From a virus: a stretch of DNA of 64,000 nucleotides. The position numbers were made by a program, and so were the translations under genes. Location: the IMG/VR virus record IMGVR_UViG_3300045988_125296; one strand, 5' to 3'. The notes below the pieces were generated by a model. The model saw only the letters and a list, made by a program, of their open reading frames with translations, was not told where the DNA came from and ran no database searches. Positions within the stretch are counted from its first letter, which is position 1, and each line of letters begins with the position of its first letter. This document shows, one piece after another, positions 1-64,000 of the stretch.

Positions 1-2
1 AT

Positions 3-239
3 GCCAATGGCGAAATTACGAGGACCAATCTTGGTTCGGGTCTTGAAAAATATAAAGCCGAAGTCGAAGTAAATGATGAACAGTTAGCTGTATGGGCTTT
101 ATCGTATAAACGGCATTTAGGAATTCCCATCACTTTCAGCGAAGCCTTGCCCGAACTTAATCGTATCTCAAAAGAACTCGGAGTCCCTGTAAATAATGGA
201 CTTGTTCTTATCGAATATAATAACAGACATTCTAATTAA
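3..239 (+). CDS. 3' end of a CDS starting upstream of the window (hypothetical protein, last 78 aa)
   Basis: Frame 3 is open from the window edge to TAA at 237-239 (ANGEITRTNLGSGLEKYKAEVEV...LIEYNNRHSN*). Absent from the ORF track because it has no in-window start. Confidence 0.45.
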   Translation, partial: ANGEITRTNLGSGLEKYKAEVEVNDEQLAVWALSYKRHLGIPITFSEALPELNRISKELGVPVNNGLVLIEYNNRHSN

Positions 240-258
240 CCCCTATAAACTATATCAC

Positions 259-1680
259 ATGGAAACTAAAAAACTTATCAGCACATTGAAAGGATTTAAA
301 ACTCGCTTTACTAAAAATCCGAATGCAGAACTTGAAAAGAAATCCGTTGAAGGACTTGCCGAATCTTTCGGTGGCAAACTTGAAACGCTTGCAATACTTA
401 AAGAACAAGGATGTGAAGAACTTAAAGAATATGTCAGAGGAGTGTTCGGTATGGCTTTAAGTTCTAAACCGATGGGAAAAGTTGTTTCTGTTGACGAGGA
501 CGGAAAAGAATATGCGTGTGTCAACGGTAAGATTTATACGATTGATACCGTAAAAAAGACCATGAAGAAAGTTTACAAAGACTTTAAGGACATCAGTTTA
601 GCAGACTTGGAAGTTTCTGACAAGGATATGCCGATGACGGTTTACCAAAGATATTTAAGAGATAATTTCCCTAATGAGGACGCTCCTATTAAAAAAGGGA
701 AACTTCATTTTAGAGGTTATCGGATTTCTTGTACGGCAGAAGATGGTTTTGTTGTTGAGGACACCATGAAAAAATATGCTATTGTTGAAACTCCGTTTGA
801 GGGCATCCCTACTCCAAAAGAATTGGGAGATTGGTTCAAAACACCGAAGAATGTTATTGAGTCTTTGAACGAATATCATGAAGCTGTTGAACGTGGAAAG
901 GAACTTGCACGTAAAGCTAAGGAGGAAAAAGAAAGTAAACGTAATGAAGAAGTCGAGATTGATTTTGAAAAACTTCGCAGAAAGGTTTTACGTCTTATCA
1001 AGGATTCACGGTCAAAGACTATTGACGTTGACCCCGAAAAATTTGTGGATATTATACCTTTCAAAAGATGGCAGCGAAAAGTTAAGTCTTTGTTCTCTTT
1101 GTGGAAAAATAGAAAACTTCGTTACAATAAATTCTTGAATGAGGTTGAGAAAATAACAAAAGAAGAAACTTTCGTTATCGAAGAAAAGAAAAATAAAACT
1201 ACTTTTGTCGGCACACTTTTACCTGAACATAAAACGGTGGGTTCTTTAAAAGAAAACAAGATAGAGGTCGATGGTAAATGGGTTGATGCCGTTCCTTTTC
1301 TCTTGGAGTATTTACTCTTTTATGAGAAGAAAGCTATGTATCAAATAATGAAATATGCGGCTGGTGAGATAACGGATATTGAGTTAATAAAAAATCCGAT
1401 TGAGGTCGATAAAAGAATTGAGTATCAGAAAAAAGCTCTTGAAAATACAGCTCATAATGCAAAGGTTTTGTGCATGGTGTACGCACAAGTGGGTATTGTG
1501 GCGCCGCATGATTTATTATTTGAAGCTGACCTTGAAGTTGGAGATAGGATACTTCTTTTTGATGGAGGAAACTTCGTAACAAGAACTATTTCGTCAGTAG
1601 ATAAGGGAATCGTTCTTGGTAAAGATGTTGGTTTACTTAAACTTGACAAATGGATTAAACTTCCAAAGAAGTCAAAATAA
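259..1680 (+). CDS. hypothetical protein (473 aa) with C-terminal SH3/Tudor-like barrel motif
   Basis: ORF 196-1680. The first 21 codons overlap the upstream CDS, so ATG 259 (METKKLIS) is preferred. C-terminus: LEVGDRILLFDGGNFVTRTISSVDKGIVLG. Confidence 0.6.
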   Translation: METKKLISTLKGFKTRFTKNPNAELEKKSVEGLAESFGGKLETLAILKEQGCEELKEYVRGVFGMALSSKPMGKVVSVDEDGKEYACVNGKIYTIDTVKKTMKKVYKDFKDISLADLEVSDKDMPMTVYQRYLRDNFPNEDAPIKKGKLHFRGYRISCTAEDGFVVEDTMKKYAIVETPFEGIPTPKELGDWFKTPKNVIESLNEYHEAVERGKELARKAKEEKESKRNEEVEIDFEKLRRKVLRLIKDSRSKTIDVDPEKFVDIIPFKRWQRKVKSLFSLWKNRKLRYNKFLNEVEKITKEETFVIEEKKNKTTFVGTLLPEHKTVGSLKENKIEVDGKWVDAVPFLLEYLLFYEKKAMYQIMKYAAGEITDIELIKNPIEVDKRIEYQKKALENTAHNAKVLCMVYAQVGIVAPHDLLFEADLEVGDRILLFDGGNFVTRTISSVDKGIVLGKDVGLLKLDKWIKLPKKSK

Positions 1681-1683
1681 ATT

Positions 1684-1702
1684 GGAGGGGAATATCCCCT
1701 CC
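1684..1702 (+). terminator. GC-rich hairpin just after the stop codon (weak terminator candidate)
   Basis: GGAGGGGA-ATA-TCCCCTCC, 8-bp stem. No clear T-tract follows (CTTAAAAT). Confidence 0.3.
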
Positions 1703-1716
1703 CTTAAAATATAAAG

Positions 1717-2022
1717 ATGATGGACGATAAGTTTAATGATAGGATTCTTATTGGTGACTTAGCATGTTTAAGCAAGTTTTCATTTATGAACATCTATGGG
1801 TGTTCCGCAAAGAAATATGACGACTACATTAACTATTTTGGAGTAGATACTCTCATTGTTCTTCTTTGTCGATTGATAAAAGAGATAACAAACAACCATA
1901 TTTATTGTCCGGATAACTTAAAACGAGAAGTCTTACAAATTTATAAACTGAGAATTGTTCAATTAAAACTATACGATTATGAGAAAGACAATTTTATTTT
2001 TAGCTACATTGGTGATGCTTAG
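1717..2022 (+). CDS. hypothetical protein
   Basis: 101-aa ORF on the coding strand. Overlaps the next ORF by 44 nt. No recognisable motif. Confidence 0.4.
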   Translation: MMDDKFNDRILIGDLACLSKFSFMNIYGCSAKKYDDYINYFGVDTLIVLLCRLIKEITNNHIYCPDNLKREVLQIYKLRIVQLKLYDYEKDNFIFSYIGDA

Positions 2023-2401
2023 TGCACACAGTCAAGAGAGTGAGAAAGAAGCATTCAAGAATCTTGTTAGTATGTTTGCTCCCACGGACACAATAGTATT
2101 ACATGATTCGGGCGTGAAGCGTGACAATAATACCTATATGGATGTTTATCGAGTATTCTCTGACTCTGCCGTTGTAGAATTTGAGATGCAATATTGGTAC
2201 TGCGACAGCACTTTTCTTAGAGGGTGTATTTCTCGAAAATGGAGTCGGCGAGAGTACGATTTTATTAGACGTATGAGTCGTGAAGCTAAAAGGGATTTAG
2301 AGAAAGACCGCAAAGAGACGATTGAGTTCCTTAATCGAGAAAGAGCGTCTAAACAAGTGTGGACCTTATTTAAGCTATATGAATTATTAGACTCTAAATG
2401 A
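1979..2401 (+). CDS. secreted hypothetical protein (N-terminal signal peptide)
   Basis: MRKTILFLATLVMLSAHSQE is a typical signal sequence. 140 aa. Confidence 0.55.
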   Translation: MRKTILFLATLVMLSAHSQESEKEAFKNLVSMFAPTDTIVLHDSGVKRDNNTYMDVYRVFSDSAVVEFEMQYWYCDSTFLRGCISRKWSRREYDFIRRMSREAKRDLEKDRKETIEFLNRERASKQVWTLFKLYELLDSK

Positions 2402-2402
2402 T

Positions 2403-2504
2403 ATGTGGGCGTTTATTGGAATATTCTTGGTACTTGCGCTTATGTCCAAGAAAAAATTTTGGAAAACTCTTTTTCTTATTTTGATGATTTTAGCTTTATT
2501 TTGA
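2403..2504 (+). CDS. small membrane peptide (33 aa)
   Basis: Hand-translated: MWAFIGIFLVLALMSKKKFWKTLFLILMILALF*, two hydrophobic stretches. Fills the gap between 2401 and 2506. Below the ORF-track cutoff. Confidence 0.35.
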   Translation: MWAFIGIFLVLALMSKKKFWKTLFLILMILALF

Positions 2505-2505
2505 T

Positions 2506-2814
2506 ATGGAATTAAGAAGTTATAATGTTGAGGCTATTTATTTGGAGTCTGTAAAATGTATTATTGGGGAAGATTTAGGTATTGATAAAGACAAGTTTCG
2601 TCTGAACACTCCCCATATAATAGATATGATTTCTCAGATTAAGACTGAGGACGGTTATGTACATTTGTGCGCTTGTAATAGGCGAAAAGATGATGAGATA
2701 TGGACTCCATATTTACAGATAGTTGAGATGCTTATCCGTATGGGTGCAAAGATTGGTTGTGTAAAATATACGGGTAAATTAAAACCAGAAACTTTAATTA
2801 AAATAACTATTTGA
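2506..2814 (+). CDS. hypothetical protein
   Basis: 102-aa ORF, tightly packed, no recognised motif. Confidence 0.45.
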   Translation: MELRSYNVEAIYLESVKCIIGEDLGIDKDKFRLNTPHIIDMISQIKTEDGYVHLCACNRRKDDEIWTPYLQIVEMLIRMGAKIGCVKYTGKLKPETLIKITI

Positions 2815-2824
2815 GATTGATGAT

Positions 2825-3115
2825 ATGGCAAGAATAATGAAAGCTGTTGACACTTCTGAGGAAGTTGTTGAATTTGAGAAAGTGCGTAAAATGGTGCGTA
2901 AAGAAATTGAAAAAAGATATGGTAGTGTTGCTAAATTTCTAAAATCTGAAAAAGGAAAAGAATTTGGAGGGTTTAAGATTAAGATTTACTTGTACGATGC
3001 AGGACCTGTTAATTTTGATGTCATTAGTAAACTATCTAAATTTTTGGGTATTGGCGAGTTAACTCGTAAAATTGTTGTGACTCGGAATGTTTCGTATTTC
3101 TTAAAGTTGTCATAA
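2825..3115 (+). CDS. hypothetical protein, possible helix-turn-helix regulator
   Basis: 96-aa ORF. The segment VNFDVISKLSKFLGIGELTRKI looks HTH-like. Weak evidence. Confidence 0.4.
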   Translation: MARIMKAVDTSEEVVEFEKVRKMVRKEIEKRYGSVAKFLKSEKGKEFGGFKIKIYLYDAGPVNFDVISKLSKFLGIGELTRKIVVTRNVSYFLKLS

Positions 3116-3155
3116 TTTAAGGTTGATTTTTTTCGGGAGTTCAAAAAATGTTTTA

Positions 3156-3163
3156 TATTTTTG
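3156..3163 (+). promoter_or_regulatory. candidate Bacteroidota-type -7 promoter box (TAnnTTTG)
   Basis: TATTTTTG lies in the 86-nt gap upstream of ATG 3202. No good TTTG -33 element at the expected spacing. Confidence 0.25.
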
Positions 3164-3201
3164 CAGAAGTGTAGGAGGTTTAACCAGTTAAGAATTAGAT
3201 T

Positions 3202-4326
3202 ATGAAAAAGGAAAAACAAGTTCGCTCTTATAAACGGAGAACTAAATCAGGAAAAATAATTACTGTTAAGGCACATACTGCAAAGTATGAAGCTGCTGAT
3301 GAAAAGGCAAAGAAGTCCTCTAAAAAAGAAGGTGCTGGTAAAGAACTTGAAGAACGCAAGAAGAAACCTGTTCAGTTGGAAATTCCTTTTGATAAAGAGG
3401 AGGAAAAGAAAGTCCTTGAAGAAGTTAAGGAGACTGCTAAATCCGAGAAACCTACTGCAAAGAAAACTACCAAGAAAGTTCGTCCAGTGGGCGGTGGAAC
3501 AGTTGGTCCGGAACCTAAGAAAAAGAAATCCCCAACAGGCTCAACCAATGATGACCAAGCTGTAATCAATTTCATGGAGAGCACTTATCATGTCCATTAT
3601 AATCCTAAGACAGGTAAGTTTGACTACGCTCTTACGGGTAGACAAACTAAAACGAGAAGTGTGACTATGGAGAATGCCAGAAAATCTTTACGTGAGCATC
3701 AGGCATACCTTTCTAAGTTAAAGAGTAGAGACAATCTAACTCCTGCTGATAAGGATTCCTTGTCTAAGGCAAGAAAGGGAGGGTATATGCCCACTAAGGG
3801 GAAGTCTCTTGAAAGTGGGGTTTCTACAACTAAAAAGACAACCAAGACTACGCCTAAATCTACAACTTCCGAGCCTGCATTTACGGCTGCTGAATTTAAG
3901 GAGTGGTATCGTGGTACAGGAAGTGCTGCCGATAAGAAAGTTGCCAAAGCATTACGTGCGCAATTAGGGCGTTCAGGTTATCGTAAATTTGAAGATGAGG
4001 CTATTGACAACTATTCTTCTCGTGGGCATCTTTCAATGTTCAAGCGTGTAAGCGGTGGAAGCTCTGCGTCAACAAAGAGTAATGGCAGTAAAGGGACGAA
4101 AGCAGTTAAAGACATTGAGAATTTAAAGTCAAATTGGGCGGATGCTAAACCTGTACGGATTGACAAAAATACGTGGAGACCCTCTAATTTTAAGAATGAT
4201 ACAAGTGGAGCATACGATATGGTATCTAAGGAAGCTACTGAGCGATTAATTGCTTCACAGATAAAGAAAGCTGGAAAATCTAAGAGTGGAGTGAGGAAAA
4301 ATTCTGGAAGAAAATTATCATCCTGA
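3202..4326 (+). CDS. lysine-rich basic protein carrying the N-terminal K-SGK hairpin-like motif
   Basis: 374 aa, K/T/S-rich low complexity. The N-terminus VRSYKRRTKSGKIITVKAHT matches the N-terminus of ORF 13948. Confidence 0.6.
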   Translation: MKKEKQVRSYKRRTKSGKIITVKAHTAKYEAADEKAKKSSKKEGAGKELEERKKKPVQLEIPFDKEEEKKVLEEVKETAKSEKPTAKKTTKKVRPVGGGTVGPEPKKKKSPTGSTNDDQAVINFMESTYHVHYNPKTGKFDYALTGRQTKTRSVTMENARKSLREHQAYLSKLKSRDNLTPADKDSLSKARKGGYMPTKGKSLESGVSTTKKTTKTTPKSTTSEPAFTAAEFKEWYRGTGSAADKKVAKALRAQLGRSGYRKFEDEAIDNYSSRGHLSMFKRVSGGSSASTKSNGSKGTKAVKDIENLKSNWADAKPVRIDKNTWRPSNFKNDTSGAYDMVSKEATERLIASQIKKAGKSKSGVRKNSGRKLSS

Positions 4327-4487
4327 CGGAAGTGTAACTATAAAGACTGATAAAACCAGAAATAATCCTTATATTAGAGAAAAGAATAATTGGGAAATTG
4401 ATTAGAATTTATACTAAGATAAAGATGAAGTTCGTAGGTAGGCTATTAAATAGGATTTGTTAGTATGGATAAATTCATCTATATTTG

Positions 4488-4522
4488 TAGGTGAGCATTA
4501 GTAATGGTGTTCACCTATTTTT
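4488..4522 (+). terminator. rho-independent terminator candidate
   Basis: TAGGTGA ... TCACCTA 7-bp stem followed by TTTTT (4518-4522). Lies in a 215-nt non-coding gap after ORF 3202-4326. Confidence 0.5.
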
Positions 4523-4523
4523 G
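4516..4523 (+). promoter_or_regulatory. candidate -7 box TAnnTTTG overlapping the terminator T-tract
   Basis: TATTTTTG, 19 nt upstream of ATG 4542. Same octamer as at 3156. Confidence 0.25.
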
Positions 4524-4541
4524 TACCTAATAGAATGGCTA

Positions 4542-4754
4542 ATGCAGATAGTGTCCTCTAATATAAAGACTGCGGATTATAACCGTACAAAAAAGGAATT
4601 GACTATGACCTTTATAAATAGACCTCGATGGGTATATATATATTATAAAGTTCCTCCGAGGATATGGATTGAGTTTGTTAGGTCATCTTCTAAGGGACAA
4701 TACTTTTCAGAGATAATAAGAAATACGTTTACCTTTAAGAAAATTGTGCGTTGA
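4542..4754 (+). CDS. KTSC domain protein
   Basis: SSNIKTADYNRTKKELTMTF...WVYIYYKVPPRIWIEFVRSSSKGQYFSEIIRNTFTFKK fits the KTSC (PF13619) pattern recalled from memory. The track start 4491 is a GTG inside the terminator hairpin, so ATG 4542 is preferred. Confidence 0.6.
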   Translation: MQIVSSNIKTADYNRTKKELTMTFINRPRWVYIYYKVPPRIWIEFVRSSSKGQYFSEIIRNTFTFKKIVR

Positions 4755-4755
4755 T

Positions 4756-5088
4756 ATGGAAAAGAGCGTTCATGTAAAAGGACATTATAGAAACGGAAAG
4801 TATGTCAAATCGTACAATTATATGCGTACTTTTAAAGAACCCTCATTTCGTAGAAATATAGGTAAATCTTATGCTGATGACGTAAGAAGAAAGATTATAG
4901 CCCTTAGAAAGTACTCCGATTTTCAGTCTCCGGAATATCAATTTGCAATGGACTATATCGAGAAAGAATGCCCCGAAGTAGCCTATATAATAGGTGATAG
5001 TAAAGGAAAAACAAAGTCTCCCTTGAAAATAACCAAAGACATATACGACAAGGTTAATTACGCTTATAACATCTTATATTCAAAATAA
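4756..5088 (+). CDS. basic hypothetical protein, weaker copy of the N-terminal basic motif
   Basis: The track start 4744 is TTG; ATG 4756 gives MEKSVHVKGHYRNGKYVKSYNYMR. Confidence 0.5.
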   Translation: MEKSVHVKGHYRNGKYVKSYNYMRTFKEPSFRRNIGKSYADDVRRKIIALRKYSDFQSPEYQFAMDYIEKECPEVAYIIGDSKGKTKSPLKITKDIYDKVNYAYNILYSK

Positions 5089-5094
5089 TAGACT

Positions 5095-5625
5095 ATGAAT
5101 ACTGTAACAAGAATTTTCGAGTTTGATGCAGCTCACAGAGTTATGCACGAAAAGGTGAAGTGTTTTAATCTTCACGGCCACCGTTTTAAGATTGAAGCTA
5201 CTTTTGAATATGATTCTAAGGGTGCGCTTGGATACGCAATCGACTTTAAGGAGATAAAACGTATTGTTGGTGCTTGGATTGATGAGAAATTAGACCACGC
5301 TTGTATTTTAAATCCGTATGATGAGCAGTTAATAATGCTATGCCGAAATTATGAATGGCGTTTATACATTATGGGTATGGGAACTTACGGAGATATAAAT
5401 CCGTCTGCCGAAAATTTAGCCTCTGAATTATTCTATACGATAAGGCAACTTTTTATCAAAGATTCGTTAGGAGTAACTCTCTCGAAGTTACGTTTGTATG
5501 AGACACCTAATTGTTGGGTTGAAACCAATGGATTCGATTATGTAGCGTCTGATGGTTACCTTAAAGATTTATCGAAGTGGAGGAGTGAAAAAGGGGAATT
5601 TAATTATGATATAAGAAATGAATAA
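5095..5625 (+). CDS. queD: 6-carboxy-5,6,7,8-tetrahydropterin synthase (QueD)
   Basis: FEFDAAHRV...KCFNLHGHRFKIE shows the QueD/PTPS Cx3HGH and AAH signatures. 176 aa. Confidence 0.85.
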   Translation: MNTVTRIFEFDAAHRVMHEKVKCFNLHGHRFKIEATFEYDSKGALGYAIDFKEIKRIVGAWIDEKLDHACILNPYDEQLIMLCRNYEWRLYIMGMGTYGDINPSAENLASELFYTIRQLFIKDSLGVTLSKLRLYETPNCWVETNGFDYVASDGYLKDLSKWRSEKGEFNYDIRNE

Positions 5626-5627
5626 CT

Positions 5628-7283
5628 ATGCCAGTTAGGAAAAAAATTATTCCAAAAGAGGAAGGGTATGTTTTTCCGTCTACTGGGAAAAAATTTACCG
5701 AGGAGGAGGTAACCTCTGCTTTTGAGGGTAAATCTGTATCTTTTGATGCACACGATATTACCTCTAAGATAATCGAGTTTGGGAAGATTCTAACAGGTAT
5801 CTCCCTTTACAGTTACCAGATAGAAGCTGTTTATGCGATTATCTATTCAGTAATAACGTTTTCGGGTGACGTTAAGACTCTATTGTTTAGTAGACAATCA
5901 GGGAAGTCTGAGGCAATAGCCTTTGTTATTGATACGCTTTGTGTATTGTTACCGTCACTTGGAAAAATCATTCCCGACTTGGAGCAGTTCAGTATGGGTT
6001 TCCGTGTTGGTTTGTTTGCCCCTCAATCGGACCAAGTTCAGACTACTTATTCTCGTGCGATGACAAGAATAAATTCCGCAAATGCGGAAATGGTATTGGC
6101 AGACCCAGATATTGATGTCTATCTTGAAAGTACGGCAAGACTTGAATTAAGTAATGGCTCATACCTTGCAGGACAAGTAGCGAGTAAACAATCTAAGATT
6201 GAGTCAAAGACATACGACCTCGTTATTGTTGAGGAGGCACAAGATGTGGACGACCTTATCGTGAGTAAGTCTATCGAGCCTATGCTTTCTTCTACGGCTG
6301 GTACTTTAATTAAAGTGGGTACTACGGGTATGTATAAGAATCATTTTTGGTATGAGATTCAACATAATAGACAAATTGACCGTAAGATAAAAGACTCACG
6401 TATTAGGAATCATTTTGAGTTTGACTATAAGCGTATTATAAGAGATAGACGTGAGCAGTATGAAAAGGACGGTAAACGTTTCCACTTAAATTATGAGGCT
6501 GATATTCTTCGTAAAAAAGCTCGTTGGGGTGAAGATTCTCAGGCGTTTAAGTTATCATACGCTTTGATTTGGGATTTAGAGAGTGGTATGCTTCTTACGG
6601 ATAAGGAATACAACTCCATTATAAATCGTAAATTAGGTTTTCAGTCTCCGTCAACTACTGATGTTGTAATAGCCGGATTGGACATTGGTAAATCTCCTGC
6701 TGAGACGGTATTGACAATCGGGAAAAAGTTTTACCTTGATGATTCTTTTGATAGACCCTATAAACAAATTCTTGCTTGGGTGGCTCTTGGTGGATTGGAC
6801 TATGAGGCCCAACATCATATAATCTTGGATTGTATTGTGGAATTTAATATTTCTGTTATATTTGCGGATTATACGGGTGTCGGTAAAGCTGTTGTCGATA
6901 GGCTTATGTATGCGTGCGGAGAATATGTCGATATTGTTCCTTATACGTTTACTCCACAGAGTAAATCGGATATGTGGTTTAACTTTGTCTCGGATATTCA
7001 GACAAGGCACTTAATTGTTCCGGCTAATCCAAAAGTTCGGGCTACCACAGAGTACATGAAATTTGAAGAACAGATGAAGAATTGCCAGAAGTATTTTAAC
7101 GGGGCTTACATGGTATGTGAGAAATCTGATGGATATTTTGACGACTTTGTAGATAGTTGCGCTCTTATGAGTATGGCTGCTAATGAGGAGCAAAGAGTTG
7201 ATGAAGAAATGGAAGTTTCTCAAAATTCTCTTTACAGTGGAGTTACTGATACTATAAACGCAATTAGAAGAAATTCTTATTAG
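5628..7283 (+). CDS. terL: terminase large subunit
   Basis: Walker A-like LFSRQSGKSEA and Walker B YDLVIVEEAQD. C-terminal RNaseH-like nuclease acidic motifs (AGLDIGK, FADYTGVG, DDFVDS). Sits directly upstream of the portal gene. Confidence 0.85.
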   Translation: MPVRKKIIPKEEGYVFPSTGKKFTEEEVTSAFEGKSVSFDAHDITSKIIEFGKILTGISLYSYQIEAVYAIIYSVITFSGDVKTLLFSRQSGKSEAIAFVIDTLCVLLPSLGKIIPDLEQFSMGFRVGLFAPQSDQVQTTYSRAMTRINSANAEMVLADPDIDVYLESTARLELSNGSYLAGQVASKQSKIESKTYDLVIVEEAQDVDDLIVSKSIEPMLSSTAGTLIKVGTTGMYKNHFWYEIQHNRQIDRKIKDSRIRNHFEFDYKRIIRDRREQYEKDGKRFHLNYEADILRKKARWGEDSQAFKLSYALIWDLESGMLLTDKEYNSIINRKLGFQSPSTTDVVIAGLDIGKSPAETVLTIGKKFYLDDSFDRPYKQILAWVALGGLDYEAQHHIILDCIVEFNISVIFADYTGVGKAVVDRLMYACGEYVDIVPYTFTPQSKSDMWFNFVSDIQTRHLIVPANPKVRATTEYMKFEEQMKNCQKYFNGAYMVCEKSDGYFDDFVDSCALMSMAANEEQRVDEEMEVSQNSLYSGVTDTINAIRRNSY

Positions 7284-7311
7284 TATGGATTGCACAAATT
7301 TATGAGGTATT

Positions 7312-8925
7312 ATGGGAATAGATGTAGGTGGTATGAACCCTACCGGCGTTGGTAGTTATAATGGCTATCCGGGTTCAAAGTATTGGAATGTTGATAGTCG
7401 GCCTTTAAGTGAGGCTACGAATGTTCTGCGTTCTTTCGTTTTACAGAATATAGTTCAAGATAATCAGTGGGAAATTGATAGAATTACCAAATACTATTTG
7501 TATTGGAAGTTCTATGAGGGAATGCACTACAAGGATTTTAACGATGGATTGCTTTCATTTAATTATATACGAGCATTTATTGATAAGGTCAATATGTTTC
7601 TTCTCGGAGACGAAGCATTTACTTTTCATGTTAAGAGCTTTTATACTACGCAAATAGATACGGAAGTTGAAAAACTTGCCGAAGAATTGATGATGTACCA
7701 TTGGGGAAAATCTCACAAATTGCAGCTTGCTTATGAGATTTTACAGATGGGAAGTATTACGGGTGACGCTTGGCTTGGTGTAGAGTGGATGCCTGACGAA
7801 ACAGATAGATACTGTCGTGTAAGTGTTTTTGATAGTAGACAATGTTTTGTCACTTTTGTAAATGGCGATTATAGTAACGTGGAGTCGTTTATGGTTAGAC
7901 AACCTCTCGACCAAAATGGAAGTAATAGTCAAACCAAGTATAGATTGTTTGTTCAAAGATGGACAAATAAGAAAGTAGAGACTTGGTATCAAAAAGATGT
8001 TTCTATCGAAGAAAATAAAGTAGCCAAATATGACCATCATACTTATAAGAATAAGTACGGTTTTATTCCTATGGTGCATATAAAGAATCGCCCAAATTCT
8101 GCCGGCTATTACGGTAAGTCTGATGCAAATGACATACTTAAAATAAATAAGGTATATAATGAAATTATGCAGCAATTAAAAGCTGTTATCGATTATCATG
8201 TTACACCTACCACTGTAATTACGGGTGCTTCGGCTAAGTCACTGAAAAAAGGTCTCGGACAAATATGGTCGGGACTTCCTGCCGAAGCTAATGTATTTAA
8301 TCTTGGTTTGGATGTAGATTTATCCGCTACTGTAAACTTTGCGAAAGACTTAAAAACAGCAATGCATGAACTTTCAGATGTGCCGGAAAATGCTCTTGGT
8401 AAGATACAGGCTATAAGTAACACTTCTGCTGCGGCATTACAGATTACTTATCACCCCCTCATACAACAAGCTAATATCAAGGCTATGACTTATGGGGAGG
8501 GCATTTCTGAGTTAAACAGTATGATTTTAAGGATACTCGATATTGAAGACCCAGAAAATGAAAGACTCCTTAAATTACATGAGCTTTCTCCTAATTTTTT
8601 ATCTGAGATGAGAATTGAGCCTGTTTTCGCTTATGGTTTTCCGAAGGATAAAACTGATGAGCTTAATCGTGCTCAAATGGAACTTAATATGAAACTAAGT
8701 TCTCGAAAAGAAATTATGGAGAGAATGGGTAAACAGAATATTCCTGAATTACTTGATGAAATTGACGAAGATTTGATACATTTAGGTATTGTTCAAGCCA
8801 AGATAGCCGAATTAGCTGGAAGTTTAATGCAACAATCTCCTAATGAATCTTCTGAACAAAACGCAGGACCTTTCGAAGGTGAAGAAAATGAAGAAGGTGA
8901 AGAAAACGAGGAAATCGAAGAATAA
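7312..8925 (+). CDS. portal protein
   Basis: 537 aa, immediately after terL. Size and position are typical of a portal. Acidic C-terminal tail EGEENEEGEENEEIEE is encoded by a 2 x 18-nt repeat. Confidence 0.7.
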   Translation: MGIDVGGMNPTGVGSYNGYPGSKYWNVDSRPLSEATNVLRSFVLQNIVQDNQWEIDRITKYYLYWKFYEGMHYKDFNDGLLSFNYIRAFIDKVNMFLLGDEAFTFHVKSFYTTQIDTEVEKLAEELMMYHWGKSHKLQLAYEILQMGSITGDAWLGVEWMPDETDRYCRVSVFDSRQCFVTFVNGDYSNVESFMVRQPLDQNGSNSQTKYRLFVQRWTNKKVETWYQKDVSIEENKVAKYDHHTYKNKYGFIPMVHIKNRPNSAGYYGKSDANDILKINKVYNEIMQQLKAVIDYHVTPTTVITGASAKSLKKGLGQIWSGLPAEANVFNLGLDVDLSATVNFAKDLKTAMHELSDVPENALGKIQAISNTSAAALQITYHPLIQQANIKAMTYGEGISELNSMILRILDIEDPENERLLKLHELSPNFLSEMRIEPVFAYGFPKDKTDELNRAQMELNMKLSSRKEIMERMGKQNIPELLDEIDEDLIHLGIVQAKIAELAGSLMQQSPNESSEQNAGPFEGEENEEGEENEEIEE

Positions 8926-9020
8926 AAACTCTTAAATTTTTATTTTTTCTAAAAATGGATTATCTTTGAAACGCTATCAGTAAAAGACTTATATTTATTG
9001 TTAAACTAAAATCAAAAGTT

Positions 9021-9218
9021 ATGGCTGGATTACAAACATTAGACAAAGGAAATCCCGAAGCCTTGCATGACATCGGGCAAAGTACGCAGAAAATGGTGAG
9101 CGACAATTTTGTCAATCCGGGTACACCGAGTGACCCTCTTGTTAATAGAGACCAGATGACACAGGCTACCATTAAAGGTAACGGTGCAGATGTCTTGAAA
9201 GCGAACATTATTAAGTAA
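9021..9218 (+). CDS. hypothetical small protein
   Basis: 65-aa ORF between the portal and scaffold genes. Confidence 0.4.
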   Translation: MAGLQTLDKGNPEALHDIGQSTQKMVSDNFVNPGTPSDPLVNRDQMTQATIKGNGADVLKANIIK

Positions 9219-9252
9219 AAACATGTTTTAAAACTTTCAATCGTAGAAAATC

Positions 9253-9999
9253 ATGGAAGAACTTATTGAAAATGAGGCAAGAATACCTGAAAGTGTTATA
9301 ATCAATGGCGTTACTTACGTAATTAAAGACACTCCTGAATTGCAGAAATTCATTCAAGAAGTTGCGAAAGTAGAGAAGAACAAATTGTATTCGAAGTACA
9401 AGATGTTGAAACAACAGATAGATTCTTTACAGAGAGTAACACCTACTGGTGGGGTAAATGCCGATGACCTTGTAGATAAGCTAAAAGGTACGTTTATTAC
9501 AGTTGAGGATTTTAAAGAACAACTTCCTTCTGTAATTAAACAAGTTGTTCAGCCCCTCCTAAACGCTTCTGAAAAGCAACAGCATGATGAACTTAATGCG
9601 TATCGGGAAAAACTTATTTCGGAGAATATAACTACTTGTATTCCTGAGTTGGTAAAAGGCGAGACCAAAGAGGAACTGGATGCAGCTTTGAAGGAATCAA
9701 TCCGAATCCGTTCAGCTTATCCCTCGCCAAGTATGAACCCCCAGAAACCTGAGCAACATGTTACAGACCCTCTTATTGAAAGTCAAGCTCAACAGATGGG
9801 GATTCAGGGTATGATTGAACCCACTCCTACACAACAGCGTCAATCTGAAATTCCCGCACCTTCTCCCGTACCTCGAAGAACTTCTCCGGAAGTTACCGAT
9901 GCTTCCAATGTTAAACAGATGACTATGAGCGAGTTTGAAAAACAACGTGACTCACTTAAAGCTCAGTTGGAAAGTATATATGGCGGAGGTTCCCTTTAA
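9253..9999 (+). CDS. putative scaffolding protein
   Basis: 248 aa, predicted coiled-coil N-terminal half and Q/P/S-rich tail. Lies between the portal and major capsid genes. Confidence 0.5.
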   Translation: MEELIENEARIPESVIINGVTYVIKDTPELQKFIQEVAKVEKNKLYSKYKMLKQQIDSLQRVTPTGGVNADDLVDKLKGTFITVEDFKEQLPSVIKQVVQPLLNASEKQQHDELNAYREKLISENITTCIPELVKGETKEELDAALKESIRIRSAYPSPSMNPQKPEQHVTDPLIESQAQQMGIQGMIEPTPTQQRQSEIPAPSPVPRRTSPEVTDASNVKQMTMSEFEKQRDSLKAQLESIYGGGSL

Positions 10000-10027
10000 T
10001 TAAACAGTAAACTAAAAAGAAAAACAA

Positions 10028-11026
10028 ATGACAACTCTTTTATTTATTTTAGGTTCAATTTTCATCTTTGTGATGACGGGATTGTTTTTTGGAGAAACAT
10101 CTTCTGCCGGCGCAGAAGGTGGAGGATATGTTTCGATTCCACAAGCAGTCCGTGATTTTTATTCTCGTGAGGTTCTTTTCCAAGCACAGCCCCGTTTGAG
10201 GTTTGCCCAATTTGCTAAGGTTAAACGTGATTTGCAGGCTGTACGAGGAAAATCAATTGTGTTCGTTAAGTATGGAAATCTTACGGGTGGTGGTTCCCTT
10301 GAAGAAAAAGACGTTTTAACGCCGGAAGGAATGACCACTTCTGAGATTACAGTACATGTTAAAGAACAAGCTAATTCTATTCAAGTTACAGAATATTTAC
10401 TTCGTACCTCTTTATTAGACGTATTGGGTGATGCATCTAAACTACTTGCAAATAACATGGCAATAGTCTTGGACGGACAATTCCGTGATACTGTATTGCA
10501 GACTACCAATGTTGTTTATGGAGGTGACGCTACGGGTATCGATGATATTGCGACTGGTGACGCATTTAATACCAAGACTGTAAAGGATGCCGTAGAAACT
10601 CTCGCCACCAATAATGCCCCCCGTATCAATGGAGATTATTATGTATGTATAGCTCACCCGCACCAGCTTCGTCAGCTTCGTGATGACCCCAATTGGATTA
10701 CCGCAAATACTTATATGGGTCGTCGTCAGCTTTATATTGGTGAGGTTGGTATGTATGAAGGGTGTATCTTTATTGAATCTACTCAGATGCCTGTATTAAA
10801 CGCAACCGAATTGACTAAACGTTACGGTAAAGCTGGCTCTTTACAAACGGGTTATGAAGCTGTATTCTTTGGAGAAAATGCTTATGCTTGGGGTATCGCC
10901 CTTGACGTAGAACTTCGTGATGACGGCGTAGTTGAACTCGGACGTAAACATACTCTCGGATGGTATGGTATCTGGGGTACTGGTATTATCGAGGAGAAAA
11001 ACATTGTGAAAGCTCTTACTGCGTAA
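10028..11026 (+). CDS. major capsid protein (HK97 fold, N4-gp56-like)
   Basis: ...AGAEGGGYVSIPQAVRDFYSREVLFQAQPRLRFAQFAK... and YYVCIAHPHQLRQLRDDPNWI are typical of this MCP family. The true start may be ATG 10073 (MTGLFFGE). Confidence 0.8.
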   Translation: MTTLLFILGSIFIFVMTGLFFGETSSAGAEGGGYVSIPQAVRDFYSREVLFQAQPRLRFAQFAKVKRDLQAVRGKSIVFVKYGNLTGGGSLEEKDVLTPEGMTTSEITVHVKEQANSIQVTEYLLRTSLLDVLGDASKLLANNMAIVLDGQFRDTVLQTTNVVYGGDATGIDDIATGDAFNTKTVKDAVETLATNNAPRINGDYYVCIAHPHQLRQLRDDPNWITANTYMGRRQLYIGEVGMYEGCIFIESTQMPVLNATELTKRYGKAGSLQTGYEAVFFGENAYAWGIALDVELRDDGVVELGRKHTLGWYGIWGTGIIEEKNIVKALTA

Positions 11027-11040
11027 GCAGTAGGAGTTTT
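11011..11040 (+). terminator. hairpin enclosing the capsid gene stop codon (terminator/attenuator candidate)
   Basis: AGCTCTTACTGC-GTAA-GCAGTAGGAGTT forms a 12-bp stem (two G-U pairs) and runs into TTTT. The TAA stop sits in the loop. Confidence 0.45.
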
Positions 11041-11066
11041 CCTAAGAGTAGTAACTATAAAAATTT

Positions 11067-11348
11067 TTGACTATGGCAAGAACAAAGTTGAATCCCGAAG
11101 AAGACATTGAAATGCAACCAGATTCTGTACAAGAGTCTATTGAAGAACCCATCGAAGATGTGATACCTAAGAAACAAGAAAATCCTGTGGTAAATACGGG
11201 TAAGAAAAATGTCAAAGTTAGGGTGGTTGAAGACATCGACTGCGTTATCGCTGGCGTTCCTTACCAGTTTCCTAAGAACAAAGAAGTTTCTGTTCCGTCT
11301 GACGTAGCCGCAATTTTTTGTTTTGCCCAAAAGGCATTCAGAATATAA
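11067..11348 (+). CDS. acidic hypothetical protein (head module)
   Basis: 93-aa ORF directly after the capsid gene. Confidence 0.45.
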   Translation: MTMARTKLNPEEDIEMQPDSVQESIEEPIEDVIPKKQENPVVNTGKKNVKVRVVEDIDCVIAGVPYQFPKNKEVSVPSDVAAIFCFAQKAFRI

Positions 11349-11351
11349 TTT

Positions 11352-12335
11352 ATGGCTCAATCTAAGGTAACTTTGAATGAGATAATGATAGCGGTTCGGG
11401 AGCTTACTTTCGACCGCTTCATTATTCCCGCATTTGCCATAAAGCAAATGGGAAGTGACTATTTTGTCAGTATTGATAAGACGTATGTTCCGGAAGTAGA
11501 AGACCCTACCGAAGAAGTTATAAAAGGGAAATTAACCATATACAAAAATGTAAAGGGGTCTGATTTAGATTCTGAGGAACTGACCAAAAACATAATCGTA
11601 GACCTTCCTTTTAATGCCTATCGGACATTAGAGGATTTAATGAACGCTTTAATAGAAGCTAATATTGTTGTATCTTATACTCCATATTTTAGGGGAACTA
11701 CGGCTTCTGACTTTCTTATTCAGGTTAAAGATGTAGAGCTTACAGATAATTTTACTGCTTTTAGACGCTATTTTTTCTCTAATGAGGAAATTGAAGAGAT
11801 GATTCGGTGGTACTACTTTGTCGTATTGGACATCAAAGACGTAGAACTTACCGATGAAATTGTTGGCAGACTTATTCGTCCGTCAGAAAAACACCTTGCT
11901 ATTTGGGTATCGTATTATTTGGTAGGTAAACGAAGACTATATGAAGTAGCTGCTGGCTCCATAGGTCAAAATTTTACTGATGGCTCAGACTATGTTGGAA
12001 CAGACACTTCTTCTGCCGTAGGAACTACCACTACCACACAAATAGGCTCTGTTTTCACTATTACAGAAGACCCCTCTACTGGATATTTCTATGAAGATTT
12101 CAATAGAGTTGGTTCTGACAATGTTTTAGGTGATAGATATAGTTTTTGGTATAAACTAATGCTATATTTAAGAGATTTGCTTGAAACTCAATTCGGAGAT
12201 TACTCCTTACGTAAGGATAATGTTATTCCGGGTTATATTTCATTGCAACGAGAACTTGACTTCCGCAGCTACTATGATAGCTATCCCTTTACTCTATCTC
12301 CGCTTTCTCGTGGAATTTTATCTAAGACACCGTAG
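11352..12335 (+). CDS. hypothetical structural protein (head/neck module)
   Basis: 327-aa ORF. Assigned by position only. Confidence 0.5.
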   Translation: MAQSKVTLNEIMIAVRELTFDRFIIPAFAIKQMGSDYFVSIDKTYVPEVEDPTEEVIKGKLTIYKNVKGSDLDSEELTKNIIVDLPFNAYRTLEDLMNALIEANIVVSYTPYFRGTTASDFLIQVKDVELTDNFTAFRRYFFSNEEIEEMIRWYYFVVLDIKDVELTDEIVGRLIRPSEKHLAIWVSYYLVGKRRLYEVAAGSIGQNFTDGSDYVGTDTSSAVGTTTTTQIGSVFTITEDPSTGYFYEDFNRVGSDNVLGDRYSFWYKLMLYLRDLLETQFGDYSLRKDNVIPGYISLQRELDFRSYYDSYPFTLSPLSRGILSKTP

Positions 12336-12337
12336 AT

Positions 12338-12781
12338 ATGTTAGTATCTAAGACCAAATTCTTACAGTATCAAAGTATGTTTTATAAGAAGTTATTAAAG
12401 ACTCCTTATAAGATACAGCTTGAAATTATTACTGTTCAAAAGATAGAACCGACTGGGGAATTTTCTATTGAGGCATTTGTTGGTGACAGCCCTCGAAAAT
12501 CTGAATTTTACGAATTTCGAGCACTCTATGAAAAAGAAATTTCTAACCGTACACGAGAAAAGTACGGTTTACCACAAGAGGTTAATGGTGTAGTATATCT
12601 TTCACCGAGACAACTTGTTCCGAAATTTGGAGACTACCATCTTGATTGGAATAAAACTAAGGTACATTTTGAGGGCAGAACGCAAGTTATCGATAAGATT
12701 GTGTATCTCGAAGAGTTTAAGGAATATGGTAGCTGTGTCGGTATTCAGATATTCGTGAAAGACGATTTGAAAGGGGGATAG
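12338..12781 (+). CDS. hypothetical protein (possible head-tail connector)
   Basis: 147-aa ORF. Assigned by position only. Confidence 0.45.
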   Translation: MLVSKTKFLQYQSMFYKKLLKTPYKIQLEIITVQKIEPTGEFSIEAFVGDSPRKSEFYEFRALYEKEISNRTREKYGLPQEVNGVVYLSPRQLVPKFGDYHLDWNKTKVHFEGRTQVIDKIVYLEEFKEYGSCVGIQIFVKDDLKGG

Positions 12782-12786
12782 GACTT

Positions 12787-13122
12787 ATGAAAAGACATCG
12801 TGTTACAAGGCATTGCAAATCTGGAAAGTGTGTGACTTATTGGAGAGGTAAAGAAGGTTCTCGACGTTTCGGTGAAGGAAAAGAATTTGAAAGTAAGTTT
12901 TCTTCTTCACGTATAAACAGAGTTAACAACGCTTATGATGAAGCGGGTGTTGCTGCTCCGAAAGGAAAAGGAATCCATACGGTTGCTTTCCATGAAAGAG
13001 CTGCTAAAATTATGGGGTCCATGAAAAAATCTGGAAAAGGAGTAAATCGTAACGAAGCATACGCTATTGCGATGAAACAACTTGGACGTAAGAAGTCAGT
13101 ATTAAAGAAACATCAAAAATAA
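12787..13122 (+). CDS. highly basic protein, degenerate copy of the N-terminal basic motif
   Basis: MKRHRVTRHCKSGKCVTYWRGK... 111 aa, K/R-rich. Confidence 0.5.
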   Translation: MKRHRVTRHCKSGKCVTYWRGKEGSRRFGEGKEFESKFSSSRINRVNNAYDEAGVAAPKGKGIHTVAFHERAAKIMGSMKKSGKGVNRNEAYAIAMKQLGRKKSVLKKHQK

Positions 13123-13128
13123 TTTATT

Positions 13129-13308
13129 ATGGGTGGTGTTATTAAACGAGAAAATCCCAAAGGTATTCAACGTGCCAAATATACCAAAGGTTTTCGTGAG
13201 CAAAGTGAGGTAAAGGCTGCTTATGAACAAGTGGGGTGGACTCCTAATAGGAATACTAAAAGTTGGTATAGGGATATTTATGAGTTTTATCAAAAAAATG
13301 AGGTGTAG
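13129..13308 (+). CDS. hypothetical protein (59 aa)
   Basis: Hand-translated: MGGVIKRENPKGIQRAKYTKGFREQSEVKAAYEQVGWTPNRNTKSWYRDIYEFYQKNEV*. One codon below the track cutoff. Fills the gap. Confidence 0.4.
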   Translation: MGGVIKRENPKGIQRAKYTKGFREQSEVKAAYEQVGWTPNRNTKSWYRDIYEFYQKNEV

Positions 13309-13310
13309 TT

Positions 13311-13490
13311 ATGGGGTATGTAAATAAAAACGGCAAGCCAATTAAGAAAAATCATTCTACTTGCCAGCCAGTTATGAAATCTTGGGGACTTGGTGAAGGA
13401 AGACCTCCCCTTACTTCTGACCCAGAAAATCCGATTAAGATGTTTGCCGAATACGAGGAAGACACTGAAAAGGATAAAGATAAGAGGTAA
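13311..13490 (+). CDS. hypothetical protein (59 aa)
   Basis: Hand-translated: MGYVNKNGKPIKKNHSTCQPVMKSWGLGEGRPPLTSDPENPIKMFAEYEEDTEKDKDKR*. Ends 3 nt before ATG 13494. Confidence 0.4.
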   Translation: MGYVNKNGKPIKKNHSTCQPVMKSWGLGEGRPPLTSDPENPIKMFAEYEEDTEKDKDKR

Positions 13491-13493
13491 GCC

Positions 13494-13955
13494 ATGCCGA
13501 AGTTTCCGAGAATGCCGAAATCTTTACTCAAACCTCCTCCCAAATTTAAGAAACCGAAAGTTAAAGATTTTGTTTCTGATATGCAGAGACTCGGTGAAGA
13601 AATTGCGGAGGATTTTAAGGATACTATTATCAAGAATATTGAGGAGAATACTTACGGTTTTATCTTGAAACCGTCTACTGAGATTAAGAAAAAGTCAGAC
13701 ATTCCGTTAATAGATTCTCGTCAACTTATTGATGCTATTTATAGAGAAGGAACTACTGTTTCGGTTGAGGACACCCCACGAGACGATAGTTCTTTGTCTA
13801 ATTTAGAGCTATCTATCATACATGAGTATGGAACAAAAGACAAACATATTCCGGCAAGACCAGTATGGAGACAAACATACAAGGATTTCAAGGAAGTAGC
13901 CCATGAAAGAATTTCAGAATTTTTGAAGAACCCTAAATTTAAGTCACATGAATGA
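13494..13955 (+). CDS. HK97 gp10-like head-tail/tail-completion protein
   Basis: IIHEYGTKDKHIPARPVWRQ resembles the gp10-family E.G...pARPf motif. Located in the neck module. Confidence 0.45.
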   Translation: MPKFPRMPKSLLKPPPKFKKPKVKDFVSDMQRLGEEIAEDFKDTIIKNIEENTYGFILKPSTEIKKKSDIPLIDSRQLIDAIYREGTTVSVEDTPRDDSSLSNLELSIIHEYGTKDKHIPARPVWRQTYKDFKEVAHERISEFLKNPKFKSHE

Positions 13956-14394
13956 GGTTGCTATAAAAGCGCATACACGGCGTAGTAAGAGTGGTAAACA
14001 GATACAAGTCAAAGGTTACACTCGTAGAATTGGACGAAAAGGAGTTCATTCTCCAAAGCGAGAGAAAAACTCTGGGGAAGAATTGGTTGCAAAAGTTGCT
14101 GAGAAGAAATCTCCTATTTCTAAGGAAGAACTTGAAAGACGCTTAAAATGGGAAGAAGATTTTAAACGCTCCGAAGCTGAACGAAAATCATTGGGAATGT
14201 CTCCTGAAAAATATTCACGTTACAAGTTGGCTGAGAGTGAAAGACGTGAACGTGCAGAGCACGCTGCTAAAAAGGCTTCTGAAAAAAACCCTCTATCCAA
14301 GAAAGGTTCTCAAAATATTTTAGAGCGGATTGAAGATAAAATCGCTAAATTTGTAGAGAAGTATAGTGGTAAGAAATATAAAAGAGCATTATGA
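13948..14394 (+). CDS. basic protein with the N-terminal K-SGK hairpin-like motif
   Basis: IKAHTRRSKSGKQIQVKGYTRR at the N-terminus. The remainder is K/E/R-rich. Confidence 0.55.
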   Translation: MNEVAIKAHTRRSKSGKQIQVKGYTRRIGRKGVHSPKREKNSGEELVAKVAEKKSPISKEELERRLKWEEDFKRSEAERKSLGMSPEKYSRYKLAESERRERAEHAAKKASEKNPLSKKGSQNILERIEDKIAKFVEKYSGKKYKRAL

Positions 14395-14645
14395 GTTTTA
14401 TGAAGAAACTTATACAAAATAACAGTGGAGTAAGTTCTAAGAGTTTTTTCTTAGTTGTTGTTACTTGTATTGGGTGCTTGCTCTTGCTGATTGTTGGGTT
14501 TGTATTGGTATTCGAGGTCATTAAGTCTGGAACAATAAAGACTGACTTAAACGGCTTATCTTTATTTGTCGGCAGTATTACTGCGCTTTTCGGTGCTGCC
14601 GGACTTACGAAATGTTTAGGAGAGCGAAATGAAAAACAGAAGTGA
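14391..14645 (+). CDS. small membrane protein (2 TM, holin-like topology)
   Basis: Two hydrophobic spans, FFLVVVTCIGCLLLLIVGFVLVF and LSLFVGSITALFGAAGL. ATGA overlap with the upstream gene. Confidence 0.45.
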   Translation: MSFMKKLIQNNSGVSSKSFFLVVVTCIGCLLLLIVGFVLVFEVIKSGTIKTDLNGLSLFVGSITALFGAAGLTKCLGERNEKQK

Positions 14646-14824
14646 CTATGAAAAAGAAGATTATTTTTTGGGTCGTTGTAGTGGTCTTACTTGTAGGTAT
14701 CGTTTTATACGTTCATTATGTAAGCCCCATTTCCGTATTGGTTAACGTTCTTGTTCTTGGAGTAGGAGCAGTTCTTGGCTGGGTATCTCATATCTTATAC
14801 GGAAAATATTTTTCTAAGAAGTAG
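14642..14824 (+). CDS. small membrane protein (2 TM)
   Basis: IIFWVVVVVLLVGIVLYV and VLVLGVGAVLGWVSHIL. 60 aa. Confidence 0.45.
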   Translation: MTMKKKIIFWVVVVVLLVGIVLYVHYVSPISVLVNVLVLGVGAVLGWVSHILYGKYFSKK

Positions 14825-14826
14825 TT

Positions 14827-15654
14827 ATGCTGTGTAGTATCCGACAGGTAAATGAAGAATTTTTCCGAAAATTCTATGGCCTTAAAATGGTTATAGGAGG
14901 TTCGGAACAAACTGTTTTGTGTAGGTATGCCAAGAAATCAAGCTATGACTATGTTGAGGAGCAGCTTAATCAAGTTTACCCGTGTATAGTGATTCAAGAT
15001 TATGTCCCTACGCCAAAAGATGAATGGTATATAGATATGCATGCTTATTTTGGTGGGAAATCATCTGACGGATTAACAGGATACTTATTTCTTAGACCTA
15101 TTTGGATGGATTTTCGTTATGATGTAAGTATTGTAGCTAAGAGTTATAATGACTTTTCCGCTATGAAAGATTACTTCATGACGCATTTTGTTTATGGAAA
15201 AAGATTCATATTCAATAAAAAACTTAGTGGCGAAGATACAGTAGGTGATATTGTTCCCTATACTATAAGAGAAACAGATATACCCAGAAATGATGGTTGC
15301 TTTGAGACGAACTATGAATTTACTTGCTCTGTTTGGCTTTATCCGAGAACTCCGGAAGAAGTTTCTCTTATTCAAGAAGTTGTTATTTGTGGAAGTCCTC
15401 GACTTTTGTCTGAGAATATTAACGAATTTATTTCTAAGGATAATTGTATTATCATCACAAAAGATGGTAGTATTTTTGCTCCGACAGGAGTTTATATATC
15501 GAAGTATACTGGCTATGAGATAGACCAAATTCTTGGGAAAGCGGTAGAATCTTCTACATACGACCATATTGAGAAGGTTACTGAGAAAGAATATGAAGAA
15601 CTCTTAGATAAAGATTCTCGTACTCTATATGTAGTTATAAAAGATGAACCCTGA
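14827..15654 (+). CDS. hypothetical structural protein (neck/tail terminator candidate)
   Basis: 275-aa ORF. Assigned by position only. Confidence 0.45.
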   Translation: MLCSIRQVNEEFFRKFYGLKMVIGGSEQTVLCRYAKKSSYDYVEEQLNQVYPCIVIQDYVPTPKDEWYIDMHAYFGGKSSDGLTGYLFLRPIWMDFRYDVSIVAKSYNDFSAMKDYFMTHFVYGKRFIFNKKLSGEDTVGDIVPYTIRETDIPRNDGCFETNYEFTCSVWLYPRTPEEVSLIQEVVICGSPRLLSENINEFISKDNCIIITKDGSIFAPTGVYISKYTGYEIDQILGKAVESSTYDHIEKVTEKEYEELLDKDSRTLYVVIKDEP

Positions 15655-15835
15655 TGTCGTAAATATAAAATCTGGAAATCTTCAAGTTAAGAGCGTTTAT
15701 TCGGGTGAGGAAAAAGTATGGCCCCAATCGTTCATAGACGTGAAGCCCAAGTATCTTTTTTTCTCAGATATGGAAAGTTCGGGGATTGTTGATGTTATTG
15801 CGAATGTTGATTGGAATGTTAAAGTTAAACTATAA
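15644..15835 (+). CDS. small protein ending in the first half of a BACON/Ig-like repeat
   Basis: C-terminus FIDVKPKYLFFSDMESSGIVDVIANVDWNVKVKL* fits L.V.P..l.f...G....V.V.sN..W.v. Confidence 0.5.
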   Translation: MNPDVVNIKSGNLQVKSVYSGEEKVWPQSFIDVKPKYLFFSDMESSGIVDVIANVDWNVKVKL

Positions 15836-15846
15836 AAGATTCTATT

Positions 15847-16455
15847 ATGGCTAAACCCAATTGGTTAGTAGTGAACCCCTCAACGGGGTCAGGAAATGGG
15901 ACTATTTCGAATAGTTCAAGTGAGCATACTGGTCGTGTTGCTCGTACTGGAACTGTGACTGTTACGGGAGTTGGAGTTTCTACTCCTGCAACGTATAAAG
16001 TTACACAGTCTCCAAAGGCAGAATTTGCCTCTTTTGATAATGGCTCTGAAATGTCGGCTCCAAAAACTGCGGGTAAAGTAACCGTAGCCGGTAAGTCAAA
16101 CTCATCAAAACTTGTTTTTAGTTGGCTTGGAGAAGTTACAGACGTTGAGATTCCTGCCACCTATAAAGCTGGTGGTGTTGTGACAAATAACGATGCGGAG
16201 ATTGAAGGAGACCCCGGAGCTTCTGCACAATTTGCATTTAGCATTGAGCTGGATTTCCCCTTAAATGATACGGTTGAAGAAGTAGAACGTACTTTAATTG
16301 TTACGGCAAATGGAGGGCAGGCTTCTCAGATTCTTATCAAACAAGCTGCTGGTGACGCTCGTTTGGAAGTTTCTCCGAAAGAAATTACTATACCTCAATC
16401 AGGAGATGCCGTTTCCGTTTCTGTTACTTCTAACACAAGTTGGACTGTATCATAA
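15847..16455 (+). CDS. BACON/Ig-like repeat protein (half-domain, full domain, half-domain)
   Basis: N-terminus: NWLVVNPSTGSGNGTI...RVARTGTVTVTG...TYKVTQ. Middle: an Ig-like unit ending ERTLIVTANGGQASQILIKQAAG. C-terminus: LEVSPKEITIPQSGDAVSVSVTSNTSWTVS*. Confidence 0.65.
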   Translation: MAKPNWLVVNPSTGSGNGTISNSSSEHTGRVARTGTVTVTGVGVSTPATYKVTQSPKAEFASFDNGSEMSAPKTAGKVTVAGKSNSSKLVFSWLGEVTDVEIPATYKAGGVVTNNDAEIEGDPGASAQFAFSIELDFPLNDTVEEVERTLIVTANGGQASQILIKQAAGDARLEVSPKEITIPQSGDAVSVSVTSNTSWTVS

Positions 16456-16466
16456 TTTAGACAATT

Positions 16467-16763
16467 GTGATAAAAACGGTAAAATGGAAAAAAGGAAACG
16501 GGTACATCACTATAACATATTCGGGATTAAAGGACGATATTGTTGTTATAAAGAGTGATGCAAATACCTTGTTCGAAGATAGGGAGCAAACTATAACGTT
16601 TTCTACCCTATCTTTGGACATTTCCAAAACCGTAAAGGTTACTCAGAAAGGAATTATTGTTGATGGTGGCGATTCTTCTGGAAATCGTACTATTATTGTT
16701 GATGGTGGAGTAGCCTCCACAGTTCTTTGGACAGATGGCATTGATTCAGGAGGAGCTATTTGA
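16467..16763 (+). CDS. protein starting with the second half of a BACON/Ig-like repeat (GTG start, no in-frame ATG)
   Basis: (V)IKTVKWKKGNGYITITYSG...ANTLFEDREQTITFST...TVKVTQKG. The ORF has no ATG codon in frame. Confidence 0.5.
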   Translation: MIKTVKWKKGNGYITITYSGLKDDIVVIKSDANTLFEDREQTITFSTLSLDISKTVKVTQKGIIVDGGDSSGNRTIIVDGGVASTVLWTDGIDSGGAI

Positions 16764-16805
16764 TTATGCCGAATATTTTTGTATTTTCGCAATAAAAGAT
16801 GAATT

Positions 16806-16991
16806 ATGAGTGAGAAAGAAACTTCCTTAAAGGAATCTAAGAAAAAGAAAACTAAATTTGTTCGTAATAGGAGCGGACATCGAGTTGAGCTTGTTTTTGA
16901 GGGCAAGGTATGGGTATTTCTTCCCGGAAAACTTACAGAAGCTCCTGTTGAGTTAGATATACCTAATGGTATAGGACTTTATGTAAGATGA
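16806..16991 (+). CDS. hypothetical small protein
   Basis: 61-aa ORF. ATGA overlap with the next gene. Confidence 0.4.
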   Translation: MSEKETSLKESKKKKTKFVRNRSGHRVELVFEGKVWVFLPGKLTEAPVELDIPNGIGLYVR

Positions 16992-17458
16992 TAGTAGGGT
17001 TTACCATAACTGATTTTAAGGGGTTTGAGCAGGCTGCTGTCGAGTTCATTCAGAAAGTGTGTATACTTGAAGACCCTTCTATTGCACAGAATATTGTGGA
17101 TGCTGGGGTCGGTGTAAATATATTCTCGGCTTCCTTGACTCTTGAAGAATTACAAGAACAGCCTTTTGAGTCCACCCCGATAGAAACTCAGGACGGTAAA
17201 TATTTGATTGTTTCTATCGTAAATTTTAACTTAGAACTCCTATATAATAACGTTATACTTAGACTGTTACCTACTGAATATATCTATGTGGAGCCTTCCG
17301 AGATGTTTCAGTTTGAGACGTATTTAAAGCAAGGTCTTGTAAGGGCTATTCCAGATTTATTTTCTTCTGATATTGATTGGATTCTCCAAAGCGGCTCTTG
17401 GAATGACGATAACGTATGGGTTGATTCTGCTATGTGGAGGGATTCAGATGAACAGTAA
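16988..17458 (+). CDS. acidic hypothetical protein
   Basis: 156-aa ORF. Confidence 0.45.
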   Translation: MIVGFTITDFKGFEQAAVEFIQKVCILEDPSIAQNIVDAGVGVNIFSASLTLEELQEQPFESTPIETQDGKYLIVSIVNFNLELLYNNVILRLLPTEYIYVEPSEMFQFETYLKQGLVRAIPDLFSSDIDWILQSGSWNDDNVWVDSAMWRDSDEQ

Positions 17459-17822
17459 AATTGTTGAGACGCTTGAACTCATGTGTGATAAAGAAAATTT
17501 GCAAGATAAGAAGATTCTTCTCCTTGCGGAGCTTGTTGAAACAAAGTGCGAGGCTTTAAGTAAAAATCAAGACGGGCTTAAAAAATCTCTTGAAGAAACC
17601 AACACTAAATTGGATAAACTTACAGGTCTTCTTGAAAGATATGAAGACGACACACATGGATGCCCTGTTTATAAGAATAAAGAGTCTTTTGAGAAACTTT
17701 CTTTTTTCGTCAAATACCCCAAAATCACCACATTTGTAGTTATGGGTATATTAGCTTTTACTATCGGGTTTTTAGGTACAAAGGTTATTAAATTTTTAAA
17801 TACTCTTTTTAGTCTACTATGA
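17448..17822 (+). CDS. coiled-coil protein with C-terminal transmembrane anchor (lysis-associated candidate)
   Basis: ATG 17448 (MNSKIVETLEL) is preferred over 17373, which overlaps the upstream gene. C-terminal TM: ITTFVVMGILAFTIGFLGTKVI. ATGA overlap with the amidase gene. Confidence 0.45.
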   Translation: MNSKIVETLELMCDKENLQDKKILLLAELVETKCEALSKNQDGLKKSLEETNTKLDKLTGLLERYEDDTHGCPVYKNKESFEKLSFFVKYPKITTFVVMGILAFTIGFLGTKVIKFLNTLFSLL

Positions 17823-18421
17823 AAGCTATAACTATTATTTTTGACCCTGCACATGGAAAAGACGTAAAAGGTAAATGTTCTCCTGATGGTAGACATAAAG
17901 AATATTTGTGGAGCAGGGATAGGATAAATAACCTTGTTCCCAGATTAAAATCTTTGGGCTATGACGTTTATGTTACTACCGACTCAGATAATGAGCCGGG
18001 TCTTTTTTACAGAAAAAAATTTGCCACTCAATTAAAAACTGGGAATAGAAAACTTCTAATTTCTTTGCATAATAATGCTGCTGGAAGTGGTCTTTCTTGG
18101 ATGTCAGCACAGGGAGTTGAGGTCTACACGACTCCCGGAGTAACAGATGCTGATGTTTGTTCAGATATTATTCTTAGTCAATTCAAAAAGGATTTTCCGG
18201 AATTTAAAATGCGCTTTTATAAAGACTCCTATCTTGAACGTGATAAAGAGGCTTCTTTTACGGTTTTAATGGGGTCCGGCTATATGGGGATTCTTATTGA
18301 ATGGCTTTTTCAAGACAATAAAGACGACGTTATTTTTCTTGCCGATTTAAAAATAAATCGTAAATTTGAGAACTCCCTCGTAGAATCTATCGAACAAATA
18401 AACGAACACTTTAAGAGTTAG
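17819..18421 (+). CDS. N-acetylmuramoyl-L-alanine amidase (endolysin, Amidase_3-like)
   Basis: IIFDPAHGKDVKG...LLISLHNNAAG...GVEVYT...ASFTVLMGSGYMGILIEWLFQDNKDD fits the Amidase_3 pattern. Confidence 0.8.
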   Translation: MKAITIIFDPAHGKDVKGKCSPDGRHKEYLWSRDRINNLVPRLKSLGYDVYVTTDSDNEPGLFYRKKFATQLKTGNRKLLISLHNNAAGSGLSWMSAQGVEVYTTPGVTDADVCSDIILSQFKKDFPEFKMRFYKDSYLERDKEASFTVLMGSGYMGILIEWLFQDNKDDVIFLADLKINRKFENSLVESIEQINEHFKS

Positions 18422-18424
18422 AAC

Positions 18425-18781
18425 ATGGGACGTAAGAGTAAAGTGAATGTAGTTTTTATCATTATCGCTGTGATAGCTATTTCCGTAGCTATATTTTCTC
18501 TTAGTAAATCTAACTCTAACCCCCCTATTATAGACTCTGAGATTTACGAAGATAATATTCGTACCCTTAATGATACGATTAAAGAACTTAAAGAGGACAT
18601 TCTTTTATACCAAAAAGAAATTGAGCGTATTGATTTAGAACGTGAAAAAATAAGGCAACAGTTAAATCAAATAATCAAAGAAAATGAAGATACTGATATT
18701 GAGCTTTCTAATGGTGATTGGGACTATAACATTAAGTTTCTCTCAGAATTTTTATCCAAAAAAGATTCTTTGGGGAAATGA
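18425..18781 (+). CDS. N-terminally anchored coiled-coil protein (i-spanin-like)
   Basis: TM VVFIIIAVIAISVAIFSL followed by a coiled coil. Directly downstream of the amidase. Confidence 0.4.
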   Translation: MGRKSKVNVVFIIIAVIAISVAIFSLSKSNSNPPIIDSEIYEDNIRTLNDTIKELKEDILLYQKEIERIDLEREKIRQQLNQIIKENEDTDIELSNGDWDYNIKFLSEFLSKKDSLGK

Positions 18782-19106
18782 TACAGTTCTTGCCATAACT
18801 AAGCCTCAACTTATAACTATAAATAGGTCTTTGAATGATTTATACTTTCAGAAAAAGATAAATAAGAATCTTAGAAGCCAAATATTTGTTCAAGATTCTT
18901 TACTGACTTATTGGAAAACATTATCTTTGAAGACAGATTCTTTGTATTTATTTGAGAATAAAAAATATGAAGAATCTTGTTTGTTAAATTCGTCTCTAAA
19001 AAAATCTTTGGAAAAGGAGAAACGGAGAGTTACGAATATTGGTATTGGTGTAGGAGTCGGCGGCACTCTTTTAGGTGTTTTGATTGGGGTGTTGCTTGCT
19101 AAGTAA
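18684..19106 (+). CDS. protein with signal peptide and C-terminal TM (o-/u-spanin-like), starting inside the previous ORF
   Basis: N-terminus MKILILSFLMVIGTITLSFSQ, C-terminus IGIGVGVGGTLLGVLIGVLLAK. Its start lies 98 nt inside ORF 18425-18781, in another frame. No lipobox Cys. Confidence 0.4.
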   Translation: MKILILSFLMVIGTITLSFSQNFYPKKILWGNDTVLAITKPQLITINRSLNDLYFQKKINKNLRSQIFVQDSLLTYWKTLSLKTDSLYLFENKKYEESCLLNSSLKKSLEKEKRRVTNIGIGVGVGGTLLGVLIGVLLAK

Positions 19107-19128
19107 TAAATTTAAAACAATAACTAAA

Positions 19129-20844
19129 ATGGCTGATGTAGGATTAACTATTGTAGAAGGCGTTGCTAATGGAGCTACCGCCTACAAAGAACCCTCCAAA
19201 AGAAACATTGGACTTCTCGGTCAATTTGTACGAGGTGGAGCTTTTTCGCCTGTGAAGATAACAAATTTGGAGGAGTTCAATAATGTATTTGGAGGACAAA
19301 GTGCATCTTTCTTTGGTCCGGGTATTGTCAAAAGTATTTTCGATGAAGCTGGAAATGCTCCTGTTACAATGTATCTTGCCAGAGTTGTTGGCTCAGGTTC
19401 TGTTGTTGCAAGTGGCACTGGAAGTTTATCGGATGACGCAACTATGACAGTAAAAGCCGGTTACAAAGGGAAAGAAGACCCCGGAGTTTGGGCTAACGGA
19501 ATCAAAGTTTCACTCTATTCTTATAGCTCTCGTGTAAAAGGTATGTTTACTCTTGTCGTTACGTATGGGGGTAAACAAGAAACGTATAGCTATGGAACTC
19601 TCTCTGAGATTCAAACTGCTGTTAATAAAGTTAGCAAGTACATTGTTATCGAATTTAGTAAGGAGATAGAACAACTTACTTATAAAAGTATTACAGGTAC
19701 TGCTACGGCTACCACTTCAAGTAATGAAATTACAGGAGAAGGAACCTCATTTAAGACTGACCTTGCAGTAGGAAATGTGCTGTACGACAGCAATAAGAAA
19801 GTAATTGGAACGGTTGCCTCAATTACTTCGGACACTAAACTTGTATTGACCAGTAAAGCTATGAATGCTGTTACTTCGGCAACAATCTCTAAACGAGATG
19901 ACAAAGTTTATACGGCCAGTTTATCTGGTGGTGTAGACGGTGAAGTCCAAGAGTCTGATTTTTACCCGATTGAGAGTACTACTGACCCGAAAGGGCTTTC
20001 ATGTTTTGACGGATATGACGTTCAGATTATTGCTTGTACGGAGTTTCATTCTCTTTCTATGGCGAAAGTTCTGAACGAGTACTTAAAGACACGTAAGAAT
20101 CCAATCGGTATTGTAAATATGCCCCTTAATGCAGACGAAGGAACTGCCGAGTTATACGCCTTAGAATTACAAACTAATGAGACAAGTTTTCTCGCAGGTT
20201 ATATGGGGTGGTGTAAAATTCCAGATGAAAACGGAAATCCAGTACTGATTCCAGCTATTGGACCTATTTTAGGAGCCGCTTATGTCCGTACACCGTATTT
20301 ACAAGGAGACTTTATACATATTCCTCCCGCAGGAATAGATTCTTTGTTCAAAAATGTTATAGAAGTTATCCCCCCTCGGTTGTCTCAGGCATCTATCAAT
20401 AAGCTCGTACAACAATTCTCGTGCAATATTATTCAATATGTCGAGAATACGGGTTATTACGTTGGTAGTTCACGGACGTATTCTACAAATAGCTTGTATT
20501 CAAGCGTACATATTCGTATGCAGACCTCTTACTATCTGAGGGCACTGAACTCTAAGATGAGATTTTTGGAACAAAAGCCGAATACTCCCGGATTGAAGCG
20601 TGAAGCTCTTGTTCAATTGAACCAATTCTTTAAGACAGAGTACGATAATGGTGCTCTTGAAGGAAGCGTTGACTTTAACCAAGCCTATCAAGGTATTTGT
20701 GACAAGAGCAATAATCCGCCTACGCAGGATAGAAAGCTCTTGAATATAGACGTTCTGTGGATTCCTACTGAATGCACGGAAAGTATTCGGCTTTCTTTAC
20801 AGAGAAACGATAATATATTAACCACAATAGAAACGGAGGCATAA
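19129..20844 (+). CDS. contractile tail sheath protein
   Basis: 571 aa from ATG 19129 (MADVGLTIVEG). The track start 19084 overlaps the upstream gene. Sheath-like size, followed by a gp19-like tube gene. Confidence 0.7.
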   Translation: MADVGLTIVEGVANGATAYKEPSKRNIGLLGQFVRGGAFSPVKITNLEEFNNVFGGQSASFFGPGIVKSIFDEAGNAPVTMYLARVVGSGSVVASGTGSLSDDATMTVKAGYKGKEDPGVWANGIKVSLYSYSSRVKGMFTLVVTYGGKQETYSYGTLSEIQTAVNKVSKYIVIEFSKEIEQLTYKSITGTATATTSSNEITGEGTSFKTDLAVGNVLYDSNKKVIGTVASITSDTKLVLTSKAMNAVTSATISKRDDKVYTASLSGGVDGEVQESDFYPIESTTDPKGLSCFDGYDVQIIACTEFHSLSMAKVLNEYLKTRKNPIGIVNMPLNADEGTAELYALELQTNETSFLAGYMGWCKIPDENGNPVLIPAIGPILGAAYVRTPYLQGDFIHIPPAGIDSLFKNVIEVIPPRLSQASINKLVQQFSCNIIQYVENTGYYVGSSRTYSTNSLYSSVHIRMQTSYYLRALNSKMRFLEQKPNTPGLKREALVQLNQFFKTEYDNGALEGSVDFNQAYQGICDKSNNPPTQDRKLLNIDVLWIPTECTESIRLSLQRNDNILTTIETEA

Positions 20845-20845
20845 T

Positions 20846-21304
20846 ATGAAACCACAGAAACCACAAGATGTATATGTAGTTAACGGGTGGTATTTAAATA
20901 TCCCCGTTGAGGGTATCAATTCCGATGGTTTATTCGAGACTCTTGAAGGAATGTCGAAATCTTCTGGAACTGTCGAAGTAGTTGATGCAGGAACCAATAG
21001 AAAGTATAAATTTACCGACCAGCTTACAGATTACGGTGAAATGACACTTACGAGACCTTACAATGGTAGTGCAGCTGACCGTGCTATGGAGACTCTCGTT
21101 AATACCATGATTGAGAATGGTCTGAAACTTCCTGTTACAGCTGTTAAGATGCATCAAGGACAAGAAGTTCTCACGATTATTTTCGAAGGGTTTGCTTTTA
21201 ACGCAGCGAACTATCCGAATTTTGACGTAGGTGGCTCGGATAAATTTATTGTATCTTATACAGCTCACTGTGACGGTTGGACTATTTTACCAGCCGGTTC
21301 TTAA
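20846..21304 (+). CDS. tail tube protein (T4 gp19 / contractile-injection tube family)
   Basis: 152 aa. VVNGWYLNIPVEG...FETLEGMSKSSGTVEV...YGEMTLTRPY...LTIIFEGFAFNA fits the tube-family pattern. Confidence 0.65.
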   Translation: MKPQKPQDVYVVNGWYLNIPVEGINSDGLFETLEGMSKSSGTVEVVDAGTNRKYKFTDQLTDYGEMTLTRPYNGSAADRAMETLVNTMIENGLKLPVTAVKMHQGQEVLTIIFEGFAFNAANYPNFDVGGSDKFIVSYTAHCDGWTILPAGS

Positions 21305-21336
21305 ATATTAAACAATAACTAAACATCAATCGTATT

Positions 21337-22221
21337 ATGGATGGATTATTTTTTGAACTTCCAGTAGGACTCCGAATTAACGGAGAAGTTCATAAAGATG
21401 TAGAATTGCTCAAAACAAATGGTGTTGCGGAAAAGATTTTCGTAAAAAAACTGTCTGAGAAACCGTTTACATGGCAAGGAAATGTTATCTCTGCGGCTGT
21501 TAAACGAATCGGTAACATAGAAATCGGCCCCGAAGTACGGAAGAAGTACCTTGAAGATGGTTCTGTCACCATACCTTTGGCTGTTTTGAAGTTACCCCTC
21601 GCTGAGGTAAATACCTTGATGGTAGAAATTCATCGTAGAGTATGGGTATCATTTATTCCGAAACAGGAAGTTATCTGTAAATATTGCGGTAAAAAATTGA
21701 TAGCCGACATTGACTTGGATAAAATTGACTATTTACCGGAAACTAAGGAGATGATGGAGTCTCTTACTGATTACGAGCATGTTGTAGTCAAATTGAGAGA
21801 CGGCTTTATTCCTCCGCAAATTCCAAAGATTACTGATAAACCTGAGTACTTAGGTATAACTGATATTGAATTTAACAGATTTACATTCAGGGTTCCACTT
21901 CTTGAAGATGCAATTCGCCAAGAAAAATATTTTTCTGATAGCATAGGATTTTGGCGACGTATCGCAATGGACTGCTTGTTATCTGTTGATAAAGTAGACG
22001 AAGAAGGAAACGTACTTGACACTTTACCCAAGGAGTTCCATACATGGTATGGGTTGAAGATATTCAACGAATACTTGTCGGGCATAGATTTGAAGGAAAT
22101 ACGGAATGAGATTATTGAATGCTTGCCGACACTTCCTTACGCCTATTATGAGGTGTGTGGTTGTGACGAACGTAGGGAAATACCTATGATTATGGAGGCG
22201 AGCAGTTTTTTCTCGGAATGA
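21337..22221 (+). CDS. tail assembly chaperone (short, unshifted product)
   Basis: Lies between the tube and tape-measure genes. Ends 7 nt after an in-frame T_TTT_TTC slippery heptamer. Confidence 0.5.
   Translation: MDGLFFELPVGLRINGEVHKDVELLKTNGVAEKIFVKKLSEKPFTWQGNVISAAVKRIGNIEIGPEVRKKYLEDGSVTIPLAVLKLPLAEVNTLMVEIHRRVWVSFIPKQEVICKYCGKKLIADIDLDKIDYLPETKEMMESLTDYEHVVVKLRDGFIPPQIPKITDKPEYLGITDIEFNRFTFRVPLLEDAIRQEKYFSDSIGFWRRIAMDCLLSVDKVDEEGNVLDTLPKEFHTWYGLKIFNEYLSGIDLKEIRNEIIECLPTLPYAYYEVCGCDERREIPMIMEASSFFSE
22206..22212 (+). promoter_or_regulatory. -1 programmed ribosomal frameshift slippery site T_TTT_TTC
   Basis: Zero-frame codons are agT TTT TTC tcg gaa TGA. The -1 frame reads TTT CTC GGA ATG ACG..., which is the frame of ORF 22218-22496. 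Confidence 0.55.
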
Positions 22222-22496
22222 CGTTTAATCCTACGGAGTACCATTTATGGTATAAAGAATACCCTATGTTCAACCTTTGGGCTGTACAGAAGGGTATTCT
22301 TTTCTTTCCAAAAGAATATGCAGAAGATGATGAGCTTGGAAAGTATGATTTAACGTCAAAATCGTATATCCTAATGAAACGTCTCGGCCAAGATTACAAC
22401 CGAATAATGCTCATGGATTCGGAAGATAGAGATAAGTTTTTTAAAATGGAAATGGAATTGATAAAAGAAGAATCTAAGAAAAAAGACATGTCATGA
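22218..22496 (+). CDS. frameshift extension of the tail assembly chaperone (or independent 92-aa product)
   Basis: In the -1 frame relative to 21337-22221. The frame is open from the slippery site onward. Confidence 0.5.
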   Translation: MTFNPTEYHLWYKEYPMFNLWAVQKGILFFPKEYAEDDELGKYDLTSKSYILMKRLGQDYNRIMLMDSEDRDKFFKMEMELIKEESKKKDMS

Positions 22497-23077
22497 AACT
22501 TATAGCTACAATATTAAATTCATCGGAAAAAGTTTTATCCCGTTTTGTTGCTCTTGGAGAAGGCAACGTTTCTACTTACGATAACTTAAAAAAAGCTCCC
22601 ATAGGAAGTACATATTTGGACCGTTTAAATAAAAGTTTCTATCAGAAAATGAGTGATGATGGCTCAGTGTCTGATTGGGGTTTACTTGGAGGCTCTACTC
22701 CTACTAAAACAGGTGTATTTCCTATGGAGCCATCTGAAATCGTTTTAAATCTCCCGATTTATTCATTACAGAGTAATGTTGAAGTCGGTTTGGACGATGT
22801 AGTACGTGGACAACTTAATCACATAGAAGAATGGGAAGAATTTTCCTCGGAAAAGGAGGAACAATCCGGATATTATGTATCTTTGTTTGTTCCTCTCCCA
22901 GAGGGCAGCACTTCTGCAAAAATGCAGAAAGACTCTGCACAAGAGAAAGTAATTGACGATGGGATTATTGTTCTTCGTATAGACGATACGACTAAATCTG
23001 TTAAGATTACGATTACTTTGGGAGAATCGGAAACTCTTACACGGACTCTTGATTTATCGAAACTTGAAAAACTTTAA
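22493..23077 (+). CDS. hypothetical tail protein
   Basis: 194-aa ORF between the chaperone and tape-measure genes. Confidence 0.45.
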   Translation: MKLIATILNSSEKVLSRFVALGEGNVSTYDNLKKAPIGSTYLDRLNKSFYQKMSDDGSVSDWGLLGGSTPTKTGVFPMEPSEIVLNLPIYSLQSNVEVGLDDVVRGQLNHIEEWEEFSSEKEEQSGYYVSLFVPLPEGSTSAKMQKDSAQEKVIDDGIIVLRIDDTTKSVKITITLGESETLTRTLDLSKLEKL

Positions 23078-23082
23078 TTAAA

Positions 23083-25227
23083 ATGGCAGGAAGTGGTAAG
23101 GCTCAATTTGCTTATGATTTTGGAATAGCCATCTCGCAGAGCACTTTAACTAAGTTAACACGGCTTACTGGGGCTTCTCTTACTTTGGCTTCGGCATTTT
23201 ATGCCTTAAAGAGTACTGCCTCTGAATACGTTGACGTTTTGAAAGAGAACACTATCCGATTAGGAGGTGTTCTCTCTACTATGCAAGCTATGGAACAAGC
23301 TCAACGGAGACTTGTTCAAGGACAATCTTACTTTGACGTTAGCGACCAATTAAAAGGTATGAATCAGCTCATGTCTGTTGGCGTTAAAGTTGGAGAAAAT
23401 CTTGATTGGGTAAGTAAAGCCGCTCATGCTACGGGTAAGAGTTTTGCCGAATTTTCAGGACTTATCACAAATGCCATCAATGGGAATTTACAAGGCTTAG
23501 TCGATGCCGGCTTTATGACACAAAGAGCGACAAAAATGTTCGCTAAGTTTCAAGGCAATACTGTGATGATGCAGAATGCCGTTATGAACTTTCTTAAAAC
23601 GCATAAAGGGTTAATGAGGGCCATAGAGAATGACTTTGTAACAATTCAAGATGGCACAAATAGACTTAAAGGGGTATATAAATCTTTCTTACATTCTGTA
23701 ATTGGTAAGCCGAATGACCCAAGTAGTCTTTACGGGGCTTTTTCTGGAATGCTTCAAATGATTGGAGATAAATTTGGTAAAGGCGGTGAACTTACCCAGA
23801 ACATGATTGCCATAAAAAGGTATGGCGAAGGAATTGGTATGGTTCTTAATTGGGTTGTCACCCAAGTTGGGCATACGATAGTTTGGCTCGGTAAACAAGC
23901 TAAAAAAGTTACTCAGACTTTACTTGGTTCAAGTGATACTTTTGCAGAACGAATGAGGTCTTTTGTTGTGTGGTTGGAATTTTGGAAACTTCGAGTCGTT
24001 GATTTTTTCAAGGAATATGGTAATGAGATAAAAGGTGTACTTAAACTTCTTATTGCGTACAAGGTATTAAAAAGTGTATTCGTTATTGGAGATGCTGCTA
24101 TGAAGTCGGTTAGGTCTTACAGAACTGGACTTCGGCGTACTTTTGCCCTACGAGAAAGGTATGTTAGACGTATGCGTGATGACGGAAATAAGTATACTCG
24201 ATGGCTTCAATCACTGGCTGTTTTTTTACCACGATGGGCCAGAAAAATATACGTTTCTGTGGGAAAGATTCTTAATTTGGTATTTTTCAATCGTGAAATT
24301 ATCGCTGAAAAATTAGGATTTTTCCTCTTTAAGGTTAAACAAGTTTTTGGTTTTGTTGCAAAAGGACTCAAATTTATTTTTGGTCTTATTAGAAATATAA
24401 GAGTTATAATACCCGCATTAGCTAATGGATTTAGAGCTTTATTGACTGCTTTTAGCACTACCAATCCATTAGGGTGGATTATGCTTGCTGTTGCAGCAGT
24501 TGTTATGTTATACAACAAGTTTAAAGGAGTTAGAACCTATATAAATGGTGCTCTTAAATTGTGGTGGGAACAGATAAAACTTCTTTGGAATATCATTGCC
24601 ACCGTCATCAATGCTGTTATTTATGGCCTTAAATGGCTATGGGAAAAATTTAAGGAATGGATAATTACTCCCTTCGAGAATTTATTCTCGATGATAGGTG
24701 ATGGCCTTAAATGGATATGGGATAAGATTAAAGATTCACCTATTGTGAAATGGCTTCGGGAGAATATATTTGAACCTATTGAACATGTTTGGGATATAGT
24801 TAAGCAAATATTCTCAAAATTTGCAAATATTCCCGGAAAGATTGCCAATTTTTTTGGCAAAGGTAATGACGCTTTACATGAATTAAATGAGAAAATGGCT
24901 GCTGAGACAGGAGTTAATCTTGCAGTCAAAGGCGGTAAATACGATGAGAATGACTCCGAGAATTATATGGATAGATTGTTCGGTAAGAAAGATGAAAAAA
25001 CCGACACACCCAATCCATTAGCGACATCTTTTAACATGCCCAGTGACTTTGGAAGTGTAGGTGGTGGAAATAGTGGACCTTCTACTAATTTATCATTTGG
25101 AAACGGAGCCATTCAGATTATTGTACAAAACGGAGAAGGCATCGATGAGAATGTTCTTGCCCGAAAAGTTAAACAGGTTATTCTTGATTTGAAGAGAGAT
25201 AATAATGTGAGAGGAGGTACATTATGA
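23083..25227 (+). CDS. tail tape measure protein
   Basis: 714 aa, largely helical, with a block of hydrophobic segments (residues ~380-520). Positioned after the tube and chaperone genes. Confidence 0.7.
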   Translation: MAGSGKAQFAYDFGIAISQSTLTKLTRLTGASLTLASAFYALKSTASEYVDVLKENTIRLGGVLSTMQAMEQAQRRLVQGQSYFDVSDQLKGMNQLMSVGVKVGENLDWVSKAAHATGKSFAEFSGLITNAINGNLQGLVDAGFMTQRATKMFAKFQGNTVMMQNAVMNFLKTHKGLMRAIENDFVTIQDGTNRLKGVYKSFLHSVIGKPNDPSSLYGAFSGMLQMIGDKFGKGGELTQNMIAIKRYGEGIGMVLNWVVTQVGHTIVWLGKQAKKVTQTLLGSSDTFAERMRSFVVWLEFWKLRVVDFFKEYGNEIKGVLKLLIAYKVLKSVFVIGDAAMKSVRSYRTGLRRTFALRERYVRRMRDDGNKYTRWLQSLAVFLPRWARKIYVSVGKILNLVFFNREIIAEKLGFFLFKVKQVFGFVAKGLKFIFGLIRNIRVIIPALANGFRALLTAFSTTNPLGWIMLAVAAVVMLYNKFKGVRTYINGALKLWWEQIKLLWNIIATVINAVIYGLKWLWEKFKEWIITPFENLFSMIGDGLKWIWDKIKDSPIVKWLRENIFEPIEHVWDIVKQIFSKFANIPGKIANFFGKGNDALHELNEKMAAETGVNLAVKGGKYDENDSENYMDRLFGKKDEKTDTPNPLATSFNMPSDFGSVGGGNSGPSTNLSFGNGAIQIIVQNGEGIDENVLARKVKQVILDLKRDNNVRGGTL

Positions 25228-26099
25228 TAGAGACATTAGGACAATCAGCTATAAACAGTGCTATAACTGCTGGTAGAAGTGAGTTTATGTCTATATTTAG
25301 AAAGGCTCCTTCTCATGCTTATTCTTCTGACAGATACCCAAGACCTTATTCGTCCACTCGTGGGATTATTATCGACAAGAGATTTGTTGAAGGCGTTAGT
25401 ACTCCTGATTTAAGCAATGGTTATCGCTTTCAGTTTAACCCACAAACTATTAGTGACGTAAAAGAGACTTTATATGAGCTTCGTTCATACGCTGGACTTC
25501 CTTATAACGACTATATTTGGGGTGGTGGAGGTGAGAGAATTATTTCTTTCCAGTTATTTTTAGACAATACACCTCAATCGAAACAAAGCTCTTTTAGACC
25601 TACGTCTTATGGGTCTAAACTTGCAAAACAATTTCAAACCGAAGGTAATGATTATTCCTCTAATAAGGACCGAAATTTTTTCGGGCGAGATACTGTTGCC
25701 GATATAAAGAGTCAAGGACGTACTATTAAAGAAAATATATTCCCGTCCTCTGGACCCGATAGTTTCAAATTTACCGATACGGGTGCTTACTCTTTATCAA
25801 GAGTAGACGCACGTGGTATTTTACCCGAAGTCGAGCTTATACAGTCTTTTCTGTACCCTGCCCCTTTGGATAATGAAAAGACCCCTAAATTTGCAGAAGG
25901 AGGAATGGTCTCCAAAAGACAATTTAGACCTCCTGCTATCGTAATATTGGCCATAGGCCCCCTATATTTAGAAGGGGTTATAAAGAGTGCCCCTGTTTCA
26001 TATACTCTTTTCGATAAGGATTTAACACCTTTAAGAGGTACTATCGACATTGAGTTTGGAGTTTTTGAGTTTATGGAAGTTAAAGTAATGGATTTATGA
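25224..26099 (+). CDS. hypothetical tail/baseplate protein
   Basis: 291-aa ORF. ATGA overlap with the tape-measure gene. Confidence 0.45.
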   Translation: MIETLGQSAINSAITAGRSEFMSIFRKAPSHAYSSDRYPRPYSSTRGIIIDKRFVEGVSTPDLSNGYRFQFNPQTISDVKETLYELRSYAGLPYNDYIWGGGGERIISFQLFLDNTPQSKQSSFRPTSYGSKLAKQFQTEGNDYSSNKDRNFFGRDTVADIKSQGRTIKENIFPSSGPDSFKFTDTGAYSLSRVDARGILPEVELIQSFLYPAPLDNEKTPKFAEGGMVSKRQFRPPAIVILAIGPLYLEGVIKSAPVSYTLFDKDLTPLRGTIDIEFGVFEFMEVKVMDL

Positions 26100-26389
26100 T
26101 TAGCCCTTCTTTTTATAATAAGAAAAACCTTGTTGCCCAATTTTTGGGTGGTAAGGTAGCCCATTACCCTATAAAAGATGCATCGGTAACATTAGAATGG
26201 TATGAGTATGTTTTAAAGGTGGACGAAAATCTTTACACAGTTGCGGCTAAAATTTTTGGTGATGATTTAGAATATCTTTGGACATATATAGCAGATAATA
26301 ATCCTCCACGGCTTCCGGATGCTTGGAATCCCGGAGATATTATAAGACTTCCAAAAATTATAATAAGAGATTCTGACGTAAAAAGATAA
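26096..26389 (+). CDS. LysM-like tail protein (P2 gpX-like)
   Basis: YEYVLKVDENLYTVAAKIFGDDLEYLWTYIADNN...GDIIRLP is LysM-like. It sits just upstream of a gpD-like hub gene. Confidence 0.5.
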   Translation: MISPSFYNKKNLVAQFLGGKVAHYPIKDASVTLEWYEYVLKVDENLYTVAAKIFGDDLEYLWTYIADNNPPRLPDAWNPGDIIRLPKIIIRDSDVKR

Positions 26390-26391
26390 TC

Positions 26392-27744
26392 ATGACACTA
26401 TATAGACCTTTACAACCTCAATTTAAGCTCATGGTCTATGATGGTAATAAAATAGACCCTGACGTGTTAAAGACTTTACCGGGTAGAAACATTATTGATA
26501 ACTATTTGGATATAACTCCTTATGTGACGTACCCAGTAACTTATGAGGAACATGCGGACCTATTAAATACGGTTTCATTTACCGTTAATAAAAATGCAGA
26601 CATACTTTTATACTACTTTTTTGTGGGTCAAAAGGTTATGCTACACGGAAAAAATCATTATTCAGATGATGATGAATTTCAGCATGTTTTTTCTGGAACA
26701 GTTACACGTCTTAAAACGTCTTTTACGGATAGTGGAGCCATCTCATTTACTGTGGAGTGCATGAACTATGGGTTTACGAAATTCGGTAAGGACAAGAAAC
26801 ATTTTGTGTACCCCGATAAGAATAGTCCACGTAAATTTGCCCAATCTGAGGAGCTTTCTCTGTATGACCTTATTAAAGGTATTGCTGAGGAGAACAATTA
26901 TGAGATAGGTGTAATCGATTTGTCCTCTGATTCGAGAAACGTTAAGATAGATAAGATACATATTAGGTATCAGAAAAATATGTCTGACTGGAAATTCCTT
27001 ATTGACCTTGCCAGAGATTTTGGATGTACTGTGTGGTTTTCTTCTGAAAATGGGGTTGACAAGATAAATTTTGCGTCTTTCCAAAAAGCTATGCAGATGC
27101 AATCAGACATTGTATTCCTTTTTCCTCTTTATGGGGTTACTAATAAACAACTTAAATGGGACTCTACAATTAGAGATTCTGAGGTTCAATCTTTTCCTAA
27201 CTCCTCACAGAAACGTCCCAGAATCTTAAAAGAGGTTCAAATTGATGAAGATATATCTTTGGCATATTCTGTTTCTCGAACAGCTATGTACTATGATAAA
27301 GAAACTGGTGATTATAAAGAGTCTGTCTCTATGATAACCACCGATAAAGACGGCAGGCGTAAGATAACATTTTATGAACTTGATGAAGAACGAGTCAAAT
27401 GGGTTAAAGAACACGACCCAGCTTTATATAAGAAAATTTGTAATGGAGGTCCTACTTCTATGGAGTGGGGAGACGACTCGACTAACCCCGAATTTTCTAG
27501 TTTCTATTATACCGCTAAAACTATTTATGACGAGCAAACAGCTGTATTTGACAGAGCGTTTTTTGGTATAACCGTAACAGCTAAATGTAATCAAGATTTG
27601 AACATTCGTTCTCAAAGAACTTATAGGATAAGAGGGGTATTAAGTTACCATAGTAAAGACTTGGAAACCTCTTTCTTTTTACGGGGTCTTAAACAAATTT
27701 GGGATTCTGATGGTGCATGGACTGAATTAGATTTTATACGATGA
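26392..27744 (+). CDS. baseplate hub / late control gpD-like protein
   Basis: 450 aa. Assigned by position between the gpX-like and spike genes. Confidence 0.5.
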   Translation: MTLYRPLQPQFKLMVYDGNKIDPDVLKTLPGRNIIDNYLDITPYVTYPVTYEEHADLLNTVSFTVNKNADILLYYFFVGQKVMLHGKNHYSDDDEFQHVFSGTVTRLKTSFTDSGAISFTVECMNYGFTKFGKDKKHFVYPDKNSPRKFAQSEELSLYDLIKGIAEENNYEIGVIDLSSDSRNVKIDKIHIRYQKNMSDWKFLIDLARDFGCTVWFSSENGVDKINFASFQKAMQMQSDIVFLFPLYGVTNKQLKWDSTIRDSEVQSFPNSSQKRPRILKEVQIDEDISLAYSVSRTAMYYDKETGDYKESVSMITTDKDGRRKITFYELDEERVKWVKEHDPALYKKICNGGPTSMEWGDDSTNPEFSSFYYTAKTIYDEQTAVFDRAFFGITVTAKCNQDLNIRSQRTYRIRGVLSYHSKDLETSFFLRGLKQIWDSDGAWTELDFIR

Positions 27745-28163
27745 TTGAATTTGGAAAAATAACCGGCGATACTGAGAATAACTTAATCGAAGTTAGATTA
27801 CGAACAGGAGAATGTCTTTATGCTCCTGTTGTTATTATGGGTACAAATGTGACGATTCCCTCGGCTACTTGGATTTCAGCTAATAAAGATAATTTTCTCG
27901 CTTTGGTAACTTATGAGAAGGATATGTTTATTTCTCCAATGATTATTGGGTTCTATCCAGTTAAAGGTGCGAAAGCATCTTCCTACAATACTACTGAAAG
28001 GTTACTCTCGGTAATAAAATCTCTTGTAGAACAACTTGGTAAGGCCACTATAAATACTCAGATAGGTCCTCAACAGTTTAGACCCGATACTTTAATGGTT
28101 TTAGATGACCTTTCTGAAACATTGAACGACATCGAAAAGAATATTAACTCTATAAAATTATAA
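27741..28163 (+). CDS. baseplate central spike (gpV/gp5 OB-fold-like)
   Basis: FGKITGDTENNLIEVRLRTGECL...FLALVTYEKDMFISPMIIGFYP resembles the gpV N-terminal barrel. Confidence 0.5.
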   Translation: MIEFGKITGDTENNLIEVRLRTGECLYAPVVIMGTNVTIPSATWISANKDNFLALVTYEKDMFISPMIIGFYPVKGAKASSYNTTERLLSVIKSLVEQLGKATINTQIGPQQFRPDTLMVLDDLSETLNDIEKNINSIKL

Positions 28164-28164
28164 C

Positions 28165-28710
28165 ATGGCTTCAATAAATGACATGCAGAATACCTTAGAT
28201 AAACTTCGTGTTGGAGATTCGATACCGGGTCTTTCCTCTGAGAGTATCATCGATAATTATGTTGAGGTGGAGTTTAAGGACGCTCTTGATAAATGCGAGT
28301 CTGATGATAAGAGAAAAGCTATGAAGGATAAGTTTGTAGCTTTCTATGCGGACGGTCCGGGTAAAAAATTTATAGACGAAAATATCTCTCAGATTAAATA
28401 TCTGTACAAACAAGTAAAAGACAGCATCAATGCCTTAAAAAATAGTGCTACGCAGATAACAGCTTCTAATCTTGTGCCATCGGTTATTACAGTTGGAACA
28501 GCCACTTCTACACCTAACCCCGCTTATACGGCTATTGATAACTCCCAGAAAAAACAGAATTTGCTCGCTGTATTAAAAAGCGTAACTGATTTTTTAATAC
28601 AGTTGTTTAGCTACGCCTTACTTTTAGATTTTGTTTTACCTGATTCTGTCCAAGCCTTAGTTTCCACACTTGCTACACTTACAGCTATTATTAACGCAAT
28701 ACCCGGATAA
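28165..28710 (+). CDS. hypothetical baseplate-module protein
   Basis: 181-aa ORF with a hydrophobic C-terminal third. Confidence 0.4.
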   Translation: MASINDMQNTLDKLRVGDSIPGLSSESIIDNYVEVEFKDALDKCESDDKRKAMKDKFVAFYADGPGKKFIDENISQIKYLYKQVKDSINALKNSATQITASNLVPSVITVGTATSTPNPAYTAIDNSQKKQNLLAVLKSVTDFLIQLFSYALLLDFVLPDSVQALVSTLATLTAIINAIPG

Positions 28711-28712
28711 TT

Positions 28713-29075
28713 ATGAAAGGATTACCAAGTAGATTTATTCTTAAAAATGGCCGATTTTTTTTGACGGAAGGAGTCGAAAAGTCAAGGGATAATATATGGT
28801 TTTATTGTATTTTCGATAAATTTCGGATTTATACGTCAGATTTTGGCGGCAATTTTATATCTTTGGTTCAGAAACCTGTGACATATCTTACTATGAATAG
28901 AACTCTCCTTTTGGGTTCATTGCAAAAAGGTATTCAAAAGTATGTTCCAGATGTTTCTATAAATGCTCTTGACATTGGATACGTATCTAATGACAGAAAA
29001 AATTACTCTCTAATGGTGGAGTATAATTCTGTTCAAGAAGATAAAAGTGTTATTCAAGACGTTACATTTGTTTAA
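28713..29075 (+). CDS. baseplate wedge protein (gpW/gp25-like)
   Basis: 120 aa, immediately upstream of a gpJ-like gene, the typical W-J order. Confidence 0.5.
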   Translation: MKGLPSRFILKNGRFFLTEGVEKSRDNIWFYCIFDKFRIYTSDFGGNFISLVQKPVTYLTMNRTLLLGSLQKGIQKYVPDVSINALDIGYVSNDRKNYSLMVEYNSVQEDKSVIQDVTFV

Positions 29076-29086
29076 AGAACTACTTT

Positions 29087-30598
29087 ATGGCTACTACTAA
29101 GGAACAACTCTTACAGTATTTCAAAGGTTTGGATATTGCTACGCTTGAAAAATTGCAGAAATACTCGAACCTCCTTATTATTCCTGATGAGGACTTGCTA
29201 GTAAATGCTACGATGTCTCAGATGGTAGATAAGGCTCATAGTCTTGCTGATTCATTATTTCCAGAATGGACCGATAGAAGTAAATCTGATTTTGGAGAGT
29301 TTTTAGTGGAACTCTTTGCTCTTTTTTCTGAAAAAGATTTTTGGTATATAAATGCCTTTGCCAACGAGGGTATTCTTAGAAAAATGCGTTCTTATAGTAA
29401 TGCTTTCTCAAAGGCATCTTCTATGGGTTATCAACCTATTACATGTAAAGGGGCTGAGAGTAATTTCAATGTGACTTTCTCAGCGGGAGAAGAGACATCT
29501 TATGAAAAAGGTGACTTGGTTATTGACGTAAATGGAACCAAATTTACGAATGATGAGAATTTTGAGGTGAAGAAAACTTCGTCAGATACTTCCTTAGTAC
29601 TACTACTACATGAGGGGACTCACTTTTCCGAAGACATCACCTATAATGGGTATAACATTCTTCTCCGAAAAGCTAACATAGATATAGATAGTATTTCTAT
29701 TGTAGTCGATAATATCACTTATACAAGAGTTAGAAATTTTGGATTATCCTCTATCGATAGCTATCATTTTATGGTTCTTCCGGAAGAAGATGGTTCTTGC
29801 TCTATATATTTCGGCAATAACGGATTTGGAGTACAGCCTTCAATCGGTAAGATAGTTCACATTGAATACCGTATTTGTAAAGGTTCCGATGGCAATATAT
29901 CTGTTGCATTAGCGACTGTAAATGATAGCCTACCCTCTCGGAAAGCTATTTCGGCATCGATGCTGTCTAATGCAAAAGGTGGTATTTATGCCGAATCCTT
30001 AGCGTCTATCAAGGAGAAAGCTCCTTTATTTTTTAATACTAAAAGAGCGGCTATCAATGAAGAAGTCTCACAAGATATATTAAATAGTTTCTCTTTTGTT
30101 CAGAAGTCCAAAGTTATCGTTCAAGGTAGAAATGTTACTTATAGGGTTATTCCGACCTCTGGATTTTTTGAGCCTACTGTTGAAGAACTTACGGTTATTC
30201 AACAAGAGTTTTATCCTTATATTATGGCGGGCTATGAAGGAGCTTATGTTCAAAATGAATACAGAAACCTTGTTACCGCTGCGGATATATCCGCTTCCAA
30301 GATAATTATTGACGCTATAATATTATCCGGGTATAATCGAGACTTCATAGAAAGTTCCATAAGACAAGTTATGGAAGATGTTACTAACCCATTGGTAGAT
30401 GCTGATTATGGCAGTACTTTTATCAAATCTGACATAGATATATTGATGAGGTCTCGAATTAGTGGCTTACAAAATGTCACATTTAAGATTCAAATGGGTC
30501 CGCAAGAGGTTATTATGCCTGATGTGACTCTTCAAGAATATGAGATATTCAGAAAGATAAGTCAAAAGGATTTAATTGTTAGGATAAATGTTGTTTAG
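29087..30598 (+). CDS. baseplate J-like protein (gp6/gpJ family)
   Basis: 503 aa. Assigned by size and position in a W-J-I arrangement. Confidence 0.55.
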   Translation: MATTKEQLLQYFKGLDIATLEKLQKYSNLLIIPDEDLLVNATMSQMVDKAHSLADSLFPEWTDRSKSDFGEFLVELFALFSEKDFWYINAFANEGILRKMRSYSNAFSKASSMGYQPITCKGAESNFNVTFSAGEETSYEKGDLVIDVNGTKFTNDENFEVKKTSSDTSLVLLLHEGTHFSEDITYNGYNILLRKANIDIDSISIVVDNITYTRVRNFGLSSIDSYHFMVLPEEDGSCSIYFGNNGFGVQPSIGKIVHIEYRICKGSDGNISVALATVNDSLPSRKAISASMLSNAKGGIYAESLASIKEKAPLFFNTKRAAINEEVSQDILNSFSFVQKSKVIVQGRNVTYRVIPTSGFFEPTVEELTVIQQEFYPYIMAGYEGAYVQNEYRNLVTAADISASKIIIDAIILSGYNRDFIESSIRQVMEDVTNPLVDADYGSTFIKSDIDILMRSRISGLQNVTFKIQMGPQEVIMPDVTLQEYEIFRKISQKDLIVRINVV

Positions 30599-31235
30599 TA
30601 ATTGCATACCGGATAAATTACAAGAGTACCCCACTGTAATGAATTTCATGAGGCTTCTTGACTCGTTGCAAGAAGTTAAAACCTCTATTATTGCAGATTC
30701 TTTACGTGTAGATAATGCCGCTCTTTTAATGGATAAAAAATGGCTGCTTAAAAAACTTGATGAGTTTGGATTCTCAGATTTTCCCATTGAGTACCCTATT
30801 CAGATTATGCAACAATTTCTTCTCAATGTGGACACTATTTGCCGTACTCGTGGAAGTAAGATAGGTATTCAACTCTATTGTAGCGTTTTATCTCTTGGAG
30901 AGGTCAGTGTTTTAGACGCAGATTTTTATGTAAGACCCTCGTTAATTATTTTAGATTCTATAAAACAAGGGTACATTCTTGCAGATAGTAAAGACGAAAA
31001 ATTTTATATCTGTGATGATAATAGCCGCATAAATCCTGAACAGAGACTTACTATTATAATACAAAGTAAGTTCTTCAATGGAGATTTCCCCAAAGAAGAA
31101 TCCATAATAAAAGAATACTTACAAAGTACTCTAAGAAACCAATTGGGATTTTCCCCTAATTTACAGATAAATTTTACTTTTGACCCCAAATCAGATTTTT
31201 ATTATCATAAGCTATTAAATCCTTATTTCGTATGA
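30588..31235 (+). CDS. baseplate/tail protein (gpI-like)
   Basis: 215 aa following the J-like gene. Assigned by position only. Confidence 0.4.
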   Translation: MLFSNCIPDKLQEYPTVMNFMRLLDSLQEVKTSIIADSLRVDNAALLMDKKWLLKKLDEFGFSDFPIEYPIQIMQQFLLNVDTICRTRGSKIGIQLYCSVLSLGEVSVLDADFYVRPSLIILDSIKQGYILADSKDEKFYICDDNSRINPEQRLTIIIQSKFFNGDFPKEESIIKEYLQSTLRNQLGFSPNLQINFTFDPKSDFYYHKLLNPYFV

Positions 31236-32491
31236 GCAAAATTGTTGACAAAGTATTCGATGCTGGAAAAAAGATAATTCGCAGCGTTTTTTTGGGTTCT
31301 CCGAATCTATTTACAACGTCTGATTTAAATAGACAGATTGAGGCTATTAAATATCAATTAGACTCACTTGATGACAAAGTAGGAGTTTGTTCTGACCTTG
31401 ATTTTTCCTTACAGTATAATGAGAGCCTTTTAACAGTACAAATAGGTATTATTAGTTATGTGGAGACCAAAGGTTGTAAGTTTACACTAGCCCCAGCAAC
31501 TTTAAGTATCAATTTTACCAGCACTTCATCAGTAGTCTATGTACAGCTACTTGCCGATAAGAAAACTGTTACTTACGAAGATGACCGCACTCATGATATA
31601 GCTGGAGCTAAATTTGAGGACGGAACTTCTTCTCCTGCGGCTAATCAGATTATATACGAAAACGAAAAACTTAAATTAAGTCATGCTTCAACCGATGACG
31701 AAGGTAAGTTAGTTGCTATTCTTGGAATGTTTTGTTTGTCTGATGCAGGAAATATTCTGTGGTTTCCCAACTTCACTGCTAAGAATACGCCCTTAGCGTT
31801 TAGGAAATCTTTTGTTCAAGATTTAGACCCGTCTGTTAAGGGGAGTATTCAGATAGGAGATTCTTATGACCGTGCTTTTTCCATTTTAGAAAATAAATTA
31901 AACAATAAAATAACCAGTAAATGGACATCTTTTGGCAGTGATGACACCGTAAGATACCTTATTAAGAATGGGACCTTATACATTAAGGTCAATTCCCGAA
32001 GAATACATTATGCTGTTGCTTCTAATATGCAATTAGTGTATTTTTGTAATATAATGAGCCTTAAATATTCCAAAAATACCCCCTCTTTGTTTCAATATTT
32101 TAAGGACTTGAATATACCGGCTGAAAATTTAAACACCTATGACATCTCAGACGTAACATACGCATCTTTTTTACCCTATGGAGAGATTGGTTCATTTCCT
32201 ATTTTTCAAGGAAAACACCCGCAAGATTCTCCTATACGCCCTCCAAGATACAGTTTTGCGAAAGTTTGTTTAGCTCTTGTTTATAATATTAAGGGTGAAT
32301 TGGTAGATATTCAAGTAGGAGCTTATATAACGCATCAGATGCTCATCGAGGATAATAATGGAAGCTCCGCTACCATTTATGAATCTGGATGTGACGGGCT
32401 TATTCCGTGGAACTATTACAGAGATAATGTAGGTAAAGGTGAAATCATTATTCCTAATCTATTAGGTGTTTTTCCACTTCCGGGTCTTTAA
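31232..32491 (+). CDS. putative tail fibre protein
   Basis: 419 aa. Last gene of the baseplate block. ATGA overlap with the upstream gene. Confidence 0.4.
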   Translation: MSKIVDKVFDAGKKIIRSVFLGSPNLFTTSDLNRQIEAIKYQLDSLDDKVGVCSDLDFSLQYNESLLTVQIGIISYVETKGCKFTLAPATLSINFTSTSSVVYVQLLADKKTVTYEDDRTHDIAGAKFEDGTSSPAANQIIYENEKLKLSHASTDDEGKLVAILGMFCLSDAGNILWFPNFTAKNTPLAFRKSFVQDLDPSVKGSIQIGDSYDRAFSILENKLNNKITSKWTSFGSDDTVRYLIKNGTLYIKVNSRRIHYAVASNMQLVYFCNIMSLKYSKNTPSLFQYFKDLNIPAENLNTYDISDVTYASFLPYGEIGSFPIFQGKHPQDSPIRPPRYSFAKVCLALVYNIKGELVDIQVGAYITHQMLIEDNNGSSATIYESGCDGLIPWNYYRDNVGKGEIIIPNLLGVFPLPGL

Positions 32492-32507
32492 TGGACGCTA
32501 TTTGTAG

Positions 32508-32537
32508 ATATTTATATTTATATTTATATTTATATTT
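32508..32537. repeat. hexanucleotide microsatellite (ATATTT)x5
   Basis: Five perfect tandem ATATTT units, followed by ATATAG and a TATAAT hexamer (32544-32549). Lies in the gap between the fibre and helicase genes. Confidence 0.9.
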
Positions 32538-32565
32538 ATATAGTATAATGTAATTATAAATAGTT

Positions 32566-35142
32566 ATGGAAGTAGGTAGTAACCTTGTGGCAACAGAGTC
32601 TGAACTACGACATTTAGGTATAGATATTTCCACCTTAGAAAAAAATCTTACTTTACCGAATCCTGAATATGTAAATAAGAAAAGATTTGGCAAGGGTAAG
32701 ATTTATGGACATATTGAACCTTATATTTGTTATTTAAAGAAAGTAGGTTCATCTTATATTGTTCCTCGATATTACATAGGAGAACTTGGTAAGTATGGGA
32801 ATGAAGGTAGAGACGTAAAGATTCATTTTAAGTTCAAACTTCGGGATTATCAACAAAAATTTTGGGACGATAATTCTTCTGCCTTTGAAGAAAGCACAGG
32901 TATTTTACTTGAAGCTGCTTGTGGTACGGGTAAGTGTCATGGAAAAGGAACTCCCATTCTTATGTACGATGGGTCTGTTAAGAATGTAGAGGACATTCGT
33001 GTTGGGGATTTACTTATGGGTGATGATAGTACACCTCGTAGGGTTCTTTCTCTTGCAAGGGGTCATGAGGAGATGTTTGTCGTGCATCAGAAAAAAGGCA
33101 TTGATTATACTGTAAATAGGTCTCACATATTATCATTGCAATATAGGCCATGGGGATTTGGTAATAAAGAGCAGCATAGGAAGGATGCTCATAATGCCTC
33201 TCAGTATGGAGAAGTAAGGGATATTTGCATCGAGGATTATTTGAAACTTTCTAAGACTCAGAAATCATATCTTTACGGATATTGTGTTCCAGTTGAATAT
33301 TCTAATAGGGAAGTTCAGATTCCTCCTTATTTTCTTGGTGCATGGCTTGGCGATGGAACTTCTCGTGTGCCACACATTACAACAGACCGCAGAGATAGGG
33401 TTTTGGTTCACTATTATCGTGAAATTGCGGGTATGTTTAATTGTAATCTTGAACTTGTTAGGCAGGAGGGTAATAATTCCAATGTATATAAGTTTGTTGG
33501 TAAGGAGATTGAAAAAGGAAGACATAAGAACCCTCTTTTAGATGCTTTGAGATTTTATAATCTAATTCAGAATAAGCATATCCCGGATGATTATCTTATC
33601 AATTCAAGGGAAAATCGCTTGCAGCTTCTTGCAGGATTACTTGATACTGATGGAAGTTATAGTACGGGTTGCTTTGATTTTATTCAGAAACGAAAAGACC
33701 TTGCTTTGCAGGTTCGTAAGCTGTGTTGGTCATTGGGTTTTCGTGTAAAATTGACTAAGAAAATTATTAAGGGTCAATCTTACTGGAGATTGTCTATAAG
33801 TGGCGATTTTAGTGAATTACCCACTAAATTGGGTAGAAAAGTTCCACTTAGAAGGCGCATAAATAAAGACTCAAGGGTTAATGGAATATCTGTTGAAAGT
33901 ATTGGAGAAGGAGATTACTACGGTTTTACTCTTGATGGAAATCATAGGTACTGCCTTGCAGATGGCACAGTTACACATAATACTATTATGGCCATTTATT
34001 TTTCGATGATTCGAGGTAAACAGACAATGGTATTGGTTCCCACTTATTATTTGGCCAAGCAATGGAAACAACGTATTGAAGAGTCAACAGATTCTACTTG
34101 TATAATTGTTTCCTCTAAGGATACCGAAATTCGTGTGGATAGTGACTTTACAATAATTGTTTTGGATTTATTTACGTGTAGAAAACTTCCTGCTGAACTT
34201 ATACATAATGTAGGCCACGTTATTCTTGACGAGGCTCATCGTGTTGGTGCTGAGATGTATCTTCCTATTCTTGACGAAGTACCTGCCATTTATCGGACTG
34301 CTCTTACGGCTACATTTCGAAGAACGGATGGAGTTCATAAGATACTTAAATACCACTTTGGAGAGTGTATTCAGATGAAGAGTCATTTTCCACGGCCTCT
34401 TGTTTATAGTGTAAAGACTAATGTACAAATAAGGAGTATCTTATCGAAAAATAAGAAGTACGAACATTTTGTAGACTTCTTGGATAGGAACAATGTTCCT
34501 TATTCTGAGACTAAAAGTGCCATAGAGTTTCCATCTCTTGATTTAAGAGATGTTGCAGAAAAAGAATATAAAAAGGGGGTTCTTACAAAAACTGCTTTTC
34601 ATGAAATAGCTTCATGTCTTAAACGAAGTTCTGAGATGCCTTATTCAGTCGTTGACTCGTATTTGAATGAACATTCTGGACGTAGAAAGATTGCTATTCG
34701 TGTTATTCAAGAATGTTTGGACTCAGGTAGAAACATTCTTTTCCTCTCAAAGCGAAAATCTACCTTGAAGGACTTACACAAGTATTTTGCAGCATATAAG
34801 CCTATGCTCATCGTTTCTGAGACAAATTCACGGTCTCCCGAAGATGAGGATTACTTGCAGAATACTTGCCCCCTTATTTTTGGTATCTCACAATTAGCTA
34901 AGGAAGGTCTTGATATTGATAGGTTAGATACCCTTATTATTCATTTACCTATGAAAGATACCGAACAAGCTATTGGACGTATAAATCGTCTCTACGAGGG
35001 TAAGAAATTTCCTGTTTGTTTATATCTTTTGGATAATTGCCCTATTACGTTTGCCGTTTTTAGAAATGCCCAAAAATTTATCTCCATCAATGCCGATTAT
35101 AAAGGTGAACGGACTCTTTTAACTTTAAAATCTGCCTTATAG
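32566..35142 (+). CDS. SF2 (DEAH) DNA helicase interrupted by an intein
   Basis: Exteins carry motif I AACGTGK|T split by the intein, Ia MVLVPT, II ILDEAH, III TATFRR and VI QAIGRINR. Confidence 0.85.
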   Translation: MEVGSNLVATESELRHLGIDISTLEKNLTLPNPEYVNKKRFGKGKIYGHIEPYICYLKKVGSSYIVPRYYIGELGKYGNEGRDVKIHFKFKLRDYQQKFWDDNSSAFEESTGILLEAACGTGKCHGKGTPILMYDGSVKNVEDIRVGDLLMGDDSTPRRVLSLARGHEEMFVVHQKKGIDYTVNRSHILSLQYRPWGFGNKEQHRKDAHNASQYGEVRDICIEDYLKLSKTQKSYLYGYCVPVEYSNREVQIPPYFLGAWLGDGTSRVPHITTDRRDRVLVHYYREIAGMFNCNLELVRQEGNNSNVYKFVGKEIEKGRHKNPLLDALRFYNLIQNKHIPDDYLINSRENRLQLLAGLLDTDGSYSTGCFDFIQKRKDLALQVRKLCWSLGFRVKLTKKIIKGQSYWRLSISGDFSELPTKLGRKVPLRRRINKDSRVNGISVESIGEGDYYGFTLDGNHRYCLADGTVTHNTIMAIYFSMIRGKQTMVLVPTYYLAKQWKQRIEESTDSTCIIVSSKDTEIRVDSDFTIIVLDLFTCRKLPAELIHNVGHVILDEAHRVGAEMYLPILDEVPAIYRTALTATFRRTDGVHKILKYHFGECIQMKSHFPRPLVYSVKTNVQIRSILSKNKKYEHFVDFLDRNNVPYSETKSAIEFPSLDLRDVAEKEYKKGVLTKTAFHEIASCLKRSSEMPYSVVDSYLNEHSGRRKIAIRVIQECLDSGRNILFLSKRKSTLKDLHKYFAAYKPMLIVSETNSRSPEDEDYLQNTCPLIFGISQLAKEGLDIDRLDTLIIHLPMKDTEQAIGRINRLYEGKKFPVCLYLLDNCPITFAVFRNAQKFISINADYKGERTLLTLKSAL
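32935..33981 (+). mobile_element. intein (349 aa) with LAGLIDADG homing endonuclease domain, in the helicase P-loop
   Basis: Starts at Cys (CHGKGTPILMYDG) and ends ...GTVTHN, followed by +1 Thr. Block B: NRSHILSL. LAGLIDADG motifs: FLGAWLGDGTS and LLAGLLDTDGSY. Confidence 0.85.
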
Positions 35143-35202
35143 GTCTATTTGGATATTTCTATATACTTATGTATATTTATATCGATTGAAATTTATAATT
35201 AT

Positions 35203-35415
35203 ATGGTACGTGTTATTAGAGAATTATGTAAGGTTCTAATGTTTGTTATCCTTTGGGGATTCCCATTGTGGTTAGCTAAGTGGAACGATGATAATAACTT
35301 TTTATGGTTTTTACTTGTTAGCTTTTTTTCCACTTTGGGTGTTTTCTCCCATTATGAAGATTTAGAACGTATTGAACAAAGTAATAAACAGAACGATGAG
35401 TCGGGCACAGAGTGA
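35203..35415 (+). CDS. small membrane protein
   Basis: The track start 35149 is TTG. ATG 35203 gives MVRVIRELCKVLMFVILWGFPLWLAKW... with two hydrophobic spans. Confidence 0.4.
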   Translation: MVRVIRELCKVLMFVILWGFPLWLAKWNDDNNFLWFLLVSFFSTLGVFSHYEDLERIEQSNKQNDESGTE

Positions 35416-36031
35416 ATCTCGGAGGGTAAAAAGATACCTCTTTCATAGAGCTAAGTACGGTAAACTCCGAAAAGGCGATACTGAAAAGTCATATATGGAT
35501 AATATGGGTTATGAATACAGCTATAAATGGATAGCTTCCCTATCGTCTTTTTGGAATATTTTTTCTGGGTGTTTGAAAAATGGTTTTCCTATTGTAGTGT
35601 CTAAACTATGGTATTCGGCATGGGCATTTTATCCTTTTTTCTTTATACGTAAAGACTTTAAGGGTAATCCAGTGCACACGCTTAATCATGAGCGCATTCA
35701 TATTAGACAACAGAGAGACATACATTTAACTGTAAGCGTTCCCTTGATTATTCTATGTGGACTTGCGGAGCTATTTGGATGGTTCAATCCTATTTACTTA
35801 CTTTGTATTGTTCCGTTTGTTCCTACCATAGTGTATGGATTTGAGATATTACATTCTTATCTTTATTTATGGAATATGAATAGTTTGCGGAAATTCGATA
35901 AGTTGGATTCTCCTATTACCTTTCATAAGGTACGTGAGAATACATGTTTTGAAAAGGAGGCAATAGCTCATGCTTCAAATGTCGAATACCTTTTTGAACG
36001 AAAATTTTGGGCGGTTATTAGATTTATGTAG
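35372..36031 (+). CDS. polytopic membrane protein with HExxH motif (putative metalloprotease-like)
   Basis: LNHERIHIRQQ (HExxH) lies between hydrophobic segments. 219 aa. Confidence 0.45.
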   Translation: MNKVINRTMSRAQSESRRVKRYLFHRAKYGKLRKGDTEKSYMDNMGYEYSYKWIASLSSFWNIFSGCLKNGFPIVVSKLWYSAWAFYPFFFIRKDFKGNPVHTLNHERIHIRQQRDIHLTVSVPLIILCGLAELFGWFNPIYLLCIVPFVPTIVYGFEILHSYLYLWNMNSLRKFDKLDSPITFHKVRENTCFEKEAIAHASNVEYLFERKFWAVIRFM

Positions 36032-36033
36032 TT

Positions 36034-36294
36034 ATGGTGGTGAAATTAGAATTTACAGCTGACTCTACTAAGGAACAGTATGAGACTTTATATACCCTTG
36101 AAGTAGGGTCTGTATTCAAGGTACGTTCTTCTGATTTTGAGACAGTAATGAGACGCATTGAGGAATTTAAACCATGTAATTTGAATTTTTCAGTATTTCC
36201 CATAAATCCCGGAACAGCATTATATACGACTTATGGAGCAGACCATTGTGTTATAACAGATAACTCTTCTTGCTCCAAGATTATTACAGAGTGA
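36034..36294 (+). CDS. hypothetical protein
   Basis: 86-aa ORF. Confidence 0.4.
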   Translation: MVVKLEFTADSTKEQYETLYTLEVGSVFKVRSSDFETVMRRIEEFKPCNLNFSVFPINPGTALYTTYGADHCVITDNSSCSKIITE

Positions 36295-36388
36295 TTTGTA
36301 AATTTAAAACATAAATCTTATATTTAAATGTTTCTTTAACGCATGCCAACGGCATGTAATTATATTCACAATTTAATTTTTATTTATT

Positions 36389-37240
36389 ATGGTAATCGGA
36401 AAGATTAAGCCGACTGCTACAATCGTAGCACAGTTCGCAGCAGGTGTTGAAATTGAATCTATTCAGCACGATGGTAAAATGTATTTACCCGTAGTAACTA
36501 TGGGTGACTTTTCTGTAAAAGAGGAACCAGAAAAAGTTCCTGCTTCACCGGCTAAACCGGAAACTTCCTCTGCTGAGGTTTCTCCCTCCTATACCAAAGA
36601 GGAACTGATGGCAATGGACCCCAAAGAACTCATCAAAATTTGTAAGAATGAGTTCGGTATTAACCCCGAAGATTTTGAAGGGAAAAATACGAACAAAAAA
36701 TTGAGAGACCTCATTTTGGGTGCTCAGGAGAATCCCGAAGCCATGCAGACAAAAAAAGAAGAAGAAGATGACGAAGATTCTGACGATGACGCACCAAAAG
36801 ATGAAGACTCTGAATTGATAGACAATATCGCTGAGATTCTCGAAGATTTTGATTCCGGTAAAAAAACAAAGAAGAAGGCTCTCTCTGCCATTTACGCTCT
36901 TTCGGAAAATCCTAATGAGGATGCTATTGCCGAGCTTGTTGACAATTTTGAAGAAGACGGTGATTGTGACCTCGACGACACAGCTTCCAAGATTTCCAAA
37001 CTTTTCGGTGCTAAGAGCAAAGCTCCTAAAAGTAAAAAGGAAAAAGAAGACCTTGTTTCTCTCGAAGACCTTGAAGTAGGAGACCGGATTTCTGTGTGGT
37101 GGAATGACGACAATCAAGAATGGTATGACGGAGAAGTTGCGTCCATTAAACGTGGAAAAGTAACTGTCGATTATGACGATGGCACTTCGGGTGTTATTGA
37201 TACAAAAATTCATACGAAAATAAAAAGAATCACAGAGTAA
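36389..37240 (+). CDS. acidic protein with HeH/SAP-like segment and C-terminal Tudor/SH3-like barrel
   Basis: YTKEELMAMDPKELIKICKNEFGI, then long D/E-rich linkers, then C-terminal VGDRISVWWNDDNQEWYDGEVASIKRGKVTVDYDDGTSGVI. Confidence 0.55.
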   Translation: MVIGKIKPTATIVAQFAAGVEIESIQHDGKMYLPVVTMGDFSVKEEPEKVPASPAKPETSSAEVSPSYTKEELMAMDPKELIKICKNEFGINPEDFEGKNTNKKLRDLILGAQENPEAMQTKKEEEDDEDSDDDAPKDEDSELIDNIAEILEDFDSGKKTKKKALSAIYALSENPNEDAIAELVDNFEEDGDCDLDDTASKISKLFGAKSKAPKSKKEKEDLVSLEDLEVGDRISVWWNDDNQEWYDGEVASIKRGKVTVDYDDGTSGVIDTKIHTKIKRITE

Positions 37241-37263
37241 TCCGATTGCCGAGTGAATTAGAC

Positions 37264-37297
37264 GAGAGTCGGGGATAAAATCTTCGACTCTCTTTTT
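37264..37297 (+). terminator. rho-independent terminator
   Basis: GAGAGTCG...CGACTCTC stem (extendable with G-U pairs) followed by TTTTTATTT. Confidence 0.6.
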
Positions 37298-37321
37298 ATT
37301 TATACTTTAATAATTTGAGCT

Positions 37322-37771
37322 ATGCCAGTTAAGAAAGAAAAATCAACTCAATCTGTTAAAGATTTAGCCTTGTTAGGCATTAGTTATGCGAATAACAAGA
37401 AAGAGATTAAACATTTGGAGGCCGAGTGCACTAAAATGCGGAAACCTTTGGAATCTTATCTTGAAGAAAAAGGACATGTTCTTGAAAGTGGGAGTAAATT
37501 AGCCATTCTTCCTTATGTTGATGTCGAGGTACATCTTAAAAAAACATTGAGAACTGGAAAAGTACTTTTACCGGAAGCTATGGAGGTTCTTGAAAAAAAT
37601 GGCCTCTCTGAGTGTATTGAGAATGTACCTACTATTCGAGAAGATGTTATCGAGGCCCTTTATTATGAAGGTAAGATAACAGATGAACTCTTAATGAAGA
37701 TTTATAAGAGCAAACCTACTTTCGCATTTAGTGTGGAGGTTAAACACAGTACCCCAGATGAGCCTGAATAA
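37322..37771 (+). CDS. hypothetical protein
   Basis: 149-aa ORF with a coiled-coil N-terminus. Confidence 0.45.
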   Translation: MPVKKEKSTQSVKDLALLGISYANNKKEIKHLEAECTKMRKPLESYLEEKGHVLESGSKLAILPYVDVEVHLKKTLRTGKVLLPEAMEVLEKNGLSECIENVPTIREDVIEALYYEGKITDELLMKIYKSKPTFAFSVEVKHSTPDEPE

Positions 37772-38066
37772 ACGCAAAAAGAAAATCCTTTTAGTAAAAG
37801 GTGTTCCTGTTGAAGTTGTTACTATATCTGGGTTGGGTGAATTGGTTGGAAAATCAAGGATTACGCTTCTTCGATATGAGAGACAAGAGTTGTTTCCTCC
37901 CGCTCCCATCATGGTGGGGAATAAGAGATATTATCCTGTATCTCTTGCGGTTAAACTTGCTCCCATTGTTAGAGAACTACCTTTACATCAGAAACCTGAC
38001 CCAAGAGTTATTGTTGAAATAAATAAACTCTTTAAAGAAGAAAGGAATAAATTATGCCAGCCTTAA
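37758..38066 (+). CDS. MerR/excisionase-type HTH DNA-binding protein
   Basis: TISGLGELVGKSRITLLRYERQELFPPAPIMVGNKRYYP resembles the excisionase-family HTH. Start ambiguous (37731 or 37758). Confidence 0.5.
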   Translation: MSLNKRKKKILLVKGVPVEVVTISGLGELVGKSRITLLRYERQELFPPAPIMVGNKRYYPVSLAVKLAPIVRELPLHQKPDPRVIVEINKLFKEERNKLCQP

Positions 38067-38308
38067 AGAAAACAGCCGATTCCGTTTCCACTTCTCTGAG
38101 GGAAGGACAGTCCAATGTCTACTATGAGAAGTCGGTTACAAAAAATATGGGTAATTATGAAAGTGCCAAGATAACAGTTGGCGTTACATTACCGATTTCT
38201 CCAACTGACGAGGAGGTGAGTTTAATTAAGAAAACTCTTGAAATCGGGGACAAGATAGTTACCGAAGAACTGGAAATTCAACTTAAAGAACTTATAGACG
38301 ATAAATAG
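38054..38308 (+). CDS. hypothetical protein
   Basis: 84-aa ORF. Confidence 0.4.
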   Translation: MPALKKTADSVSTSLREGQSNVYYEKSVTKNMGNYESAKITVGVTLPISPTDEEVSLIKKTLEIGDKIVTEELEIQLKELIDDK

Positions 38309-38309
38309 T

Positions 38310-39092
38310 ATGAACGCTCTTTTAAGACTTCGGAAAGATATGCCAATAACTGGACTTGTACCGTTTAAGTATCTACTTTATTCAGCTTTGTTATCGGATG
38401 TAGTTCCTTTTACACCACATGGTGAAGATATTAAATACGGTATTTTTTCTGAAACCGAACAAGAGTTGTATGACTATTATCCGGATTGGGATAATATTGA
38501 CAATAGGAGAAATGAGGTTTTTAAAGCATTGAATGACCTTTCAGAGGAAGGCTTAATTTGGTTTGATGATGATAGCCGTATTTATTTAGGTGAGTTTCGA
38601 GGTAAGAAATTCTTTCCGTTTGAGGTTAAGAACTCCTTGTTTGATGAAGCGAACAAATTGCTTGAAACAGAACTTAAAAAATATGGTTCTTCGAAGTCGG
38701 CTAAGGATAAATCTCGTTCCAGATATATTCGTGAGCAGATTGACCGTCTTTTGGATAAAGGTGTTGAAAATATGTCTCCGGGTGACTTTACGGAACTTCA
38801 TGGTTATTTATATGAGGTATATACAGGAGGAGAGATATATCTTATCCGAAATAAGACCGAGTATTTTCAGACAAATAATATGCTTAAAGCGTATGATAAG
38901 TTTACGGTATTTTCTCTTATTGTCGAGGCAACATTGAGATACGATTTTTATCGTAAAAAAGGTATACCTACGTTGACGAATGTAGCGTGTATGAAAGATG
39001 ATGTGTTTCATGCGTTGACCAAATCGGATATGGGTTCTAAGGATTACATGCGAGATATGACAAGTTCAATTAGTGAAGACTCTGAATTTTAG
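38310..39092 (+). CDS. hypothetical protein (possible replication initiator, by position)
   Basis: 260-aa ORF upstream of the loader and helicase genes. No motif recognised. Confidence 0.45.
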   Translation: MNALLRLRKDMPITGLVPFKYLLYSALLSDVVPFTPHGEDIKYGIFSETEQELYDYYPDWDNIDNRRNEVFKALNDLSEEGLIWFDDDSRIYLGEFRGKKFFPFEVKNSLFDEANKLLETELKKYGSSKSAKDKSRSRYIREQIDRLLDKGVENMSPGDFTELHGYLYEVYTGGEIYLIRNKTEYFQTNNMLKAYDKFTVFSLIVEATLRYDFYRKKGIPTLTNVACMKDDVFHALTKSDMGSKDYMRDMTSSISEDSEF

Positions 39093-39095
39093 TAT

Positions 39096-39287
39096 ATGAA
39101 ACATATTAAATTGAGAATTACTCTGACTTATAATTTTGTCAAGGGTAAAGACTGTACGGGTTGTCATTTAACTGACTATTGTAATGAGCTAAATGATTTA
39201 GATTGCGAGGAAGGTACGATGGGACATTATGAGTGTGACGAAGAAGAACTTGAACAATTAGATGACTCAGATGGATTTAAAAACTAA
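39096..39287 (+). CDS. small acidic Cys-containing protein
   Basis: 63-aa ORF with CTGCH...C...C...C. Confidence 0.35.
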   Translation: MKHIKLRITLTYNFVKGKDCTGCHLTDYCNELNDLDCEEGTMGHYECDEEELEQLDDSDGFKN

Positions 39288-39891
39288 GGAGTATTACTTA
39301 TACTGTGGAATAAAATCGGGGTGGCATGAGAAGTCATTTGACGATTTTACTAATGACGTGGAAGCACTGGCAATCGTGAAAAAATACTTAAAGTATTCCA
39401 AAGAAGCAACCAATAAAGGTATCGGTCTTTATCTTTGGGGTTCTAATGGGACAGGTAAAAGTCATTTAATGAACTGTTCTTTTAAGGAATTAGTAACGAA
39501 AGGAAATAAAGTTAGACTTTATTCAATGGATGAGATTGTCGACAAATTTACTTCATCATGGTATTCTGATGAAGATAAGAAGGAACTGAATAACGTTCTT
39601 TTGAATATTGATTTTCTCGGCATTGACGAGTTTGGTAAGAATGTAGATAAGGATGGTAATCCTGTTTATCTTCCAGATTTGGTCAAAAGGGTTATGGAGT
39701 CTGTTATTCGTTTTCGGGTTCAGATGAATAAACCTATTTGGTTTGCGTCTAATACAGACCCTAAGTTTGTAAAGGATGTTTTCTCCGAAGATATTGCCTC
39801 TTTGTTACGTGAAGCGGTGGTTCCTGTTTGTGTGAGGGGTGAAGATTATCGGAAAAGGATACAACGAAAGAATAAAAGTAGATTCTTATGA
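39262..39891 (+). CDS. DnaC/IstB-like AAA+ helicase loader
   Basis: Walker A LWGSNGTGKSHL and Walker B DFLGIDEFG. Immediately upstream of the DnaB-like helicase. Confidence 0.7.
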   Translation: MTQMDLKTKEYYLYCGIKSGWHEKSFDDFTNDVEALAIVKKYLKYSKEATNKGIGLYLWGSNGTGKSHLMNCSFKELVTKGNKVRLYSMDEIVDKFTSSWYSDEDKKELNNVLLNIDFLGIDEFGKNVDKDGNPVYLPDLVKRVMESVIRFRVQMNKPIWFASNTDPKFVKDVFSEDIASLLREAVVPVCVRGEDYRKRIQRKNKSRFL

Positions 39892-41159
39892 CAGTAGCCG
39901 AAAAATTATTTATCGCATGCTTAAATGCAAAGGATTATAAGGTTCTTTCTATCGTACAACGAAAATGGCTCGATGGTATCGAAGTTAAAGAGTATAACTT
40001 CATTATGGATTATTATCGAGAGCATGGGGATGTAATTGGTATAAAGACTTTTTGTTCCGAATTTAAGTTAGACATGTCATCGGTAGATGCTCGTCCTGCT
40101 TTTTATCTGAACAGCTTAAAGGAACGATTTATCTTTTCGATGATGTCCGACAATATCCCCAAGATTCTTCACGGTTTAAAAGATGACCCAAGAGAAAAGC
40201 TCCTTAAACTTCAAGGTTTGGTGTCTATGCTTTCTGTGGACGCTGTTGAAAGTAAGGATTCACTATATTCTGATGATATAGAACTTCGTAAAAAAGATTA
40301 CGAAGAGCGTATGAAGTCTTTGGGTGTTACCTATTTGAGTATGGGGTGTCCTGATTTGGATAAAACTTTTTATGGTTATCGTAAACAAGATTTAATCACT
40401 ATCGGAGGTAAATCTGGACAAGGTAAATCTTGGTTGATGGTCTTTCTTGCTCACCAGTTAGAAATTTCTTTGAGAGATAAAGAAGAATCGACAGGAGTAG
40501 GTTACGGAGATATTCTTTTTATCACTAATGAAATGGGTGAGGAGGAAATAAAAGAGCGTCTTGACTGTATTAAATTTCGACTTCCTTATGAGAGGTTTTT
40601 GAAAGGTTCATTGACTGAACGTGAGAAGAATCGTTACTATCGAGGACTTGACAGCCTTAAAAAGAAGAAGTCCAAGATAAGAATACTTTACAGTTGTCAG
40701 ACCATAGATGAATTAACTACTTATGTCGGCTTATACAAGCCGTCTGCTGTTTTTATTGACGGTTCGTACCTTATGGAATCTAAGATGGCAGAAGGGTGGG
40801 AAAGAATCGTCTATATTACAAGAAACTTAAAACAGATTGCCAAAAATTTTAAGGTCCCTATAATCAATACCACACAATTAAAGAGAGGTTCGTCAAAATC
40901 TGGGTCCAAGTTTTCACTTGATGGACAAGATGACTTTGCTTATTCGAGTTCTTATTCACAGGACTCTGATATTGCTATTAGAATGTTTCAAGACGCTGAT
41001 ATGAAATTCCATGATTTGATTGGGTGTGAAGTTGTAAAAGGTAGACGAGTTATAGGTGGGGCCACTCTTATTTTTCAGAACGATTTAAATAATATGGTAC
41101 AATCTATAACTTTACCAGCAGATGAGCCAGTTGAACCCGTTAAAAAAGACGATTTCTGA
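39888..41159 (+). CDS. dnaB: replicative DNA helicase (DnaB family)
   Basis: ITIGGKSGQGKSW (Walker A), AVFIDGSYLM (Walker B), PIINTTQLKRG. Confidence 0.8.
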   Translation: MTVAEKLFIACLNAKDYKVLSIVQRKWLDGIEVKEYNFIMDYYREHGDVIGIKTFCSEFKLDMSSVDARPAFYLNSLKERFIFSMMSDNIPKILHGLKDDPREKLLKLQGLVSMLSVDAVESKDSLYSDDIELRKKDYEERMKSLGVTYLSMGCPDLDKTFYGYRKQDLITIGGKSGQGKSWLMVFLAHQLEISLRDKEESTGVGYGDILFITNEMGEEEIKERLDCIKFRLPYERFLKGSLTEREKNRYYRGLDSLKKKKSKIRILYSCQTIDELTTYVGLYKPSAVFIDGSYLMESKMAEGWERIVYITRNLKQIAKNFKVPIINTTQLKRGSSKSGSKFSLDGQDDFAYSSSYSQDSDIAIRMFQDADMKFHDLIGCEVVKGRRVIGGATLIFQNDLNNMVQSITLPADEPVEPVKKDDF

Positions 41160-41505
41160 ATTTTATCCAGTTAATGGAATTGGTACAGTTGTTACGAAGA
41201 AAGGAAATCAAGATGTTTTTGTTTATGGATATTTTACGGCTTGGGATAAATGGTCTTTTATTGTTCATCAAGATGTCGAGTTTCCTGAATTTTGTACAGT
41301 TAGTGAGGCATCTACCGGGCATCAACTAATTAAAGAGTGCTACTATTCTGTGGAAGATGCTCTTTATTTTAGTGTTCCGATTATTGAGAGTAAGAGATAT
41401 TATTTTTCTACAATCATTAAAGATATTCTTGTATCGACTCAACAGAATTTATTACAACGGAATACCACCAATTTACAAACATTAGCAATAGATATGTTAT
41501 GGTAG
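41122..41505 (+). CDS. hypothetical protein
   Basis: 127-aa ORF overlapping the dnaB 3' end by 38 nt. Confidence 0.4.
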   Translation: MSQLNPLKKTISEFYPVNGIGTVVTKKGNQDVFVYGYFTAWDKWSFIVHQDVEFPEFCTVSEASTGHQLIKECYYSVEDALYFSVPIIESKRYYFSTIIKDILVSTQQNLLQRNTTNLQTLAIDMLW

Positions 41506-41870
41506 AAAAACTTGAACAAGAAAATGGTTCTTATTTTGTTAGAGACGTAGAGTATGATAAAGATAATAGATATATTTATCAACCGTATGGAAGAGTTTTA
41601 AACTATACCCATAGGTATTGGTATGACGGGGTTTGCTTTCTGATAGGAGGATATTTCTCGACAAAACCGGAAGTTATGATAGAAGTTGAAAGCGGCGCTT
41701 TTGTTGCGAATAAAGACTTTATTGACGGAAAGTGTACAGTGGAGAAATTGATAGCTCATTTCAAACAACAACTTCAAAACTCCGGACTTACGATTCATGA
41801 GGTTATACGTAATTTTAAATTAAGGAACTTAAATATTGAAGCATGGGAGGTAAATTTTTTGATTGTGTAG
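41499..41870 (+). CDS. hypothetical protein
   Basis: 123-aa ORF. Confidence 0.4.
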   Translation: MVEKLEQENGSYFVRDVEYDKDNRYIYQPYGRVLNYTHRYWYDGVCFLIGGYFSTKPEVMIEVESGAFVANKDFIDGKCTVEKLIAHFKQQLQNSGLTIHEVIRNFKLRNLNIEAWEVNFLIV

Positions 41871-42235
41871 TTTGGGGATTTGTTATCCTTGCTGCACTTG
41901 GAGTTTTGTGGCTTCTTATTGAGCCTATTATTTTTTGGACCTCTTATTCAGAGGTTAGAATTTGTGTCAGACTATTTATTGTCTTGTTTGCTTTAAATAC
42001 GTTTGCCACGTTGAGGCTTTATAACAGTATTGTTCAGAATACGAGATTCTCAATTAAATTACGGGAAAGTGTAACTAAATTACAACAGAATTTTCCTGCT
42101 CTTGAAAGAGCTTTGAGGAGTCTTTCTTCGTCATTGACGATTGTTAAGACCACTCTTGATTCTTTTAAGAAAAGTACTGATGAGAATACAGATAAACTCG
42201 ACCGTCTTAATGACAAGATAAATAAGTTACACTAA
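41843..42235 (+). CDS. membrane/coiled-coil hypothetical protein
   Basis: Hydrophobic N-terminal half (VVWGFVILAALGVLWLL..., LFIVLFALNTFATL) and helical C-terminal half. Confidence 0.4.
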   Translation: MGGKFFDCVVWGFVILAALGVLWLLIEPIIFWTSYSEVRICVRLFIVLFALNTFATLRLYNSIVQNTRFSIKLRESVTKLQQNFPALERALRSLSSSLTIVKTTLDSFKKSTDENTDKLDRLNDKINKLH

Positions 42236-43170
42236 TGCCAGTTCGTAGGTCAAGTAATTTATTAGACATATTTTCCGAATTTTCTCCACAGCTTATGAGT
42301 AATGGGCAAATCCGTATGGAGTGTCCGTTTAGAGAGAATCATACTGACGGAAGTGGGAAAATGTCGTTCTTTGTAAGTCCAGATATAAATGCGTGGCATT
42401 GTTTTAGCTGTCATTCTCATGGAAACTTGGTGAGATTACTTACAACAAAATTCGGGGTAAACTATTTTGATGCCATATCAATGGTAAGGCTTACCGAGTA
42501 TAAGCCGGAGAAAAAGGAATTTGACCTTGACATTATATGGGATATGAACGAGCTTCCAAAAGAATTTATTGACAGGGGTTATACTAAGGAATGTCTTAGA
42601 CATTTTAGAGTGGGGACCACTGATAAGGGAAGTATTCTTATTCCGTATTACAGGAATTTTAATTCTCCGAGTGAACTTATAGGTTATCAGGAACGGTGGT
42701 ACAATCCTGACAGGCGTGTGAAAAACAGCAAGGGGTTTGAGAAGAAATCTTATCTGTATAATTTGGATTATACTTCTGATTATGTAATCCTTGTGGAGGG
42801 ACAGTCTGATGTGTGGAGAGTATGGCAACATGGTTATAATGTTTGTGCTTTAATGGGTGCGAATATGAGTGATGAACAGGTAAGAATGCTCTCCAAATTC
42901 AAGACTGTGTATCTTGCTTTGGACAATGACGAAGCTGGTAGAAGGGGAACTGAAATTGCTTACCATCTGTTGAAGAATTATTGTGCTATACTGTTAATTC
43001 CTTACGAGACAAAAGACCCCGGCGAATGTACGTCTAAAAATGATTGGGACGATGCATTCAAAGAAAGTACAGATTATGTAGTTTACTCTATGGAGATGTC
43101 TATGGGTTGGAAAGATTACTTATCTATGAGAGAAGAAGTGATTGTCGAATTAAAAAAGAGACGTTTATGA
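42235..43170 (+). CDS. dnaG: DNA primase (DnaG-type zinc finger plus TOPRIM)
   Basis: CHC2 zinc finger CPFRENHTDGSGKMSFFVSPDINAWHCFSCHSHG. TOPRIM: VILVEGQSDV ... YLALDNDEAG. Confidence 0.85.
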   Translation: MPVRRSSNLLDIFSEFSPQLMSNGQIRMECPFRENHTDGSGKMSFFVSPDINAWHCFSCHSHGNLVRLLTTKFGVNYFDAISMVRLTEYKPEKKEFDLDIIWDMNELPKEFIDRGYTKECLRHFRVGTTDKGSILIPYYRNFNSPSELIGYQERWYNPDRRVKNSKGFEKKSYLYNLDYTSDYVILVEGQSDVWRVWQHGYNVCALMGANMSDEQVRMLSKFKTVYLALDNDEAGRRGTEIAYHLLKNYCAILLIPYETKDPGECTSKNDWDDAFKESTDYVVYSMEMSMGWKDYLSMREEVIVELKKRRL

Positions 43171-43400
43171 TGAGACATGATTTAAAGCCAGTAATAATTA
43201 GGTCTGAGAAATTCATATCCTTTAAGGAGTATGAGAGAATGTCAGAATTCTGCACGGAGTTTGAAAACTCGTGTAAGTTCGAAATATTCCGGAAATTATT
43301 AGATATTCCGAATTTTTGGAATACAGAATTACATAGAGACATCTCTGGTGTAACCTTACGGGTTGAATTAAAATGCTTTATGATAGGTGATAAAGAGTGA
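43167..43400 (+). CDS. hypothetical protein
   Basis: ATG 43167 forms an ATGA overlap with the primase stop. 77 aa (MMRHDLKPV...). Confidence 0.4.
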   Translation: MMRHDLKPVIIRSEKFISFKEYERMSEFCTEFENSCKFEIFRKLLDIPNFWNTELHRDISGVTLRVELKCFMIGDKE

Positions 43401-43442
43401 TTTGGAAAATACATTCTTTATGCTTAAATTTAAGGTAAGTGA

Positions 43443-43463
43443 GGGACGAGTGCTCCCGTTTTT
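43443..43463 (+). terminator. short GC hairpin plus T-tract (weak terminator candidate)
   Basis: GGGA-CGAGTGC-TCCC, then G TTTTT. Confidence 0.35.
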
Positions 43464-43506
43464 GCCAATACAATGGCTTTTATTAACAATTAAATTTTAG
43501 GTATTT

Positions 43507-44187
43507 ATGCCAAGAACAAGTGAAGAACGTCCAAGAAGACGTAGAGTTGATGAAGTTGAAGATACTTCAAGAAGAACCGAGCGTAAAACGCAAGGTTGGG
43601 GTGCAGTTGCAAAACGGCAGGCTGATATTGCTGAGAAACGTGAAGCTGCTGAGAGTTCAGTACGGGATTTTTGGTTGAAGTCTGATGAGACAGCAATTAT
43701 TCAGTTTTTACAAGATGAACCTTATTGTTTTGACGCACATCAAGTGAAAGACAAAAAAGGTAATTGGGCTATTGTTCCGTGTCAATTGAACACAGGTAGA
43801 CATTGTGTACTTTGTTCTGATGGAGTTAAGCAGACTTGGAGAGCTGCATTTAAAATCCTCGACTATCGTGGTTCGTGGGACAAGGATAAAAAGAAGTTCA
43901 AGTATGACAAGCCGGTTGAAAAAATCTGGAAAGTAGGTTCTACAATCGCACAACAATTAAAACAAATTGTTGATAAGAAAGGTAAGGACTTGACTGAGAT
44001 GGTGTTTGAGGTAACACGTTCTGGAAGTGGTAAGGATTCGTCTTATAATTTCGAGCAGGCGTTTGATGATGACGACCGTAAGATGAAACCTATGGATTGG
44101 GATGAACAAGCTCCATCTGCCGAAGAGTTGTGTCAACCTCCTACTGAGGACGAAATTGACGAAAAAGGTTATACTGATGAAGATTAG
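43507..44187 (+). CDS. single-stranded DNA-binding protein (T4 gp32-like, zinc-containing)
   Basis: H-x13-C-x7-C-x2-C arrangement (FDAHQV...VPCQLNTGRHCVLC). Acidic C-terminal tail EDEIDEKGYTDED. Sits in the replication module. Confidence 0.5.
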   Translation: MPRTSEERPRRRRVDEVEDTSRRTERKTQGWGAVAKRQADIAEKREAAESSVRDFWLKSDETAIIQFLQDEPYCFDAHQVKDKKGNWAIVPCQLNTGRHCVLCSDGVKQTWRAAFKILDYRGSWDKDKKKFKYDKPVEKIWKVGSTIAQQLKQIVDKKGKDLTEMVFEVTRSGSGKDSSYNFEQAFDDDDRKMKPMDWDEQAPSAEELCQPPTEDEIDEKGYTDED

Positions 44188-44248
44188 TTAAGGAATTAAG
44201 TGGGTGTGTATTTTATACATGCCTACTTTCTTATTTAAGAAGTATATT

Positions 44249-47191
44249 ATGCAAAAGATAAAAGTATATAGCGGTTATGTACAACTCTTAGAGAGTGCTG
44301 ACGAAGTTTCTGCATGGTTTAGGAAGTGTCCAGATGATTCTATAATCACATTTGACTGGGAAACAACCGGACTCGAATATGATGCGATACCTTTGGGCCT
44401 TTCTTTACATCGACATGAGGGAGATAATTCTCCGTGTTTTATTCCTGTGGATTATTTTTTCAATAACGGCATCTCCATGAAGGTTCTTGCTGCTATCTGT
44501 AATAAAGAGTTCAAGAGGTTAAGACTTGTCGCTCACAATGCGAAATTCGATAGCATGATAAATGTTATGAATGGAATCGAAGACTCTAACTGCAATATTA
44601 TCGCAGATACTCTTGTTATGATTCACTTATACGACCCTACTCTGGATAAACAGCTTGAAAAACGAGTAAAGGCTGATTTTGGTTATGAGAAACCTACCTT
44701 TGAACAGATATGTGGTAAAAAGTGGAACAAGATAAGTTGGTCGAGAGATGGTAACGAGCTATTGCCTTTACTTGCAGGATATGCTGGGGAGGATACTTAC
44801 TGGGAAACTCAGATGTATCGTAAATACTTGCCTTTGCTTGATGAAGACGCAAAACGTGTTCTTACAAGAATTGAGATGCCTCTTATAAGTATTTTAAGAG
44901 ATGCCAAAATTCGTGGCGTTAAGATTGATGTTGATTTACTTCATAAAATGAGAGTTGAGGCTGAACAAAAACTTATTGCTTATAAGGATAATATTTATAA
45001 AATTGCGGGTTGTGTGTTTAACCTTAATTCAAATCCTCAGAAACAAAAAGTATTTTTTGAGAAGTTAAAACTTCCCGTCATATCGAAGACAAAATCGGGT
45101 GCTCCGAGTACAGATTCTAAGTCTGCGGAAGAGTGGGCTGAAATGGGATATGAAATTGGTGAGGCTCTTGTTGCTTATTCTGAATTGCAGAAGTTGATGT
45201 CGGGGTATCTTATTCCAATTCCAGAATTATTGGACGACGATTGTGTTCTTCGTGGAGACTTGAATAGTTGTGGTACAAAAACGGGCAGGATGTCGAGCAG
45301 TTCTCCAAACTTACAAAACCAGCCAAATAATCACGACTTTCCTATAAGATGTGCATTTGTTCCGAGACCCGGATATGTGTTTGTCAATTACGATTACTCT
45401 CAATTGGAGTTACGTGTTATGGCTCACATGAGCAAGGATGCGAAGTTTATGGACATCTTTTTACATGGTAGAGACCCACATGGAGAAGTTGCAAAAGCAT
45501 GTGGTATCACTCGTAAACAAGCGAAATGTGTTGTTAAGGACACACTCATTTACACAGATAGCGGAGTTATTAGGCTTGGAGATGTATCTTCTTGCAGAAA
45601 CTTTGATACCTTTGATTCACCGATGATTAAACAAGTTTACAACGGCGACAGAATGATTGGTGTAAACTCTTTTTACTCTAATGGGGAGGATAGTGTTCTT
45701 GCTATTATCACTAAGAGGGGTATTGTTCGGAGTTCTCGTAACCATCAGTTTATTCTTGCTGATGGCTCTTTAAAGAGAGCATGTGAACTTCACATAGGTG
45801 ATGAACTGATGGATAATGTTAAGTTTACTTATGAAGGGTCGGAGACTTATATTAAGTATAACCCATTTTTTGATGAAGGAACTCCTTTTAGTATTAAGAT
45901 GGACACACAGTGGTCATATATTGCAGGTGTTCTTTCTGGAGATGGATGTTTTTCGGAGAAACATATAGGAGTTTCAGTTGGAAGTGGAAGGTTCTTCCGT
46001 TCTTGGCAAGACATTCTCAAAAAGGAGTTTGCAAAGAAGGGACTCCCTCTTACTAAGAGAAGTAACTCTAATTATATGTACTTGGGTTCTTCGAGGTTTG
46101 TGAAGTTTATGACACCTTTCGGACTTTCTGATGAAAGGGGTAAGAAAAATTTCAAAATTCCAATGTGGGTTCTGAATGGAACAATTGAGATGCGCAAAAA
46201 CTTTTTGGGTGGTCTCATTGATACTGATGGAACTATAGGTGAAACAGGAACTACAAGTATTTGTACCAAGAGTATTCAACTTGCAGAGGATTTATGTTTT
46301 CTTCTTAATGGTATTGGATACGATTACGGTGTTGAGACCTCTTGGAATGAAGTTTATGAAAAGTTCTATTATAGGATTCATATTTATTCTACTTCTTTGG
46401 AAGATTTATTAAGAAGTGAGGTTATAAAATGTCCTCATAAGGTGGTTAGTCTAAAGGAACGAGTTACCAAACTTGGCAAGGGAGCAAAGATGAAGTCCAA
46501 CAAGATACTTCAAGTTATTTCTCTTGGTAAGGATTATCTGTGTGATTTAAATGTGGACTCTGAAGACCATCTATATATGACAGGTACTCTTATTACTCAT
46601 AATACTATGAACTTCGGTGTTCTTTATGGAATGGGACCCGATAAGTATGAAAGAACGTTTAATGTATCGAGGGAAAGAGCTTTGCAGATGATTGACGATT
46701 ATCATAATACTTATGCGGGTTTTGCCAAGTGGAAAACGGCCACTGAAAATTACGCAAAGAAACATGGTTATGTAAAAAACTTATTCGGTAGGATAAGAAG
46801 GTTCACTGAAACCACCAAGAATCCTTTTGAAGGAGTCGATAAGAAGAAATATTTTGGTGAATTACGTCAAGCGGTAAATACAATTATTCAAGGTACTGGT
46901 GCTGATATTGTAAAACTTGCGACGGTAGCGATGTGTAAAAAGTTTAAGGATTTGAACTTAGACGCTCATTTCTTATTACAGGTGCATGATGAGGTTCTTA
47001 TCGAGGCTCGTATTGACCAGATGCGTGAAATTGAGCGTGTGGTCATCGATTGTATGGAAAACACAGTTAAATTAGATGTTCCCCTTGTTGCTGATGGTAA
47101 GATACTTGCTAATTGGGGTGAGATGAAAGACGATACCGTTGTCTCCTTATGTGATAGATTTGATTATTCACTTTATATACCAATTTTATAA
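44249..47191 (+). CDS. polA: family A DNA polymerase (3'-5' exonuclease plus polymerase) interrupted by an intein
   Basis: Exo I ITFDWETTGL, motif A DYSQLELRVMAH, motif B RKQAK|TMNFGVLYGMG split by the intein, motif C QVHDEVLIE. Start ambiguous (GTG 44204, ATG 44219 or ATG 44249). Confidence 0.85.
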   Translation: MQKIKVYSGYVQLLESADEVSAWFRKCPDDSIITFDWETTGLEYDAIPLGLSLHRHEGDNSPCFIPVDYFFNNGISMKVLAAICNKEFKRLRLVAHNAKFDSMINVMNGIEDSNCNIIADTLVMIHLYDPTLDKQLEKRVKADFGYEKPTFEQICGKKWNKISWSRDGNELLPLLAGYAGEDTYWETQMYRKYLPLLDEDAKRVLTRIEMPLISILRDAKIRGVKIDVDLLHKMRVEAEQKLIAYKDNIYKIAGCVFNLNSNPQKQKVFFEKLKLPVISKTKSGAPSTDSKSAEEWAEMGYEIGEALVAYSELQKLMSGYLIPIPELLDDDCVLRGDLNSCGTKTGRMSSSSPNLQNQPNNHDFPIRCAFVPRPGYVFVNYDYSQLELRVMAHMSKDAKFMDIFLHGRDPHGEVAKACGITRKQAKCVVKDTLIYTDSGVIRLGDVSSCRNFDTFDSPMIKQVYNGDRMIGVNSFYSNGEDSVLAIITKRGIVRSSRNHQFILADGSLKRACELHIGDELMDNVKFTYEGSETYIKYNPFFDEGTPFSIKMDTQWSYIAGVLSGDGCFSEKHIGVSVGSGRFFRSWQDILKKEFAKKGLPLTKRSNSNYMYLGSSRFVKFMTPFGLSDERGKKNFKIPMWVLNGTIEMRKNFLGGLIDTDGTIGETGTTSICTKSIQLAEDLCFLLNGIGYDYGVETSWNEVYEKFYYRIHIYSTSLEDLLRSEVIKCPHKVVSLKERVTKLGKGAKMKSNKILQVISLGKDYLCDLNVDSEDHLYMTGTLITHNTMNFGVLYGMGPDKYERTFNVSRERALQMIDDYHNTYAGFAKWKTATENYAKKHGYVKNLFGRIRRFTETTKNPFEGVDKKKYFGELRQAVNTIIQGTGADIVKLATVAMCKKFKDLNLDAHFLLQVHDEVLIEARIDQMREIERVVIDCMENTVKLDVPLVADGKILANWGEMKDDTVVSLCDRFDYSLYIPIL
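45527..46603 (+). mobile_element. intein (359 aa) with LAGLIDADG homing endonuclease domain, in polymerase motif B
   Basis: Starts CVVKDTLIYTDSG and ends TLITHN, followed by +1 Thr. Block B: SRNHQFIL. LAGLIDADG motifs: YIAGVLSGDGCF and FLGGLIDTDGT. Confidence 0.85.
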
Positions 47192-47196
47192 GCAAC

Positions 47197-47919
47197 ATGC
47201 CAACAAAGAAGAATCTTATCATGGGAGACTGCTTTGAGGTAATCTCTACTTTTACTTCTGGAAGCATAGACTTAATAGTTACAGACCCTCCTTATGAGGT
47301 TTGTTGTGTTGGTGGAGGTTCCGTTAATTCGGTAAAGAACCTCAGTAAAAGTTTAGATTCCTTAGTTAAAGCGGATATTGCTTCTGGATATGAGATTAGA
47401 AAATTCGGTATGGAGGTTGTTCGTCTTATGTCGAAAGAGATAAACGTTTACTTTTGGTGTAATAAAGTTCAGATACCTGCCTATATTGATTTTTACGTTA
47501 GAGAACAGAAATGTAAGTTCGATATTCTCTGCTGGCATAAGACAAATGCTTTACCTACTTACTCGAATAAATATTTGGCAGATACTGAATACCTTTTGTA
47601 TTTCCGTAAAGGTAAAGGCAAATGTTTTCCCAAATCTTATGAGGATGCCAAGACTTTTTATCTTTCTCCTAAGAACGTTACGGATAAAAAATTATATCAA
47701 CACCCCACTATTAAGCCTCTTGATATTACAGAAAAGATTATTCGTAATAGTTCTGAGGAAGGACAAATGGTTCTTGACCCGTTTATGGGCAGTGGTACTA
47801 CTGGTGTAGCATGTTCTCGATTGAACAGAAACTTTATTGGAATTGAATGTGAAGAAAAATGGTTTAACATTGCAAAAAATAGAATCTTAAATGGCAAAGA
47901 AAGAATTATCAAGCCTTAA
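47197..47919 (+). CDS. DNA methyltransferase, beta class (N6-adenine or N4-cytosine)
   Basis: Motif IV DLIVTDPPY precedes motif I VLDPFMGSGTTGVA. Also HPTIKPLD. No adjacent restriction enzyme recognised. Confidence 0.85.
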   Translation: MPTKKNLIMGDCFEVISTFTSGSIDLIVTDPPYEVCCVGGGSVNSVKNLSKSLDSLVKADIASGYEIRKFGMEVVRLMSKEINVYFWCNKVQIPAYIDFYVREQKCKFDILCWHKTNALPTYSNKYLADTEYLLYFRKGKGKCFPKSYEDAKTFYLSPKNVTDKKLYQHPTIKPLDITEKIIRNSSEEGQMVLDPFMGSGTTGVACSRLNRNFIGIECEEKWFNIAKNRILNGKERIIKP

Positions 47920-49033
47920 TTCTGTGCTTCATAAATTTAACTCTACAATGGGAGACGGAGTTATTCATACGGCTTCTACTTTACCGAATTGTCGGAAAAT
48001 CAAGAGTTCCATACCTGTTTATAACTACGTTACCGATGGAGGGTTTCCTGTTGGTAGGGTTATTGAGCATTATGGAGAAAATGGTTCCTTAAAGAGTTAT
48101 ACTGCATACGATGCAATAGCACAGTTCCAGCATTACGATTGGGCAAACCATGAACAAGGAGCATTTAAGAGCTTTTCCTACTCAGGTACTGGTGATTTAC
48201 GTGAATTGGAGGGTTATGAGTTACGTAAAGGGTATAAACCTAAAAAAGAACCTATTGCCAGACGTGTCGCTCTTGTTGACGTTGAGGCCACTTATACTCC
48301 TGATTGGGGGGCAAAATTTGGAATTGACAATGAGGGTTTAATTCTTATAAGACCCACTTTTCTTACTCAATGCGTAGATATTGTACAAGCCTTATTAGCT
48401 GATGAGGCGATAAGTCTTATTGTGTTTGACAGTCTTTCGGCAGTCGGTACAGATGACGAGATTGACAAGTCAATGGAGGACCAACAAATGGCATCCGGCG
48501 CACGTTTTTGGAATAAGGCTTGTCGTAAATTTCAAGCGGCTATGAATGGAAATCCACATAAAGAGGCAACCCTTTTGGTTATCAATTCTGCGTATCAAAA
48601 AACCGGAATCGCTTATGGAGACCCAGAAGTGATTCGTAATGGAGAACAGTTGAAACGTACCAAATCTTTATCGGTTAGATTTAAGGCTTTGAAGAAAATA
48701 AATGGTAAAACTGATGAAGGAGATATTGTTGTCGGTAGGAATATAGCGATTGAATGCGTAAAGAATAAATGCGGTGTAAATGGTCGTTCGGCCAATTTCT
48801 TTTATGCGTTTGTTGACTATGGAAATGTTAGTGCTTATCATACAGATTCCTCTGGACAAATCGTTGATTTAGGAATGCGATTTGGTCTTGTAGACCGTAA
48901 AGGTGCTTGGTACTCTTACGAAGATATAAGAGTAAGTGGAATGGATAATTTTGTTGACGAACTTGTTAAGAGTGGTAAGATTCGTGATTTGGAGAATGAC
49001 GTTTATGATGAATTTGAAAACGTAACAGAGTGA
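47891..49033 (+). CDS. RecA-like recombinase with a deviant Walker A
   Basis: GGFPVGRVIEHYGENGSLKS (compare RecA [20 protein letters not shown]). Walker B LIVFDSLSAV. Confidence 0.6.
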   Translation: MAKKELSSLNSVLHKFNSTMGDGVIHTASTLPNCRKIKSSIPVYNYVTDGGFPVGRVIEHYGENGSLKSYTAYDAIAQFQHYDWANHEQGAFKSFSYSGTGDLRELEGYELRKGYKPKKEPIARRVALVDVEATYTPDWGAKFGIDNEGLILIRPTFLTQCVDIVQALLADEAISLIVFDSLSAVGTDDEIDKSMEDQQMASGARFWNKACRKFQAAMNGNPHKEATLLVINSAYQKTGIAYGDPEVIRNGEQLKRTKSLSVRFKALKKINGKTDEGDIVVGRNIAIECVKNKCGVNGRSANFFYAFVDYGNVSAYHTDSSGQIVDLGMRFGLVDRKGAWYSYEDIRVSGMDNFVDELVKSGKIRDLENDVYDEFENVTE

Positions 49034-49332
49034 TGGGTAGAAAAATTGAAGTAGATGAAGACGATTTGAAGAAGATTATACTTTTACTTAAATTGAGCAA
49101 GCAATATGTCCAATCTCCCCATGAGAATTTGACCTTGTGTAATTTGTGGAGAGTATCGGGTAAACTTGCCGATAAGTTAATGAAAAAGGCCAAATTGGTT
49201 ATGGTGACTAATAAGGGGCGCACTACACTTAAATCAATTGGAGGAGTAAAATCAGAGGAAGTATCTGAGACATCGCTTGATAAACATGCAGATAAAGTCC
49301 CCAGATGTAGATGTCGTAAACGAAAAAGTTAA
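49030..49332 (+). CDS. hypothetical protein
   Basis: 100-aa ORF. ATGA overlap with the upstream gene. Confidence 0.4.
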   Translation: MMGRKIEVDEDDLKKIILLLKLSKQYVQSPHENLTLCNLWRVSGKLADKLMKKAKLVMVTNKGRTTLKSIGGVKSEEVSETSLDKHADKVPRCRCRKRKS

Positions 49333-49336
49333 TACT

Positions 49337-49693
49337 ATGGCTCGTAGAAAATTCGGATATATGGAAGCTATGTTCGGTGAGAAAACAACTCGTGAACGTT
49401 CAGGAAAACAGGAAAGCCGAATTGCAAAGCAACTTAACGGACATACTACTATCAATTCTGGCGCAACGTTTGGTCAGAATGATGTGGTTACTGATTTTTG
49501 CGAGGTTGAAGCTAAAACAACAAATAAAGAATCCTTCTCCTTTAAATTGTCTGATTGGAGACTTCTACGTAAAAAATGTGCGAGCAATAAAATTCCTATA
49601 TTTGTGGTGGACTTTGAACAAAGTAAAGACACCCTTGCGGTACTTACTTATGAAGATTTACTCTTTCTTATAGAGCAATCTAACCACAAATAA
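49337..49693 (+). CDS. PD-(D/E)XK nuclease, Hjc-like Holliday junction resolvase (paralogue 1)
   Basis: ERSGKQESRIAKQLNG...INSGATFGQNDVVTDFCEVEAKTT fits E...SG....D....E.K. ATG 49337 is preferred over 49277, which overlaps the upstream gene. Confidence 0.55.
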   Translation: MARRKFGYMEAMFGEKTTRERSGKQESRIAKQLNGHTTINSGATFGQNDVVTDFCEVEAKTTNKESFSFKLSDWRLLRKKCASNKIPIFVVDFEQSKDTLAVLTYEDLLFLIEQSNHK

Positions 49694-49750
49694 ACGTTTA
49701 AGAGGTTATAAGACAATTTGTTAGTTTTAGTTTAATTTTGTATATTTACT

Positions 49751-49948
49751 ATGCGTTTGAAAAACCATAAACCTAAACTAATTATCATAGGTTATGAAAT
49801 GCGGAAAAACCAGCATGAAGGTTTTAAGATAATTAAATTCTTTCGCTACGAGAATGAAAATTTTTCTCGGAAAAAGACTATCTATAAGCATTTGACTCTT
49901 TCTGACGCAGAATCTATTCTCTATAAATTAGAATCACAAATTTTATAA
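49751..49948 (+). CDS. hypothetical small protein
   Basis: 65-aa ORF in an otherwise non-coding 265-nt gap. TAATTTTG lies at 49733-49740 upstream. Confidence 0.3.
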   Translation: MRLKNHKPKLIIIGYEMRKNQHEGFKIIKFFRYENENFSRKKTIYKHLTLSDAESILYKLESQIL

Positions 49949-49958
49949 AACCCCTATT

Positions 49959-52169
49959 ATGGAAAAGTTTTTCTTTATGAGAACTGTTGCTGATAAAGGA
50001 CGCAACAGGTTACGCTTATTGAGCGGACAGTATCTTGACTCTCTCCCATTGGACCCAACATGGAATGTACAATCTGACAGAGCTTTAAGAGTTGTTTATC
50101 CGATTGGTACAACTTTTGGAACTTCCTCTCTAAAAAAAGCATCAGGTTTTTATGTCGCAGGAAATATTTATCCTCTTGGTTTAAGAAGTACGGATTATAG
50201 AGATTCTTCTCATATCGCTCCCGAAGAGATGACCCGTGCTTACGAGGTTTTTAGTCTTGGTCTTGATGAGGATTCCTCAAAAGATAAAGAACGTGAAGAC
50301 TTTGACGAACCTACCAGAAATTCTTACCTAAACAAATTAAAAAAGAATAAAGACTTTGACCCCCCAACTATTTCTGAGAACGGTTTTTATGTAGACTCTG
50401 ATAATTGGTATCTGCTGTTAAGAAACATTCAAAGTCAGGTTAACACGATGATGGTAGGTCCTACGGGTACTGGAAAGTGTTTGGGGAAAGATACCCCAGT
50501 TCTTATGTATGACGGGACTATTAAAATGGTTCAAGATGTTGTGGTAGGTGATAAACTTATGGGACCGGACTCTAAACCAAGAAATGTGCTGTCTGTTACT
50601 ACGGGGCGTGAAGAATTATTTAGGGTTACTCCGAAAAAAGGTGATAGTTGGGTATGTAATAAATCACATATTCTTTCCTTGAAAAGGACTAATGATGGAA
50701 CTTCTCTCGCAGGAACTGTGTGTAATGTCGGAGTTTCTGAATATCTTGGTTGGAGTAAGACGCATAAACATATTTATAAACAATGGCGTTCTGCGGTTGA
50801 TTTCCCGGAAAAGGAACTTTTACTTGACCCTTATTTCTTGGGTCTTTGGTTAGGAGACGGTCGTACAAATGCTCCTATTATTTGTACTGCGGACAGACAA
50901 ATTGTTCAGTATCTTCGGGATTACGCTTGGAGTTTAGGCTGCACTTTGTCGAAGTATTCTGAGCCTTCTAAGGCTAATAGTTATGCCATTGTTCAAAAGG
51001 ATATTTCGAGTACTCGTCAGAGAACTTCCATACAAAAGGCTATGGACATTTATGGTTTGCTTGGAAATAAACATATCCCATCTGACTTTCTTTACAATTC
51101 TCGTGAGAATAGGCTTCGACTATTCGCTGGTCTTATGGATACTGATGGGAGTTATCAGAATGGATTTTTTGAGTACTGCACTAAATTGGATTCTCTGAAA
51201 GATGCGGTTGTATATTTAGGTCGTTCACTTGGATATTTTGCTTGTGTAAGACAGAAGGAAGTTTCAGGGACTATTTATTGGAGAGTTAATTTTAGTGGTG
51301 ATTTCTCAGATGTCCCTACGAGGATAAAGAGAAAACGTCCTACTGAGAGAACTCAAAAGAAAGATGTTTTAATGACGGCTATTTCTGTTGAAAGTATTGG
51401 AAAGGGTGATTATTATGGTTTTACCATAGACGGAGACCATCTGTTTATGTTGGGTGATTTTACAGTTACACATAATACCGAACTTGTTCTTTTAGCTTGT
51501 AAGAAATTGGGTATTCCTTGTCACGTGTACGATATGGGGTCTATGTATGACCCTATTTCTGGACTTCTTGGAGTTCACCGTTTACAAAAGGGAGGAGTTT
51601 CTACTTTTGATTATGCAAAGTTTACAAAGGATATTTCAGAGCCGGGTGTCGTCTTATTAGACGAGTTAAGTCGTGCCCCTGTTACTACTAATAATATTTT
51701 ATTTCCTTGCTTAGACAGTCGTAGGTCTCTACCGATTGAGATTGCGGGTGGAAATGATTTACGTTCTATTAAAGTTCATGAAGATTGTTGTTTCGTTGCT
51801 ACGGCTAATGTTGGAGCCGAATATACAGGAACTATGAGTTTGGACCGTGCTTTGGTCGGACGTTTTTTCCCTTTGGAATTAGATTATATGCCGTTTGATT
51901 TTGAGACTGAGGTTCTTATGAAACGGTGTAAAATTTCGAAGAAGAATGCTGATTTAATCGTTAGAGTTGCTGATAATGTTAGGTCACTGTATCGGAAACA
52001 AGATATATCGTGTTCTTTATCTACTCGTGAAACTTTAATGGCTGCGGAATTGGTTTCTGACGGTTGGGAACTTCTTAAAGCTATGGAATTGGTGTTTCTA
52101 CCTTTGTTTGAAGGTACAATGGTAGAAGGTGAGAGAAGTGTTATTGCAAAAATAATAATGGCGATGTAA
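49959..52169 (+). CDS. MoxR/CobS-like AAA+ ATPase interrupted by an intein
   Basis: Walker A MVGPTGTGK|T split by the intein. Walker B GVVLLDELSRA. Then VATANVG...SLDRALVGRF. Confidence 0.8.
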   Translation: MEKFFFMRTVADKGRNRLRLLSGQYLDSLPLDPTWNVQSDRALRVVYPIGTTFGTSSLKKASGFYVAGNIYPLGLRSTDYRDSSHIAPEEMTRAYEVFSLGLDEDSSKDKEREDFDEPTRNSYLNKLKKNKDFDPPTISENGFYVDSDNWYLLLRNIQSQVNTMMVGPTGTGKCLGKDTPVLMYDGTIKMVQDVVVGDKLMGPDSKPRNVLSVTTGREELFRVTPKKGDSWVCNKSHILSLKRTNDGTSLAGTVCNVGVSEYLGWSKTHKHIYKQWRSAVDFPEKELLLDPYFLGLWLGDGRTNAPIICTADRQIVQYLRDYAWSLGCTLSKYSEPSKANSYAIVQKDISSTRQRTSIQKAMDIYGLLGNKHIPSDFLYNSRENRLRLFAGLMDTDGSYQNGFFEYCTKLDSLKDAVVYLGRSLGYFACVRQKEVSGTIYWRVNFSGDFSDVPTRIKRKRPTERTQKKDVLMTAISVESIGKGDYYGFTIDGDHLFMLGDFTVTHNTELVLLACKKLGIPCHVYDMGSMYDPISGLLGVHRLQKGGVSTFDYAKFTKDISEPGVVLLDELSRAPVTTNNILFPCLDSRRSLPIEIAGGNDLRSIKVHEDCCFVATANVGAEYTGTMSLDRALVGRFFPLELDYMPFDFETEVLMKRCKISKKNADLIVRVADNVRSLYRKQDISCSLSTRETLMAAELVSDGWELLKAMELVFLPLFEGTMVEGERSVIAKIIMAM
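50478..51476 (+). mobile_element. intein (333 aa) with LAGLIDADG homing endonuclease domain, in the AAA+ P-loop
   Basis: Starts CLGKDTPVLMYDG and ends DFTVTHN, followed by +1 Thr. LAGLIDADG motifs: FLGLWLGDGRT and LFAGLMDTDGSY. Alignable end to end with the helicase intein. Confidence 0.85.
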
Positions 52170-52171
52170 TT

Positions 52172-54046
52172 ATGTCTAAGGTTGATTTATCGATAGAACT
52201 TACTGATTCAGTAATAGACTCATTGTTGGACGATTGGTTCGACAGAGATGGTGAAACATTTTTACGAATCCGTAAAAAAGGACGTATTGGGTGGGAAAAA
52301 ACACTTGAACGTGGTGACAGCTATTCTGCATATATTCTTGAAGCCCCTACTTTAACCGACTTAATAAAGCGTGCCTATTCGTTGGCATATGGTACACTTT
52401 TAGCTATGAATTTACCTTTTAGAGTAGCTCTTAAAATTTCTTCGGGGAGTACCTCTTTCTCTAATGGAAAAATTGTGTGTGTCAGTACAGCCATGTTTGA
52501 TGATAAGAAACTTTCTACTGGGGATAAGTTAGACACCTTTTTAGGTGTTACTATACATGAAGGTTGTCATGTTTTATATACGGACTTCAAGATTTTACAA
52601 GATATAAAACTTGAAGTTATATGCACTCTTTTTAATATTATAGAAGACGAGCGTATCGAGGAAATATGTGCATATAATATGCCAGGTTTTGCTAATTTCT
52701 TGGAGAAAAGCAAGTACTATTACTTTGACTTATTCTATTTGGACTATGTGGTTCCCAAAAAAGAAGAGGATAGGTTAACTCCGTTTGATAGAATAATGGA
52801 TTGTATTCTACATATCATTAGATACCCGAAATATCTTAATGAGCCGGAGATTGTTGAATTTGGACATTATCTCTTAGCCATTAAGAAGGTTCTTGTTCCT
52901 TATCCAGTCACGACAAAAGACGCTTTACGAGCAGCCGAAGAAATCTTTCAAATCATAGAAGAATTTTATACTGAGGAAGAAAAGAAAGAGGCAAAAAGTG
53001 AATCTTCCTCAGAAGATTCTGACGAAGACTCAACCTCTCTTAGTGAGAAAGCTATGGAAAAACTTCTTAAAGATGCTGGTGAGATGCTCTCAGCTCTTGA
53101 AAAAGCGTCCATTGGTACTACGTCTGCTTCTACTCCAAGCTCTGAGGGTGTAATTGGCCTAAGTTCAAAAGATATGGCTCATGATGTGGTAAAGGACTCT
53201 GAATTATTAGGTCATTTGTGTGAAGGAGTCGTTGAAGTAGGAGACACGGACGACTCCTATTTTACTAAGGTCGAAGACTGTAAGGAAATTTATGACGCTT
53301 CTTTATGTCGTGTAAAAAGATATATTCCAGCCATCGCTAAAATTATGCGTGGGCATTGTAAAGAATATAAACTTATACATCGTTCAATGCGAAGCGGTAT
53401 TTTGGACACTGATAAATTGGCTGAGGCTTTTCAAGGAGTCTCTACGGTTTATAGGCGTGAAGGAGAAGTTAAAACGGATAAAATTAGTGTGTGTCTCCTT
53501 ATTGATGAGAGTGGTTCTATGCACGGTGAAAGAATAGTATCTGCACGTGACGCAGCTGTACTTATTCATGAAGCTCTTCGTAATATTCCGAATGTAGAGT
53601 TATTCATATATGGACATTCAGGAGATATGATTCATAGTGGAGCCACTGAAATGTTTATTTATCGTGAAAAAGGTTATACTCCAAAATTTTCTTTGGGTAA
53701 TGTAAAAGCACGTGTTGAAAATAGAGATGGTATCGCTATTCTTGAAACTGCAAAGAGAGTGAAGAAACAAACTAAGAACCCTGTTCTTATGTTTATACTT
53801 TCAGATGGTGCACCATCTGCTTACTCTTATCGAGGGGAAGAAGCCATGAAACATGTAAAGGTATGCGTTGAAAAAGTGGAAAAAATGGGGTTCTATGTGA
53901 TACAGGTGTGTATCAATCATAGTTATGACCCCAGTAAGATGTTTAAGAATTATGTAGTGATGGAAAATATGAATACATTCGCAATTGAATTAGGTAAGGC
54001 TATAAAGAAAGCCACAATGACTGCGACAAAAGTTAGCATAATCTGA
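52172..54046 (+). CDS. VWA-domain protein with N-terminal HExxH motif (CobT/DUF2201-like partner of the AAA+ ATPase)
   Basis: MIDAS motif LLIDESGSM, HExxH in TIHEGCHVLY, acidic/Ser-rich linker. Starts 3 nt after the AAA+ gene. Confidence 0.7.
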   Translation: MSKVDLSIELTDSVIDSLLDDWFDRDGETFLRIRKKGRIGWEKTLERGDSYSAYILEAPTLTDLIKRAYSLAYGTLLAMNLPFRVALKISSGSTSFSNGKIVCVSTAMFDDKKLSTGDKLDTFLGVTIHEGCHVLYTDFKILQDIKLEVICTLFNIIEDERIEEICAYNMPGFANFLEKSKYYYFDLFYLDYVVPKKEEDRLTPFDRIMDCILHIIRYPKYLNEPEIVEFGHYLLAIKKVLVPYPVTTKDALRAAEEIFQIIEEFYTEEEKKEAKSESSSEDSDEDSTSLSEKAMEKLLKDAGEMLSALEKASIGTTSASTPSSEGVIGLSSKDMAHDVVKDSELLGHLCEGVVEVGDTDDSYFTKVEDCKEIYDASLCRVKRYIPAIAKIMRGHCKEYKLIHRSMRSGILDTDKLAEAFQGVSTVYRREGEVKTDKISVCLLIDESGSMHGERIVSARDAAVLIHEALRNIPNVELFIYGHSGDMIHSGATEMFIYREKGYTPKFSLGNVKARVENRDGIAILETAKRVKKQTKNPVLMFILSDGAPSAYSYRGEEAMKHVKVCVEKVEKMGFYVIQVCINHSYDPSKMFKNYVVMENMNTFAIELGKAIKKATMTATKVSII

Positions 54047-54170
54047 TTCATATTAAGAACAGAACCTATAATGTTATAGGAATAACATATGGCGATTTGG
54101 TAGATTAAGAATAATATTCTATATTTGAATGCTTGCTGATGAGTTACCACAGACGTGGTTTTAGGGGTGT

Positions 54171-54206
54171 GGGAGATTTAATGGGGTTTTCTCCCCCTCC
54201 TTTTTT
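54171..54206 (+). terminator. hairpin plus T-tract immediately upstream of the tRNA
   Basis: GGGAGA...TCTCCC stem followed by CCTCCTTTTTT. Confidence 0.35.
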
Positions 54207-54277
54207 GGTCGTATGGCCGAGTGGTTAGGCAATGGTCTGCAACACCATTTACAGCGGTTCGAGTCCGCTTGCGACCT
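54207..54277 (+). tRNA. tRNA-Cys (anticodon GCA)
   Basis: Hand-folded cloverleaf. Acceptor GGTCGTA/TGCGACC, D arm GCC-GAGTGGTTA-GGC, anticodon stem ATGGT/ACCAT with loop CTGCAAC, 4-nt variable region, T arm AGCGG-TTCGAGT-CCGCT. CCA is not encoded. Confidence 0.8.
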
Positions 54278-54314
54278 CTAATTTGATAATAGTAGAACTC
54301 TTAATATAAAAGAA

Positions 54315-54593
54315 ATGGAAGCAAATCAAACAAAAACTTGCCTCAAATGTGGGCGTACATTATCGGTAGATAATTTTTATACATCGAAAAATACAAAAGA
54401 TGGTTTTCGCACTTATTGTAAGGAGTGCTATAATAAACAGACACAGCTTAATCGCATAAAAAAAATTACTACTACTCCTAACCCTGCTTTGGCGGAGTTT
54501 ACTCCCCAAGAACTTATATCCGAACTTCGTGCAAGAGGATATACGGGTTCGCTTAGTTATACAGAAATCAAGGTACATAAAATATTGTTATGA
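54315..54593 (+). CDS. zinc-ribbon protein
   Basis: CLKCGRTLSVDNFYTSKNTKDGFRTYCKECYNK (CxxC...CxxC). 92 aa. Confidence 0.45.
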   Translation: MEANQTKTCLKCGRTLSVDNFYTSKNTKDGFRTYCKECYNKQTQLNRIKKITTTPNPALAEFTPQELISELRARGYTGSLSYTEIKVHKILL

Positions 54594-55456
54594 CAGAACG
54601 AAAGTCAAATTTGGGAAAGATACTTAAAGGAATTTCTACGAAAAAAGATTCTGAAAAACCATCGGTTGTCGAGGTTATCAATAGAGCATGCGAAAAAGGT
54701 GTTACTTCGACAGGTGCTTTTTCTCTTTTAGGAATAAAGAGACAATTAAAACTTCTTCTCCGTTTATTAGATTCTGATGATTTTAATAGGGATAAATTTT
54801 TTTCAGAATTTAATAAATTGTACTCTTTCGTAATGGCTCCTGATAAAAGAGCAAAAGGAGTTTTTCACCCGTCTCAACTATTAGACGGTTGTTCAAGACA
54901 AATGGCTTATGATTTATCGGGGGTTGCTCCTACTAATTTAGTTTCAAGACCAATCGGTGCTGCACTTCAACGGACTTTCGATGTAGGTACTTGGTATCAT
55001 GTTTATATACAAATGATATTGTATCGTACAGACTTATTGGAACAAGCCGAAGTTCCAGTTGTGAATAAAGACAAATACCTTAATGGTAAGGCTGACGGTG
55101 TTTTTAAGGAAGAAGTTTTTGGGGAGAAAGTAGTTCTTGAAATAAAGACTATGAATAATTGGAATTTCTCAAAGGCTGTGTTCAAACCTTTCAAGAAACA
55201 CGAGTTTCAAGCATCTCTTTATGCACGTGAATTAGGGGCAAAAAAGGTTCTTTATCTTTATATCAATAAAGATACTTCTGAGATACGGGAATTTCTAATG
55301 CCTATCAATGAGGAGCAGCTTTCTCTTGCCGATAAAAAAATGGGAATTATTATTGAGCATGTCAAGGAGGGAACTTTACCAGCAAAAATTTGCTCGGACA
55401 AGTTTTGTGATAATGCTTTGGCGTGTCCTTTCGCTTCACTTTGTTTTAAAGAATAG
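54590..55456 (+). CDS. Cas4/RecB-family PD-(D/E)XK exonuclease with Fe-S cysteine cluster
   Basis: N-terminal Cys (LLDGCSRQ), GKADGVF, VLEIKT, QASLYA and C-terminal C-x4-C-x5-C (CSDKFCDNALAC). Confidence 0.7.
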   Translation: MTERKSNLGKILKGISTKKDSEKPSVVEVINRACEKGVTSTGAFSLLGIKRQLKLLLRLLDSDDFNRDKFFSEFNKLYSFVMAPDKRAKGVFHPSQLLDGCSRQMAYDLSGVAPTNLVSRPIGAALQRTFDVGTWYHVYIQMILYRTDLLEQAEVPVVNKDKYLNGKADGVFKEEVFGEKVVLEIKTMNNWNFSKAVFKPFKKHEFQASLYARELGAKKVLYLYINKDTSEIREFLMPINEEQLSLADKKMGIIIEHVKEGTLPAKICSDKFCDNALACPFASLCFKE

Positions 55457-55459
55457 TAT

Positions 55460-55906
55460 ATGCCGACCAAGAAAGAAATAGTAAGAAACCCTCTTGAAAG
55501 ATTCAGGGCTATTTTTACAGAATTATCTGCTCCGAAAGGAGGTTTACCAACCATGCCTACTAAGGTTGCTGATTTAGCTTCTGACGAATTAGGCAATATG
55601 ATTGCGAGATATACTGCATGGAGGGAGTTCACCGAAGACCGACACATGGAAGCCTGTGCTGTTTATTCGCAATGTAGGTCTGAATATGACTTAGCCGTGG
55701 ATAAAGAAATGCTTTCTTCCAAAGAGTCCACTGTTACTGAAAGAAAGGCGAGTGCCAAATCTTCTCCGAAAGTAGAAAAGCTCTATAAAGATTTAACCGA
55801 AGCTGAAATGTATCGAGATTTACTTGCAAATAAATTGGAGTCATTCAGTAATGTACTTGCAATGTTAAGTAGAGAACTTACCCGAAGGGGTGTAGCAAAT
55901 ATGTAG
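55460..55906 (+). CDS. hypothetical helical protein
   Basis: 148-aa ORF directly after the exonuclease gene. Confidence 0.4.
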   Translation: MPTKKEIVRNPLERFRAIFTELSAPKGGLPTMPTKVADLASDELGNMIARYTAWREFTEDRHMEACAVYSQCRSEYDLAVDKEMLSSKESTVTERKASAKSSPKVEKLYKDLTEAEMYRDLLANKLESFSNVLAMLSRELTRRGVANM

Positions 55907-55910
55907 TGCT

Positions 55911-56120
55911 ATGAAGATAACGCAATTGGAGTGGGAACAGATATTAGACGTTATGCTTTTTTATCATCGAACCGAAGGTTATATCAATGAGGTTAATGGT
56001 AAAATTCAACTATTTGACAGCGACTATTGCGTAAATGGGGTCCATTCTCGAAAAATAACTATTGAAGAAGTAAAAGAAAGGACATTAAATCCTCCCAAAT
56101 GTTTAGGTTATGAGCAATGA
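55911..56120 (+). CDS. hypothetical protein
   Basis: 69-aa ORF. Confidence 0.4.
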   Translation: MKITQLEWEQILDVMLFYHRTEGYINEVNGKIQLFDSDYCVNGVHSRKITIEEVKERTLNPPKCLGYEQ

Positions 56121-56352
56121 TTTTATATGTCAATTGCCTATTAAAGGCAAGAATTTATGTACTTTTCCGGAAGGTTCTCTTGTTAAGAGTATATATTCAG
56201 GAAAGATATATGTGATAACTAAACATTATAAGAACGGTATGTGCAATATGTATTGTCCGGATATGAAAACCAACGAGAATTGGAATGCGTGTAATAATGC
56301 ACATTTTATTTATGCGGATTATGTAAGTTTGGGTATTAGAAGTTTGTTATGA
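56110..56352 (+). CDS. hypothetical protein
   Basis: 80-aa ORF. Confidence 0.4.
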   Translation: MSNDFICQLPIKGKNLCTFPEGSLVKSIYSGKIYVITKHYKNGMCNMYCPDMKTNENWNACNNAHFIYADYVSLGIRSLL

Positions 56353-56630
56353 GAGTTTATGTGAGTATTCCCATTTCGGGAAAGGATTATAACGTTCAAA
56401 AAGAGCTTGCCGAAAAAGTGAAGGAACAGTTGGAAAGTGAAGGACACCAAGTTGTAACTCCTTTTGAGATTATAACTGATAGGAATACTCCTGTTCATTA
56501 TGCTATGGGAAAAGACATTGAAGTGTTACTTACTTGTGACGCAGCTATCTTTTTAGACGGTTGGAATGAAAGTAAGGGGTGTAGATTAGAACGTTCCGCT
56601 TGTAAAATTTATGGGATTGAAATACTATGA
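56349..56630 (+). CDS. DUF4406 / nucleoside 2-deoxyribosyltransferase-like protein
   Basis: MRVYVSIPISGKDYN...VVTPFEI...LLTCDAAIFLDGWNESKGCRLERSACKIYGIEI matches the DUF4406 pattern (YisGPmsG...cDai..L.GWe.S.G...E...A...Gi). Confidence 0.6.
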   Translation: MRVYVSIPISGKDYNVQKELAEKVKEQLESEGHQVVTPFEIITDRNTPVHYAMGKDIEVLLTCDAAIFLDGWNESKGCRLERSACKIYGIEIL

Positions 56631-56656
56631 GGTAATTGAACTAATTTTAGAACTGT

Positions 56657-57076
56657 ATGTCGCCTATAAGGAAGAATGGGAAAATAACTAAGAAAAAACG
56701 TACTCCAAAAGTATTGGTGCGTAGAAATAATGTAAGAGTAACCAAGCCCACAAGTAAAGAGTGCTGGAAGTCTTTCGAACGTACTGTTGCTACTTATTTT
56801 GGAACACGTAGAGTTCCTCTATCTGGAAGTAATAGTGGACACGGTACAAATAGCGACTCTTTACATCCTAAACTTTATATAGAATGTAAAGTTCGGAGTA
56901 AGATTGCACTGTGGCAATTGTTTTCTGACACTGAAAAAAAGGCCAAGTTAGAAAGTAAGATTCCTGTTGTCGCAATTAAACAAAAAGGAGAAAAAGGATA
57001 CCTAATTGTGTTACGTCCCCAAGATTTGGAAAATGTTCTCAAAATTAAAAAGGAATATACTTGTGATATGAAATAA
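56657..57076 (+). CDS. PD-(D/E)XK nuclease, Hjc-like (paralogue 2) with basic N-terminal extension
   Basis: FERTVATYFG...PLSGSNSGHGTNSDSLHPKLYIECKVRS and IPVVAIKQKGEKGYLIVL parallel ORF 49337. Confidence 0.5.
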   Translation: MSPIRKNGKITKKKRTPKVLVRRNNVRVTKPTSKECWKSFERTVATYFGTRRVPLSGSNSGHGTNSDSLHPKLYIECKVRSKIALWQLFSDTEKKAKLESKIPVVAIKQKGEKGYLIVLRPQDLENVLKIKKEYTCDMK

Positions 57077-57083
57077 TTCTTTT

Positions 57084-57091
57084 TATATTTG
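57084..57091 (+). promoter_or_regulatory. candidate Bacteroidota-type promoter -7 box TATATTTG
   Basis: A perfect TAnnTTTG match, 25 nt upstream of ATG 57116. TTG at 57061-57063 gives about 20-nt spacing. Confidence 0.4.
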
Positions 57092-57115
57092 CAAGTGTCC
57101 TATAAGAAGACGACT

Positions 57116-57397
57116 ATGGAGATTAAAGATAATCAGAAAATACTCAGATGTAAATCATCTACCGATGCCAATAAGTTAGCTGGAAGTATTTACTCTATCT
57201 ATCAAGAAGACGCCACTTCTCATATCATACTTAGGGTAATTGGAGCAGGGGCACTCAACCAAGCTATTAAAGCGGTTATCATTAGTAATAAATTCTTTGC
57301 TAAAAAAGGAATTGTGGTTGATTTAAGACCATCTTTTCAAGATGCATCTGAGAATATGACGGCTATCGAATTAAAAGTTTTATTCAATAAAAATTAG
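57116..57397 (+). CDS. SpoVS-family protein
   Basis: KILRCKSSTDANKLAGSI...VIGAGALNQAIKAVIISNKF...LRPSF closely parallels B. subtilis SpoVS (AIGAGALNQAVKAVAIARGF). The track start 57089 is TTG inside the promoter box. Confidence 0.75.
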   Translation: MEIKDNQKILRCKSSTDANKLAGSIYSIYQEDATSHIILRVIGAGALNQAIKAVIISNKFFAKKGIVVDLRPSFQDASENMTAIELKVLFNKN

Positions 57398-57493
57398 AGC
57401 AAGGTTTTCTTGACTATAAGATTTACAAAAAGCGGTTATGTAAGCTAATCGCTATATAAAATAATACTGCTTGATTTTTTAATTAGCTGGATT

Positions 57494-57598
57494 ATGGCAA
57501 GAGCAAGAACTACCGCTGCTGCTCCTAAGAAAGGGGCCGCAAAAGGACGAGGTGGAAAAGCAAAAGCTACCGCTGCTGCAAAAAAGTCGAAATCGTAA
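57494..57598 (+). CDS. 34-aa Ala/Lys-rich basic peptide (histone H1 tail-like composition)
   Basis: Hand-translated: MARARTTAAAPKKGAAKGRGGKAKATAAAKKSKS*. Its stop is 17 nt upstream of a strong terminator. Below the track cutoff. Confidence 0.45.
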   Translation: MARARTTAAAPKKGAAKGRGGKAKATAAAKKSKS

Positions 57599-57614
57599 AC
57601 CACTTCGGAGAGTT

Positions 57615-57647
57615 AAGGGAACTAAGGAATTAGTTCCCTTTTTATTT
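57615..57647 (+). terminator. rho-independent terminator
   Basis: AAGGGAACTAA-GGAA-TTAGTTCCCTT forms an 11-bp perfect stem followed by TTTATTT. Confidence 0.7.
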
Positions 57648-57668
57648 AAATTTTGTATTTTTGTACCT

Positions 57669-58391
57669 ATGGAAAAGAAAGTTTTATTGTTTTCGGGAGG
57701 TCTCGATAGTAGATTACAAGAATGGCTCATAAAACCGGATATTCTTCTTTATGTAGACATGAAGACTTCCTATTCTGATGCCGAACTTAAAGAGCTTAGT
57801 AAACTTTCCCCGTATTATACGGAACGTTTAATTATTAAAGAGCTGCCTCTTGGAGAATATGAAAGAGATAATAAATATCTTCCGTATAGAAATTTGATAC
57901 TTGGGACTATTGCTATGCAGTATGGGCAACATGTATATTTTGGGTTTAATTATAAAGATAATGCCCCAGATAAAGATTACATGTTTCTTGATAAGACCAC
58001 AAGTTTATTTCGTCACCTTAATAAAAATTGCATAGGTGATATGGAGTGGGACAATGACAATTTCAGTTTTAATGCCCCATTTAAAAGGTACACTAAATCT
58101 GAGATGATGTCTCTTTGTATAAAGAATGGAATGCCCATTGAAGATATTCAATCTATACGTTCCTGTTATGATGGAGTTTCTGAGAAAGGTTGTGGTAAAT
58201 GTGCGGTATGTCTAAATAAAGCTGTTGCCCTACTTAATAATGGGATATATGATGATTGTCTTTTTGATGCTTCCATAAGGATTGAGGATTTGGAGAATAT
58301 GAGTTCACAAGCTCTCTTGGATAAACGAGGTAAAAAACATTTATATGAAATCAACGAGGCCATCAGAAGGTTACGACAAATCGAAGAATAA
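57669..58391 (+). CDS. queC: 7-cyano-7-deazaguanine synthase (QueC)
   Basis: PP-loop KKVLLFSGGLDS. C-terminal Zn cluster SCY...GCGKCAVCLNK. ATG 57669 is preferred because the track start 57552 runs through the terminator. Confidence 0.8.
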   Translation: MEKKVLLFSGGLDSRLQEWLIKPDILLYVDMKTSYSDAELKELSKLSPYYTERLIIKELPLGEYERDNKYLPYRNLILGTIAMQYGQHVYFGFNYKDNAPDKDYMFLDKTTSLFRHLNKNCIGDMEWDNDNFSFNAPFKRYTKSEMMSLCIKNGMPIEDIQSIRSCYDGVSEKGCGKCAVCLNKAVALLNNGIYDDCLFDASIRIEDLENMSSQALLDKRGKKHLYEINEAIRRLRQIEE

Positions 58392-59283
58392 AGCGGTATT
58401 GTTCTTTTCTGCTTCTTCCACCGGAGACTTTCAACAGTTGTATGACTTTGGAATTAGGGAATGTCTTGTGTCTTATTTTTATATCCGGAAAAATTTATCT
58501 TACTGGGATAAGATGCTTCCTATATTTAAAAAAGAAGGAGGCATATTTATGACTGACTCAGGAGCTTTCTCATTTATGGGTAAATTTTCTAATGACTCCC
58601 ATGAAATAGAAAGAATGACGGAAGAAGAATTTTGGTTACCTTATCTTGAAGAATATTTGAAGTGGGTAAAAGACCACAAGGAGTATATTTTTAGTGCTGC
58701 CAATCTTGACCTTGATAAGATAGTAGGTTATGATGTAGTCGATAAATGGAATAGAACGTATTTTGAACCCCTTGAAAAAGAAGGAATACAAGTAGTTTAT
58801 GTTGCGCATGAGATAAACTATCCGCATGAAGTAATTAACAGGTTTAAATTTTATTGCCGGAAATATTCTTATGTCGGTGTCAATCAAACATGGAAAAGTT
58901 TAGCTGCTCAAATATTTCAAATTGCTAAACATTACAAACGTAGAATACATGGTTTTGCATGGACTGAGCTTTCTTTACTTCGGGATTATCCTTTTTTTAG
59001 TGTCGATTCTGTAACGTGGTTAGGGGGTGTTCGTTTCGGAACAACTTATGACTATGACGGAAAAAATTTCACTACTATTGATTACAAACATAAATACATG
59101 CGTAAAGCCAGAAAACTAAAATATGAAAGAGCTGGTATCGACTTTTCCAAAGTTACAGAAACTGAGGAAAGAATCAACATCAATAAGATGAACTTACTTG
59201 GTTGGATGGGCTTCCGTAAAGAATTTCTTAAAATGGCAAATTTGAAGTTGAATAATAAAACCGTAGTAAATTATGAAAGATAG
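58345..59283 (+). CDS. dpdA: DpdA-like DNA-guanine transglycosylase (TGT superfamily)
   Basis: IFMTDSGAFSFMG parallels the TGT motif TDSGGFQV. 312 aa, adjacent to queC. Confidence 0.55.
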   Translation: MKSTRPSEGYDKSKNKAVLFFSASSTGDFQQLYDFGIRECLVSYFYIRKNLSYWDKMLPIFKKEGGIFMTDSGAFSFMGKFSNDSHEIERMTEEEFWLPYLEEYLKWVKDHKEYIFSAANLDLDKIVGYDVVDKWNRTYFEPLEKEGIQVVYVAHEINYPHEVINRFKFYCRKYSYVGVNQTWKSLAAQIFQIAKHYKRRIHGFAWTELSLLRDYPFFSVDSVTWLGGVRFGTTYDYDGKNFTTIDYKHKYMRKARKLKYERAGIDFSKVTETEERININKMNLLGWMGFRKEFLKMANLKLNNKTVVNYER

Positions 59284-59995
59284 TATTAGGAAACGTATCG
59301 AACAGATTCATAAGGCTGAAACTTCCGATGACCTTATCAAATGTTTATGCCCTTTCTTTGAGAAAGGAGGACACCCTGACTGTCCTGTATGTAGAAAAAC
59401 TGAACCTGATTTGGAAGAATGTAAAGAGTACTATCTTGGTCGTATTATGACACATCCTATGGATTTCTGGACAGACGACTTCGATGCAGCTATTGTTCAG
59501 TCAAGAGATACCTTAAATGTAGAAGACATTGTAGGGATAGGTTCTAATTGTGACAATTGCTATATGTCTGAGAAATGCCCTTTGTACAAAAGTGGATATG
59601 CATGCGGGATAAATTGGGGGTCTAATATTCCTAAGACACCATCTGAATTTATGGATTTTCTTATTAACATGCAGTATGAACGGGTAAGACGTGCTGCTGT
59701 ATTTGAGAAACTTGACGGGGGTGCTCCCTATGCTGGTCTTTCAGGAGAAATGGACAGACTTACTGATTATCTTAATACTAAGGATAATATGGGGAGAGAC
59801 CGTTTATCAATAAATGTCGAGGCGAGCGGTGCTTCTCGACAATCCGGAGGTATATTATCGAAGTTATTCGGTGGTGGGGAACCAAAGGCTATACCAGAAA
59901 AGCCCGAATCTACGAAAGATATTATTGATATTACAGAATTTCAAGAGGTGAAATCTGAACCTGTAAAAGTATCACGTAAAAGAAAACAATCATGA
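59273..59995 (+). CDS. cysteine-rich hypothetical protein
   Basis: CLCPFFEKGGHPDCPVCRK...C and CDNCYMSEKCPLYKSGYAC clusters. 240 aa. Confidence 0.45.
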   Translation: MKDSIRKRIEQIHKAETSDDLIKCLCPFFEKGGHPDCPVCRKTEPDLEECKEYYLGRIMTHPMDFWTDDFDAAIVQSRDTLNVEDIVGIGSNCDNCYMSEKCPLYKSGYACGINWGSNIPKTPSEFMDFLINMQYERVRRAAVFEKLDGGAPYAGLSGEMDRLTDYLNTKDNMGRDRLSINVEASGASRQSGGILSKLFGGGEPKAIPEKPESTKDIIDITEFQEVKSEPVKVSRKRKQS

Positions 59996-60321
59996 CTGAG
60001 GTAAGAAAACATTTCCGCAATGGAAAAAATAAGAGAAGTGTGGTAAGAAGACACACTCGTAAGATGAAAACACATAGAATACACAATGGGCGTAGAGAAG
60101 TGTTCGTTGATGGTTTTTGGAAACATGATGATTATCCTAATGCTCCAAAGCCCGGATGGTCCTATGAGAAACTTGTTAAAGAACGTTCTAAGTTACAACA
60201 GGATTTATCTGATGGATTAGCCGGAAGAGATATTCTTCCACCTCGAAAATATGGTCTTTTGACAAGACGAATACGGAAGATTAACCGGATTATTAAATCC
60301 AAGTACGGTAGGAAACAGTAA
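59992..60321 (+). CDS. basic protein, weaker copy of the N-terminal basic motif
   Basis: MTEVRKHFRNGKNKRSVVRRHTRKMKTHRIHNG... 109 aa. Confidence 0.5.
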   Translation: MTEVRKHFRNGKNKRSVVRRHTRKMKTHRIHNGRREVFVDGFWKHDDYPNAPKPGWSYEKLVKERSKLQQDLSDGLAGRDILPPRKYGLLTRRIRKINRIIKSKYGRKQ

Positions 60322-60432
60322 TTACGGGTGTTCGGAGTATTTTGTCTTTTTGCAATAAATTCATATATTTATGAAACGTAAGGTGCATTTTATTAAGTAT
60401 GTTAGAAAACCAAGAAAAATTAAACTCTAATT

Positions 60433-60876
60433 ATGGATACTCTTTACCGTTCTCTTATCGGAGTTTCTCTCGAATTTAGGTTCACTCGTAGTGATGCCGT
60501 TGGAGTTGAAAAGAACATAGAAGTTCTTCGTAAGCGTCTTGAAAAAGAAACATCTGAGGCCCTCTCAATAGGGGGTGAGAAATGTATGATGTTTCTTTCT
60601 GAATTGAGAAATTATTATCAGACTACACCTCAATATATTGCTATAAGAGGGGCTATTAAGATGGGCAGGTATCGCCCCGTAGTTTTTAATTACATGAAAT
60701 TGCCCGTTAATGAAAGAGCGGACCGTTTATTAAAACTTGTTCTCTCCTCAAAGAAAGATAAACACAGAGATTTTATCATCGATATATTGAAATATTTTTT
60801 ACTTACCTATCCTCATAGATTAGAAGTATTTAAGCCTTACATTTCTCGTTCAGAATACATTTACATTTTATCATGA
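60433..60876 (+). CDS. hypothetical protein
   Basis: 147-aa ORF. Confidence 0.45.
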   Translation: MDTLYRSLIGVSLEFRFTRSDAVGVEKNIEVLRKRLEKETSEALSIGGEKCMMFLSELRNYYQTTPQYIAIRGAIKMGRYRPVVFNYMKLPVNERADRLLKLVLSSKKDKHRDFIIDILKYFLLTYPHRLEVFKPYISRSEYIYILS

Positions 60877-61130
60877 AAACAAGATTACTTAGACGAATAA
60901 GAAAACAGATTCGTCAGAATTTTAAGTATACACAACTTTCCGGAGATACCTTTTTATTTCAGACAAAGGTATTTGGAGTATACTACACGTACAATGTTTA
61001 CTGGAAAATTAGTTTGGTATTACATCACAGTGTTTACGGAGAATTTGAGCGATACGTGATGCGACAATGCGTTAAGGTTTTAAGAAATTCAAGATTACTA
61101 TGCGCCACGAAGAAAAAATTGCCTTTTTGA
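60873..61130 (+). CDS. hypothetical protein
   Basis: 85-aa ORF. ATGA overlap with the upstream gene. Confidence 0.4.
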   Translation: MKTRLLRRIRKQIRQNFKYTQLSGDTFLFQTKVFGVYYTYNVYWKISLVLHHSVYGEFERYVMRQCVKVLRNSRLLCATKKKLPF

Positions 61131-61321
61131 AGGACCATTATTTTAAGGAGTTCGTTGAAACAAGAAAGTCCGTTGAACGGACCTTATCGGATAGTCAAAC
61201 GATGTTTTGTTGTTGCGGAAAATTAGCTACTGGATTACACGAGTCCACGTGTGGGAAGTTTAATCATAAGGTTGACGTGCTTACCATTAAAGAATTATCC
61301 CATTTATTAAAATACAAATAA
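61100..61321 (+). CDS. hypothetical protein with Cys/His cluster
   Basis: 73 aa. CCGKLATGLHESTCGKFNH. Confidence 0.4.
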   Translation: MRHEEKIAFLKDHYFKEFVETRKSVERTLSDSQTMFCCCGKLATGLHESTCGKFNHKVDVLTIKELSHLLKYK

Positions 61322-61327
61322 GAAGTT

Positions 61328-62041
61328 ATGGATACACTAAACGTAAATATTATTTATCCCTCTTTTATGGGAGAAGTCAATACTCATGGTATTGGCGTTC
61401 CATGTACATTCGTTCGCCTTTCTGGGTGCAATTTAAGATGCTATTATAAGACTAAGGGTGTTTTTTGTGACACACCAGAAGCACTTAAAGTGAATGGCGG
61501 TAAAGAAATGTCTGTGGCTGAGATTGTTCACCAAGTGAGAACTCTTGGAAGAAAAGTTGTCTGCCTTACTGGTGGGGAACCTTTAATGCAAGACGTTAAA
61601 GAGCTTCTTACGGAACTTTCTAATCATGGATATTATGTAGTAGTAGAAACAAATGGCTCAAAGAGTATCGCTCCTTATCGACATATCCGCAATGTTAGTT
61701 TCGTTGTAGATGTTAAATCTACAAGTTCGGGGGAGAGTGAACGGATGCTTGAAGAAAACTACGGATTACTTGACCGCAATGATTTTCTTAAATTTGTAGT
61801 AGACACTAAGGAAGATGTAACTGAGTTTGAGCAATGGGTATTCTCACATGATTATATTGGGTGTAATGTTGCAGTGGGTACATTTTGGGGTTCCAAAATT
61901 TCCTATGCGGACCTTATAGAAAAAGTTGTTGAAACGACATGGCTGATACCCGTGTACCTCAATATGCAGACGCATAAAATGGCATGTTTATATGACCATT
62001 ATGAAGATGTTACACACATATTTGTGCCAAGAACTTTATAG
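61328..62041 (+). CDS. queE: 7-carboxy-7-deazaguanine synthase (QueE, radical SAM) with atypical Cys spacing
   Basis: FVRLSGCNLRCYYKTKGVFCDTPE, VCLTGGEPLM and VVETNG are QueE-like. The cluster cysteines are spaced CX3CX8C rather than CX3CX2C. Confidence 0.75.
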   Translation: MDTLNVNIIYPSFMGEVNTHGIGVPCTFVRLSGCNLRCYYKTKGVFCDTPEALKVNGGKEMSVAEIVHQVRTLGRKVVCLTGGEPLMQDVKELLTELSNHGYYVVVETNGSKSIAPYRHIRNVSFVVDVKSTSSGESERMLEENYGLLDRNDFLKFVVDTKEDVTEFEQWVFSHDYIGCNVAVGTFWGSKISYADLIEKVVETTWLIPVYLNMQTHKMACLYDHYEDVTHIFVPRTL

Positions 62042-62057
62042 GTTCTCAAATTTTTAT

Positions 62058-62065
62058 TATATTTG
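62058..62065 (+). promoter_or_regulatory. candidate Bacteroidota-type promoter -7 box TATATTTG
   Basis: Same octamer as at 57084. Lies 34 nt upstream of ATG 62099, with TTTA 19 nt upstream. Confidence 0.35.
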
Positions 62066-62098
62066 AGGGCGAATGTTTAATGTTTAAATTGAAAAGAA

Positions 62099-62326
62099 AT
62101 GGCAAAAGTAACTGATTTGGTTATTCTGAATCCGGCCGATAAAACCCGGATGTTCTCAGTAGCGATTGGTAAGGGTGCTCCTGCTGACGCAGACGATGTG
62201 ATTAACGTTAACGTAAAGGATTTTCCTATCGGCTCTCAGTATACCGACTTGACGGCTAAGAAGTTTTACGTCCGCACTGGAAATACAGGTAAAGCCGCTG
62301 ATTGGACTTCAATTGCGGGAGCCTGA
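62099..62326 (+). CDS. small hypothetical protein in its own promoter-terminator unit
   Basis: 75-aa ORF bracketed by the TATATTTG box and a strong terminator. Confidence 0.5.
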   Translation: MAKVTDLVILNPADKTRMFSVAIGKGAPADADDVINVNVKDFPIGSQYTDLTAKKFYVRTGNTGKAADWTSIAGA

Positions 62327-62344
62327 TTGTACCACTTATTGTAG

Positions 62345-62383
62345 AAGGGCAACTTGCAATTTTTGCGAGATTGCCCTTTTATT
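62345..62383 (+). terminator. rho-independent terminator
   Basis: AAGGGCAA CTTGC-AATTTTT-GCGAG(A) TTGCCCTT forms a 13-bp stem with one bulge, followed by TTATTG. Confidence 0.6.
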
Positions 62384-62397
62384 GTAAATTTTAGAAT

Positions 62398-62928
62398 ATG
62401 ATTGAGTATAAAAGTCTATTTTCAGGAGAAAGTGGTTTACAGATAAGAACTAAACTAAATGAGATGCTAAGTGCTCTCATTACAGGAGATGAAGGAGTTA
62501 ATATTCTTTGGAACCGTTACTTTGATATGGAAACGAGTGTTTCCAATATACATGATGGTGTAAAAATTTTTTATCAAGATTTAAAGGCTCAGATTCTTCA
62601 TAGTTATTCTTATACTGATTCAAAGGTCTCCGACTTAAAGACATATGTAAATGGTATGTCAGGTGGAGTTACTGCCTTTGCAGATAGTACATCTTATGAC
62701 CCATCGGGTATTCCTGTCGAAAAATCAGCTACTGTTTTAGCCGTTTTACCCGGACAGTACAAAAATTTCAAAGGCGAAGATGGTGCTTCAATTATATTGA
62801 CTTCTGAGGACGGACTAACTATTTTTTATAAAGCCGCAGGTGCTAATTATTGGAAGCATCAGTCTATTTTGGCCGGTATAATTATTTTGGAATCTTCCAT
62901 TGACGGAGGCGGTGCTTTTAACGGATAA
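62398..62928 (+). CDS. hypothetical protein (possibly fibre-associated)
   Basis: 176-aa ORF upstream of a tail-fibre gene. Confidence 0.4.
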   Translation: MIEYKSLFSGESGLQIRTKLNEMLSALITGDEGVNILWNRYFDMETSVSNIHDGVKIFYQDLKAQILHSYSYTDSKVSDLKTYVNGMSGGVTAFADSTSYDPSGIPVEKSATVLAVLPGQYKNFKGEDGASIILTSEDGLTIFYKAAGANYWKHQSILAGIIILESSIDGGGAFNG

Positions 62929-62952
62929 AACAAACTTATAAATTATACATAT

Positions 62953-64000
62953 ATGGCAGTTACGATTCAATTACGTGGAGATACATTAGCAAATTGGAAC
63001 TCTGCTAATCCTGTTCTTCTTGACCGAGAGGTTGCTTTAATTGCGACAAATGCGGGTTCCCCAAAAGAGTACGACACTTTTGTAGTAGGTGATGGGGTTT
63101 CCTCTTTTAAACAACTTTATGAAGGTAAATCATACAATATTCCTGACGGAAGTATTACAACCCCAAAATTAGCTACTAATGCTGTTACGTCAGAAAAGAT
63201 TGCTAATGGTGCTGTTACGTCAGAAAAGATTGCTAATAATTCTATCTTTGAAGAACAACTTGCCCAAGATAGTGTGGGCGAATTTAATATCAAGTTGCAT
63301 TCTATTTACGAGAAACATATTGCGGATAAACAGATAACACTTCGTAGGTCTTCATTTGCAAGACAAAACTATTTTCAGTCCAATAGTAAGGTCAAATGGG
63401 GTTACTTCTTAAATAATCGAGGAGAAGAAATTTCGAATGACAATTATTGTATTACGGATTATATCCCTTTTGGAGAAGCCGTTGGTATTACTCAGATGAT
63501 TTCATCGGTAAACGGTAAACCTAATTTAGGAGGTGGATTCATATGGTTATATACCATAAATAAACAATTGATTTCAGGTTCTGGCGTTGTGCTTAATGTT
63601 GGTGGCGGTGCTATTTCAATGGGTAATTTTACTCAGGCTTATTATGTAAGGTTTTCCGTAAATTATAAAGGTTATTCCGAATCGATTATGGTTGAGGAAG
63701 GAAATACTATTGGCACATATATTCCTTTTGTTGAAGAGCAAGACCCCGAATTAGACATAACCGTGAATGGACGCTTTATGTTGAAAGATAATGTCGTCTC
63801 TAACGGTTTGCAGTTAAACAGCAGTTTGGGTTCGATTATGGAATCAACTGATGGGGGTACTGCTTCAAGTAACAAGACAGTTACTTTGAGTAGCTACCCT
63901 TATTTCCTTAAAAAAGGAAACTGCATTATTTTTGACGCTACATTTCAAGGAACATCGGGAAGTTTCTCCATTGGAAAAGGGTATGAGCAATACCGAGGAG
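62953..64000 (+). CDS. tail fibre protein, 5' part (continues beyond the window)
   Basis: Hand-translated; open from ATG 62953 to the window end. N-terminus MAVTIQLRGDTLANWNSANPVLLDREVALIATN...FVVGDGVSSFKQL resembles the Mtd/hyaluronidase-type fibre N-terminal domain. Confidence 0.6.
   Translation, partial: MAVTIQLRGDTLANWNSANPVLLDREVALIATNAGSPKEYDTFVVGDGVSSFKQLYEGKSYNIPDGSITTPKLATNAVTSEKIANGAVTSEKIANNSIFEEQLAQDSVGEFNIKLHSIYEKHIADKQITLRRSSFARQNYFQSNSKVKWGYFLNNRGEEISNDNYCITDYIPFGEAVGITQMISSVNGKPNLGGGFIWLYTINKQLISGSGVVLNVGGGAISMGNFTQAYYVRFSVNYKGYSESIMVEEGNTIGTYIPFVEEQDPELDITVNGRFMLKDNVVSNGLQLNSSLGSIMESTDGGTASSNKTVTLSSYPYFLKKGNCIIFDATFQGTSGSFSIGKGYEQYRG
63181..63237 (+). repeat. perfect 27-nt direct duplication within the fibre gene
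   Basis: GCTGTTACGTCAGAAAAGATTGCTAAT occurs at 63181-63207 and again at 63211-63237. It encodes AVTSEKIAN twice. Confidence 0.9.

What the first reader, a model, noticed from the sequence alone, without database searches (positions are those of the whole stretch)
15644..16763. Three consecutive ORFs cut BACON/Ig-like domains in half at the same position, each joined by TAA + 11 nt + start
ORF 15644-15835 ends FIDVKPKYLFFSDMESSGIVDVIANVDWNVKVKL*, which is the first half of the BACON-type beta-sandwich pattern (L.V.P..l.f...G....V.V.sN..W.v.). ORF 15847-16455 begins MAKPNWLVVNPSTGSGNGTISNSSSEHTGRVARTGTVTVTG...TYKVTQ, which is the second half (W..V.P.sGsGn....N....R...i.V....v.VtQ).

The same split recurs at the next junction. 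ORF 15847-16455 ends RLEVSPKEITIPQSGDAVSVSVTSNTSWTVS*. ORF 16467-16763 begins (GTG) IKTVKWKKGNGYITITYSG...ANTLFEDREQTITFST...TVKVTQKG, and it has no in-frame ATG anywhere.

Both junctions consist of TAA, exactly 11 nt, then a start codon, so each downstream ORF is in the -1 frame. The two junctions differ at nucleotide level, so it is the architecture rather than a recent duplication that is conserved.

Neither junction has an X_XXY_YYZ heptamer. At junction 2 the downstream frame carries TAG (16458-16460) after the upstream stop, so a simple -1 slip cannot fuse the ORFs.

Working hypothesis: three separately made, translationally coupled proteins assemble head to tail, each C-terminal half-domain completing the N-terminal half-domain of the next. 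This would form a split-domain fibre or capsid decoration. The alternative is an unconventional recoding event.
Basis: partly seen in the sequence, partly recalled or inferred. Interest (0 to 1): 0.75.

Follow-up and report, generated by a model that had tools for sequence, protein, structure and literature searches.

The report
Split BACON domains linking adjacent phage proteins
Three neighbouring genes of a gut Bacteroides-type phage each end or begin in the middle of a BACON (Ig-like) domain. This cut is conserved in well over a thousand related protein clusters, so the half-domains probably act as plug-and-socket connectors between separately made proteins rather than being errors or frameshift sites.

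Summary
ORF1 (15644-15835), ORF2 (15847-16455) and ORF3 (16467-16763) are each separated by TAA, 11 nt and a start codon. Both junctions fall inside a BACON beta-sandwich.

A profile spanning the junction aligns end to end with single solved BACON domains (8VA4, 3ZMR). The cut position is conserved: about 90% of ORF2-like proteins end exactly 3 residues after the N..W motif, and 88% start with MA. This holds in myovirus-like, crAss-like and other gut phages.

The junction DNA is not conserved. Gaps range from -1 to +64 nt, occur in all three frame relations, and some carry several in-frame stops. Recoding, sequencing error and pseudogenisation are therefore excluded.

Natural fusions exist for 1C|2N, 2C|3N and 2C|2N. 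Relatives with a single nick leave exactly one orphan first half and one orphan second half, in adjacent genes. This supports head-to-tail complementation in trans.

However, covariation, distance-matrix correlation and AlphaFold2 indicate that ORF2's own two halves contact each other. That means either self-closure (a circularly permuted BACON) or ORF2-ORF2 links. The topology remains unresolved.

The module, together with an 88-aa extension of the upstream protein, is an accessory cassette absent from Bacteroides phage BS162P1. I found no description of it in the searchable literature.

The parts
15388..15654 (+). C-terminal extension of about 88 aa on the 275-aa upstream protein (gene 14827-15654). 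It is the proximal part of the accessory cassette.
   Evidence: The BS162P1 homologue (196 aa) is 72% identical over aa 1-187 and then ends. The next conserved gene (156 aa in the window, 162 aa in BS162P1) is 50% identical. The extension plus ORF1-3 is therefore an insertion relative to BS162P1.
15644..15835 (+). ORF1, 63 aa. Its start overlaps the upstream gene by 11 nt. An N-terminal region of about 28 aa is a putative adaptor. Residues 29-63 (nt 15728-15832) are an orphan first half of a BACON domain (strands b1-b4, ending ...ANVDWNVKVKL*).
   Evidence: First-half HMM E 6.6e-11. Aligns with the first half of the solved BACON domain 8VA4. Close homologues are P0272-P0274.
15833..15849 (+). 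Junction 1: TAA, 11 nt (aagattctatt), ATG. The downstream frame is -1.
   Evidence: The two frames overlap as open sequence for only 7 nt (15829-15835), with no slippery heptamer. Spacing and frame are not conserved in relatives.
15847..16455 (+). ORF2, 202 aa. Residues 1-58 (nt 15847-16020) are an orphan second half of BACON (b5-b8). Residues 59-170 (nt 16021-16356) are an all-beta middle domain, annotated 'lipocalin-like' in crAss-like phages. Residues 171-202 (nt 16357-16452) are an orphan first half of BACON ending SNTSWTVS*.
   Evidence: Pfam BACON 27.8 bits (cut-off 25) at aa 3-54. Half-domain HMMs: second half E 2e-31, first half E 8e-6. AlphaFold2 pLDDT above 90 across the ORF2 part. 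More than 2000 homologues of 202-204 aa.
16453..16469 (+). Junction 2: TAA, 11 nt (tttagacaatt), GTG. The downstream frame is -1 and is closed by TAG at 16458-16460.
   Evidence: In most relatives this junction is a TAATG overlap.
16467..16763 (+). ORF3, 98 aa, GTG start. Residues 1-62 (nt 16467-16652) are an orphan second half of BACON of the short type, with W..G.G directly and strand b5 missing or truncated. Residues 63-98 are a Gly/Asp-rich tail (IIVDGG repeats).
   Evidence: Pfam BACON 23.3 bits at aa 14-61, below the cut-off of 25. Second-half HMM E 1.3e-3. The GTG start aligns with the ATG starts of L121/L122 (MEKTVAW../MATKTIAW..). Relatives carry the same N-terminal half on proteins of 449-469 aa with an ALK_LTK glycine-rich domain.

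Best explanation
ORF1, ORF2 and ORF3 are three separately translated proteins. No recoding is involved. Their termini are orphan halves of BACON Ig-like beta-sandwiches, nicked in the b4-b5 loop. A half-sandwich cannot bury its core alone, so the halves are completed in trans.

The most likely arrangement is a head-to-tail, non-covalent chain that follows gene order:
- ORF1's C-terminal b1-b4 pairs with ORF2's N-terminal b5-b8.
- ORF2's C-terminal b1-b4 pairs with ORF3's N-terminal half.

Tight gene spacing would let each newly released first half meet the next protein's emerging second half.

Proposed roles:
- ORF1, together with the 88-aa extension of the upstream 275-aa protein, is the proximal adaptor.
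- ORF2 is the displayed link and adhesin unit (BACON plus a middle domain).
- ORF3 is the distal cap. In relatives the cap is swapped for larger distal domains.

ORF2's two ends are also mutually compatible, so more than one ORF2 may be chained, or ORF2 may transiently close on itself.

Shown: separate ORFs, half-domain identity, conservation of the cut, natural fusions, cassette status.
Inferred: trans-complementation, order of assembly, attachment to the virion, adhesin role.
For: 1. The cut lies inside one solved BACON domain. Covariation on 270 whole BACON repeats shows the two halves are interdigitated; the top couplings are first-by-second half, for example 33-73, 12-57, 30-76. Neither half is therefore a stand-alone unit.

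2. The cut position is conserved across crAss-like phages (cr111_1, cr127_1), phage DP SC_6_H4_2017, csAssE-Sib and more than 120 IMG/VR loci, while junction spacing and frame vary.

3. Fusions exist for every neighbour junction: P0144 (1C|2N), P0253 and P0206 (2C|3N), and tandem proteins P0123, P0178, P0157 and P0135 (2C|2N). These align column for column with the split forms. No 1C|3N fusion was seen.

4. One-nick relatives:
   - L214: an ORF1-type gene ends with a first half, 1 nt before P0206, whose only orphan is 2N.
   - L128: P0144's only orphan is 2C, 4 nt before an ORF3-like gene.

5. In L212 and L213, an anchor protein ending in a first half sits immediately upstream of an 845-1304-aa protein with a second half at its start and a first half at its end. 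These proteins are too long and repetitive for closure to be attractive. L213 has no protein that could use the anchor's half other than its downstream neighbour.

6. The same N-terminal half is fused to variable distal domains (98, 90 and 449-469 aa with PF12810; 1503 aa in csAssE-Sib).

7. ORF2's halves are at least as conserved as its middle domain: mean distances 0.31 (2N), 0.23 (2C) and 0.30 (middle). This indicates purifying selection.

8. The window holds exactly two first halves and two second halves.
Against: Covariation within the ORF2 family places ORF2's own C-terminal half against its own N-terminal half:
- 7 of the 20 top BACON contact pairs are at or above the 95th percentile.
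- Partner-shuffle p = 0.0004.
- The signal is register-specific: 0.361 at shift 0, near zero at shifts of +1 or -1.

Divergence of 2N and 2C is tightly correlated: r = 0.94, and partial r = 0.86 controlling for the middle domain. The 2C-3N correlation is only 0.39, and 1C-2N is 0.77 (partial 0.26).

AlphaFold2 on the concatenated ORFs gives pLDDT above 90 for all of ORF2, below 50 with no strands for ORF1, and 50-63 for ORF3. The model matches a stand-alone homologue's monomer model at 2.3 A over 203 columns. However, the alignment was deep only for ORF2, and the coordinates could not be inspected.

A direct test of hetero-pair covariation had an effective sample of only 13 sequences and was not significant for any pairing.

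No multimer prediction and no experimental data are available. Virion location is inferred from gene context only.
Confidence: 0.5

Rival explanations
1. ORF2 is a self-contained protein. Its N-terminal second half and C-terminal first half close on each other in the same chain, forming a circularly permuted BACON with the middle domain as the connector. ORF1's and ORF3's orphan halves then pair with each other or stay unpaired. The 1-2-3 gene order would be a relic of fission of an ancestral X-BACON-mid-BACON-Y protein.
For: - Register-specific 2C-by-2N covariation.
- r(2N, 2C) = 0.94, against weak 2C-3N correlation.
- Covariation couples middle-domain residues 105-133 to both halves.
- AlphaFold2 pLDDT above 90 for both halves, with ORF1 disordered.
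- 2.3 A agreement with the BFVD monomer model A0A8S5TEI1.
- A lone ORF2-like gene among opposite-strand genes in csAssE-Sib.
- The fixed-length termini of 2C (W+3) and 2N (MA + 3 residues + W) together recreate a canonical b4-b5 loop, whereas the 1C tails and 3N heads vary in length.
Against: - No 1C|3N fusion was seen, while 1C|2N, 2C|3N and 2C|2N fusions all exist.
- One-nick relatives (L128, L214) leave only neighbour pairs as orphans.
- In L213 the anchor's first half would have no partner.
- Proteins of 845-1304 aa with a second half at the start and a first half at the end are unlikely to close end to end.
- Nothing under this model explains why ORF2 always lies between ORF1 and ORF3.
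- AlphaFold2 monomer runs are known to close inter-subunit contacts intramolecularly (general knowledge). In the model, only 2 of the 4 expected first-half strands are formed.
- csAssE-Sib has other half-bearing genes at 48909-54589.
Confidence: 0.28
2. The half-domains do not complement anything. Each behaves as an independent small beta-meander or a flexible tail, and the three proteins work separately or bind through other surfaces.
For: - Pfam's own BACON model (61 positions) covers essentially only the second half.
- ORF1 and ORF3 have very few detectable homologues.
- There is no experimental evidence of a complex.
Against: - In whole BACON repeats the strongest couplings run between the two halves, so the core is shared.
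- The halves are as conserved as the middle domain.
- Orphan halves are restricted to protein termini and occur in complementary adjacent pairs across very different phages.
- Fusions restore canonical whole domains.
Confidence: 0.1
3. The three ORFs are joined into one polypeptide by recoding or splicing: a programmed -1/+2 frameshift, ribosome hopping, stop-codon readthrough or protein trans-splicing.
For: - Both steps are -1 with identical 11-nt spacers in this window.
- The phage does carry protein-splicing elements elsewhere (three Hint/LAGLIDADG inteins).
Against: - There is no slippery heptamer. At junction 2 the frames do not overlap (TAG at 16458-16460).
- Matching take-off and landing codons would keep or give the wrong frame (read from the sequence).
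- Relatives have gaps of -1 to 64 nt in all three frame relations, and some have multiple in-frame stops, for example TGA..TAA in L062.
- cr111_1 has +1 and then -1 frame relations.
- There are no Hint or intein motifs in ORF1-3.
- TAA, TGA and TAG all serve as stop codons in the window.
Confidence: 0.02
4. The ORFs are a broken gene, produced by sequencing or assembly indels or recent pseudogenisation of one long BACON-containing gene.
For: - Fused versions exist in a minority of relatives.
- A T7 run inside ORF1 shows frameshifted variants in other assemblies (P0273, P0274).
Against: - The same ORF boundaries recur in more than 2000 clusters from independent samples and technologies.
- Start and stop positions are conserved.
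- Junction 2 would need at least two mutations to fuse.
- The halves are under purifying selection.
Confidence: 0.01

Closest known systems
BACON domain (Pfam PF13004, PF19190 'viral BACON'; solved in BoGH5A 3ZMR and GH16 8VA4), including the crAssphage BACON tandem-repeat protein and BACON-bearing gut-phage adhesins (PMC6949934, PMC13370021)
   Same: The sequence family and fold are the same. The junction-spanning profile aligns end to end with solved BACON domains. The setting is also the same: gut Bacteroidota phages, near tail or structural genes, with a likely glycan- or mucus-adhesion role.
   Different: In known cases the domain lies in one polypeptide. Here it is systematically nicked in the b4-b5 loop, with the halves at protein termini and in adjacent genes. 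Neither of those two papers mentions a split.
Donor-strand complementation and exchange in chaperone-usher pili, and strand exchange in Bacteroidota type V pili (FimA/Mfa1)
   Same: An incomplete Ig-like fold in one subunit is completed by a segment of the next, giving a head-to-tail non-covalent polymer with distinct tip, anchor and terminator subunits. The gene cluster encodes the successive subunits.
   Different: In pili a single strand is donated; here half the sandwich (four strands) is. No chaperone, usher or protease is evident. The fold is BACON, not pilin. This is a resemblance in mechanism only, and rests on general knowledge.
Circular permutation by duplication or fission, and 3D domain swapping
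   Same: ORF2 has the order [second half]-linker-[first half], exactly as expected from cutting a tandem BACON-x-BACON in the middle of each repeat. Closed-monomer versus swapped-oligomer is the classic domain-swapping alternative.
   Different: The 'linker' is a whole domain of 112 aa (up to about 1100 aa in relatives). Complementary orphan halves also sit on the flanking genes.
Gene fission / Rosetta-stone pairs and operon-order-driven co-translational assembly
   Same: Fused and split versions of the same architecture coexist. The partners are adjacent and tightly spaced (TAATG, or 1-40 nt).
   Different: Fission normally occurs between domains. Here it occurs inside a domain, at the same loop, repeatedly.
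Engineered split Ig-like systems (SpyTag/SpyCatcher from CnaB2; split-protein complementation)
   Same: An Ig-like domain is split into two polypeptides that reassemble.
   Different: Those systems are engineered and use an isopeptide bond. This one is natural and, as far as the sequence shows, has no covalent chemistry.
Programmed -1 frameshifting in phage tail assembly chaperone genes (lambda G/GT type)
   Same: Adjacent -1-frame ORFs in a phage structural region.
   Different: There is no slippery site and no conserved frame relation, and the downstream frame is closed. Rejected.

Membership tests
BACON domain (PF13004 / PF19190) | Significant match to the family profile | tested here: met
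   ORF2 scores 27.8 bits against the gathering cut-off of 25. The concatenated ORFs score 43.4 bits (PF13004) and 25.9 bits (PF19190, cut-off 25). ORF3 scores 23.3 bits, just below the cut-off. ORF1 alone gives no hit.
BACON domain (PF13004 / PF19190) | Correspondence to the full structural domain of about 90 aa in solved structures | tested here: met
   The junction-spanning profile A2 matches 8VA4_A residues 35-121 over profile positions 3-91 of 93 (E 9e-7), and 3ZMR_A (E 3.5e-3). Foldseek places 3ZMR at rank 5.
BACON domain (PF13004 / PF19190) | The whole domain is encoded in one polypeptide | tested here: not met
   Each ORF carries only b1-b4 or b5-b8. The proteins are therefore members of the fold family only as split or permuted fragments.
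BACON domain (PF13004 / PF19190) | Carbohydrate or mucin binding | not testable with these tools
   Only indirect evidence exists: BACON proteins of related gut phages mediate epithelial adherence (PMC13370021).
Programmed -1 ribosomal frameshift | An X_XXY_YYZ slippery site within the overlap of two open frames | tested here: not met
   The overlap at junction 1 is only 15829-15835 (ACTATAA). Junction 2 has no overlap.
Programmed -1 ribosomal frameshift | Conserved frame relation and spacing among relatives | tested here: not met
   Gaps range from -1 to 64 nt, and all three frame relations occur.
Split intein / protein trans-splicing | Hint (N- and C-intein) motifs at the fragment ends | tested here: not met
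   No Hint or intein Pfam hit in ORF1-3. Natural fusions are contiguous BACON with no extra residues. Hint domains are detected elsewhere in the window, so the method is sensitive enough.
Donor-strand complementation pili (chaperone-usher / type V) | A pilin fold lacking one strand, completed by the neighbouring subunit's terminal extension | tested here: not met
   The fold is BACON, and the missing part is four strands, not one. The resemblance is in mechanism only.
Donor-strand complementation pili (chaperone-usher / type V) | Dedicated chaperone/usher or processing protease in the cluster | not tested
   PHROG and Pfam scans of neighbouring genes showed neck, lysis and sheath genes only. 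No systematic search was made.
Circularly permuted domain | The N-terminal segment is homologous to the C-terminal part of the parent domain, and vice versa | tested here: met
   The permuted ORF2 sequence (C half followed by N half) aligns to the whole-BACON HMM over all match positions.
Circularly permuted domain | The two segments of one chain fold together | tested here: inconclusive
   Covariation (p = 0.0004), the AlphaFold2 confidence pattern and the BFVD superposition all favour 2N-2C contact. They cannot distinguish contact within a chain from contact between chains.

The most novel reading that the evidence does not exclude
Gut Bacteroidota phages use a natural protein-fragment-complementation system. 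A BACON Ig-like domain nicked in its b4-b5 loop serves as a universal plug (N-terminal b5-b8) and socket (C-terminal b1-b4). This lets separately encoded proteins assemble head to tail into modular adhesin or fibre chains. The chain runs from an anchor through one or more ORF2-type links (possibly polymerising, like pilus subunits) to exchangeable distal caps. New modules could then be swapped in by simple gene-cassette recombination.
Probability: 0.4. Interest if true: 0.85.

Novelty: new variant of a known kind. Interest (0 to 1): 0.7.

Why it matters
If the halves really reassemble between chains, this would be a widespread natural way of building phage surface appendages from small interchangeable genes. 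More than a thousand protein clusters at 50% identity are involved, across crAss-like, Flandersviridae-like and other very abundant human-gut phages.

It would explain why many 'BACON', 'cellulase' or 'lipocalin-like' phage ORFs look truncated, and why automated domain calls on them are weak.

It would give a rule for predicting which phage proteins bind each other: a C-terminal first half pairs with an N-terminal second half.

It would extend the donor-strand principle of pili to a half-domain exchange in viruses.

It would also offer a natural, non-covalent split Ig-like tag pair for protein engineering or phage display.

It bears on how gut phages adhere to mucus or epithelium, since BACON proteins of this phage group were recently shown to mediate adherence (PMC13370021).

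Tried and rejected
- **Frameshift, hopping, readthrough.** Checked the sequence and 127 related loci and rejected these.
- **Assembly error or pseudogene.** Rejected from homologue lengths.
- **Single-sequence AlphaFold2 of the concatenated ORFs.** Useless: pLDDT 34.
- **phmmer of the concatenated ORFs against the PDB.** No hits. The profile search worked.
- **Foldseek against the PDB.** Only generic Ig-like hits, so the middle domain remains unassigned.
- **Homologue searches with ORF1 and ORF3.** Only near-identical proteins found.
- **The search for related loci with a diverse alignment and with an ORF3 query.** Returned only close relatives, so no ORF2-less ORF1|ORF3 locus could be sought.
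- **Hetero-pair covariation (1C-2N, 2C-3N, 1C-3N).** Effective sample of 13 sequences, not significant.
- **Lone ORF2 in csAssE-Sib as proof of self-sufficiency.** Weakened once a second half-bearing module was found in the same genome.
- **Literature.** No description of a split BACON was found in four full-text searches and four papers read. Supplementary files of PMC13370021 hold no matching sequences.
Full report
**Observation**

- ORF1 is 15644-15835 (63 aa, ATG). Its start overlaps the upstream 275-aa gene by 11 nt.
- ORF2 is 15847-16455 (202 aa, ATG).
- ORF3 is 16467-16763 (98 aa, GTG, with no in-frame ATG).
- Both junctions are TAA, 11 nt, then a start codon. Each downstream ORF is in the -1 frame.
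- At junction 1 the two frames are simultaneously open for only 7 nt (15829-15835, ACTATAA), with no slippery heptamer.
- At junction 2 the downstream frame is closed by TAG at 16458-16460, after the upstream stop.

**Are these really half-domains?**

Several independent tests say yes.
- Pfam BACON (PF13004, only 61 positions) matches ORF2 aa 3-54 and ORF3 aa 14-61.
- The full-length viral BACON model PF19190 (94 positions) matches ORF2 only at profile positions 42-92. When ORF1 is placed in front of ORF2, the match extends back to position 24.
- I aligned nine concatenated split junctions with five natural single-chain versions. They match column for column, and the stop/start falls in the loop between '..sN..W...' and '..sWl.v.P.sGsG'.
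- A profile of that alignment hits solved structures end to end: 8VA4_A residues 35-121 over profile positions 3-91 of 93 (E 9e-7), and the BoGH5A BACON domain in 3ZMR. The cut therefore lies inside one experimentally defined domain.
- Mean-field DCA on 270 whole BACON repeats (effective sample 224) shows that the strongest couplings run between the two halves: 33-73, 12-57, 14-59, 30-76, 24-74. The halves share one core and are not separable subdomains.
- Half-domain HMMs find exactly two first halves and two second halves in the 64-kb window, and no other BACON.

**Not an error and not recoding**

ORF2 has more than 2000 homologues at 90% clustering, almost all 202-204 aa. It has 1314 representatives at 50% clustering, most about 200 aa and matching end to end.

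Among 212 such proteins, 191 end exactly three residues after the N..W motif, 167 have Trp as the sixth residue, and 186 begin with MA.

The three-gene arrangement recurs in very different phages:
- crAss-like phages cr111_1 (Steigviridae) and cr127_1 (Crevaviridae)
- phage DP SC_6_H4_2017
- a high-GC IMG/VR contig
- more than 120 other IMG/VR loci

The junction DNA is not conserved.
- Junction 1 gaps are 1, 7, 10, 11, 21-25 and 34-40 nt, in all three frame relations. In some loci the ORFs are in frame but separated by several stops.
- Junction 2 is usually a TAATG overlap, otherwise +2 to +64 nt.
- 'TAA + 11 nt' occurs only in the window and its 99% relative L003.
- Within the window, 3 of 85 intergenic gaps are 11 nt, and TAA, TGA and TAG all act as stops.

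Frameshifting, hopping, readthrough, trans-splicing (no Hint motifs in ORF1-3), pseudogenisation and assembly error are therefore excluded. The conserved feature is the position of the nick in the protein.

**Genomic context**

The window belongs to a phage with a contractile tail and a family A DNA polymerase. Identified genes:
- terminase 5628-7283
- portal 7312-8925
- major head protein 10028-11026
- neck protein 13494-13955
- endolysin 17819-18421
- sheath 19084-20844
- tape measure 23083-25227
- baseplate wedge 29087-30598

Its nearest cultured relative is Bacteroides phage BS162P1. In BS162P1 the homologue of the 275-aa protein is 196 aa, 72% identical over aa 1-187. It is followed directly by the homologues of the genes that lie downstream of ORF3 in the window.

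The 88-aa C-terminal extension of the 275-aa protein plus ORF1-3 (about 15388-16763) is therefore an accessory cassette grafted onto a conserved structural-region protein.

In other relatives the module sits immediately upstream of the sheath gene (L212, L213) or next to collagen-like tail-fibre genes (L007).

**Evidence for neighbour (head-to-tail) pairing**

Natural fusions exist for each neighbour junction:
- P0144 fuses an ORF1-type first half to the ORF2 second half and still ends with an orphan first half.
- P0253 and P0206 fuse ORF2 to an ORF3-type second half.
- P0123, P0178, P0157 and P0135 are tandems of two to four ORF2 units. Their inner junctions are canonical BACON domains, and their termini are still orphan halves.
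- I saw no fusion of an ORF1-type first half to an ORF3-type second half.

Gene contexts are telling.
- In L128 the only orphans are P0144's C-terminal half and the N-terminal half of the next gene, 4 nt away.
- In L214 the only orphans are the C-terminal half of an ORF1-type gene and the N-terminal half of P0206, 1 nt away.
- In L130 a first-half-ending gene, a tandem, and a 307-aa protein that starts with a second half but has no C-terminal half form a balanced series with caps.
- In L212 and L213 an anchor protein ending in a first half precedes proteins of 1304 and 845 aa that start with a second half and end with a first half. In L212 the anchor's half is about 75% identical to the long protein's own C-terminal half.
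- csAssE-Sib carries a second, divergent module: a 128-aa protein ending in a first half, a 259-aa ORF2-like protein, and a 1503-aa 'carbohydrate-binding protein' starting with a second half. It lies next to a diversity-generating retroelement.
- The ORF3-type N-terminal half is attached to very different distal parts: 84-102 aa tails, or 449-469 aa proteins with an ALK/LTK glycine-rich domain.

**Evidence that ORF2's own halves touch**

- In an ORF2-family alignment (290 sequences, effective sample 130), I mapped the top 20 first-by-second-half BACON couplings onto ORF2's C-terminal by N-terminal positions. Seven are at or above the 95th percentile, the same as the second-by-second-half positive control.
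- Shuffling partners among the same positions gives p = 0.0004. The signal is register-specific: 0.361 at shift 0, near zero at shifts of +1 or -1.
- Over 16 non-redundant triplets, the divergence of 2N and 2C is correlated at r = 0.94 (partial r = 0.86 controlling for the middle domain). The other correlations are 0.77 for 1C-2N, 0.76 for 1C-3N and 0.39 for 2C-3N.
- AlphaFold2 on the concatenated ORFs, with a 134-row alignment, gives pLDDT above 90 for residues ~70-260, essentially all of ORF2. ORF1 is below 50 with no strands, and ORF3 is 50-63.
- The model superposes at 2.3 A over 203 columns (TM 0.83) on the BFVD monomer model of a stand-alone 209-aa homologue. Both predictions therefore appear to close ORF2 on itself.

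Caveats on this evidence:
- The alignment was deep only for ORF2.
- Only two of the four expected first-half strands are formed in the model.
- AlphaFold2 monomer runs commonly satisfy inter-subunit contacts within a single chain (general knowledge).
- A direct covariation test of the hetero-pairs had an effective sample of 13 and was uninformative.

**Synthesis**

The robust conclusion is that this is a conserved, selected split of a BACON domain across gene boundaries, translated as separate proteins.

The mechanism I consider most likely (about 0.5) is head-to-tail trans-complementation along gene order. In this model ORF1 (plus the 275-aa protein's extension) is the proximal adaptor, ORF2 is the link and adhesin unit, and ORF3 is the distal cap. 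The 2N-2C covariation would be explained by ORF2-ORF2 links, as in the tandem fusions and in L212, or by a transient closed state.

The main rival (about 0.28) is a closed, circularly permuted ORF2, with ORF1 and ORF3 pairing with each other.

Both readings involve natural fragment complementation of an Ig-like fold, which I did not find described in the searchable literature. The closest mechanistic analogue is donor-strand complementation in pili, but the fold, the size of the exchanged piece and the machinery all differ.

The virion location and the adhesin function are inferred from context and from PMC13370021. They are not shown.

Noticed in passing
window 32566-35142, 44204-47191, 49959-52169: Three replication-module proteins carry internal Hint plus LAGLIDADG/homing-endonuclease domains: a helicase, the family A DNA polymerase and an AAA+ CbbQ/MoxR-like ATPase. 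This suggests three inteins in one phage window. The same regions give spurious 'terminase large subunit' PHROG hits.
   Followed up: partly
window 15388-15654 and 15644-15727; L002 989-1360 / 1362-1742: The upstream protein ends ...EYEELLDKDSRTLYVVIKDEP* and ORF1 begins M..VVNIKSGNLQVKSVYSGEEKVWP. In cr111_1 the gene before the ORF1 homologue ends ...QIDNILYIELAETN*, and that homologue begins with IKALVYNGEIL. This motif pair across a gene boundary might be another inter-protein joint. It was not analysed.
   Followed up: no
window 15756-15762 and 15818-15829: There is a T7 run inside ORF1, and public assemblies hold frameshifted variants (P0273, P0274). A GTTAAA tandem at the end of ORF1 varies in copy number (P0272 ends VKVKVKL). 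These are likely assembly or slippage variants, not part of the mechanism.
   Followed up: partly
L132/L133 (csAssE-Sib OR575929) 45751-54589: A second, divergent split-BACON module (128 aa | 259 aa | 1503 aa) lies just downstream of a diversity-generating retroelement (VR/TR, reverse transcriptase at 46419-47816). The same genome also has a lone ORF2-like gene at 5004-5660 among opposite-strand replication genes.
   Followed up: partly
L212 6416-6687: Between the 1304-aa protein P0222 and the sheath gene there is a short remnant ORF, MTTKPAWVPTNPNSGSGNGKVTGY*. It looks like a truncated second-half 'cap' gene.
   Followed up: no
window, whole: The genome is tightly packed and uses a single coding strand. 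14 of 85 gene junctions are 4-nt overlaps (ATGA type) and 5 are 11-nt overlaps. G+C is 36.6%. One tRNA-Cys (GCA) lies at 54207-54278.
   Followed up: no
L005-, L006-, L121- and L214-type loci, ORF1 homologues: In most relatives ORF1 is 72-115 aa, starts with MGC, and has short repeats (for example IGEGLKVS) before the first half. It is preceded by an Ig-like gene of about 90-106 aa. The window's ORF1 N-terminus is unrelated to these, so the proximal adaptor part is exchangeable.
   Followed up: no
ORF2 middle domain, window 16021-16356: The all-beta middle domain with the invariant GDPGA motif has no Pfam or PHROG family and only generic Ig-like Foldseek hits. GenBank annotations call it 'lipocalin-like', 'cellulase' or 'GH5', apparently by transfer from BACON-containing enzymes.
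   Followed up: partly

What the first reader, a model, noticed from the sequence alone, without database searches (positions are those of the whole stretch)
32935..51476. Two paralogous inteins occupy the identical GTGK^T P-loop position in two unrelated ATPases of the same genome
The helicase intein (32935-33981) and the AAA+ intein (50478-51476) align end to end.
- First 50 residues, 31/50 identical by my count: CHGKGTPILMYDGSVKNVEDIRVGDLLMGDDSTPRRVLSLARGHEEMFVV versus CLGKDTPVLMYDGTIKMVQDVVVGDKLMGPDSKPRNVLSVTTGREELFRV.
- Last 32 residues, 24/32 identical: ISVESIGEGDYYGFTLDGNHRYCLADGTVTHN versus ISVESIGKGDYYGFTIDGDHLFMLGDFTVTHN.

The hosts are different protein families, an SF2 DEAH helicase and a MoxR/CobS-type AAA+. 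Both inteins nevertheless sit between the Lys and the Thr of the Walker A motif.

The 12 nt upstream of the insertion points are GGTACGGGTAAG and GGTACTGGAAAG, identical at 10 of 12 positions. This looks like ectopic homing of one LAGLIDADG intein between analogous P-loop-coding sites within a single phage genome, followed by divergence.

The DnaC-like loader also encodes GTGKS (39262-39891) but carries no intein.

From memory, the N-terminal block resembles the VMA1/PI-SceI-type intein (C.aKGT.vLM.DG...vG..vMG.D..PR.V). That recollection needs checking.
Basis: seen in the sequence. Interest (0 to 1): 0.7.

Follow-up and report, generated by a model that had tools for sequence, protein, structure and literature searches.

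The report
Two related P-loop inteins, separately acquired
A gut-type phage carries two related self-splicing inteins at the same ATP-binding-loop position of a helicase and an AAA+ ATPase, but each was acquired separately from the matching gene of other phages rather than copied within this genome, which is an ordinary case of a known kind.

Summary
The SF2 helicase (32566-35142) and the CobS/MoxR-like AAA+ (49959-52169) each carry a PI-SceI-type LAGLIDADG intein (i1 32935-33981; i2 50478-51476) between Lys and Thr of Walker A. They are 45% identical (E 3e-102).

- i2 groups with inteins at the same site of orthologous AAA+ genes elsewhere (56-86% identity; bootstrap 0.97).
- i1 groups with orthologous helicase inteins (bootstrap 0.99).
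- i1 and i2 as sisters: 0 of 200 replicates.
- A genome about 97% identical at DNA level (L005) has an identical i1 over the part the locus holds (residues 131-349) but precisely empty AAA+ and Pol A sites, with co-conversion-like differences at both junctions.

So i2, and a third intein in Pol A (45527-46603), look like recent allelic gains.

About 97% of roughly 240 sampled relatives sit in Walker A of more than 15 unrelated NTPase families. That pattern and its "P-loop hopping" explanation are already published. The "10 of 12 nt" match is just the shared GTGK codons.

Verdict: a new member of a known kind, low interest.

The parts
32566..35142 (+). Precursor ORF of an SF2 (ResIII/DEAD, DEAH-motif, T5 D10-like) helicase, 858 aa. 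N-extein 32566-32934, C-extein 33982-35142.
   Evidence: ORF list, translation, Pfam ResIII 6e-15 and DEAD 7e-07. Syntenic ortholog in Bacteroides phage BS162P1 is annotated 'putative helicase D10'.
32935..33981 (+). Intein i1 (349 aa): class-1 Hint domain plus a PI-SceI-type LAGLIDADG endonuclease, inserted at CGTGK^C...THN^T of Walker A. LAGLIDADG motifs FLGAWLGDG (33331-33357) and LAGLLDTDG (33628-33654).
   Evidence: Removing it gives GILLEAACGTGK|TIMAIY, which matches the intein-free orthologs in L002, L006, L008 and L027. L005 is 100% identical over the residues it holds, 131-349. BS162P1 is 58% identical.
49959..52169 (+). Precursor ORF of a CobS/MoxR-like AAA+ ATPase (AAA_5 + CbbQ_C), 736 aa. 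N-extein 49959-50477, C-extein 51477-52169.
   Evidence: The intein-free ortholog in BS162P1 is 400 aa. The intein-free allele in L005 is 98-100% identical.
50478..51476 (+). Intein i2 (333 aa): same family as i1, inserted at GPTGTGK^C...THN^T of Walker A. LAGLIDADG motifs FLGLWLGDG (50835-50861) and FAGLMDTDG (51123-51149). A lineage-specific recent gain.
   Evidence: Orthologous-site relatives P0003, P0001, P0002 and L007. Precisely absent in L005 (blastn breakpoints 50476/51473). Four synonymous differences lie within -3 to +12 nt of the junction.
44204..47191 (+). Precursor ORF of family A DNA polymerase (995 aa as listed; the alignment to BS162P1 starts at residue 16, so the real start is probably ATG 44249).
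   Evidence: Pfam DNA_pol_A 1e-90 split into two stretches. Comparison with the 621-aa BS162P1 polymerase.
45527..46603 (+). Intein i3 (359 aa), a different LAGLIDADG intein lineage in Pol A motif B (RKQAK^C...THN^TMNFGVLYG).
   Evidence: Precisely absent in L005 and BS162P1. Present at 77% identity in 13 related loci. The +1 residue is Thr when occupied and Val in empty alleles. A divergent tract of about 300 nt lies upstream of the junction relative to L005.
39262..39891 (+). DnaC/IstB-like loader ATPase with an unoccupied Walker A (GSNGTGK-S, motif at 39439-39462).
   Evidence: Pfam IstB_IS21, Bac_DnaA and AFG1. Walker A scan.
39888..41159 (+). DnaB-like helicase with an unoccupied Walker A here (GKSGQGK-S, motif at 40407-40430). 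The same site holds a same-family intein in related contigs L002 and L007.
   Evidence: Pfam DnaB_C 1e-22..
52172..54046 (+). CobT-like VWA-domain partner gene of the AAA+ ATPase. It supports the CobS/MoxR-type assignment of the i2 host.
   Evidence: Pfam CobT_C 4e-10.

Best explanation
The window is from a tailed phage related to Bacteroides phage BS162P1. It carries three active-looking homing inteins. i1 and i2 belong to one large PI-SceI-like intein family that lives almost only inside the Walker A motif of P-loop NTPases, usually between the Lys and the Thr/Ser, which serves as the +1 splicing nucleophile.

Within this phage group the family has at least three site-specific lineages, one each in the SF2 helicase, the DnaB-like helicase and the CobS-like AAA+. 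Each lineage spreads horizontally between orthologous alleles by ordinary allelic homing: during co-infection the LAGLIDADG endonuclease cuts the empty allele, and repair copies in the intein together with a short stretch of flanking extein.

The helicase intein i1 is an older resident shared with relatives. The AAA+ intein i2 and the Pol A intein i3 entered the window's lineage recently, from co-infecting phages whose orthologous genes were already occupied.

The jump that founded the AAA+ lineage from some other P-loop gene happened long ago in an unidentified genome. Its closest non-orthologous relatives are only 50-52% identical and sit in several different host genes, and the NJ sisters of the AAA+ clade are a phosphomevalonate-kinase-like protein and an AAA_24 protein rather than helicases.

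Shown: homology, sites, clade structure, presence/absence polymorphism, junction differences. Inferred: endonuclease activity, splicing, homing during co-infection, direction and timing of the ancient jump.
For: - Homology and type: 45% identity, E 3e-102; Hom_end_hint, Hom_end, LAGLIDADG_3; PI-SceI E 1.6e-20; Cys1, NxSH block B, two LAGLIDADG motifs with the acidic residues, terminal HN, +1 Thr in i1, i2 and i3.
- Site-specific lineages: (P0001, P0002, P0003 and L007 are orthologous AAA+ proteins with the intein at GPxGxGK^C). One search gives the identity matrix. One search gives NJ bootstraps of 0.97 (AAA clade), 0.99 (helicase clade) and 1.0 (DnaB clade), and 0/200 for i1+i2 as sisters or for an exclusive AAA+HEL group.
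- Horizontal allelic spread: intein identity exceeds N-extein identity, 86 vs 58%, 65 vs 37%, 61 vs 39%. P0083's helicase intein is 52-53% identical to i1 while its exteins are about 31%.
- Recent gain: L005 is 95-97% identical in DNA, with i1 100% identical over residues 131-349, but the alignment breaks exactly at 45525/46606 and 50476/51473. Four synonymous differences lie within -3 to +12 nt of the AAA+ junction, in a stretch that otherwise has 0-3 differences per 100 nt. Upstream of the Pol A junction there are 38 differences between -300 and -100, and the +1 residue is Thr vs Val.
- Old split of i1 and i2: 53.5% nucleotide identity, 49% third-position identity under identical residues, longest exact match 18 nt.
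- Family habit: 163 of 169 database members and 67 of 69 viral loci lie in Walker A. Hosts include thymidine kinase, DnaB, ResIII helicases, AAA_24, AAA, dTMP kinase, KaiC, PhoH and others.
Against: - No near-identical donor of i2 was found. The best is P0003, 86% over the N-terminal half only, and the only IMG/VR member of the lineage is the decayed copy in L007/L099.
- The tree is a distance (NJ) tree. Deep branches between site lineages are unresolved (40-52% identity, star-like), so the origin of the AAA+ lineage cannot be placed.
- An old helicase-to-AAA+ jump inside an ancestral phage of this same group is not formally excluded.
- The junction differences at the AAA+ site could instead be cleavage-resistance changes in the empty allele rather than a co-conversion tract.
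- The polymorphism could in principle be read as recent precise loss in L005 rather than gain in the window.
- Endonuclease and splicing activities were not and cannot be tested here.
Confidence: 0.8

Rival explanations
1. One reading: one intein moved ectopically between the helicase and AAA+ Walker A sites inside this phage genome or its immediate ancestor, and the two copies then diverged.
For: Same family, same K^T position, same genome. The family clearly can change host genes. L007 also carries two family members in two P-loop genes.
Against: - i1+i2 as sisters in 0/200 replicates, and the helicase plus AAA+ clades as an exclusive group in 0/200.
- i2 is closer to orthologous AAA+ inteins (56-86%) and even to Klebsiella/Vibrio helicase inteins (50-52%) than to i1 (45-48%).
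- L005 shares i1 at 100% identity over residues 131-349 but has an empty AAA+ site, so i2 arrived after i1 was already in its present form, yet i2 is only 45% identical to it.
- Synonymous sites are near saturation and there is no conversion tract.
- The 10/12-nt similarity is only the shared codons.
Confidence: 0.03
2. An old ectopic jump within this phage group: in a distant ancestor of the BS162P1-like phages a helicase or DnaB-like P-loop intein invaded the AAA+ P-loop. The three site lineages then diverged and have since spread allelically.
For: Three P-loop genes of the same replication module carry family members in this one phage group. All are 40-48% identical to each other, not much less than to outside relatives. 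Deep nodes are unresolved.
Against: AAA+HEL, AAA+DnaB, HEL+DnaB and all-three groupings got 0-1% bootstrap support. The nearest non-orthologous neighbours of each lineage come from other host genes and other environments: P0004 and Klebsiella MEW1 helicases, P0125 (AAA_24) and P0065 for i2, and P0181 for the DnaB lineage.
Confidence: 0.12
3. Vertical inheritance with repeated precise loss: all three or four sites were occupied in the ancestor of the group, and empty sites such as the L005 AAA+ and Pol A are recent precise deletions.
For: Occupancy is patchy across the group. L007's AAA+ intein has a decayed endonuclease, as expected late in the homing cycle. L002 has an empty Pol A site with Thr at +1, possibly a footprint of a former intein.
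Against: - Intein identity exceeds extein identity for the AAA+ lineage and for P0083, which vertical descent does not predict.
- The empty Pol A alleles of L005, L001 and L011 have Val at +1, which could not have supported splicing.
- The differences from L005 are concentrated at the junctions rather than spread evenly.
- Precise loss itself normally requires recombination with an empty allele.
Confidence: 0.05

Closest known systems
PI-SceI, the Saccharomyces cerevisiae VMA1 intein (PDB 1VDE, 1DFA, 1LWS; Pfam Hom_end_hint PF05203 and Hom_end PF05204)
   Same: Same intein family by sequence (E 1.6e-20; both Pfam models match): class-1 Hint domain, nested two-motif LAGLIDADG endonuclease, N-terminal block C.[AG]KGT..LM.DG. 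From established knowledge, PI-SceI also sits in the Walker A loop of its host (GAFG^CGKT). That is the G^xGK[TS] position held by 43 of 169 sampled relatives.
   Different: Only the N-terminal 54 residues and the endonuclease/C-terminal part align. i1 and i2 are about 100 residues shorter. The position in the loop differs (K^T rather than G^C), the +1 nucleophile is Thr, and the host genes and host organisms differ.
'Intein-containing helicase precursor' of Salmonella, Klebsiella, Vibrio and Escherichia phages (for example Klebsiella phage MEW1/JD001, Salmonella FSL SP-038, Vibrio 393E50-1, Escherichia phage Bas95)
   Same: Same family, same K^T Walker A site, and the host is an SF2 helicase. 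Full-length alignment at 42-50% identity. These are annotated as inteins in GenBank records.
   Different: The helicases are different and the hosts are proteobacterial. None of these records was seen to carry the intein in a CobS-like AAA+ gene.
'Classic' P-loop intein insertions: mycobacteriophage TerL1-a, bacterial DnaB-b, archaeal MCM-a, RFC, RadA (Kelley et al. 2016, PMC5050341; Novikova et al. 2016, PMC4760082)
   Same: Insertion between the invariant Lys and the nucleophilic Thr of Walker A, in phage replication or packaging ATPases. Presence/absence polymorphism among close phages. Homing endonuclease activity was shown experimentally for some TerL inteins.
   Different: Those papers document enrichment of inteins at P-loops. 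In the passages read, they do not tie the P-loop inteins of different host genes into one sequence family. Relatedness of those specific inteins to i1 and i2 was not tested here.
P-loop-to-P-loop transfers between non-homologous proteins in Anaeramoeba (Gallot-Lavallee et al. 2023, PMC10710043, Fig. 6B), and the terminase-to-Cas4 'extein switching' through a shared nucleotide-binding site in actinophages (bioRxiv 10.1101/2025.01.02.630785)
   Different: In those cases the inteins in different genes group together phylogenetically, which supports a jump. Here the two copies in one genome do not. The Anaeramoeba cluster is described as class-3-like, whereas i1 and i2 are class-1 PI-SceI-like.

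Membership tests
Canonical (class 1) intein | In-frame insertion whose removal restores an uninterrupted, conserved host motif identical to intein-free orthologs | tested here: met
   The spliced junctions GILLEAACGTGK|TIMAIY and NTMMVGPTGTGK|TELVLL match the empty alleles in L002/L006/L008/L027 and L005/L001/L002/L006/L009. The blastn breakpoints against L005 are exact.
Canonical (class 1) intein | Cys/Ser at position 1, block B His, C-terminal His-Asn, and Cys/Ser/Thr at +1 | tested here: met
   i1: C1, NRSH, THN, +1 T. i2: C1, NKSH, THN, +1 T. i3: C1, SRNH, THN, +1 T. Pfam Hom_end_hint matches at 2e-20 and 3e-19, above its cut-off.
Canonical (class 1) intein | Autocatalytic protein splicing that yields ligated exteins | not testable with these tools
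   Needs expression of the precursors and detection of the spliced products.
PI-SceI-type LAGLIDADG homing endonuclease | Two LAGLIDADG motifs that keep the catalytic acidic residues, nested between the Hint halves | tested here: met
   i1 has FLGAWLGDG and LAGLLDTDG. i2 has FLGLWLGDG and FAGLMDTDG. They align to the PI-SceI motifs LLGLWIGDG and LAGLIDSDG. Pfam LAGLIDADG_3 and Hom_end hits are weak and near their cut-offs.
PI-SceI-type LAGLIDADG homing endonuclease | Site-specific cleavage of the intein-free allele | not testable with these tools
   Indirect support only: precise presence/absence in genomes about 97% identical, and differences clustered at the junctions.
'Classic' Walker A K^T/S P-loop intein | Insertion between the invariant Lys and the Thr/Ser of GxxxxGK[TS] | tested here: met
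   CGTGK^...^T and GPTGTGK^...^T. 120 of 169 database relatives and 67 of 69 viral loci share this position.
   0/200 bootstrap replicates. Each copy clusters with orthologous-site inteins of other genomes at 0.97 and 0.99. Identity matrix.
   10/12 within the GTGK codons, with synonymous differences only. 20/48 in the remaining +/-30 nt, equal to comparisons with unrelated Walker A sites. A chance site scores 11/12.
CobS/MoxR-type AAA+ (host of i2) | AAA_5-type ATPase core with a CbbQ/NorQ C-terminal domain and an adjacent VWA (CobT-like) partner | tested here: met
   Pfam AAA_5 2e-05 and CbbQ_C 2e-07. The downstream ORF matches CobT_C at 4e-10.

The most novel reading that the evidence does not exclude
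The most novel reading still open is that the endonucleases of this PI-SceI-like family recognise mainly the DNA that encodes the Walker A core (G-x-G-K-T/S), with relaxed requirements elsewhere. Non-allelic invasion of any P-loop gene would then be an intrinsic, recurrent property of the family rather than a rare accident. This BS162P1-like phage group would be a natural test bed: three occupied P-loop genes (SF2 helicase, DnaB-like, CobS-like AAA+), one never-occupied gene (DnaC-like), and matching empty alleles for each. The roughly 97% Walker A occupancy across more than 15 NTPase families fits this reading. It fits equally well with rare jumps followed by selective retention at a site that cannot tolerate imprecise loss.
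Probability: 0.25. Interest if true: 0.5.

Novelty: new member of a known kind. Interest (0 to 1): 0.22.

Why it matters
It matters little beyond annotation. For this genome, three essential replication genes (helicase, Pol A, AAA+) should be annotated as intein-containing precursors, and the spliced proteins, not the long ORFs, should be used for comparison.

For intein biology it adds one more well-resolved example of the homing cycle in uncultured gut-type phages:
- four polymorphic sites;
- empty, occupied and decaying alleles among close relatives;
- junction tracts consistent with co-conversion.

It also adds a CobS/MoxR-like AAA+ to the list of P-loop hosts of the PI-SceI-like family.

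The broader idea, that inteins hop between Walker A motifs of unrelated NTPases, is already in the literature (PMC10710043; bioRxiv 10.1101/2025.01.02.630785). This window does not provide a case of a recent jump.

Tried and rejected
- Megablast of both precursor genes against the phage collection found nothing. Relatives were only reachable at protein level and in IMG/VR.
- The search for homologous proteins with the inteins alone listed no protein longer than about 610 aa. Full-length helicase or AAA+ precursors therefore did not appear, and the closest AAA+ relatives are truncated fragments (P0001-P0003). I compensated with locus-level surveys and did not spend the third search.
- My first survey table showed only the best hit per locus, so it hid the decayed AAA+ intein of L007. 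It was found from the 786-nt gap between the extein matches.
- The weak tblastn hit of i2 at 5236-5364 (E 0.013) lies inside a QueD-like gene and was dismissed as chance.
- I looked for intragenomic gene conversion between i1 and i2. The longest exact match is 18 nt and third-position identity is 49%, so there is none.
- The first literature search, with four terms, returned nothing. Later searches found the relevant papers.
- No maximum-likelihood tree software was available, so I used a bootstrapped NJ tree with Kimura-corrected distances. Its deep nodes are not trustworthy and I draw no conclusion from them.
- Structure prediction, RNA tools and the representative-protein search were judged unnecessary for this question.
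Full report
**1. What is in the sequence**

The window is a one-strand, about 36% GC tailed-phage genome segment. It encodes terminase, portal, major head and tape-measure genes, followed by a replication module.

The ORF at 32566-35142 (858 aa) is an SF2 helicase with ResIII and DEAD domains and a DEAH motif. It is interrupted after ...EAACGTGK by a 349-aa insertion (32935-33981) that starts with Cys, ends in THN, and is followed by Thr.

The ORF at 49959-52169 (736 aa) is an AAA_5/CbbQ_C ATPase, followed by a CobT-like VWA gene. It is interrupted after ...VGPTGTGK by a 333-aa insertion (50478-51476) with the same ends.

The two insertions align end to end at 45% identity, E 3e-102. Both match Pfam Hom_end_hint well above threshold and PI-SceI in the PDB at E 1.6e-20. 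Both keep two LAGLIDADG motifs with their acidic residues.

Removing them restores Walker A sequences identical to those of intein-free orthologs.

**2.

The family A DNA polymerase ORF (44204-47191) carries a third intein, i3 (45527-46603, 359 aa), in motif B (RKQAK^C...THN^TMNFGVLYG). It belongs to a different LAGLIDADG lineage, with only 25-31% identity to the C-terminal halves of i1 and i2.

**3. The relatives**

The closest cultured relative is Bacteroides phage BS162P1. It is syntenic, with exteins 50-75% identical. Its helicase has the intein at the same site (58% identity). Its polymerase and AAA+ genes are uninterrupted.

A scan of viral contigs with the primase gene gave 31 related loci. 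Surveying them for the three host genes and the three inteins shows that every site is polymorphic:
- The helicase intein is present in L003-L005 (100% identical over the part those loci hold, from residue 130 or 131 to 349), L017, L023 and L024. It is absent in L002, L006-L011 and others.
- i3 is present at 77% identity in 13 loci and absent in the rest.
- The AAA+ site is empty in all loci except L007.
- In L002 and L007 the same intein family occupies a further P-loop, that of the DnaB-like helicase (GKAGQGK^C...THN^T). That site is empty in the window.
- L007's AAA+ gene carries an i2-lineage intein that has lost both LAGLIDADG motifs (262 aa), a copy late in the homing cycle.

**4. Testing the ectopic-homing claim**

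That is what is found.
- The best database matches of i2 are three fragments of orthologous AAA+ proteins with the intein at the identical GPxGxGK^C site: P0003 86%, P0001 64%, P0002 61%. L007 is a fourth.
- In an alignment of 169 family members (335 columns), bootstrapped NJ gives 0.97 for the AAA+ lineage, 0.99 for the helicase lineage (i1, BS162P1, L023) and 1.0 for the DnaB-like lineage.
- It gives 0/200 for i1+i2 as sisters and 0/200 for an exclusive helicase-plus-AAA+ group.
- The sister of the helicase lineage, P0083, is a distant ortholog of the same helicase. Its exteins are about 31% identical and its intein 52-53% identical to i1.
- i2 is nearer to helicase inteins of Klebsiella and Vibrio phages (50-52%) than to i1 (45-48%).
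- At DNA level i1 and i2 are 53.5% identical. Third codon positions under identical residues are 49% identical and the longest exact match is 18 nt, so the split is old and there has been no conversion between them.

**5. Timing of the gains**

Contig L005 is 95-97% identical to the window in DNA. The alignment breaks exactly at the borders of i3 (45525/46606) and i2 (50476/51473).
- At the AAA+ junction, four synonymous differences lie within -3 to +12 nt, in a stretch that otherwise shows 0-3 differences per 100 nt.
- At the polymerase junction, divergence is concentrated in the 300 nt upstream. The +1 residue is Thr in the window and Val in L005, BS162P1 and L011.

These patterns fit repair-mediated copying of the intein with flanking donor sequence. 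For the AAA+ site they could also reflect cleavage-resistance changes in the empty allele.

The L005 locus holds only residues 131-349 of i1, and over that part it is 100% identical to the window. A copy of i1 made after the two genomes diverged would therefore be nearly identical to i1, and i2 is not.

For the AAA+ lineage, intein identity also exceeds N-extein identity (86 vs 58%, 65 vs 37%, 61 vs 39%). That is the mark of horizontal movement between orthologous alleles.

**6. The target-site argument**

The 10/12-nt identity covers four identical codons and differs only at synonymous positions. In the other 48 nt of the +/-30-nt windows the two sites share 20 positions. That is the same as either site shares with unrelated Walker A sites in the window. 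A fortuitous ATGKS in the tape-measure ORF scores 11/12. The similarity is a consequence of the amino-acid motif and is not separate evidence for a shared endonuclease target.

**7. What is true at the family level**

The relatives of i1 and i2 (35-65% identity) sit in thymidine kinases, DnaB, ResIII and SNF2 helicases, AAA_24, classical AAA, AAA_5, dTMP kinase, KaiC-like, PhoH, deoxynucleoside kinase and other P-loop proteins.
- Of 169 extracted inteins, 120 are at GK^[TS] and 43 at G^[TS]GK[TS].
- Of 69 resolvable viral loci, including many giant-virus MAGs, 67 are at GK^[TSC].

The family has therefore changed host gene many times while staying in Walker A. From established knowledge its prototype, PI-SceI, is also in a Walker A loop.

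**8. Comparison with the literature**

- Kelley et al. [quoted passage not shown]
- Novikova et al. 2016 (PMC4760082) document the enrichment of inteins in P-loops of non-orthologous ATPases.
- Swithers et al. 2009 (PMC2814812) state the rule recovered here: inteins at the same site of orthologous proteins are each other's relatives.
- Gallot-Lavallee et al. 2023 (PMC10710043) report intein transfers between the P-loops of non-homologous proteins.
- A 2025 preprint on actinophage inteins (10.1101/2025.01.02.630785) proposes a terminase-to-Cas4 jump through a shared nucleotide-binding site.

Both the phenomenon and the hypothesis are known. Many phage records already annotate "intein-containing helicase precursor" for members of this family.

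**9. Verdict**

The homology, the position and the family type are right.

The best explanation is three separately acquired, site-specific homing inteins. i1 is an older resident, and i2 and i3 are recent allelic gains (confidence about 0.8).

This is a new member of a known kind, possibly the first noted CobS/MoxR-like AAA+ host for the family. Interest is low (0.22).

The most novel reading left open is that the family's endonucleases target the Walker A coding core itself. That would make this phage group a convenient experimental system (probability about 0.25, interest if true about 0.5).

Noticed in passing
It is polymorphic among relatives (77% identical copies in 13 related loci, absent in L005 and BS162P1). 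The deposited-phage collection holds only one distant match (32%, an uncultured 485-kb phage).
   Followed up: partly
window 46604 (+1 codon of Pol A) vs L005:13166, L001, L011, L002: Occupied Pol A alleles have Thr at +1, and the empty alleles of L005, L001 and L011 have Val there. L002 has an empty site with Thr, which may be a footprint of a lost intein or a pre-adapted allele. Relative to L005, a tract of about 300 nt upstream of the junction is several-fold more divergent than the surroundings.
   Followed up: partly
L002:6860-7897 and L007:7181-8218; window 39888-41159 (Walker A at 40407-40430): In two related contigs the same intein family occupies the Walker A of the DnaB-like helicase (GKAGQGK^C...THN^T), while their SF2 helicase is empty. 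The window's DnaB-like gene is empty and has Ser at +1.
   Followed up: yes
L007:18208-18993 (same contig as L099): An i2-lineage intein in the AAA+ gene has lost both LAGLIDADG motifs (262 aa) but keeps the Hint blocks and termini. It looks like an intein on the way to a mini-intein. L007 also carries a second family member in its DnaB-like gene, so it too has two paralogous P-loop inteins.
   Followed up: partly
loci L049, L052, L054, L056-L058, L060 and others (GVMAG contigs): Many members of the same intein family (32-44% identity to i2) lie in giant-virus metagenome-assembled genomes, mostly at EVPCGRGK^. The family therefore spans phages, giant viruses and, through PI-SceI, fungi.
   Followed up: no
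window 44204-44249: The listed Pol A ORF starts at GTG 44204, but the alignment with the BS162P1 polymerase begins at residue 16 (MQKIKVY...). The true start is probably ATG 44249.
   Followed up: no
window 5095-5625: A QueD-like 6-pyruvoyl-tetrahydropterin synthase gene lies directly upstream of the large terminase. This hints at a 7-deazaguanine DNA-modification pathway in this phage. The weak i2 tblastn hit here (E 0.013) is chance.
   Followed up: no
(tool behaviour): When queried with a 333- or 349-aa intein, the homolog search listed no protein longer than about 583 and 611 aa respectively. Full-length precursors such as the window's own 736- and 858-aa proteins did not appear, so host-gene statistics from those tables are biased towards short or truncated proteins.
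   Followed up: no
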